Below, piece after piece: positions 1 to 20,000 of a stretch of DNA of 20,000 bases. The stretch lies in the IMG/VR virus record IMGVR_UViG_3300032288_004324; one strand, written 5' to 3'. Positions within the stretch are counted from its first letter, which is position 1. Every line of letters begins with the position of its first letter. The notes below the pieces were generated by a model. It did no database searches and was not told the origin of the DNA. It worked only from the letters and a program-made list of their open reading frames with translations. The translations under genes and the position numbers were made by a program. The stretch comes from an uncultured virus (IMG/VR IMGVR_UViG_3300032288_004324) (taxonomy: Duplodnaviria; Heunggongvirae; Uroviricota; Caudoviricetes).

Positions 1-2
1 AT

Positions 3-101
3 GGTGATACTGGTTTTAATATGGTTAAAAATAACTATAGAAGATTTATATGGACTTGGAATCAATACCTAGATAAAAAGCCAAAATTTCAAAAAACATA
101 G
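3..101 (+). CDS. 3' end of a gene truncated by the window edge (...GDTGFNMVKNNYRRFIWTWNQYLDKKPKFQKT*)
   Basis: Frame 3 is open from base 3 to TAG at 99-101, 4 nt before the next ATG (106). The C-terminus resembles those of the next two ORFs. Confidence 0.55.
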   Translation, partial: GDTGFNMVKNNYRRFIWTWNQYLDKKPKFQKT

Positions 102-105
102 AATT

Positions 106-441
106 ATGCCATCGGTATCTAGAACACAACAAAGATTAATGGGGCAAGCATATGGTGTTAGGAAATGGATGGACACCAATGGAAAGGATGGATTAAATCC
201 TAAGAAAATAGATTCAGCTTATAGAGAAACTATAGTTGATCTTGCAAATAATATGAAAAAGAAATCTCTTAAAGATTTTGCTAAAACTAAACACAATAAT
301 ATACCAGAGGAAATTGAGGAGGGAAAAATACCAACTATAATACCATATCTTAATCCCGAATCAAATTCACCAAAAAAGAGTAAAATTAAAAAAATGCAAA
401 ATCTTTCTGATTACAGAGAGTTTATTAATAAAAAGAAATAA
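106..441 (+). CDS. DUF3008-like small basic protein with C-terminal extension
   Basis: N-terminal MPSVSRTQQRLMG and ...NMKKKSLKDFAKTKHNNIPE resemble the DUF3008 pattern (MPAKSKAQQ...M..K.L.DFA.TK...PE), recognised from memory. Confidence 0.6.
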   Translation: MPSVSRTQQRLMGQAYGVRKWMDTNGKDGLNPKKIDSAYRETIVDLANNMKKKSLKDFAKTKHNNIPEEIEEGKIPTIIPYLNPESNSPKKSKIKKMQNLSDYREFINKKK

Positions 442-450
442 ATTATAAAT

Positions 451-918
451 ATGAGTGAAGATTGCGGATGTGGATCAACCACAGATAATATTAGAGATTA
501 CAATTCACATAAAACTAATAAATATGATTCTGATCCATTAGTTGGTAAAAGAGTATCATTAGTAGATGGTAGAAGTGGAAGAGTTGATGATTCTATTAGA
601 AACAGCGTAGGCGAAGTAATAGGATACGTCATCGAGGGTGAAAGAGGAATGTACAGGGTATTTAAGGATAAAATATCTTCTGAACTCGAAGAAAGCGGAG
701 GTGCTATGGCTTCATTATCTGGAACACCTGGAATGGGAAACGTTGTTCCCCCTGGACCAGGAAGAACTGGATCTGGAGACCAATTTCCTAGTTTAACTGT
801 AGGTACTCCTGCTGCTAAAAAAAAGAAGAAAAAGGTTTCTAAGGAAAATCCTAGCCCGATAAGTAATTCCCTAATGGATTTTAAAACATTCATGAACAAT
901 TCTAAAGCTAACCAATAA
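451..918 (+). CDS. hypothetical phage protein (small beta-rich SH3/KOW-like segment, Gly/Pro-rich linker, poly-Lys)
   Basis: 155-aa ORF packed 9 nt after the previous stop. Contains LVGKRVSLVDGRSGRV, then TPGMGNVVPPGPGRTGSGD and KKKKKK. Confidence 0.75.
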   Translation: MSEDCGCGSTTDNIRDYNSHKTNKYDSDPLVGKRVSLVDGRSGRVDDSIRNSVGEVIGYVIEGERGMYRVFKDKISSELEESGGAMASLSGTPGMGNVVPPGPGRTGSGDQFPSLTVGTPAAKKKKKKVSKENPSPISNSLMDFKTFMNNSKANQ

Positions 919-948
919 ATTTATTATTAAATGTCTTAGTTTAGCATA

Positions 949-1335
949 ATGCAAAAAATTAAGATAATACAAGAGGAATATTCTAATGATCCATGGAAAG
1001 TACTAGTATGTTGTATATTACTCAACCAAACTAGTAACAAACAGGTAAGACCCTTAATAGAAAGTTTTTTTAATAGATGGCCAAATTCTCAATCATTATT
1101 GGATGAGGAGATTTTGCCCATTTCTGATTTTATAAAGTCAACAGGATTTCAAAATATGAAAGCTAAGAGAATTAAAGAATTCTCAATTGCATGGGAGATG
1201 GGGATAAGGGATCCTTTTAAATTTCCTGGTGTTGGTGATTATGGTAGGGAAGCTTGGAGAATCTTTGTTGATAACGACAAATCATTTATTCCGAAAGACA
1301 AGAAGCTTAAAATGTATTTAGAATCGGTTCATTAA
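949..1335 (+). CDS. MBD4-like HhH-GPD DNA glycosylase (G:T/G:U mismatch type), catalytic domain only
   Basis: IQEE..NDPWKVLVCCILLNQTS, HhH motif FPGVGDYGREAWRIF and PKDKKL with the catalytic Asp match the MBD4 glycosylase domain (DPWKLLIATIFLNRTS...LHGIGKYGNDSYRIF...PEDHKL). Confidence 0.85.
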   Translation: MQKIKIIQEEYSNDPWKVLVCCILLNQTSNKQVRPLIESFFNRWPNSQSLLDEEILPISDFIKSTGFQNMKAKRIKEFSIAWEMGIRDPFKFPGVGDYGREAWRIFVDNDKSFIPKDKKLKMYLESVH

Positions 1336-1341
1336 TATATA
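1334..1341 (+). promoter_or_regulatory. candidate late promoter motif AATATATA
   Basis: 4 nt upstream of ATG 1346. The same motif recurs before six other starts. It overlaps the upstream stop codon. Confidence 0.45.
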
Positions 1342-1345
1342 CTAC

Positions 1346-1930
1346 ATGAATCATTTATTTACTTTTAATCAACTTTTTGAAAAATTACAGATGGTTACTT
1401 CAAACTGGTCAATCATAAGTAACGAGAGTTCTTTTGAAAAGAAGGATGATAACGGATATTTAGTTTTTAGTAAGGAGGGAACTTTTTCTATTATATACAA
1501 AAAGAAGTCCCTACAGGAAGAATCTAGAATAGACTTTTACTCGAGCAAAGAAAATTCGTCGGATAAAAAATCTATATGTGAGTGTAAGATCACTACAACA
1601 TCTGGAATGGATAGAGTAAAAACAGGATTTCCTGATATAACAGAAAAAAATATATGGGAAATAATATCATTATTTTTTGACTATTCTGATATTGAAAAAT
1701 CCGAAAAAAATTCTTACGATATTTTTTTAATGGGATTTTCTAAATCAATAAAGGAAGTTCAGATTAGTGAAGAAAAAGACCAGCTTTCTCCTAGCTTTAT
1801 AATGTTTTGTAAGTATCTAAAAGATGGAGTAAAAAAATCGGAAGACCCTAAAATTCCACAGAAGCATTATAATTTAACGAGTGCAGTTAAAAATTTTATA
1901 GAAAATTTTAAGTCTTCTAAGAAATATTAG
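1346..1930 (+). CDS. hypothetical protein with N-terminal capsid-targeting-like motif
   Basis: 194-aa ORF starting MNHLFTFNQLFE; no recognisable domain. Confidence 0.75.
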   Translation: MNHLFTFNQLFEKLQMVTSNWSIISNESSFEKKDDNGYLVFSKEGTFSIIYKKKSLQEESRIDFYSSKENSSDKKSICECKITTTSGMDRVKTGFPDITEKNIWEIISLFFDYSDIEKSEKNSYDIFLMGFSKSIKEVQISEEKDQLSPSFIMFCKYLKDGVKKSEDPKIPQKHYNLTSAVKNFIENFKSSKKY

Positions 1931-1943
1931 ATTTTTTAATCCA

Positions 1944-2252
1944 TTATTTTGAATCTTCCCTTCTTTTTAGTTGGTTTAAATAATCTGCCCAAACCAATCC
2001 ACCTTCTTTTATTGATGTCTTTTTAGATTTATGCAGTTCTGCCCTCTTGGACATTATATAGGAAGCTATTATAGCATCTTTCAATTCTATTTCTTTTTTA
2101 TCTAGCATTTCTTGAATTGTCCTTACTGATTTTAAAGCCTCGTCTCTATTAGAAAATCTTAAACCCCTAGCATATTTTTTTTCTTTGCTAAAAGGATTTA
2201 TATCATTCAGATAAATCTGCTCGAATAATTTGAAGGTTAGAATTTTTTTCAC
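1944..2252 (-). CDS. hypothetical protein, the only credible minus-strand gene (GTG start), with N-terminal capsid-targeting-like motif
   Basis: Fills the gap between two + strand genes with no competing ORF. Starts MKKILTFKLFEQ and has AATATATA 4 nt upstream on the minus strand. Confidence 0.8.
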   Translation of the reverse strand: MKKILTFKLFEQIYLNDINPFSKEKKYARGLRFSNRDEALKSVRTIQEMLDKKEIELKDAIIASYIMSKRAELHKSKKTSIKEGGLVWADYLNQLKRREDSK

Positions 2253-2256
2253 CTAA

Positions 2257-2264
2257 TATATATT
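2257..2264 (-). promoter_or_regulatory. candidate late promoter motif AATATATA (minus strand)
   Basis: The reverse complement reads GGAATATATATTAG-GTG directly into the 2252 start. Confidence 0.5.
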
Positions 2265-2271
2265 CCTTTTT

Positions 2272-2299
2272 GAAACCTCTTTCGTTAACAGCTATAAAA
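2272..2299 (+). promoter_or_regulatory. candidate early/middle promoter GAAAC-N18-TAAAA
   Basis: GAAAC 2272-2276 and TAAAA 2295-2299, 5 nt before the polymerase ATG. The same architecture occurs before nrdA and both topo II genes. Confidence 0.55.
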
Positions 2300-2304
2300 T
2301 AGAT

Positions 2305-3711
2305 ATGATAATAGATATAGAGAACACTGGAAATTCTTTATCGGTTTCTCATTATACGGAAGAAGGGGATGTTAATTTATTAAAAATCCCAGTACCTAAA
2401 CATTTACAATTTGTTTGGCAAAAGACTTCCGAGAATGATAAAAACAAAGATAAGGATTGGAGATCATGGGATAATCTTCCAATTAAAAAGGTACCTTCTA
2501 GTAAATTTGATAAGTATAGAGTAGTGGAAATATTAGAGGCTATAGATCCTAATGTAACTAAACCACTTTGGGATTATCAGACCCCTAAAAAATACTTTGT
2601 TGATATTGAGGTAGAAATAACAGATAACAGGGCAGATTCATTAGATACTGAGAATTCTAAAAACCGTGTCCTCTCCATAGGTATGGCTTCATCGCAAGGT
2701 AAAGTTTTAGTTATAGGATTAGAAGATATTCCACCTGATAGGATACTTAAAATTGAAAAAAGAATAAAAGATCATTTTAAGGATCTTCCTGGGGAATGGA
2801 CATTTAACTATAGAAAATTCGATAGCGAATTCGATATGTTATATACATTTCTCTCTAAGCTTGTCCCAAAAATGCCATTAATTACTGGATGGAACTGGTT
2901 TGGATATGACTGGCCTTATCTTATAAATAGAGCAAAAAGATTGGGTATAGATCCTAAAATAGCTTCACCTAGCGGAATTCTTTTAGGTATGAATCAAATA
3001 CCTATGCACGTTCTTATGGTGGATTACCTTGATATTTACAAAAAGTGGGATAGAGTAATAAAAATAAGAGAATCTAATTCTTTGGATTATGTAGCAAATC
3101 AAGCAATAGGAATAAAGAAGATATCTTACAACGGAACTCTAAAAGATCTATATGAATCTGATTTTGAAACATTTATTTTCTATAACGCAGTTGACTGTAT
3201 TTTAGTTCATTATATAGATAAAAGACTGGATACTCTTTCAACTTTTTTTAAAATTGCAGAAGTAAGTAGAGTAGAAATTAATAGAGCTCTTTCTCCGGTA
3301 TGGACAACTGAAGTACTGATGCTTCGTAAGTTTTTGGAAAGAAAGAAAATTATTGTAAATGAAAGGAAGGGAGAATCTCACGTAAAATTTGAAGGTGCTT
3401 ATGTTAAGAAACCGGAAAAAGGCCTATATGAATGGATAGCCTGTTTTGACTTTGCTTCACTGTATCCTAATACTATGATGCAATGGGGAATTTCACCAGA
3501 AGCTTATTTAGGAAAGAATTTAAAAGAAATTCCAGAGGGTGCTATAAAAACTTCATCGGGTGCTGTATTTTATAGTAAGGACGGACAAGAACCTATACTT
3601 AGGGAAATATTAAAGGGGCTTTATTCTCAAAGAAAAGCTACAAAGAAGAAATATTTTGAGTGTGAGAAAGAAATAGAAAAAATTAAAAAAGCAATAAAAG
3701 AAAAATCATAA
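2305..3711 (+). CDS. family B DNA polymerase, N-terminal subunit of a split enzyme (3'-5' exonuclease, motif A, first fingers helix)
   Basis: ExoI FVDIEV, ExoII TGWNWFGYDWPYL, ExoIII YNAVDC, FEGAYV and motif A FDFASLYPN are present. The protein ends at TAA after a helical tail; motifs B (KxxxNSxYG) and C (DTDS) are absent. Confidence 0.9.
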   Translation: MIIDIENTGNSLSVSHYTEEGDVNLLKIPVPKHLQFVWQKTSENDKNKDKDWRSWDNLPIKKVPSSKFDKYRVVEILEAIDPNVTKPLWDYQTPKKYFVDIEVEITDNRADSLDTENSKNRVLSIGMASSQGKVLVIGLEDIPPDRILKIEKRIKDHFKDLPGEWTFNYRKFDSEFDMLYTFLSKLVPKMPLITGWNWFGYDWPYLINRAKRLGIDPKIASPSGILLGMNQIPMHVLMVDYLDIYKKWDRVIKIRESNSLDYVANQAIGIKKISYNGTLKDLYESDFETFIFYNAVDCILVHYIDKRLDTLSTFFKIAEVSRVEINRALSPVWTTEVLMLRKFLERKKIIVNERKGESHVKFEGAYVKKPEKGLYEWIACFDFASLYPNTMMQWGISPEAYLGKNLKEIPEGAIKTSSGAVFYSKDGQEPILREILKGLYSQRKATKKKYFECEKEIEKIKKAIKEKS

Positions 3712-3714
3712 ATT

Positions 3715-4179
3715 ATGGCAAATACAGATAACAAATGTTCAGATCTTCCGATAGAGGATTTTTACACAGGGTCGGAAGACACTTTAGGACTAATTTACAA
3801 CAAGCAGAAAGAACTACAGGAAAGATATGGGTTCGATTTTAAAGATTGGAATATTAAACAAATTGCAGATTTCTGGATGGTAAACAAGCATGCACTCGGT
3901 GATGAGCTAAACGAAATGTTTGATGCACTGGGAGGAATTAATGACGGAATAGGATCTGCTGGGTGGAAATATTGGAAGGGAGATAATAAAAAAACTGTAG
4001 ATATGAAGATATCGGATCTTAGTGAATCTGACAAGAAAGAACTTTTTTATGAATGGATTGACGGTCTTCATTTTTACATGAACTTTGCAATTTCTATAGG
4101 AATGACCAGTAAGGATATTGTTAATCTTTATATGGCAAAAAATTCCGAAAATCATGACCGACAAGAGAGAGGATACTAA
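3715..4179 (+). CDS. T4 gp56-like dCTPase/dUTPase (all-alpha dimeric NTP pyrophosphatase)
   Basis: DELNEMFDALG, GWKYWK, ELFYEWIDGLHF and C-terminal LYMAKNSENHDRQERGY parallel T4 gp56 (DEFRELL..LG, WKKWK, FELVDIFHF, KN..N..RQ..GY). Confidence 0.85.
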   Translation: MANTDNKCSDLPIEDFYTGSEDTLGLIYNKQKELQERYGFDFKDWNIKQIADFWMVNKHALGDELNEMFDALGGINDGIGSAGWKYWKGDNKKTVDMKISDLSESDKKELFYEWIDGLHFYMNFAISIGMTSKDIVNLYMAKNSENHDRQERGY

Positions 4180-4185
4180 TATATA
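4178..4185 (+). promoter_or_regulatory. candidate promoter motif AATATATA upstream of nrdB
   Basis: 18 nt before ATG 4204. It overlaps the previous TAA, so it may be chance. Confidence 0.3.
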
Positions 4186-4203
4186 CATAACATAAAAAGA
4201 GAC

Positions 4204-5184
4204 ATGGAAAAATTATTAACACCAAACCCTAAAAGATTTTCATTATTCCCTGTACAACACCACGACATGTGGACGATGTATAAAACAGCCGAAGCATCAT
4301 TCTGGACAGCGGAAGAAATAGATCTAGCACAAGATATAAGTCACTGGAGGGACAAATTAAATGACAACGAAAGATATTTCATTAAACATGTAATCGCTTT
4401 CTTTAATAACTCTGATGGTATAGTTAACGAGAATCTAGCAGCCAATTTTTTTAATCAAGTTCAATATCCAGAAGCTAGATGTTTTTACGGATTTCAACTA
4501 GCCATCGAAAATATACACGGGGAAACATATTCTCTCCTTATAGATTCTTATATAAGCGACCAAGAGGAGAAGGAACATTTATTTAATGCAATAGATACTG
4601 TTCCTTCTGTTAAGAGAAAAGCAGATTGGGCAATGAAATGGATAGAGAAGGGTTCTTTTATAGAGACACTAATTGCTTTTGCAGCAGTTGAAGGTATTTT
4701 CTTCTCCGGATCTTTTTGTTCTATTTTCTGGTTAAAGAAAAGAGGATTAATGCCAGGCCTATGTTTTGCTAATGAATTAATATCAAGGGACGAGGGATTA
4801 CATTGTGATTTTGCTTGTTTACTTTACACTAAACACATCGAAAATAAACTATCAGAAGAAACAGTGGTAGAGATAATTTCGGAAGCGGTAGAGATAGAAA
4901 AAGAATTTGTTACATCTTCTTTACCTGTTAGACTTATAGGTATGAACTCTGATCTTATGTGCGAATATATCGAATTTGTAGCTGATAGATTATTAGTTTC
5001 ATTAGGATGCTCTAAGATTTATAATACTAAATGTCCATTTGATTTTATGGTTAATATAGCACTAGAAAATAAGGGAAATTTCTTCGAAGGAAGAGTAGGA
5101 TCTTATCAAAAATCTGGCGTTATGGACAGTACTAAAGATTCTAAAGATTCTGGTAAAACTTTCACCATGGATGCTGACTTTTAA
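4204..5184 (+). CDS. nrdB: class Ia ribonucleotide reductase beta subunit (eukaryote-like/Bacteroidetes NrdBe type)
   Basis: [25 protein letters not shown] (radical Tyr), [20 protein letters not shown] and C-terminal FTMDADF. Confidence 0.97.
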
Positions 5185-5206
5185 ATTGGAGAAGTGTCTT
5201 TATGAT

Positions 5207-5214
5207 GATATATA
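5207..5214 (+). promoter_or_regulatory. candidate late promoter motif GATATATA
   Basis: Intergenic, 21 nt before the GTG of the collagen-like gene. Confidence 0.5.
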
Positions 5215-5229
5215 AAGAGCATATAATAA

Positions 5230-6150
<921 letters not shown>

Positions 6151-6225
6151 TTCATAATATTGATATTCTATGTCTTAAAATTTCTAAAATCTATCGGAAA
6201 TTGAAATTATTAAATCAAAATTCCT

Positions 6226-6253
6226 GAAACTAATTGTCGGTAAAAAAATAAAA
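6226..6253 (+). promoter_or_regulatory. candidate early/middle promoter GAAAC-N18-TAAAA
   Basis: TGAAAC ending at 6230 and TAAAA at 6249-6253, followed by an A-rich leader to the nrdA ATG at 6271. Confidence 0.5.
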
Positions 6254-6270
6254 AAATAAAATAGAAAAAA

Positions 6271-8637
6271 ATGGAAGTAATAAAAAGAGATGGATCCAAG
6301 GAGAGAGTTAAGCTGGATAAGATTCTTAACAGAGTTAAAAAACAATGTTATGGTTTAAATATGGATTATATTGAGCCCATGGAAATTGCTAAGAAAGTTA
6401 TTCACGGTTTATATGATGGAATATCTTCAGCGGAGCTTGACACTTTAGCAGCTGAAACTGCAGCTGCATTAACACCTACTCATCCGGATTATTCAATTCT
6501 TGCTGCTAGAATTTGTGTTACTTCTTTACATAAAACAACGCCTAAAAGTTTTTCGCAGGTTATAGATCAGCTATATAATTATGTTGATCCTAAGACGGGA
6601 TTAAAAGCACCTATGATAGCTGATGATGTTTATGAGATAATCATGAATAACTCTAAGGATATAGATTCTCAAATTATTACTGACAGAGATCTTGATTATG
6701 ATTATTTTGGTTTTAAAACATTGGAGAAGTCATATTTATTGAAAATAGACGGATTACCTGCGGAGAGACCGCAACAAATGTTAATGAGAGTTGCTATAGG
6801 GATACATAAAAACGATCTTTTATCCGCTTATAAAACTTATGATTTAATGAGTCAGGGGTATTTCACTCATGCTACACCGACTCTATTTAATTCTGGGACA
6901 AGAAGACCACAATTATCTTCTTGCTTCTTAGTTTCTATGGATGATGATTCAATCCAGGGTATTTACAAAACATTATCTGATGTAGCTCAGATCTCTAAGA
7001 ATGCAGGGGGAATAGGATTACATATTCATAATGTAAGAGGTACAGGAGCTTATATCAAAGGAACAAATGGTACTTCCAATGGAATTATTCCGATGTTGAA
7101 AGTATTTAATGAAACTGCTAGATACGTTGATCAAGGAGGGGGAAGAAGAAAAGGATCTTTTGCTATATACTTAGAGCCTTGGCATTGTGACGTTGAGGAT
7201 TTCTTAAATCTTAGAAAAAATCATGGGAAGGAAGAAATGAGAGCTAGGGATCTTTTCTTAGCTTTATGGACTCCGGATCTATTTATGGAAAGAGTAAAAG
7301 AAAATGGGGATTGGACTCTATTTTCGCCAGATGAAGCTCCAGGATTAGATGACGTATATGGAGAAGAATTTAATAAACTTTATAATAAATATGAATCGGA
7401 GGGAAGAGGAAGAAAAACAGTAAAAGCTCAAGATCTTTGGTATAAAATTATAGAAGCACAAATAGAAACTGGAACTCCTTATATTCTTTATAAAGATTCT
7501 GCTAATTTAAAATCTAATCAAAAAAATCTAGGAACTATTAAATCTTCCAATCTTTGCACTGAGATTATCGAATATTCAGATTCTAAAGAAACTGCAGTTT
7601 GTAATCTAGCTTCTATAGCACTCCCTAAGTTTATTATACCAGGTAAGAAACCTAAATACGATCTTAATGCTCTTAAAGATATAGCTTATACAGCAACAAT
7701 TAATCTTAACAGAGTGATTGATGTTAACTATTATCCTACTAAAGAAACTAAGACTTCTAATATGAAGCACAGACCGATTGGAATTGGGGTACAAGGTTTA
7801 GCAGATACTTTTGCTATACTAAAAATCCCTTTCGAATCTGATGAAGCAAAAACATTAGACAGGGATATTTTTGAGGCAATCTATTACGGAGCTATGTGTG
7901 CTTCCGTGGATCTTGCAGAAAAAGAGGGAGCATATCAGACATTTAAAGGATCTCCTTTATCGAAAGGATTATTCCAATTTGATTTATGGAACGAATCACC
8001 AGGTACAAGATGGGACTGGGAAGAATTAAGAGAAAGAGTTAAAACTTTTGGAGCTAGGAATTCTTTATTGCTTGCTCCTATGCCTACTGCATCTACTAGT
8101 CAGATTCTAGGAAACAATGAATGTTTTGAACCTTTCACTTCTAACATTTATATTAGAAAAACATTGTCTGGAGAATTTCCAGTAGTTAATAAACATTTAG
8201 TCAAGGATTTGGTTAAAATTGGATTATGGAGCGAAAATCTTAGAGATAAGATTATAATTAATAATGGATCTGTCCAAGACATACCTGAAATTCCTGAAGA
8301 TCTTAAAGCTATTTACAAAACTGCTTGGGAGATGAGTCAGAAAATTATTATAGATCATGCTGCTTCTAGAGCTCCTTTTATATGTCAAAGTCAAAGTATG
8401 AATTTATTTGTTCAGGATGCTAACTTTGCAAAACTTTCTTCCGCTCATTTTTATGGATGGGATAGAGGGTTAAAGACAGGAAGCTATTACATAAGGACTA
8501 AAGCTGCTACCACAGCAATTAAAGGTCTAGGAATAGATATACAGAAAAGTGAACCAATAAAAACTGAGACTGATAACTATAGTGATCTAGTTTGTAGTAT
8601 AGATAACCCGGATGATTGTGAAGCTTGTGGATCATAA
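6271..8637 (+). CDS. nrdA: class Ia ribonucleotide reductase alpha subunit with ATP-cone
   Basis: ATP-cone [19 protein letters not shown], catalytic [27 protein letters not shown] and C-terminal CEACGS. Confidence 0.97.
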
Positions 8638-8652
8638 ATATTGATATGGAAA

Positions 8653-9303
8653 ATGAAAAATAATCCTAAAAAAATAAACGATTTCAAAGAATTTGTAAAA
8701 GAATTTGGTGATATTGATGGGAAGAAAAATCTAGAATCTATTCCTTGTATAATTTTAGCTGGACCTCCTGGGTGTGGTAAAGGAACTCAGGCTAAGATAA
8801 TATCTAAAGGTATGAGATGGAAACATATATCAACTGGAGATATTTTAAGGGCATCTGGAGATAAGGATATAAAAAAAATAATGAAAACTGGGGAATTACT
8901 ACCAGATGATCTAGTAGGAAAAGAACTAATATCATATCTTAAAGAATATTCTAAAGACCACGATCCTAAGGGATTTATATTTGATGGATATCCGAGGAAT
9001 CTTTCACAGAAGGATATTTTTGAAGAAATATGTAGGGTTAATAGATTAAAATTGGTTTATGTATTCTTTTTAAATGCTCCAGAATCTTTATTAAGAAAAA
9101 GAATATCTGATAGAGGTAAAACCTCCGGAAGATCCGACGATAAAAGCAGCAAAGTTTTTAATAAAAGGATGAAAGAGTATAATGATCAAACACTACCTAT
9201 GATAGAATCCATGAGGAATGGATCTAATTTTATAGAAATATCATCCAATAGAAGCCTTGAGGAGATATCTTCGTTGATATTTAATAAATTAAACGAAATT
9301 TAA
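8653..9303 (+). CDS. adk: adenylate kinase (short-lid) with ~28-aa N-terminal extension
   Basis: P-loop GPPGCGKGTQA, HISTGDILR, GELLPD, FDGYPRN and short lid RGKTSGRSDD. ATG 8653 is preferred over the in-frame TTG at 8641. Confidence 0.92.
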   Translation: MKNNPKKINDFKEFVKEFGDIDGKKNLESIPCIILAGPPGCGKGTQAKIISKGMRWKHISTGDILRASGDKDIKKIMKTGELLPDDLVGKELISYLKEYSKDHDPKGFIFDGYPRNLSQKDIFEEICRVNRLKLVYVFFLNAPESLLRKRISDRGKTSGRSDDKSSKVFNKRMKEYNDQTLPMIESMRNGSNFIEISSNRSLEEISSLIFNKLNEI

Positions 9304-9340
9304 TCAGTAAACATTTGTATAACTATTAAAATTAAATAAA

Positions 9341-10567
9341 ATGTCTAAAAAAGAAAAACAATCGGTTTCAGAAGAACAGGAGAAAAAACAACCAACTATC
9401 TGTTTAACAATGATAGTTAAAAATGAATCTCAGGTAATTAGAAGATGTATAGATTCAGTAAAAGATTATATTAGTTATTGGGTTATTGTAGATACAGGAT
9501 CAACTGATGGTACACAGGATCTGATTAAAGAAATTATGAACGAATACAATATACCAGGGGAATTATACGAGAGACCTTGGGTTGATTTTGGACATAATAG
9601 AACTGAGAGTCTACAATATTCTAAAGATAAAGCAGATTATAGACTTATTATAGATGCTGATGATGTTCTATTTGTAGAAAATCCAGAGATAAATCCCTTT
9701 TTAAATATAGATAAGGACTTTTATAAAATAAAAATAAGATTAGGATCTCTTGCTTACTATAGATCACAAGTAATAAGAGGAAGCCAAGATTGGAAATATG
9801 TAGGGGTTTTACATGAATATCTTTCAGGACCGGAGGGGGTTTCTTTGGAAGAGGATTTTTTAGATGGAGTTGAAATGCACGCTTCTGTTTCAGGACACAA
9901 TAGAGATATAAAAGGAAAAGACAAATATTACAACGATGCACTAATATTTGAAAAAGCTATACTTACTACCCCTAAGGAGGATCTTCCTATCGATTTAGAA
10001 AGGAGATATGTTTTTTATATGGCTCAAAGTTATAGAGATGCAGGAATGCACGAAAGATCTATTGAATCATATCAAAGAAGAGTAGATTTGGGAGGATGGC
10101 ACGAGGAGGTTTATATTTCAAAATATTGGATTGCTAGACAAAAGCAAACGATGGGTAAACCAGAAGAAGAAATAATTGACGCATATTTAAAAGCTTGGGA
10201 ATATAGACCTAACAGATTAGAATCTTTATATCATCTTATTAAATTCTTAGGAAGTAAAAAAAGATATGCTTTAGCTTTTGCTCTTTCCGCAATAGGAATG
10301 AAAACTGGGCCTTGTTCAGATATTCTTTTTGTTGAAGATGAAATATGGAAATGGAGAATGCCAGATGAGTATTCAGTTCTTGCTTACTATAACGGAAATC
10401 CAGAGGAAGCTTTAAAGACAACTAATATACTTATTAGCTCTAGCGTATTCGAAAAGCTTTCTAAAGGAGAGCAGGATCGTATAAAGAAAAATCTAGATTT
10501 CTATCAGAAAGCTATAGATAGAAAAAATGGAATAGAGGAACCTACAGAGGAATTACAGGAATCTTAA
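9341..10567 (+). CDS. family 2 glycosyltransferase with C-terminal TPR-like repeats
   Basis: CLTMIVKNES, VDTGSTDGT, DFGHNR, DADD (DxD) and VGVLHEY, followed by helical repeats (YVFYMAQSYRDAG, YLKAWEYRPNRLESLY). Confidence 0.9.
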   Translation: MSKKEKQSVSEEQEKKQPTICLTMIVKNESQVIRRCIDSVKDYISYWVIVDTGSTDGTQDLIKEIMNEYNIPGELYERPWVDFGHNRTESLQYSKDKADYRLIIDADDVLFVENPEINPFLNIDKDFYKIKIRLGSLAYYRSQVIRGSQDWKYVGVLHEYLSGPEGVSLEEDFLDGVEMHASVSGHNRDIKGKDKYYNDALIFEKAILTTPKEDLPIDLERRYVFYMAQSYRDAGMHERSIESYQRRVDLGGWHEEVYISKYWIARQKQTMGKPEEEIIDAYLKAWEYRPNRLESLYHLIKFLGSKKRYALAFALSAIGMKTGPCSDILFVEDEIWKWRMPDEYSVLAYYNGNPEEALKTTNILISSSVFEKLSKGEQDRIKKNLDFYQKAIDRKNGIEEPTEELQES

Positions 10568-10576
10568 ATACACTCG

Positions 10577-10584
10577 GATATATA
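10577..10584 (+). promoter_or_regulatory. candidate late promoter motif GATATATA, overlapping a 7-bp inverted repeat
   Basis: GGATATATAAC-ATAAAA-GTTATATC, 18 nt before ATG 10603. Confidence 0.5.
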
Positions 10585-10602
10585 ACATAAAAGTTATATC
10601 AA

Positions 10603-11085
10603 ATGAGAATTTTAAGATTTGAAGATTTCCTTAACGAATCCACATATAATGTCGGAATTCCTATTTACAGAGGATCTAGTTTCCAACCAGAAAGAACTAT
10701 AAAGAGAAATAAATTTATAGGAGAACTGAAAGACTTTCTTTCGCAGGTTGCAAACGGTACTTTATCGGAAATAACTGTTATTGCAGAAATACCAACGCAG
10801 GGTAAAAATGCACCTTCTTATTTAAAAGACATATATTCAGAAATGGGATATGATCCATCTAAAGAAACTGAAGATGAATACGATCCTGAAACTGATGTTT
10901 ATATGGGAGACAGAAGTAGAAATCCAGACGAGCCTTCAAGAAATATATTCGTAGACTCTGAATTTTTAGTTAAAGACGTTGATGAAACTAGAGGAGTAAT
11001 TATAGCAGTTCCTTATTCTTTAAAAAGAAAGAATGTTATGGTTGAGCTTACTCCAGATCTTATCGACGAGGCTTTTATTAAATAA
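10603..11085 (+). CDS. hypothetical acidic protein with N-terminal capsid-targeting-like motif
   Basis: 160-aa ORF beginning MRILRFEDFLNES. Confidence 0.8.
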   Translation: MRILRFEDFLNESTYNVGIPIYRGSSFQPERTIKRNKFIGELKDFLSQVANGTLSEITVIAEIPTQGKNAPSYLKDIYSEMGYDPSKETEDEYDPETDVYMGDRSRNPDEPSRNIFVDSEFLVKDVDETRGVIIAVPYSLKRKNVMVELTPDLIDEAFIK

Positions 11086-11086
11086 T

Positions 11087-11446
11087 ATGGATTTTGGGGA
11101 TTTTTATATAGCAAAAATCGGCGACCATACTTTTATATTAGAAGAGTGTAAAGATTTTCCAAAAGGACTTTCAGAAAGAGAGCATCTCCACGAAAACGAG
11201 GGGATGCTTTTTAATTTTAATGATCCGGGATATAGATCTTTTCATATGAAGGGATGTCTAATAAACCTTGATATAATATTTTTAAAAGAAGGAAAAATAG
11301 AAAAAATATACCACAACTGCAATCCTTGTGAATTAAATGAATGTGAGCAATTTGAACACGAGTCTGCTGACACTGTAATAGAATTAAAAGGAGGTACTTG
11401 CAATAAAAATAATATAAGTGAAGGCCTAATCTATAGACTCATATAG
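11087..11446 (+). CDS. DUF192 family protein
   Basis: KGLSERE.L..NEGMLFNF, SFHMKGCLINLDIIF and VIELKGG. ATG 11087 (1 nt after the upstream stop) is preferred over 11033. Confidence 0.85.
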   Translation: MDFGDFYIAKIGDHTFILEECKDFPKGLSEREHLHENEGMLFNFNDPGYRSFHMKGCLINLDIIFLKEGKIEKIYHNCNPCELNECEQFEHESADTVIELKGGTCNKNNISEGLIYRLI

Positions 11447-11475
11447 GAAACTTTTCCTTTCCTTTGCTGTTAAAA
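11447..11475 (+). promoter_or_regulatory. candidate early/middle promoter GAAAC-N19-TAAAA
   Basis: GAAAC 11447-11451, a pyrimidine-rich spacer and TAAAA 11471-11475, upstream of the topo II large subunit. Confidence 0.5.
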
Positions 11476-11553
11476 CATATGATTATAAATACCTATTTTA
11501 TTATAGGGATATTATAAATATTGAATTTCAATTTAAAACCGAAGATATAGAGA

Positions 11554-13338
11554 ATGTCATCTAAGAAAGAGATAAAGGTTCTATCCGAGAGGGAACATAT
11601 TTTATTAAGACCAACTGTTTATGTGGGGAGTGTAAAACCAACAGACGAAAAGACACCTATAATAAGAAATAATAAGATTTTTATTGAATCTAAGAAGCTT
11701 TCTGTCGGAATGTATAAATTATTTGACGAAGTTTTTTCAAATGCTTTAGACGAAGCTAAACGGATGAATGGTAAAATGAAAAGCATTCGTATAGAAGTAA
11801 ACACCAAAGATAATAGTGTTTCTGTTACTGATACTGGAAATGGATTTTATAAAGGAACTGATATCAATAAAGTTAGCGGAAAAACAAATATAGAAACAGC
11901 GGTTTCGCAGCTTAGAGCAGGATCTAATTTTGAGAATGAAGATGTGGAGGAATCTTTAGTTGGTACTAATGGTATGGGTGTTAGTTTAGTAAATGTTTTA
12001 TCCAAGTATTTTTCAATAGAAACTATAAACGAAAAAAACTATTATTTTCAGGAGTGGAAAAACTATGAGGGAGAACTTCCAAAAATCGAGAAGATTAATA
12101 ACAGAAAAACTGGGACTACTGTTAAATTTAAACCAATTTCAGAAGTATTTGGATACGATAAATGGGATAAAGAAGTTCTCTCATCCATACTTATACTAAA
12201 ATATGATCTTATTAAAAGAGACTCTATTCTTTGTAATCTTGGACTAGATCTTATATGGGATGGAGAAAATATAGAACTTAATGTTGAATTCTTACCTAAA
12301 GAGTGTTTTAAAATAAATACCGAAATAGGACAGATAACTATATGGGAAAAGTACGAAGGATCTGGACCTATAAGTTTTGTAAACTCTGCCATATGTACTG
12401 GTATACATCAGAAAATAATAAATGATTTTATTAACAATAAACTTGATGATACCTTAGGTCATCATTTTTATGATTCTATGATAGTTCTAAACTTGGCACC
12501 GAAGTATGTAAAATTCGGTGACCAAAACAAAACTAGGTTTGTTACTACAAGGGAGGAGATAGAAAATTTATTAACTAATAAATTTGGATCCAAGCTGCAG
12601 GGATTTTTTAAAACTGATCTTTTTAATAAAATACAAAAGAAGGTAGATGAAAGGAAAAATGAAGGTTATGTAAAAAAGCTAAGAGCAGAAAAAAGAAAGG
12701 TTAATCTTAAGCATTCACATAAATATTTTCCTGCACAAAAAGCAGTGGCGGAGAATCTTTTTATAGTAGAGGGATTATCTGCTATGGGATCTATATTACA
12801 GAAAAGAAATCCTAAAGAGGATGGGGTATATGCTCTAAAAGGAAAAATAAAAAATTGTAGAAATATAGGAGACTTATCTGATAATAAAGAGATACTTGAA
12901 TTGATGCAAATATTGGGACTTGATCCATCTTCTAGAAATAATGAGATAGTTGGTTATAAGAAGATAATAATTGCAACTGATCCGGATCCTGACGGATCCC
13001 ATATAACTTCTCTTCTTATAAATTTATTTTACCGATGGTTTCCTACTGTTATTAAAACAAAAAGATTAGGATTTTTAAAAATCCCATTAGTTTCAGTTGG
13101 CGATTTAAAGAAGAGAAAATACTACTGGGACTTGGACGATTTTAAGAAAGCTAAACCATCAGGGAACATAAGATACTTGAAGGGACTAGGATCTCTTTCT
13201 TTAGAGGACTGGGAATGGGTTATGGGTAGTAAGCAATTGATATCTATCGAAGAGAGTGAAGATAGTAAAGAAAAACTTGATATGGCATTTGGAGATTCTT
13301 CTGATTTAAGAAAAAAATGGCTATCAAACAATATGTAG
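11554..13338 (+). CDS. type IIA DNA topoisomerase, ATPase/TOPRIM subunit (T4 gp39+gp60 fused, GyrB/ParE-like)
   Basis: EHILLRPTVYVGS, DEVFSNALDE, DTGNG, GSNF, GTNGMGVSLVN, TOPRIM VEGLSA, LKGKI, DPDPDGSHI and YLKGLGS. Confidence 0.95.
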   Translation: MSSKKEIKVLSEREHILLRPTVYVGSVKPTDEKTPIIRNNKIFIESKKLSVGMYKLFDEVFSNALDEAKRMNGKMKSIRIEVNTKDNSVSVTDTGNGFYKGTDINKVSGKTNIETAVSQLRAGSNFENEDVEESLVGTNGMGVSLVNVLSKYFSIETINEKNYYFQEWKNYEGELPKIEKINNRKTGTTVKFKPISEVFGYDKWDKEVLSSILILKYDLIKRDSILCNLGLDLIWDGENIELNVEFLPKECFKINTEIGQITIWEKYEGSGPISFVNSAICTGIHQKIINDFINNKLDDTLGHHFYDSMIVLNLAPKYVKFGDQNKTRFVTTREEIENLLTNKFGSKLQGFFKTDLFNKIQKKVDERKNEGYVKKLRAEKRKVNLKHSHKYFPAQKAVAENLFIVEGLSAMGSILQKRNPKEDGVYALKGKIKNCRNIGDLSDNKEILELMQILGLDPSSRNNEIVGYKKIIIATDPDPDGSHITSLLINLFYRWFPTVIKTKRLGFLKIPLVSVGDLKKRKYYWDLDDFKKAKPSGNIRYLKGLGSLSLEDWEWVMGSKQLISIEESEDSKEKLDMAFGDSSDLRKKWLSNNM

Positions 13339-13358
13339 AGATATCTAAATATTAAATG

Positions 13359-13366
13359 GATATATA
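13359..13366 (+). promoter_or_regulatory. candidate late promoter motif GATATATA
   Basis: Intergenic, 5 nt before ATG 13372. Confidence 0.5.
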
Positions 13367-13371
13367 ATAGG

Positions 13372-14118
13372 ATGATTCTAAGGTTAAAAGATTTTATTAT
13401 AGAGCAGGAAATTACAGGAGAGAAATCACCTACCCCCTCTACTTCTATGAGTTCTAAGAAGAACTTATCTATAAATTGGGTAAAGCCAGATCTGGCTGAG
13501 GAGATAGAGCATTATGACGATAAAGCTAAATTAGAATTTTATCAGCATAATATAACTATAGGAAATAAGGACATCGGTAAAACCTCTCCTAGATCAACTA
13601 AATTTTACAAGTATATTTCGGAACCTTTTAAAAAGGGTCACTTTGAAAATGTTCCTGTAGTATCTGAAGGAAGCTTTGATGTGAATAGTATACAGAACTT
13701 CATGGTTTATGAATTTGATAATATAGTTAACGGAGCTTACGGAAGATCTTATGGAGATGTACTTATTAAAACAGCAGAAGAATTAAAAAAGAGAGGAAGT
13801 ATAGATTTACCAGCACCTGTAATAATAAAATTTATAAATTTTGGAGAAACCCGAACATCTGAGGAAGCTAGTTATTATTTATTTTCAGGAAACAGAACAG
13901 CAAATTTAGCACTTCAATATAATATACCTATAAAAGCTTGGGTTGTTGATTTAATTCCCTCAAGAAGGGACGTTAGACAATTTGCTGAACAATCCGGTTT
14001 AACATCTGATCCTATCAAATTCAAAAAACTTCTAAGGAGAGAAACTGGTAAGGAAAGTATAGATGATCTAAATGCTAGGGAAAGATTTAAAATCATCCAG
14101 TCTCTTAAGAATTTTTAA
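13372..14118 (+). CDS. hypothetical protein, possible ParB/Srx-like domain, N-terminal capsid-targeting-like motif
   Basis: Starts MILRLKDFIIEQE. LPAPVII...YYLFSGNRTANLA...IPIKAWVV resembles the ParB/Srx core, but the usual GxxR register is altered. Confidence 0.65.
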   Translation: MILRLKDFIIEQEITGEKSPTPSTSMSSKKNLSINWVKPDLAEEIEHYDDKAKLEFYQHNITIGNKDIGKTSPRSTKFYKYISEPFKKGHFENVPVVSEGSFDVNSIQNFMVYEFDNIVNGAYGRSYGDVLIKTAEELKKRGSIDLPAPVIIKFINFGETRTSEEASYYLFSGNRTANLALQYNIPIKAWVVDLIPSRRDVRQFAEQSGLTSDPIKFKKLLRRETGKESIDDLNARERFKIIQSLKNF

Positions 14119-14132
14119 TCTACCTTTACAGT

Positions 14133-15050
14133 ATGCAATATAATACTAGAATGGGGTACTGTTGTCTTTGTCTTTCTTTAGAGAAAGATAAAGTTACTAC
14201 AAATAGAGGAATGATTAAAAAAACATTCTTGGAAAAGGGAATCGGATATGTTTCAGAATTGTGTGTGAAAAACACGGAGGATCTTATAAAAATAATAAGA
14301 TTCAACGGAGAGAAAGGGATAAGAATGTATCGTATGAGTTCTGATATGTTTCCTTGGATGTCCGAATATGAAATATCAGATCTTCCAGATTTTGAAAAAA
14401 TAAAAAATAATCTTAGAGAAGCTGGTGATCTTTCTAAAGAACTTGACCAGAGATTAAGTTTTCATCCGTCTCCATATTGTGTTATTGCCTCAGAGAATCC
14501 TTTAGTTGTTAAAAAATCTATAAAAGAACTTAGACAGCATTCAGAGATAATGGATCTCATGGGACTTGAAAGAAACCATAAATACCCTATAAATATACAT
14601 ATAAATACTACTAAGCCTAGCAAAGAGGAAGCAGCTTTTAGATTTATTAATACGTATAAAGATCTCCCTGAGGGAGTCAAAAAAAGATTAGTTGTTGAGA
14701 ATGACGATAAAAAAAGCCAATTCAATCCTTCAGATTTATATACTATGATATATAAAGAGTCCGGAATACCTATAACTTATGACTTTTTGCATCATAAGTG
14801 TAATCCTGATGAATTATCTGAAAATGAAGCTCTGGATCTTTGTATTTCTACTTGGCCTGATGATATAACAGCTCTAACTCACTTTTCAGATTCAAGAAAG
14901 ATCTTTGAAGATTCTAGTGCTAAAGAAGTAGCACACTCCGATTGGATTTGGAGTAAAATAGAAACTTATGATAAGATTTTTGATATAGAATTAGAGGTGA
15001 AGATGAAAGATCTAGCCTTACTGAAATACTTAGAGGAATGGAAGAAATAG
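14133..15050 (+). CDS. uvsE: UV DNA damage endonuclease (UvsE/UVDE)
   Basis: RMGYCC, IRMYRMSSDMFPW, RLSFHPSPY, INIH, RLVVENDDK, PITYDFLHH, HFSDS, AHSD and IELEVKMKD. Confidence 0.95.
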   Translation: MQYNTRMGYCCLCLSLEKDKVTTNRGMIKKTFLEKGIGYVSELCVKNTEDLIKIIRFNGEKGIRMYRMSSDMFPWMSEYEISDLPDFEKIKNNLREAGDLSKELDQRLSFHPSPYCVIASENPLVVKKSIKELRQHSEIMDLMGLERNHKYPINIHINTTKPSKEEAAFRFINTYKDLPEGVKKRLVVENDDKKSQFNPSDLYTMIYKESGIPITYDFLHHKCNPDELSENEALDLCISTWPDDITALTHFSDSRKIFEDSSAKEVAHSDWIWSKIETYDKIFDIELEVKMKDLALLKYLEEWKK

Positions 15051-15244
15051 ACTTAACTAATTCCAGATGGAGTCCAGAAGATGAAATATATCTTCTGAGT
15101 GTGGTGGAGGGAATAAGGGAGAATTATCCTGAAGCAGATTTAGACGAGGAGTTAAAAATCTCTGGATATTCTATGGAGGATCTAAAGGATCCTAATAAGA
15201 TTGTTTTATTTATGAAGATCCTGAATGAAAAATATCCGGATTAA
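15038..15244 (+). CDS. small acidic hypothetical protein
   Basis: 68-aa ORF overlapping the uvsE stop by 13 nt and coupled to the next ORF by TAATG. Confidence 0.7.
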   Translation: MEEIDLTNSRWSPEDEIYLLSVVEGIRENYPEADLDEELKISGYSMEDLKDPNKIVLFMKILNEKYPD

Positions 15245-15384
15245 TGAGAATATTAAAAAACGCTATCTTTTTTCCCTTATATTTAACATTTGGGTTTTCT
15301 ATCTATGCTTTCCTGTTTTTCTATGAATTTCCTTTTTTAATTTTTAATATTTTTTCAATAACTAAAAAGGATAAGCTTGGTTAA
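15244..15384 (+). CDS. 46-aa Phe-rich membrane microprotein (not in ORF track)
   Basis: MRILKNAIFFPLYLTFGFSIYAFLFFYEFPFLIFNIFSITKKDKLG*. The ATG overlaps the upstream TAA (TAATG) and the stop overlaps the dnaJ start by 8 nt. Confidence 0.65.
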   Translation: MRILKNAIFFPLYLTFGFSIYAFLFFYEFPFLIFNIFSITKKDKLG

Positions 15385-16447
15385 CTATTACGAAATTTTA
15401 GGTATACAAGAAAATGCCGACCAGGAAACTATAAAGAGAGCTTATAGGATAATGGCTAAAAAATATCATCCAGATAAAAATAAAGACCCTGGAGCGGAAG
15501 ATCAGTTTAAAAAAATAACAGAAGCTTACGAAAATATAGGAGATCCAGATAAAAGAAAAGCTTATGACAACAAAAGAAATCTAAAAAATCATTTCTTTGA
15601 TGGATTTAGCAATTTTGGGTGGAACGATAATAGTATTTTTGAGAATTTTGGAAACCGTAGCTCTAGGGATCCTTTTTCCAGCCATTATAATCCAGATTTT
15701 CCACAGGACCCTAAAGGAAGTCATTTAAATATAACACTTAAAGTTACTTTTGAAGATGTTATGAGTGGGGTTATTAAAAAAATAAAGCTAAAAAGAGATA
15801 AAAAATGTAATCCTTGCAAAGCAACAGGAGCTGAGGGAGGAACATCATTTCAAACTTGTGGAACATGTAACGGATCTGGTCAAATACAAGTAAGTAGAAT
15901 AAATGGTTTTGTTCAAGTAAACAGTATCGCTTCTTGTAATATTTGTGGAGGGAGTGGAAAATTAGTATTGGAAGCATGTCTTTATTGTCTAGGGAAGGGA
16001 TTAGTTAACGATGATGATATTATAGATATAAATATACCTGCTGGATCTTCAGATGGTATGCAATTTGTTGTATCGAGCAAAGGGAATGACGGTAAGGGTA
16101 ATGGAATTCCTGGGGATTTATATGTCAAAATAAAAGAAATACCTAGCGATAAATTTGTTAGAAGGGGAACGGATCTTATAGAAGCTAGAGAAATATCTTT
16201 TATAGATGCTGTACTAGGAAAAAATATAGACGTTGAAATGCCGGATGGGGAAAGGCTAAAAGCTATTATATCCCCTGGGACAATACCGGGGACAATACTT
16301 AAGTTTTCACAGAGAGGAATACCCAATTTAGGTTATGGTGGGAGAGGAGACTTCCTTATAGAAATAAATATAAGAATTCCTTCATATCTTTCTGAAGAGG
16401 AGAAGAAATTTATGGAAGAATTAAGAGAATATGATATTTTTAAATAA
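15377..16447 (+). CDS. dnaJ: class A DnaJ/Hsp40 chaperone (TTG start)
   Basis: J-domain NYYEILG...YHPDKN, G/F-like linker, four Cys motifs (CNPCKATG, CGTCNGSG, CNICGGSG, CLYCLGKG) and C-terminal PGDLYV, RRGTDL, GRGDFLI. Confidence 0.95.
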   Translation: MVNYYEILGIQENADQETIKRAYRIMAKKYHPDKNKDPGAEDQFKKITEAYENIGDPDKRKAYDNKRNLKNHFFDGFSNFGWNDNSIFENFGNRSSRDPFSSHYNPDFPQDPKGSHLNITLKVTFEDVMSGVIKKIKLKRDKKCNPCKATGAEGGTSFQTCGTCNGSGQIQVSRINGFVQVNSIASCNICGGSGKLVLEACLYCLGKGLVNDDDIIDINIPAGSSDGMQFVVSSKGNDGKGNGIPGDLYVKIKEIPSDKFVRRGTDLIEAREISFIDAVLGKNIDVEMPDGERLKAIISPGTIPGTILKFSQRGIPNLGYGGRGDFLIEINIRIPSYLSEEEKKFMEELREYDIFK

Positions 16448-16455
16448 AATAAACA

Positions 16456-16779
16456 ATGGAATCTTTTATATTTTTTATATTATCATCCTGGGGATTAACA
16501 CACATATTGGTTTCTTCTAAAATAATGGAGCCATTTAGGAATTGGTTACTTATAAACTCTCCTTTTTTTGGTGATATGCTAAATTGCTACCAATGTACTT
16601 CTTTCTGGACTTCCATGATGTTATATTTCTTTTTTAATGATTTACCTATAAACTCTATATCTACAACAATTTATGGTCATAGAATAGGAGCAGATTTTCT
16701 ATTATGGTCTTTCGTTGGATCTGGAATCATATCATTTATAGCATTAATAATGTCTATACTAATTAAAAAGACTAAATAG
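16456..16779 (+). CDS. DUF1360-like small membrane protein
   Basis: Three hydrophobic stretches with LTHILV.SKIMEPFR and GDMLNCYQCTSFW (CxxCxSxW). Confidence 0.7.
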   Translation: MESFIFFILSSWGLTHILVSSKIMEPFRNWLLINSPFFGDMLNCYQCTSFWTSMMLYFFFNDLPINSISTTIYGHRIGADFLLWSFVGSGIISFIALIMSILIKKTK

Positions 16780-16785
16780 TTTTTT

Positions 16786-16793
16786 GATATATA
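16786..16793 (+). promoter_or_regulatory. candidate late promoter motif GATATATA
   Basis: 5 nt before ATG 16799, which supports that ATG over TTG 16784. Confidence 0.5.
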
Positions 16794-16798
16794 GATAT

Positions 16799-18295
16799 AT
16801 GGAAAAAAAGATTAAAATTCTATCTTTCGATCAGTTCATGAACGAACAAGATGGAACAGCAGGTGCAACAGGATCTGCTACTGCTACAGATACTAATAAG
16901 GTAGAAAGGCCAGAAACTGAAAGAGAAGCAAAGTCTAGAATAGCATTTGGCATAATAAAAAGTATTTTCGGAGACGTTGAAGGATTAACTGGTGGGGTTG
17001 ATAGTATGATTGAGCAAACTAAAGAGGTCAAAGAATCATTACCTTACAGAGGATGCGGAACAAATGAACCTTATAAATTAGAAAAGGTTCCTTTATCTGT
17101 TCTTACTATAAAAATACTATTAAATTACCTACAAAAGGAAGGTAAAGGAGATTATACAAAATCTATAAAAGAACTCAATGAAAAAAGGGCGGTTATTTTA
17201 GGGGTTAGGAGTAAAATTGCGGTAAAAAAAGAATCTGCAAATCAGGATAGATTTTGTGATTCTTTATATTACATTCCAGGAAATTCTAAAGATGGATCGG
17301 AATCTGAATCTTCCACAGGATCAACCGGATCTAATTCTAATTCAAAGAAAAATGAATCATATCTATTTGATATAATAGATCAAAAAATAAATGAGCTAGA
17401 GTATATTTCCGAATCGGGAATATGGAATTTTGAAGAATTTGAAAGCCTTAAAATGCGAAGAGATAATCTATTAGAAAGTAAAGGATTATTAGAAAGCGGT
17501 AAGATATCTGAGAAAGAATTTATAGAATTAAATGAGGATGCCTTAGGTGTTAGTCCGATACTACGTGGATTAGGAGGCGACGCAACTGGAAAAAAAACGG
17601 GGTCAACTGGAGCAACTGGATCAGCTGTAGCAACTGGAGCAACTGGAGCAACTAGCGGGGCTGGATCAAAAAATTTGGGGGATATAATAAATCCTTATCA
17701 GATAACAACAGTAGCTAGCTTGGCTTATTATGGTAAAAAACCTATGAATCCTAAGGGTGTTGGAATAAAGCTACCAGGTGATACTGCTTATATACTTCAA
17801 GAGGCAACTTTAGGTGGTAAGCAAAAGTATAAAATGATGGTAGAAGCACAAAAAATTAAAGTGGGGAGATATCCTATCGGTGTTACAAAATATGAGACTT
17901 ATAAGCCAGCAGAGGAGTACGAGGAAAGCTGTGGAATGCACATACACAGATCTTCAACTAATGGAGTAGGTATATGTATAGGTCCATGGTCTGCAGGATG
18001 TCAAGTTTTCTCTGACGCTAATGAATTTAATGATTTTATATCTAAGGCAAATAAGGAATCAATGAATGCTGGAAAATTCATTTATGCTCTTATACAGCTA
18101 GATGATATCCCTAAAGAAGTATTAGAAGCTGCTTTAACTGGTGTTGAATATACTGGTCCTAAAGAGGTTGTTCAAGCAACAGGATCAACAGGATCAACAG
18201 GATCAACAGTAAGTACAGATAAAAAATCTACGAAGCAGGAATATGCTGGGAATTTAAAGAATTTTGGTAGACTGAAAGACCAGAAGGGGGATTGA
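16799..18295 (+). CDS. putative virion protein with YkuD/L,D-transpeptidase-like His/Cys catalytic motif, low-complexity GST/GAT linkers and N-terminal capsid-targeting-like motif
   Basis: Starts MEKKIKILSFDQFMNEQ. Contains ILGVRS...QDRFCD, then GMHIHRSS...GPWSAGCQVF (H...S-x-G-C). Confidence 0.65.
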   Translation: MEKKIKILSFDQFMNEQDGTAGATGSATATDTNKVERPETEREAKSRIAFGIIKSIFGDVEGLTGGVDSMIEQTKEVKESLPYRGCGTNEPYKLEKVPLSVLTIKILLNYLQKEGKGDYTKSIKELNEKRAVILGVRSKIAVKKESANQDRFCDSLYYIPGNSKDGSESESSTGSTGSNSNSKKNESYLFDIIDQKINELEYISESGIWNFEEFESLKMRRDNLLESKGLLESGKISEKEFIELNEDALGVSPILRGLGGDATGKKTGSTGATGSAVATGATGATSGAGSKNLGDIINPYQITTVASLAYYGKKPMNPKGVGIKLPGDTAYILQEATLGGKQKYKMMVEAQKIKVGRYPIGVTKYETYKPAEEYEESCGMHIHRSSTNGVGICIGPWSAGCQVFSDANEFNDFISKANKESMNAGKFIYALIQLDDIPKEVLEAALTGVEYTGPKEVVQATGSTGSTGSTVSTDKKSTKQEYAGNLKNFGRLKDQKGD

Positions 18296-18298
18296 TTA

Positions 18299-18326
18299 GA
18301 AACTTTCTTTATTTTTTTACGTAAAA
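18299..18326 (+). promoter_or_regulatory. candidate early/middle promoter GAAAC-N18-TAAAA (also GAAAC-N16-CGTA)
   Basis: GAAAC 18299-18303, T-rich spacer, CGTAAAA 18320-18326; 22 nt before GTG 18349. Confidence 0.55.
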
Positions 18327-18348
18327 TGTTTATATCATTAAACATTCA

Positions 18349-19761
18349 GTGGAAAATAAAATAACTATCTCGGACCAAATAAACAAAGACTATAGAAAGT
18401 ACGCTCTTTACGTTATACAAAGTAGGGGGATACCTAATTTCTATGACGCATTAACTCCAGTACAAAGATTAATATTACAAAATTCACCGAGCGGTTTTAA
18501 AAAGACTGTTGGTGTAATAGGCGAGGTTTTTAGCACTGGATTATACCACCACGGGGATTCTTCTATGGCTCAAGCAATATCTAAATTAGCTAGACCTTTT
18601 TCTTGCTCAGATCAGATATTACTTGGTGATGGGTTTTTTGGTACTCCAGTAAACCCTGTTCCTTCTGCTCCCAGATATACACAGGTAAAAATATCCAATA
18701 AATATAAGGAAATAATAGAAAAATATAAGGATTTAAATATAGCTAACGAGGAGGGGGGTTTTGATTGGATACACGTAGATTATCCCGTTGGATTATCTAC
18801 TCATATAGTTGGTATCGCAGTGGGATATAAATCAAATATACTTCCGAGAAAGCCTGATGATATAGTTTCTTATTTAGAAGGAAATAAATCTAAAAAAATT
18901 AAACCATATTTTAGAGGATTTAAAGGAAAGATAAGTAAAATGGATTCCCTTAAATCTGCTTGGCTTATAGAAGGAGATGTTGATATAGATTTTCAATCTA
19001 GAACATTTAAGATAAATTCTATATCTCCTTTACAAAGATATGAATCATTCTTTATTAGACTTAACAATTTATTAGATCGTAGCGGATTAAATTATAAAAT
19101 GGATAATTTCTCTACAGAGGAGGTAAGAATATCTATAAAATTTAGATGTACAGATCAAGAATTTAAGGATATATCTAATTTAGTATCTAAAGAAACTAAA
19201 CAAATAGTAACAGAGAATATAGTTTTTGTTAGGGACGGATCTGTTTTAGAATATGATCATATAGAAGAATACCTAGAAGATTTCACTGTACATAGAGAAA
19301 GGACTATATTGAAAAGGCTAGAGAGAGATCTAATTTATCTAAGTGAAAATTTAGAATTTTTGGAAGCTAAGCTTAAATTTCTTATCTTTATGCAAGATAA
19401 GAAAAGAGGAAACGATGAGGTTCTTGAATTTTTATCCAATTATAAAAAAGAAATATCTAGAAGATTAGAGTCTATATCACTTGTAAAATTAACAAAAGAG
19501 GAAATAATTAAGACTAAAGAAGAAATTAATTCTATTAAATCTGATATAAAGAATAAGAATGAAGATATTAAAAATCAGAGGGTGATTGTTAAAAAGGTGG
19601 AGAAGGAGAATTCTATATTGAGAAAGTCATCTAAATCTAGAATGACATCTCTTTTAGAAGATGTAAAAGAAGATTTTTATAACGGAATAGGGATCTTTGA
19701 TCCCGAAAATGAAATTTTAGAAGAAGAACAAGAAAATGAATTAAATATAGAAAATGAGTAA
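18349..19761 (+). CDS. type IIA DNA topoisomerase, breakage-reunion subunit (T4 gp52, GyrA/ParC-like, no C-terminal pinwheel)
   Basis: YALYVIQSRGIP..YDALTPVQR, YHHGDSS, GFFG, SAPRYT (catalytic Tyr) and GIAVGY; 470 aa with an acidic tail. Confidence 0.95.
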   Translation: MENKITISDQINKDYRKYALYVIQSRGIPNFYDALTPVQRLILQNSPSGFKKTVGVIGEVFSTGLYHHGDSSMAQAISKLARPFSCSDQILLGDGFFGTPVNPVPSAPRYTQVKISNKYKEIIEKYKDLNIANEEGGFDWIHVDYPVGLSTHIVGIAVGYKSNILPRKPDDIVSYLEGNKSKKIKPYFRGFKGKISKMDSLKSAWLIEGDVDIDFQSRTFKINSISPLQRYESFFIRLNNLLDRSGLNYKMDNFSTEEVRISIKFRCTDQEFKDISNLVSKETKQIVTENIVFVRDGSVLEYDHIEEYLEDFTVHRERTILKRLERDLIYLSENLEFLEAKLKFLIFMQDKKRGNDEVLEFLSNYKKEISRRLESISLVKLTKEEIIKTKEEINSIKSDIKNKNEDIKNQRVIVKKVEKENSILRKSSKSRMTSLLEDVKEDFYNGIGIFDPENEILEEEQENELNIENE

Positions 19762-20000
19762 GAAACAACAAAACTGGAATTTTAGGATAACTAACCCAAA
19801 TAATTTTATATCCTTTTTGAAAAAATTAAAATTAGTAGACAAAAGCGTTCCACTAGAGATAGAGGGTGGTAATTTATTTGCTAAAGTTAGAACCCCCGAT
19901 AAATCTGTTATAAAATATGTAAGTGTAGAAATTAATGATATATTAGAGGGTGATTTACCTCCTAGCAGATTAAAAATAGGTATATTAGAAATAAACAAAC
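19754..20000 (+). CDS. 5' part of a gene running off the window, possibly a sliding clamp (gp45/PCNA-like)
   Basis: ATG 19754 overlaps the topo stop by 8 nt. Open frame MSKKQQNWNFRITNPNNFISFLKKLKLVDKSVPLEIEGGNLFAKVRTPDKSVIKYVSV... shows a beta-alpha-beta-beta-beta pattern like a clamp domain. Confidence 0.55.
   Translation, partial: MSKKQQNWNFRITNPNNFISFLKKLKLVDKSVPLEIEGGNLFAKVRTPDKSVIKYVSVEINDILEGDLPPSRLKIGILEINK

Follow-up and report, generated by a model that had tools for sequence, protein, structure and literature searches.

The window analysed here, a 20,000-nucleotide stretch of DNA from a giant, uncultured phage of the Caudoviricetes, contains 22 called genes, six of which encode otherwise unrelated proteins that begin with a similar short peptide (Table 1). 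The initial annotation had described such a common motif on these six ORFs, and all six were recovered at the positions it gave, occupying ranks 1 to 6 among the 22 N-termini of the window when scored with a profile of 12 positions built from related phages, to which each family contributed one site (76 sites, with families shared with the window left out); the best-scoring called gene after them reached 3.4. At a score of at least 8, the same profile detected four of the 22 N-termini versus one of 310 internal blocks in the window. The motif in the window is real; it is strong in four of the six ORFs and weaker in adenylate kinase (adk) and ORF 1346. The core replication enzymes are indeed devoid of the tag, as had been annotated, with the N-termini of DNA polymerase, nrdA, nrdB and both topoisomerase subunits all scoring below zero.

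Table 1. Tags, look-alikes and RATATATA motifs in the window (N-terminal tag scores from the family-held-out profile)
Feature	Position	Strand	Score	Remark
N-terminal tag, 194-aa protein, ORF 1346-1930	1346..1384	+	6.5	variant spacing, weak
N-terminal tag, 102-aa protein, ORF 1944-2252 (ORF 2252)	2214..2252	-	13.6	
N-terminal extension of adk, ORF 8653-9303	8653..8742	+	6.1	~30 aa, tag at aa 7-18
N-terminal tag, 160-aa protein, ORF 10603-11085	10603..10641	+	23.4	ending FLNE/S
N-terminal tag, 248-aa protein, ORF 13372-14118	13372..13410	+	12.6	
N-terminal tag, 498-aa protein, ORF 16799-18295	16814..16849	+	20.7	ending FMNE/Q
Second tag copy, internal, ORF 16799	17417..17452	+	6.5	weak
C-terminal look-alike, ORF 106-441	400..438	+	9.2	padded scoring; no Glu site
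C-terminal look-alike, ORF 451-918	868..903	+	7.2	padded scoring; no Glu site
RATATATA upstream of ORF 1346	1334..1341	+		
RATATATA upstream of ORF 2252	2257..2264	-		
RATATATA upstream of ORF 10603	10577..10584	+		
RATATATA upstream of ORF 13372	13359..13366	+		
RATATATA upstream of ORF 16799	16786..16793	+		
RATATATA upstream of nrdB	4178..4185	+		untagged gene; in 7/12 orthologue rows
RATATATA upstream of collagen-repeat gene	5207..5214	+		untagged gene; in 10/10 orthologue rows

For ORFs 1346, 2252 and 10603, no family was found in searches of the Atlas, PDB, Pfam, PHROG and NCBIfam collections. ORF 13372 yielded a weak ParB-like lead only (Atlas matches to ParB-like clusters, all below 0.9), and the C-terminal part of ORF 16799 matched phrog_3000 (E 8.8e-10), with no solved relative found in the structure search. 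Distant orthologues of ORF 1346 carry the canonical form of the tag, while that of ORF 2252, which starts with GTG, is kept in all 10 distinct orthologues listed. Positions I3, F6, F9, N11 and E12 are invariant across 12 orthologues of ORF 10603, two of which have an added second LNES. In-frame TTG codons lie further upstream of adk and ORF 16799, at 8641 and 16784, respectively.

In adk the tag lies on an extension, as models of the cellular enzyme begin at residue 33 of the window protein. With the full profile, 107 of 111 full-length adk homologues score at least 8, and the tag persists across homologues while its spacing from the P-loop and from the start codon varies. A single-sequence structure model places a helix at residues 11-21 together with a loose linker, at low confidence (mean pLDDT 58.5). 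Packaging of adk into the head appears slightly favoured. Other tagged proteins, all putative cargo, include a Tad3-family protein, MoxR-type ATPases, a nucleotidyltransferase, cell-wall enzymes and many unassigned proteins; the Tad3-family protein, from the related contig G006, matches the solved Tad3 from residue 45 onward (E 2e-35). Among the 37 proteins of another contig, G001, that were scanned, 28 have no Pfam family.

Related contigs were used as genome-wide proxies, three of them (G002, G006 and G007) sharing 75-82% topoisomerase identity with the window. Tagged genes account for 13-15% of the called genes in three related contigs (40/290, 23/158 and 39/305, each genome held out), and the threshold was reached by 3/2332, 9/2091 and 9/3214 internal blocks of the same contigs and by 0.5-0.8% of composition-preserving shuffled N-termini. 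With families held out, 70 of 464 families carry the tag versus 23 of 7637 internal blocks, an enrichment of approximately 50-fold. The 107 tagged proteins represent 67 unrelated families (in G006, each of the 39 belongs to a different family). Synonymous codon choice at Phe, Glu and Asn follows the genome background; for Ile at tag position 1, ATT is used somewhat more often than in the background (20/42 versus 33%). As had been suggested, the tag is a portable motif at the protein level, attached to the N-terminus of folded domains that are unrelated to one another, and its consensus in this phage group is [HKR]-I-x-x-F-x-x-F-(aliphatic)-N-E. The two aromatic positions are F/Y in 106 and 112 of 118 training sites, versus E in 50 of 118. 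An [ILVMF]-x-E site follows the second aromatic within 10 residues in 42 of the 67 families, compared with 141 of 657 internal [FY]xxF sites (P 9e-12); the aliphatic-x-Glu site is missing from the other 25 families, including the short adk forms, and therefore removal by a protease cannot be general.

The promoter-like RATATATA motif, which resembles the T4 late promoter, precedes five of the six tagged ORFs by 12-26 nt, adk being the exception both in the window and in 13 of 13 orthologue rows. Its position alone is non-random in the window, as the total count (10) is not above that in shuffles (mean 8.45). In the relatives, a strand-biased motif is common to tagged genes at 10-30 nt upstream and also precedes the protease-scaffold gene, and its association with the tag persists when only genes with an upstream gap are considered (P 7e-11, 1e-4 and 1e-6). 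The initial annotation had taken the motif shared by the five ORFs as independent support for co-regulation. The sharing and a strong co-occurrence with the tag both hold, but the motif is not specific to tagged genes, also preceding the untagged nrdB and collagen-repeat genes; as it marks a broader class, it supports shared timing and not packaging.

Head proteins of the relatives contain matching sequences. A Peptidase_S77 protease-scaffold and a Gp23 capsid protein are encoded in G002, G006 and G007; neither is encoded in the window, and no match to them was found in the other seven of the 10 partial records searched. The INES/LNES-type ending of the tag recurs in both proteins: the capsid protein has LNES at residue 41 in G002 and G006, in the context Y-x-x-F-x-x-LNES, and 118 of 120 scaffold homologues have [ILV]NES directly after the protease domain. 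All 120 scaffold homologues also contain 11-16 repeats of Y-x-x-Y-[LI]-x-E, each 14 residues long with a tag-like Y-x-x-Y-L-A-E pattern, which reach only approximately 6 on the core profile. Several tagged genes adjoin head genes in G006 and G002.

Loading of head proteins through an N-terminal peptide is textbook biology of phage T4. For its internal protein IPIII, PMC9026906 assigns targeting mainly to residues 4 and 7 and processing to residues 8 and 10, with Asp10 stopping processing and leaving targeting unaffected, ten residues being sufficient for loading and gp21 cleaving after L/I-X-E. The tag of the phage group lines up with these positions. As in the T4 capsid targeting sequence (CTS), a short N-terminal peptide on unrelated proteins has aromatics three apart, often followed by aliphatic-x-Glu, and the relatives likewise have a gp21-type protease, a scaffold and a Gp23 capsid protein. 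The cargo includes an anti-defence family, in line with the T4 internal proteins, which inhibit GmrSD nucleases according to PMC12373910. In contrast to the handful of T4 genes, approximately 40-55 genes per 200-250 kb are tagged in this group; its tag adds an [HKR]-I-x-x head and prefers an N-E ending, its cargo reaches approximately 700 residues and includes recognisable enzymes, its protease and scaffold are fused, and it has C-terminal and internal look-alikes. As a control, T4 initially failed, with IPI, IPII and IPIII at ranks 245, 264 and 237 of 270, because the profile demanded that another residue precede the first hydrophobic position. After a post-hoc correction allowing the initiator Met to fill that position, applied to all 270 T4 proteins and to the cultured phages scored later, IPIII ranked 2, IPII 3, IPI 26 and Alt 196, and seven proteins other than the internal proteins also scored at least 8.

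Among cultured phages, six of the nine high scorers in cyanophage S-CREM2 are non-structural virion proteins in its published proteome (at least 8 in 6/28 such proteins versus 3/167 undetected proteins, P 3.3e-4, and in 0/24 structural proteins); CsCl virion lists do not place proteins inside the head, and four of these hits (gp12-15) are gene neighbours. Among the six are a cytidylyltransferase, a kinase, a SAM hydrolase and a nuclease. The link between tag and virion is drawn in the present analysis and not by the S-CREM2 authors, in whose main text 'N-terminal', 'targeting' and 'cleav' are all absent. In S-SZBM1, the 30 detected proteins include only one of the three that are tagged, and this one is homologous to an S-CREM2 hit (1/12 versus 2/188, P 0.17, not significant). 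The profile recognises the N-terminal peptide of non-structural enzymes found in purified virions of T4-like cyanophages (S-CREM2 gp6, gp12-15, gp136 and gp154; S-SZBM1 gp140); unlike the present group, these phages have 3-9 tagged genes per genome, and their tag is shorter, T4-like and without the leading Ile. According to PMC9602691, the authors of cyanophage virion proteomes were unable to separate cargo from contamination. Gp23-type capsid proteins 29-43% identical to that of G006 occur in Lak megaphages, PTm1/PTm5, pT24, MA9V, PAU and MaF61. In PTm1 and MaF61, the nearest cultured capsid-protein relatives, the tag was found in 0/55 and 0/47 genes of 50-kb stretches (1-50 kb and 100-150 kb, respectively), and none of the first 68 genes of RaK2, for which a virion list exists, scored at least 8. 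The tag occurs in one of 200 Molly_1 genes, and no virion proteome of this phage was found in the literature text consulted. In phiKZ and SPN3US, which belong to a different lineage, a gp21-related protease cleaves many head proteins after Glu and some cargo has shared N-termini (PMC5694885); their sites are S/A-X-E, with propeptides mostly over 100 residues and no common short motif. For the phage group of the window, no virion proteome, N-terminal sequencing or transcriptome was found in the literature, and a search whose coverage excluded most subscription journals and bioRxiv supplements yielded no description of a CTS-like tag at genome scale.

It is probable, at roughly 80%, that the tag is an expanded T4-type head-loading tag, the phage group's version of the T4 CTS borne by dozens of genes, and that it loads a large mixed protein cargo into the virion. 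A tag of the T4 CTS type is well supported by the genome-wide statistics, the matching sites in head proteins of the relatives and one outside virion proteome. The annotated reading, in which the tag packs many proteins into the head for injection, is supported in part. Tagged genes would be expressed late, and the short helix may dock through its two aromatics on a prohead core formed from the protease-scaffold fusion; the repeats of the fusion itself have the tag-like Y-x-x-Y-L-A-E pattern. Cleavage of the Glu-ending tags by the protease is quite likely; the gp21-type enzyme would remove the tags of approximately two thirds of the families at head maturation, while cargo without a Glu site would be loaded and then retained. 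Ejection of at least part of the cargo with the DNA is marginally favoured, and may involve adk, the Tad3-family protein, MoxR-type ATPases, the nucleotidyltransferase, cell-wall enzymes and unassigned proteins. If so, a 12-residue profile would list the proteins that a T4-like phage brings into its host, most of them without an assigned function, and would offer a testable reason for the kinases and cytidylyltransferases in cyanophage virion proteomes. As one tagged protein is a clear Tad3 homologue, candidates for injected anti-defence proteins could be drawn directly from such a list.

An improbable alternative is that the motif serves only as an enlarged recognition site for the prohead protease and loads no cargo by itself, the proteins entering the head through their own bodies as core or shell accessories. 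The T4 gp23 propeptide end (F-x-x-F-L-T-E), the capsid-protein context in the relatives and the tagged genes beside head genes agree with it, whereas the better conservation of the aromatics than of the Glu, the 25 families without a cut site and the sufficiency of ten residues in T4 argue against it, as do the tagged bodies themselves, unrelated enzymes with characterised homologues in which the extension is missing. Slightly less probable still, the helix could serve for docking to a phage protein in the cytoplasm, for instance a sliding clamp or chaperone, with no relation to the virion. The three spaced hydrophobics resemble clamp-binding boxes, the primase of G002 and G006 has a look-alike close to its C-terminus, and C-terminal look-alikes are approximately 2.5-fold enriched (11/698 versus 48/7870 at a score of 6, P 0.007; 5/698 versus 23/7870 at 8, P 0.07; both unpadded); however, the replication proteins of the window lack the N-terminal tag, and the conserved N-E ending and the virion enrichment in S-CREM2 are left unexplained. 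A nucleotide-level signal linked to translation or promoters, or a mere consequence of orthology and a composition rich in F/K/E/I, is very unlikely and already largely refuted by the shuffles, codon use and family-held-out enrichment, together with the persistence of the adk tag at varying distances, despite the AT-rich genome, the ATT bias and gene starts taken from a simple caller.

A broader version of the head-loading reading is tentative and rather doubtful: 40-55 different proteins of this abundant phage group might be packed via one modular scaffold-mimicking helix, whether N-terminal, C-terminal or inside polyproteins split by the head protease, delivering a kit of nucleotide and cell-wall enzymes and anti-defence proteins, so that the tag would reveal injected effectors from sequence across T4-like phages and explain the 'unexpected' virion enzymes of cyanophages. 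The weak internal copy in ORF 16799 sits within a cluster of aliphatic-x-Glu sites (residues 203-244), and scores 12.6-18.1 in four of 13 orthologue rows and below 10 in the remaining nine. This copy and the C-terminal look-alikes had been overlooked in the first reading. Padding in the first C-terminal scoring inflates truncated matches, and the enrichment test was rerun unpadded; a C-terminal look-alike in ORF 13372 (score 8.6) was rejected as a padding artefact. The cores of the look-alikes in ORFs 106-441 and 451-918 are conserved in six of six and eight of eight orthologues, respectively.

All six ORFs that the initial annotation had linked by a shared N-terminal motif (1346, 2252 on the minus strand, adk at 8653, 10603, 13372 and 16799) begin as it wrote them, and the tag, with the consensus [HKR]-I-[KL]-[SLN]-F-[EKN]-[EQDN]-F-[ILV]-N-E-[SEQN], is a real feature. 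Three related uncultured-phage contigs, G001 (206.6 kb), G002 (148 kb) and G006 (248 kb), in which a simple codon model called 290, 158 and 305 genes, were examined. With each genome held out of profile training, tag scores of at least 8 were reached by 40/290, 23/158 and 39/305 N-termini, respectively, and by 5/22 in the window, as against 3/2332, 9/2091, 9/3214 and 2/310 internal blocks under the same profile; shuffled N-termini, the control proposed at the outset, did so in only 0.5-0.8% of cases. As orthologues could inflate this enrichment, the profile was retrained with each family contributing a single site and every window family left out, and the named ORFs occupied ranks 1-6 of the 22 window genes (23.4, 20.7, 13.6, 12.6, 6.5 for 1346 and 6.1 for adk; next gene, 3.4). 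Ten-fold family hold-out placed tags in 70/464 families versus 23/7637 internal blocks. Allowing for mis-called starts, the contigs hold 54, 25 and 46 tagged genes under a profile that includes the scored genome itself.

It is probable (roughly 0.8) that the tag represents an expanded T4-type head-loading tag. The second aromatic is followed by [ILVMF]-x-E in 42/67 tag families versus 141/657 internal controls (P 9e-12), most commonly as INES or LNES, and these tetrapeptides recur at aa 41 of the capsid protein (G002, G006) and throughout the protease-scaffold. Among 120 close scaffold homologues, [ILV]NES directly follows the protease domain in 118, and all contain 11-16 Y-x-x-Y-[LI]-x-E repeats per protein. 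According to the available part of PMC9026906, the first ten residues of T4 IPIII are enough for packaging, residues 4 and 7 carrying targeting and residues 8 and 10 processing, and Asp10 blocks processing and nothing else. The T4 record gives these residues as Y4, F7, I8 and E10, the same register as the tag; since targeting is separate from processing, uncut tags are plausible. In sequence the tag resembles the T4 capsid targeting sequence (CTS), and it would work like it. The protease-scaffold itself joins a prohead protease to a scaffold built from 11-16 near-perfect 14-residue repeats; the repeat number differs among those 120 homologues and could determine head size.

The tag is a portable, protein-level signal added to domains whose known homologues are without it. 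Once it is removed, the 107 tagged proteins fall into 67 families, and synonymous codons at its Phe, Glu and Asn match background, with Ile mildly skewed to ATT. In adk, the ADK models start after the tag, at aa 33, and the tag is kept in 107/111 full-length homologues (9/120 matches, with no Met start or no P-loop, were dropped); in the homologue rows listed, the distance from the start to the P-loop is 20-48 residues. A tagged G006 protein matches solved Tad3, a type I Thoeris inhibitor, from aa 45 on (PDB 9b7d, E 2e-35; Pfam, E 4.5e-21), the tag lying in a 44-aa N-terminal extension, and is a candidate virion-delivered anti-defence protein. Further tagged families include MoxR-type AAA, DUF2201 peptidase, CHAP, OmpA-like, a second P-loop kinase and nucleotidyltransferase; no Pfam family was found for 28/37 G001 and 37/47 G006 proteins scanned, the G006 set also taking in four genes of the head region and a few that scored below threshold. 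The tagged DUF2201 metallopeptidase and MoxR-type ATPase of G001, a pair present in two copies per genome region, possibly form a co-packaged module.

The anticipated co-occurrence of the tag with the promoter-like RATATATA motif persists when only genes with an upstream gap are counted (P 7e-11, 1e-4 and 1e-6). In most cases RATATATA stands 10-30 nt upstream of the gene, on the sense strand (sense versus antisense 52 vs 16, 29 vs 5 and 57 vs 17 in the three contigs). Of 45 tagged genes that lack it, 28 sit downstream of a copy in the same tight run of genes. Untagged genes have it too (28, 17 and 36 in the three contigs), including the protease-scaffold, nrdB and the collagen-repeat gene. By its likeness to the T4 late promoter, it may be a late promoter. 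RATATATA is missing from 13/13 orthologue rows of adk; this gene directly follows nrdA and, of the six, makes the weakest case as cargo.

Motif copies also occur elsewhere. ORF 16799 has a second, internal tag copy (strong in 4/13 orthologue rows) within an aliphatic-x-Glu cluster, an arrangement suggestive of a polyprotein that is cleaved in the head. This ORF also contains low-complexity GATG/STG linkers and a domain in common with crAss-like and Pseudoalteromonas phage proteins, one annotated as peptidoglycan-binding, that weakly matches an endolysin PHROG. C-terminal look-alikes in two window ORFs (106-441 and 451-918) are conserved and without the Glu site; overall C-terminal enrichment is borderline, at about 2.5-fold with unpadded scoring, and look-alikes in a primase and an endolysin may be coincidence. 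The G002 primase has a C-terminal I-x-x-L-x-x-F-F segment similar to a clamp-binding box.

Among cultured phages, the profile as first applied to T4 ranked the internal proteins (IPs) near the bottom, because in T4 Met takes up the first hydrophobic position. After the initiator was made neutral, a post-hoc change, gp61.1, IPIII and IPII ranked 1-3 of 270, IPI 26 and Alt 196, and seven non-IP proteins also reached 8; this control is a post-hoc, partial pass. Gp61.1, a small hypothetical protein with a better match than IPII/IPIII, is possibly an unrecognised internal protein. For S-CREM2 (219 ORFs, scored as fixed for T4; virion list from Table 3 of PMC10665884), the nine proteins at 8 or above comprised six non-structural virion proteins (cytidylyltransferase, kinase, SAM hydrolase, nuclease and two unknowns), three undetected and none structural, i.e. 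6/28 non-structural virion versus 3/167 undetected proteins (P 3.3e-4), or 8/28 versus 4/167 at threshold 6 (P 2.3e-5). All four proteins matching a strict T4-type pattern are in the virion list; four S-CREM2 tag matches are neighbouring genes. For S-SZBM1 (218 ORFs; 30 detected proteins in Table 1 of PMC9146016, available in part), three proteins reached 8, one of them detected (1/12 versus 2/188, P 0.17, the 12 'other' proteins including six called structural in that source); two small, strongly tagged proteins near its head genes are absent from the 30-protein list. The tag was essentially absent from one 50-kb stretch each of PTm1, MaF61 and RaK2 and from the whole of Molly_1, and is therefore not universal in related jumbo phages. 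Several proteins of Maribacter phage Molly_1, among them the homologue of the tagged G006 nucleotidyltransferase, share another leader, K-x-L-[IV]-E-[ST]: here the leader is swapped and the cargo retained. In the available parts of the sources, CTS-like leaders are known for T4 and close relatives (PMC9026906, PMC5694885, PMC3012670, PMC12373910, PMC7824862, PMC9503650, PMC13326640, PMC13269007, PMC8776804, PMC13573597, PMC9602691, PMC12801897, PMC9146016, PMC3622015, PMC10665884); no description of a genome-scale tag in uncultured phages was found in the literature searched, whose coverage leaves out most subscription papers.

The window comes from a large T4-like phage and encodes a split-type PolB, nrdA/nrdB, two topoisomerase subunits, adk, UvdE, DnaJ and a glycosyltransferase; related contigs show 69-90% identity in adk and 75-88% in topoisomerase. 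The G006 capsid protein matches 32 records at up to 43% identity, including Lak megaphages, PTm1/PTm5, pT24, MA9V, PAU and MaF61, and as most hosts of these relatives are Bacteroidota, a Bacteroidota host is likely. The phage group is large, since 4406 proteins match the G006 protease-scaffold at E<=1e-30. Each contig encodes between one and three sigma70-like factors, about 290 aa long, which are candidates for reading RATATATA. The window PolB, only 468 aa long and matching a short-subunit PHROG family, is a split DNA polymerase with its other part outside the window. The collagen-repeat gene has a conserved N-terminal domain, but the length of its orthologues varies between 108 and 809 aa, so that the repeat and C-terminal part are freely exchanged.

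Coordinates of features discussed (L-numbers denote stretches of related contigs or comparison phages)
Feature	Source	Position
PolB	window	2305-3711
Collagen-repeat gene	window	5236-6150
ORF 16799	window	16799-18295 (shared domain, aa 303-438)
ORFs with C-terminal look-alikes		106-441; 451-918
Protease-scaffold	G006	L048:267-2300
Protease-scaffold	G002	L039:405-2495
Tagged Tad3 homologue	G006	L055:7584-8351
DUF2201 metallopeptidase and MoxR-type AAA ATPase	G001	L028:2383-3243; L028:5285-6889
Primase	G002	L043:9043-10116
Sigma70-like factors	G001	112720; 149383; 173186
Sigma70-like factor	G006	217272
Gene 61.1	T4	L063:18966-19130
Genes 191, 192	S-SZBM1	L075:37311-38125
Proteins with K-x-L-[IV]-E-[ST] leader	Molly_1	L067 genes 25, 26; L068 genes 77, 79; L069 gene 184
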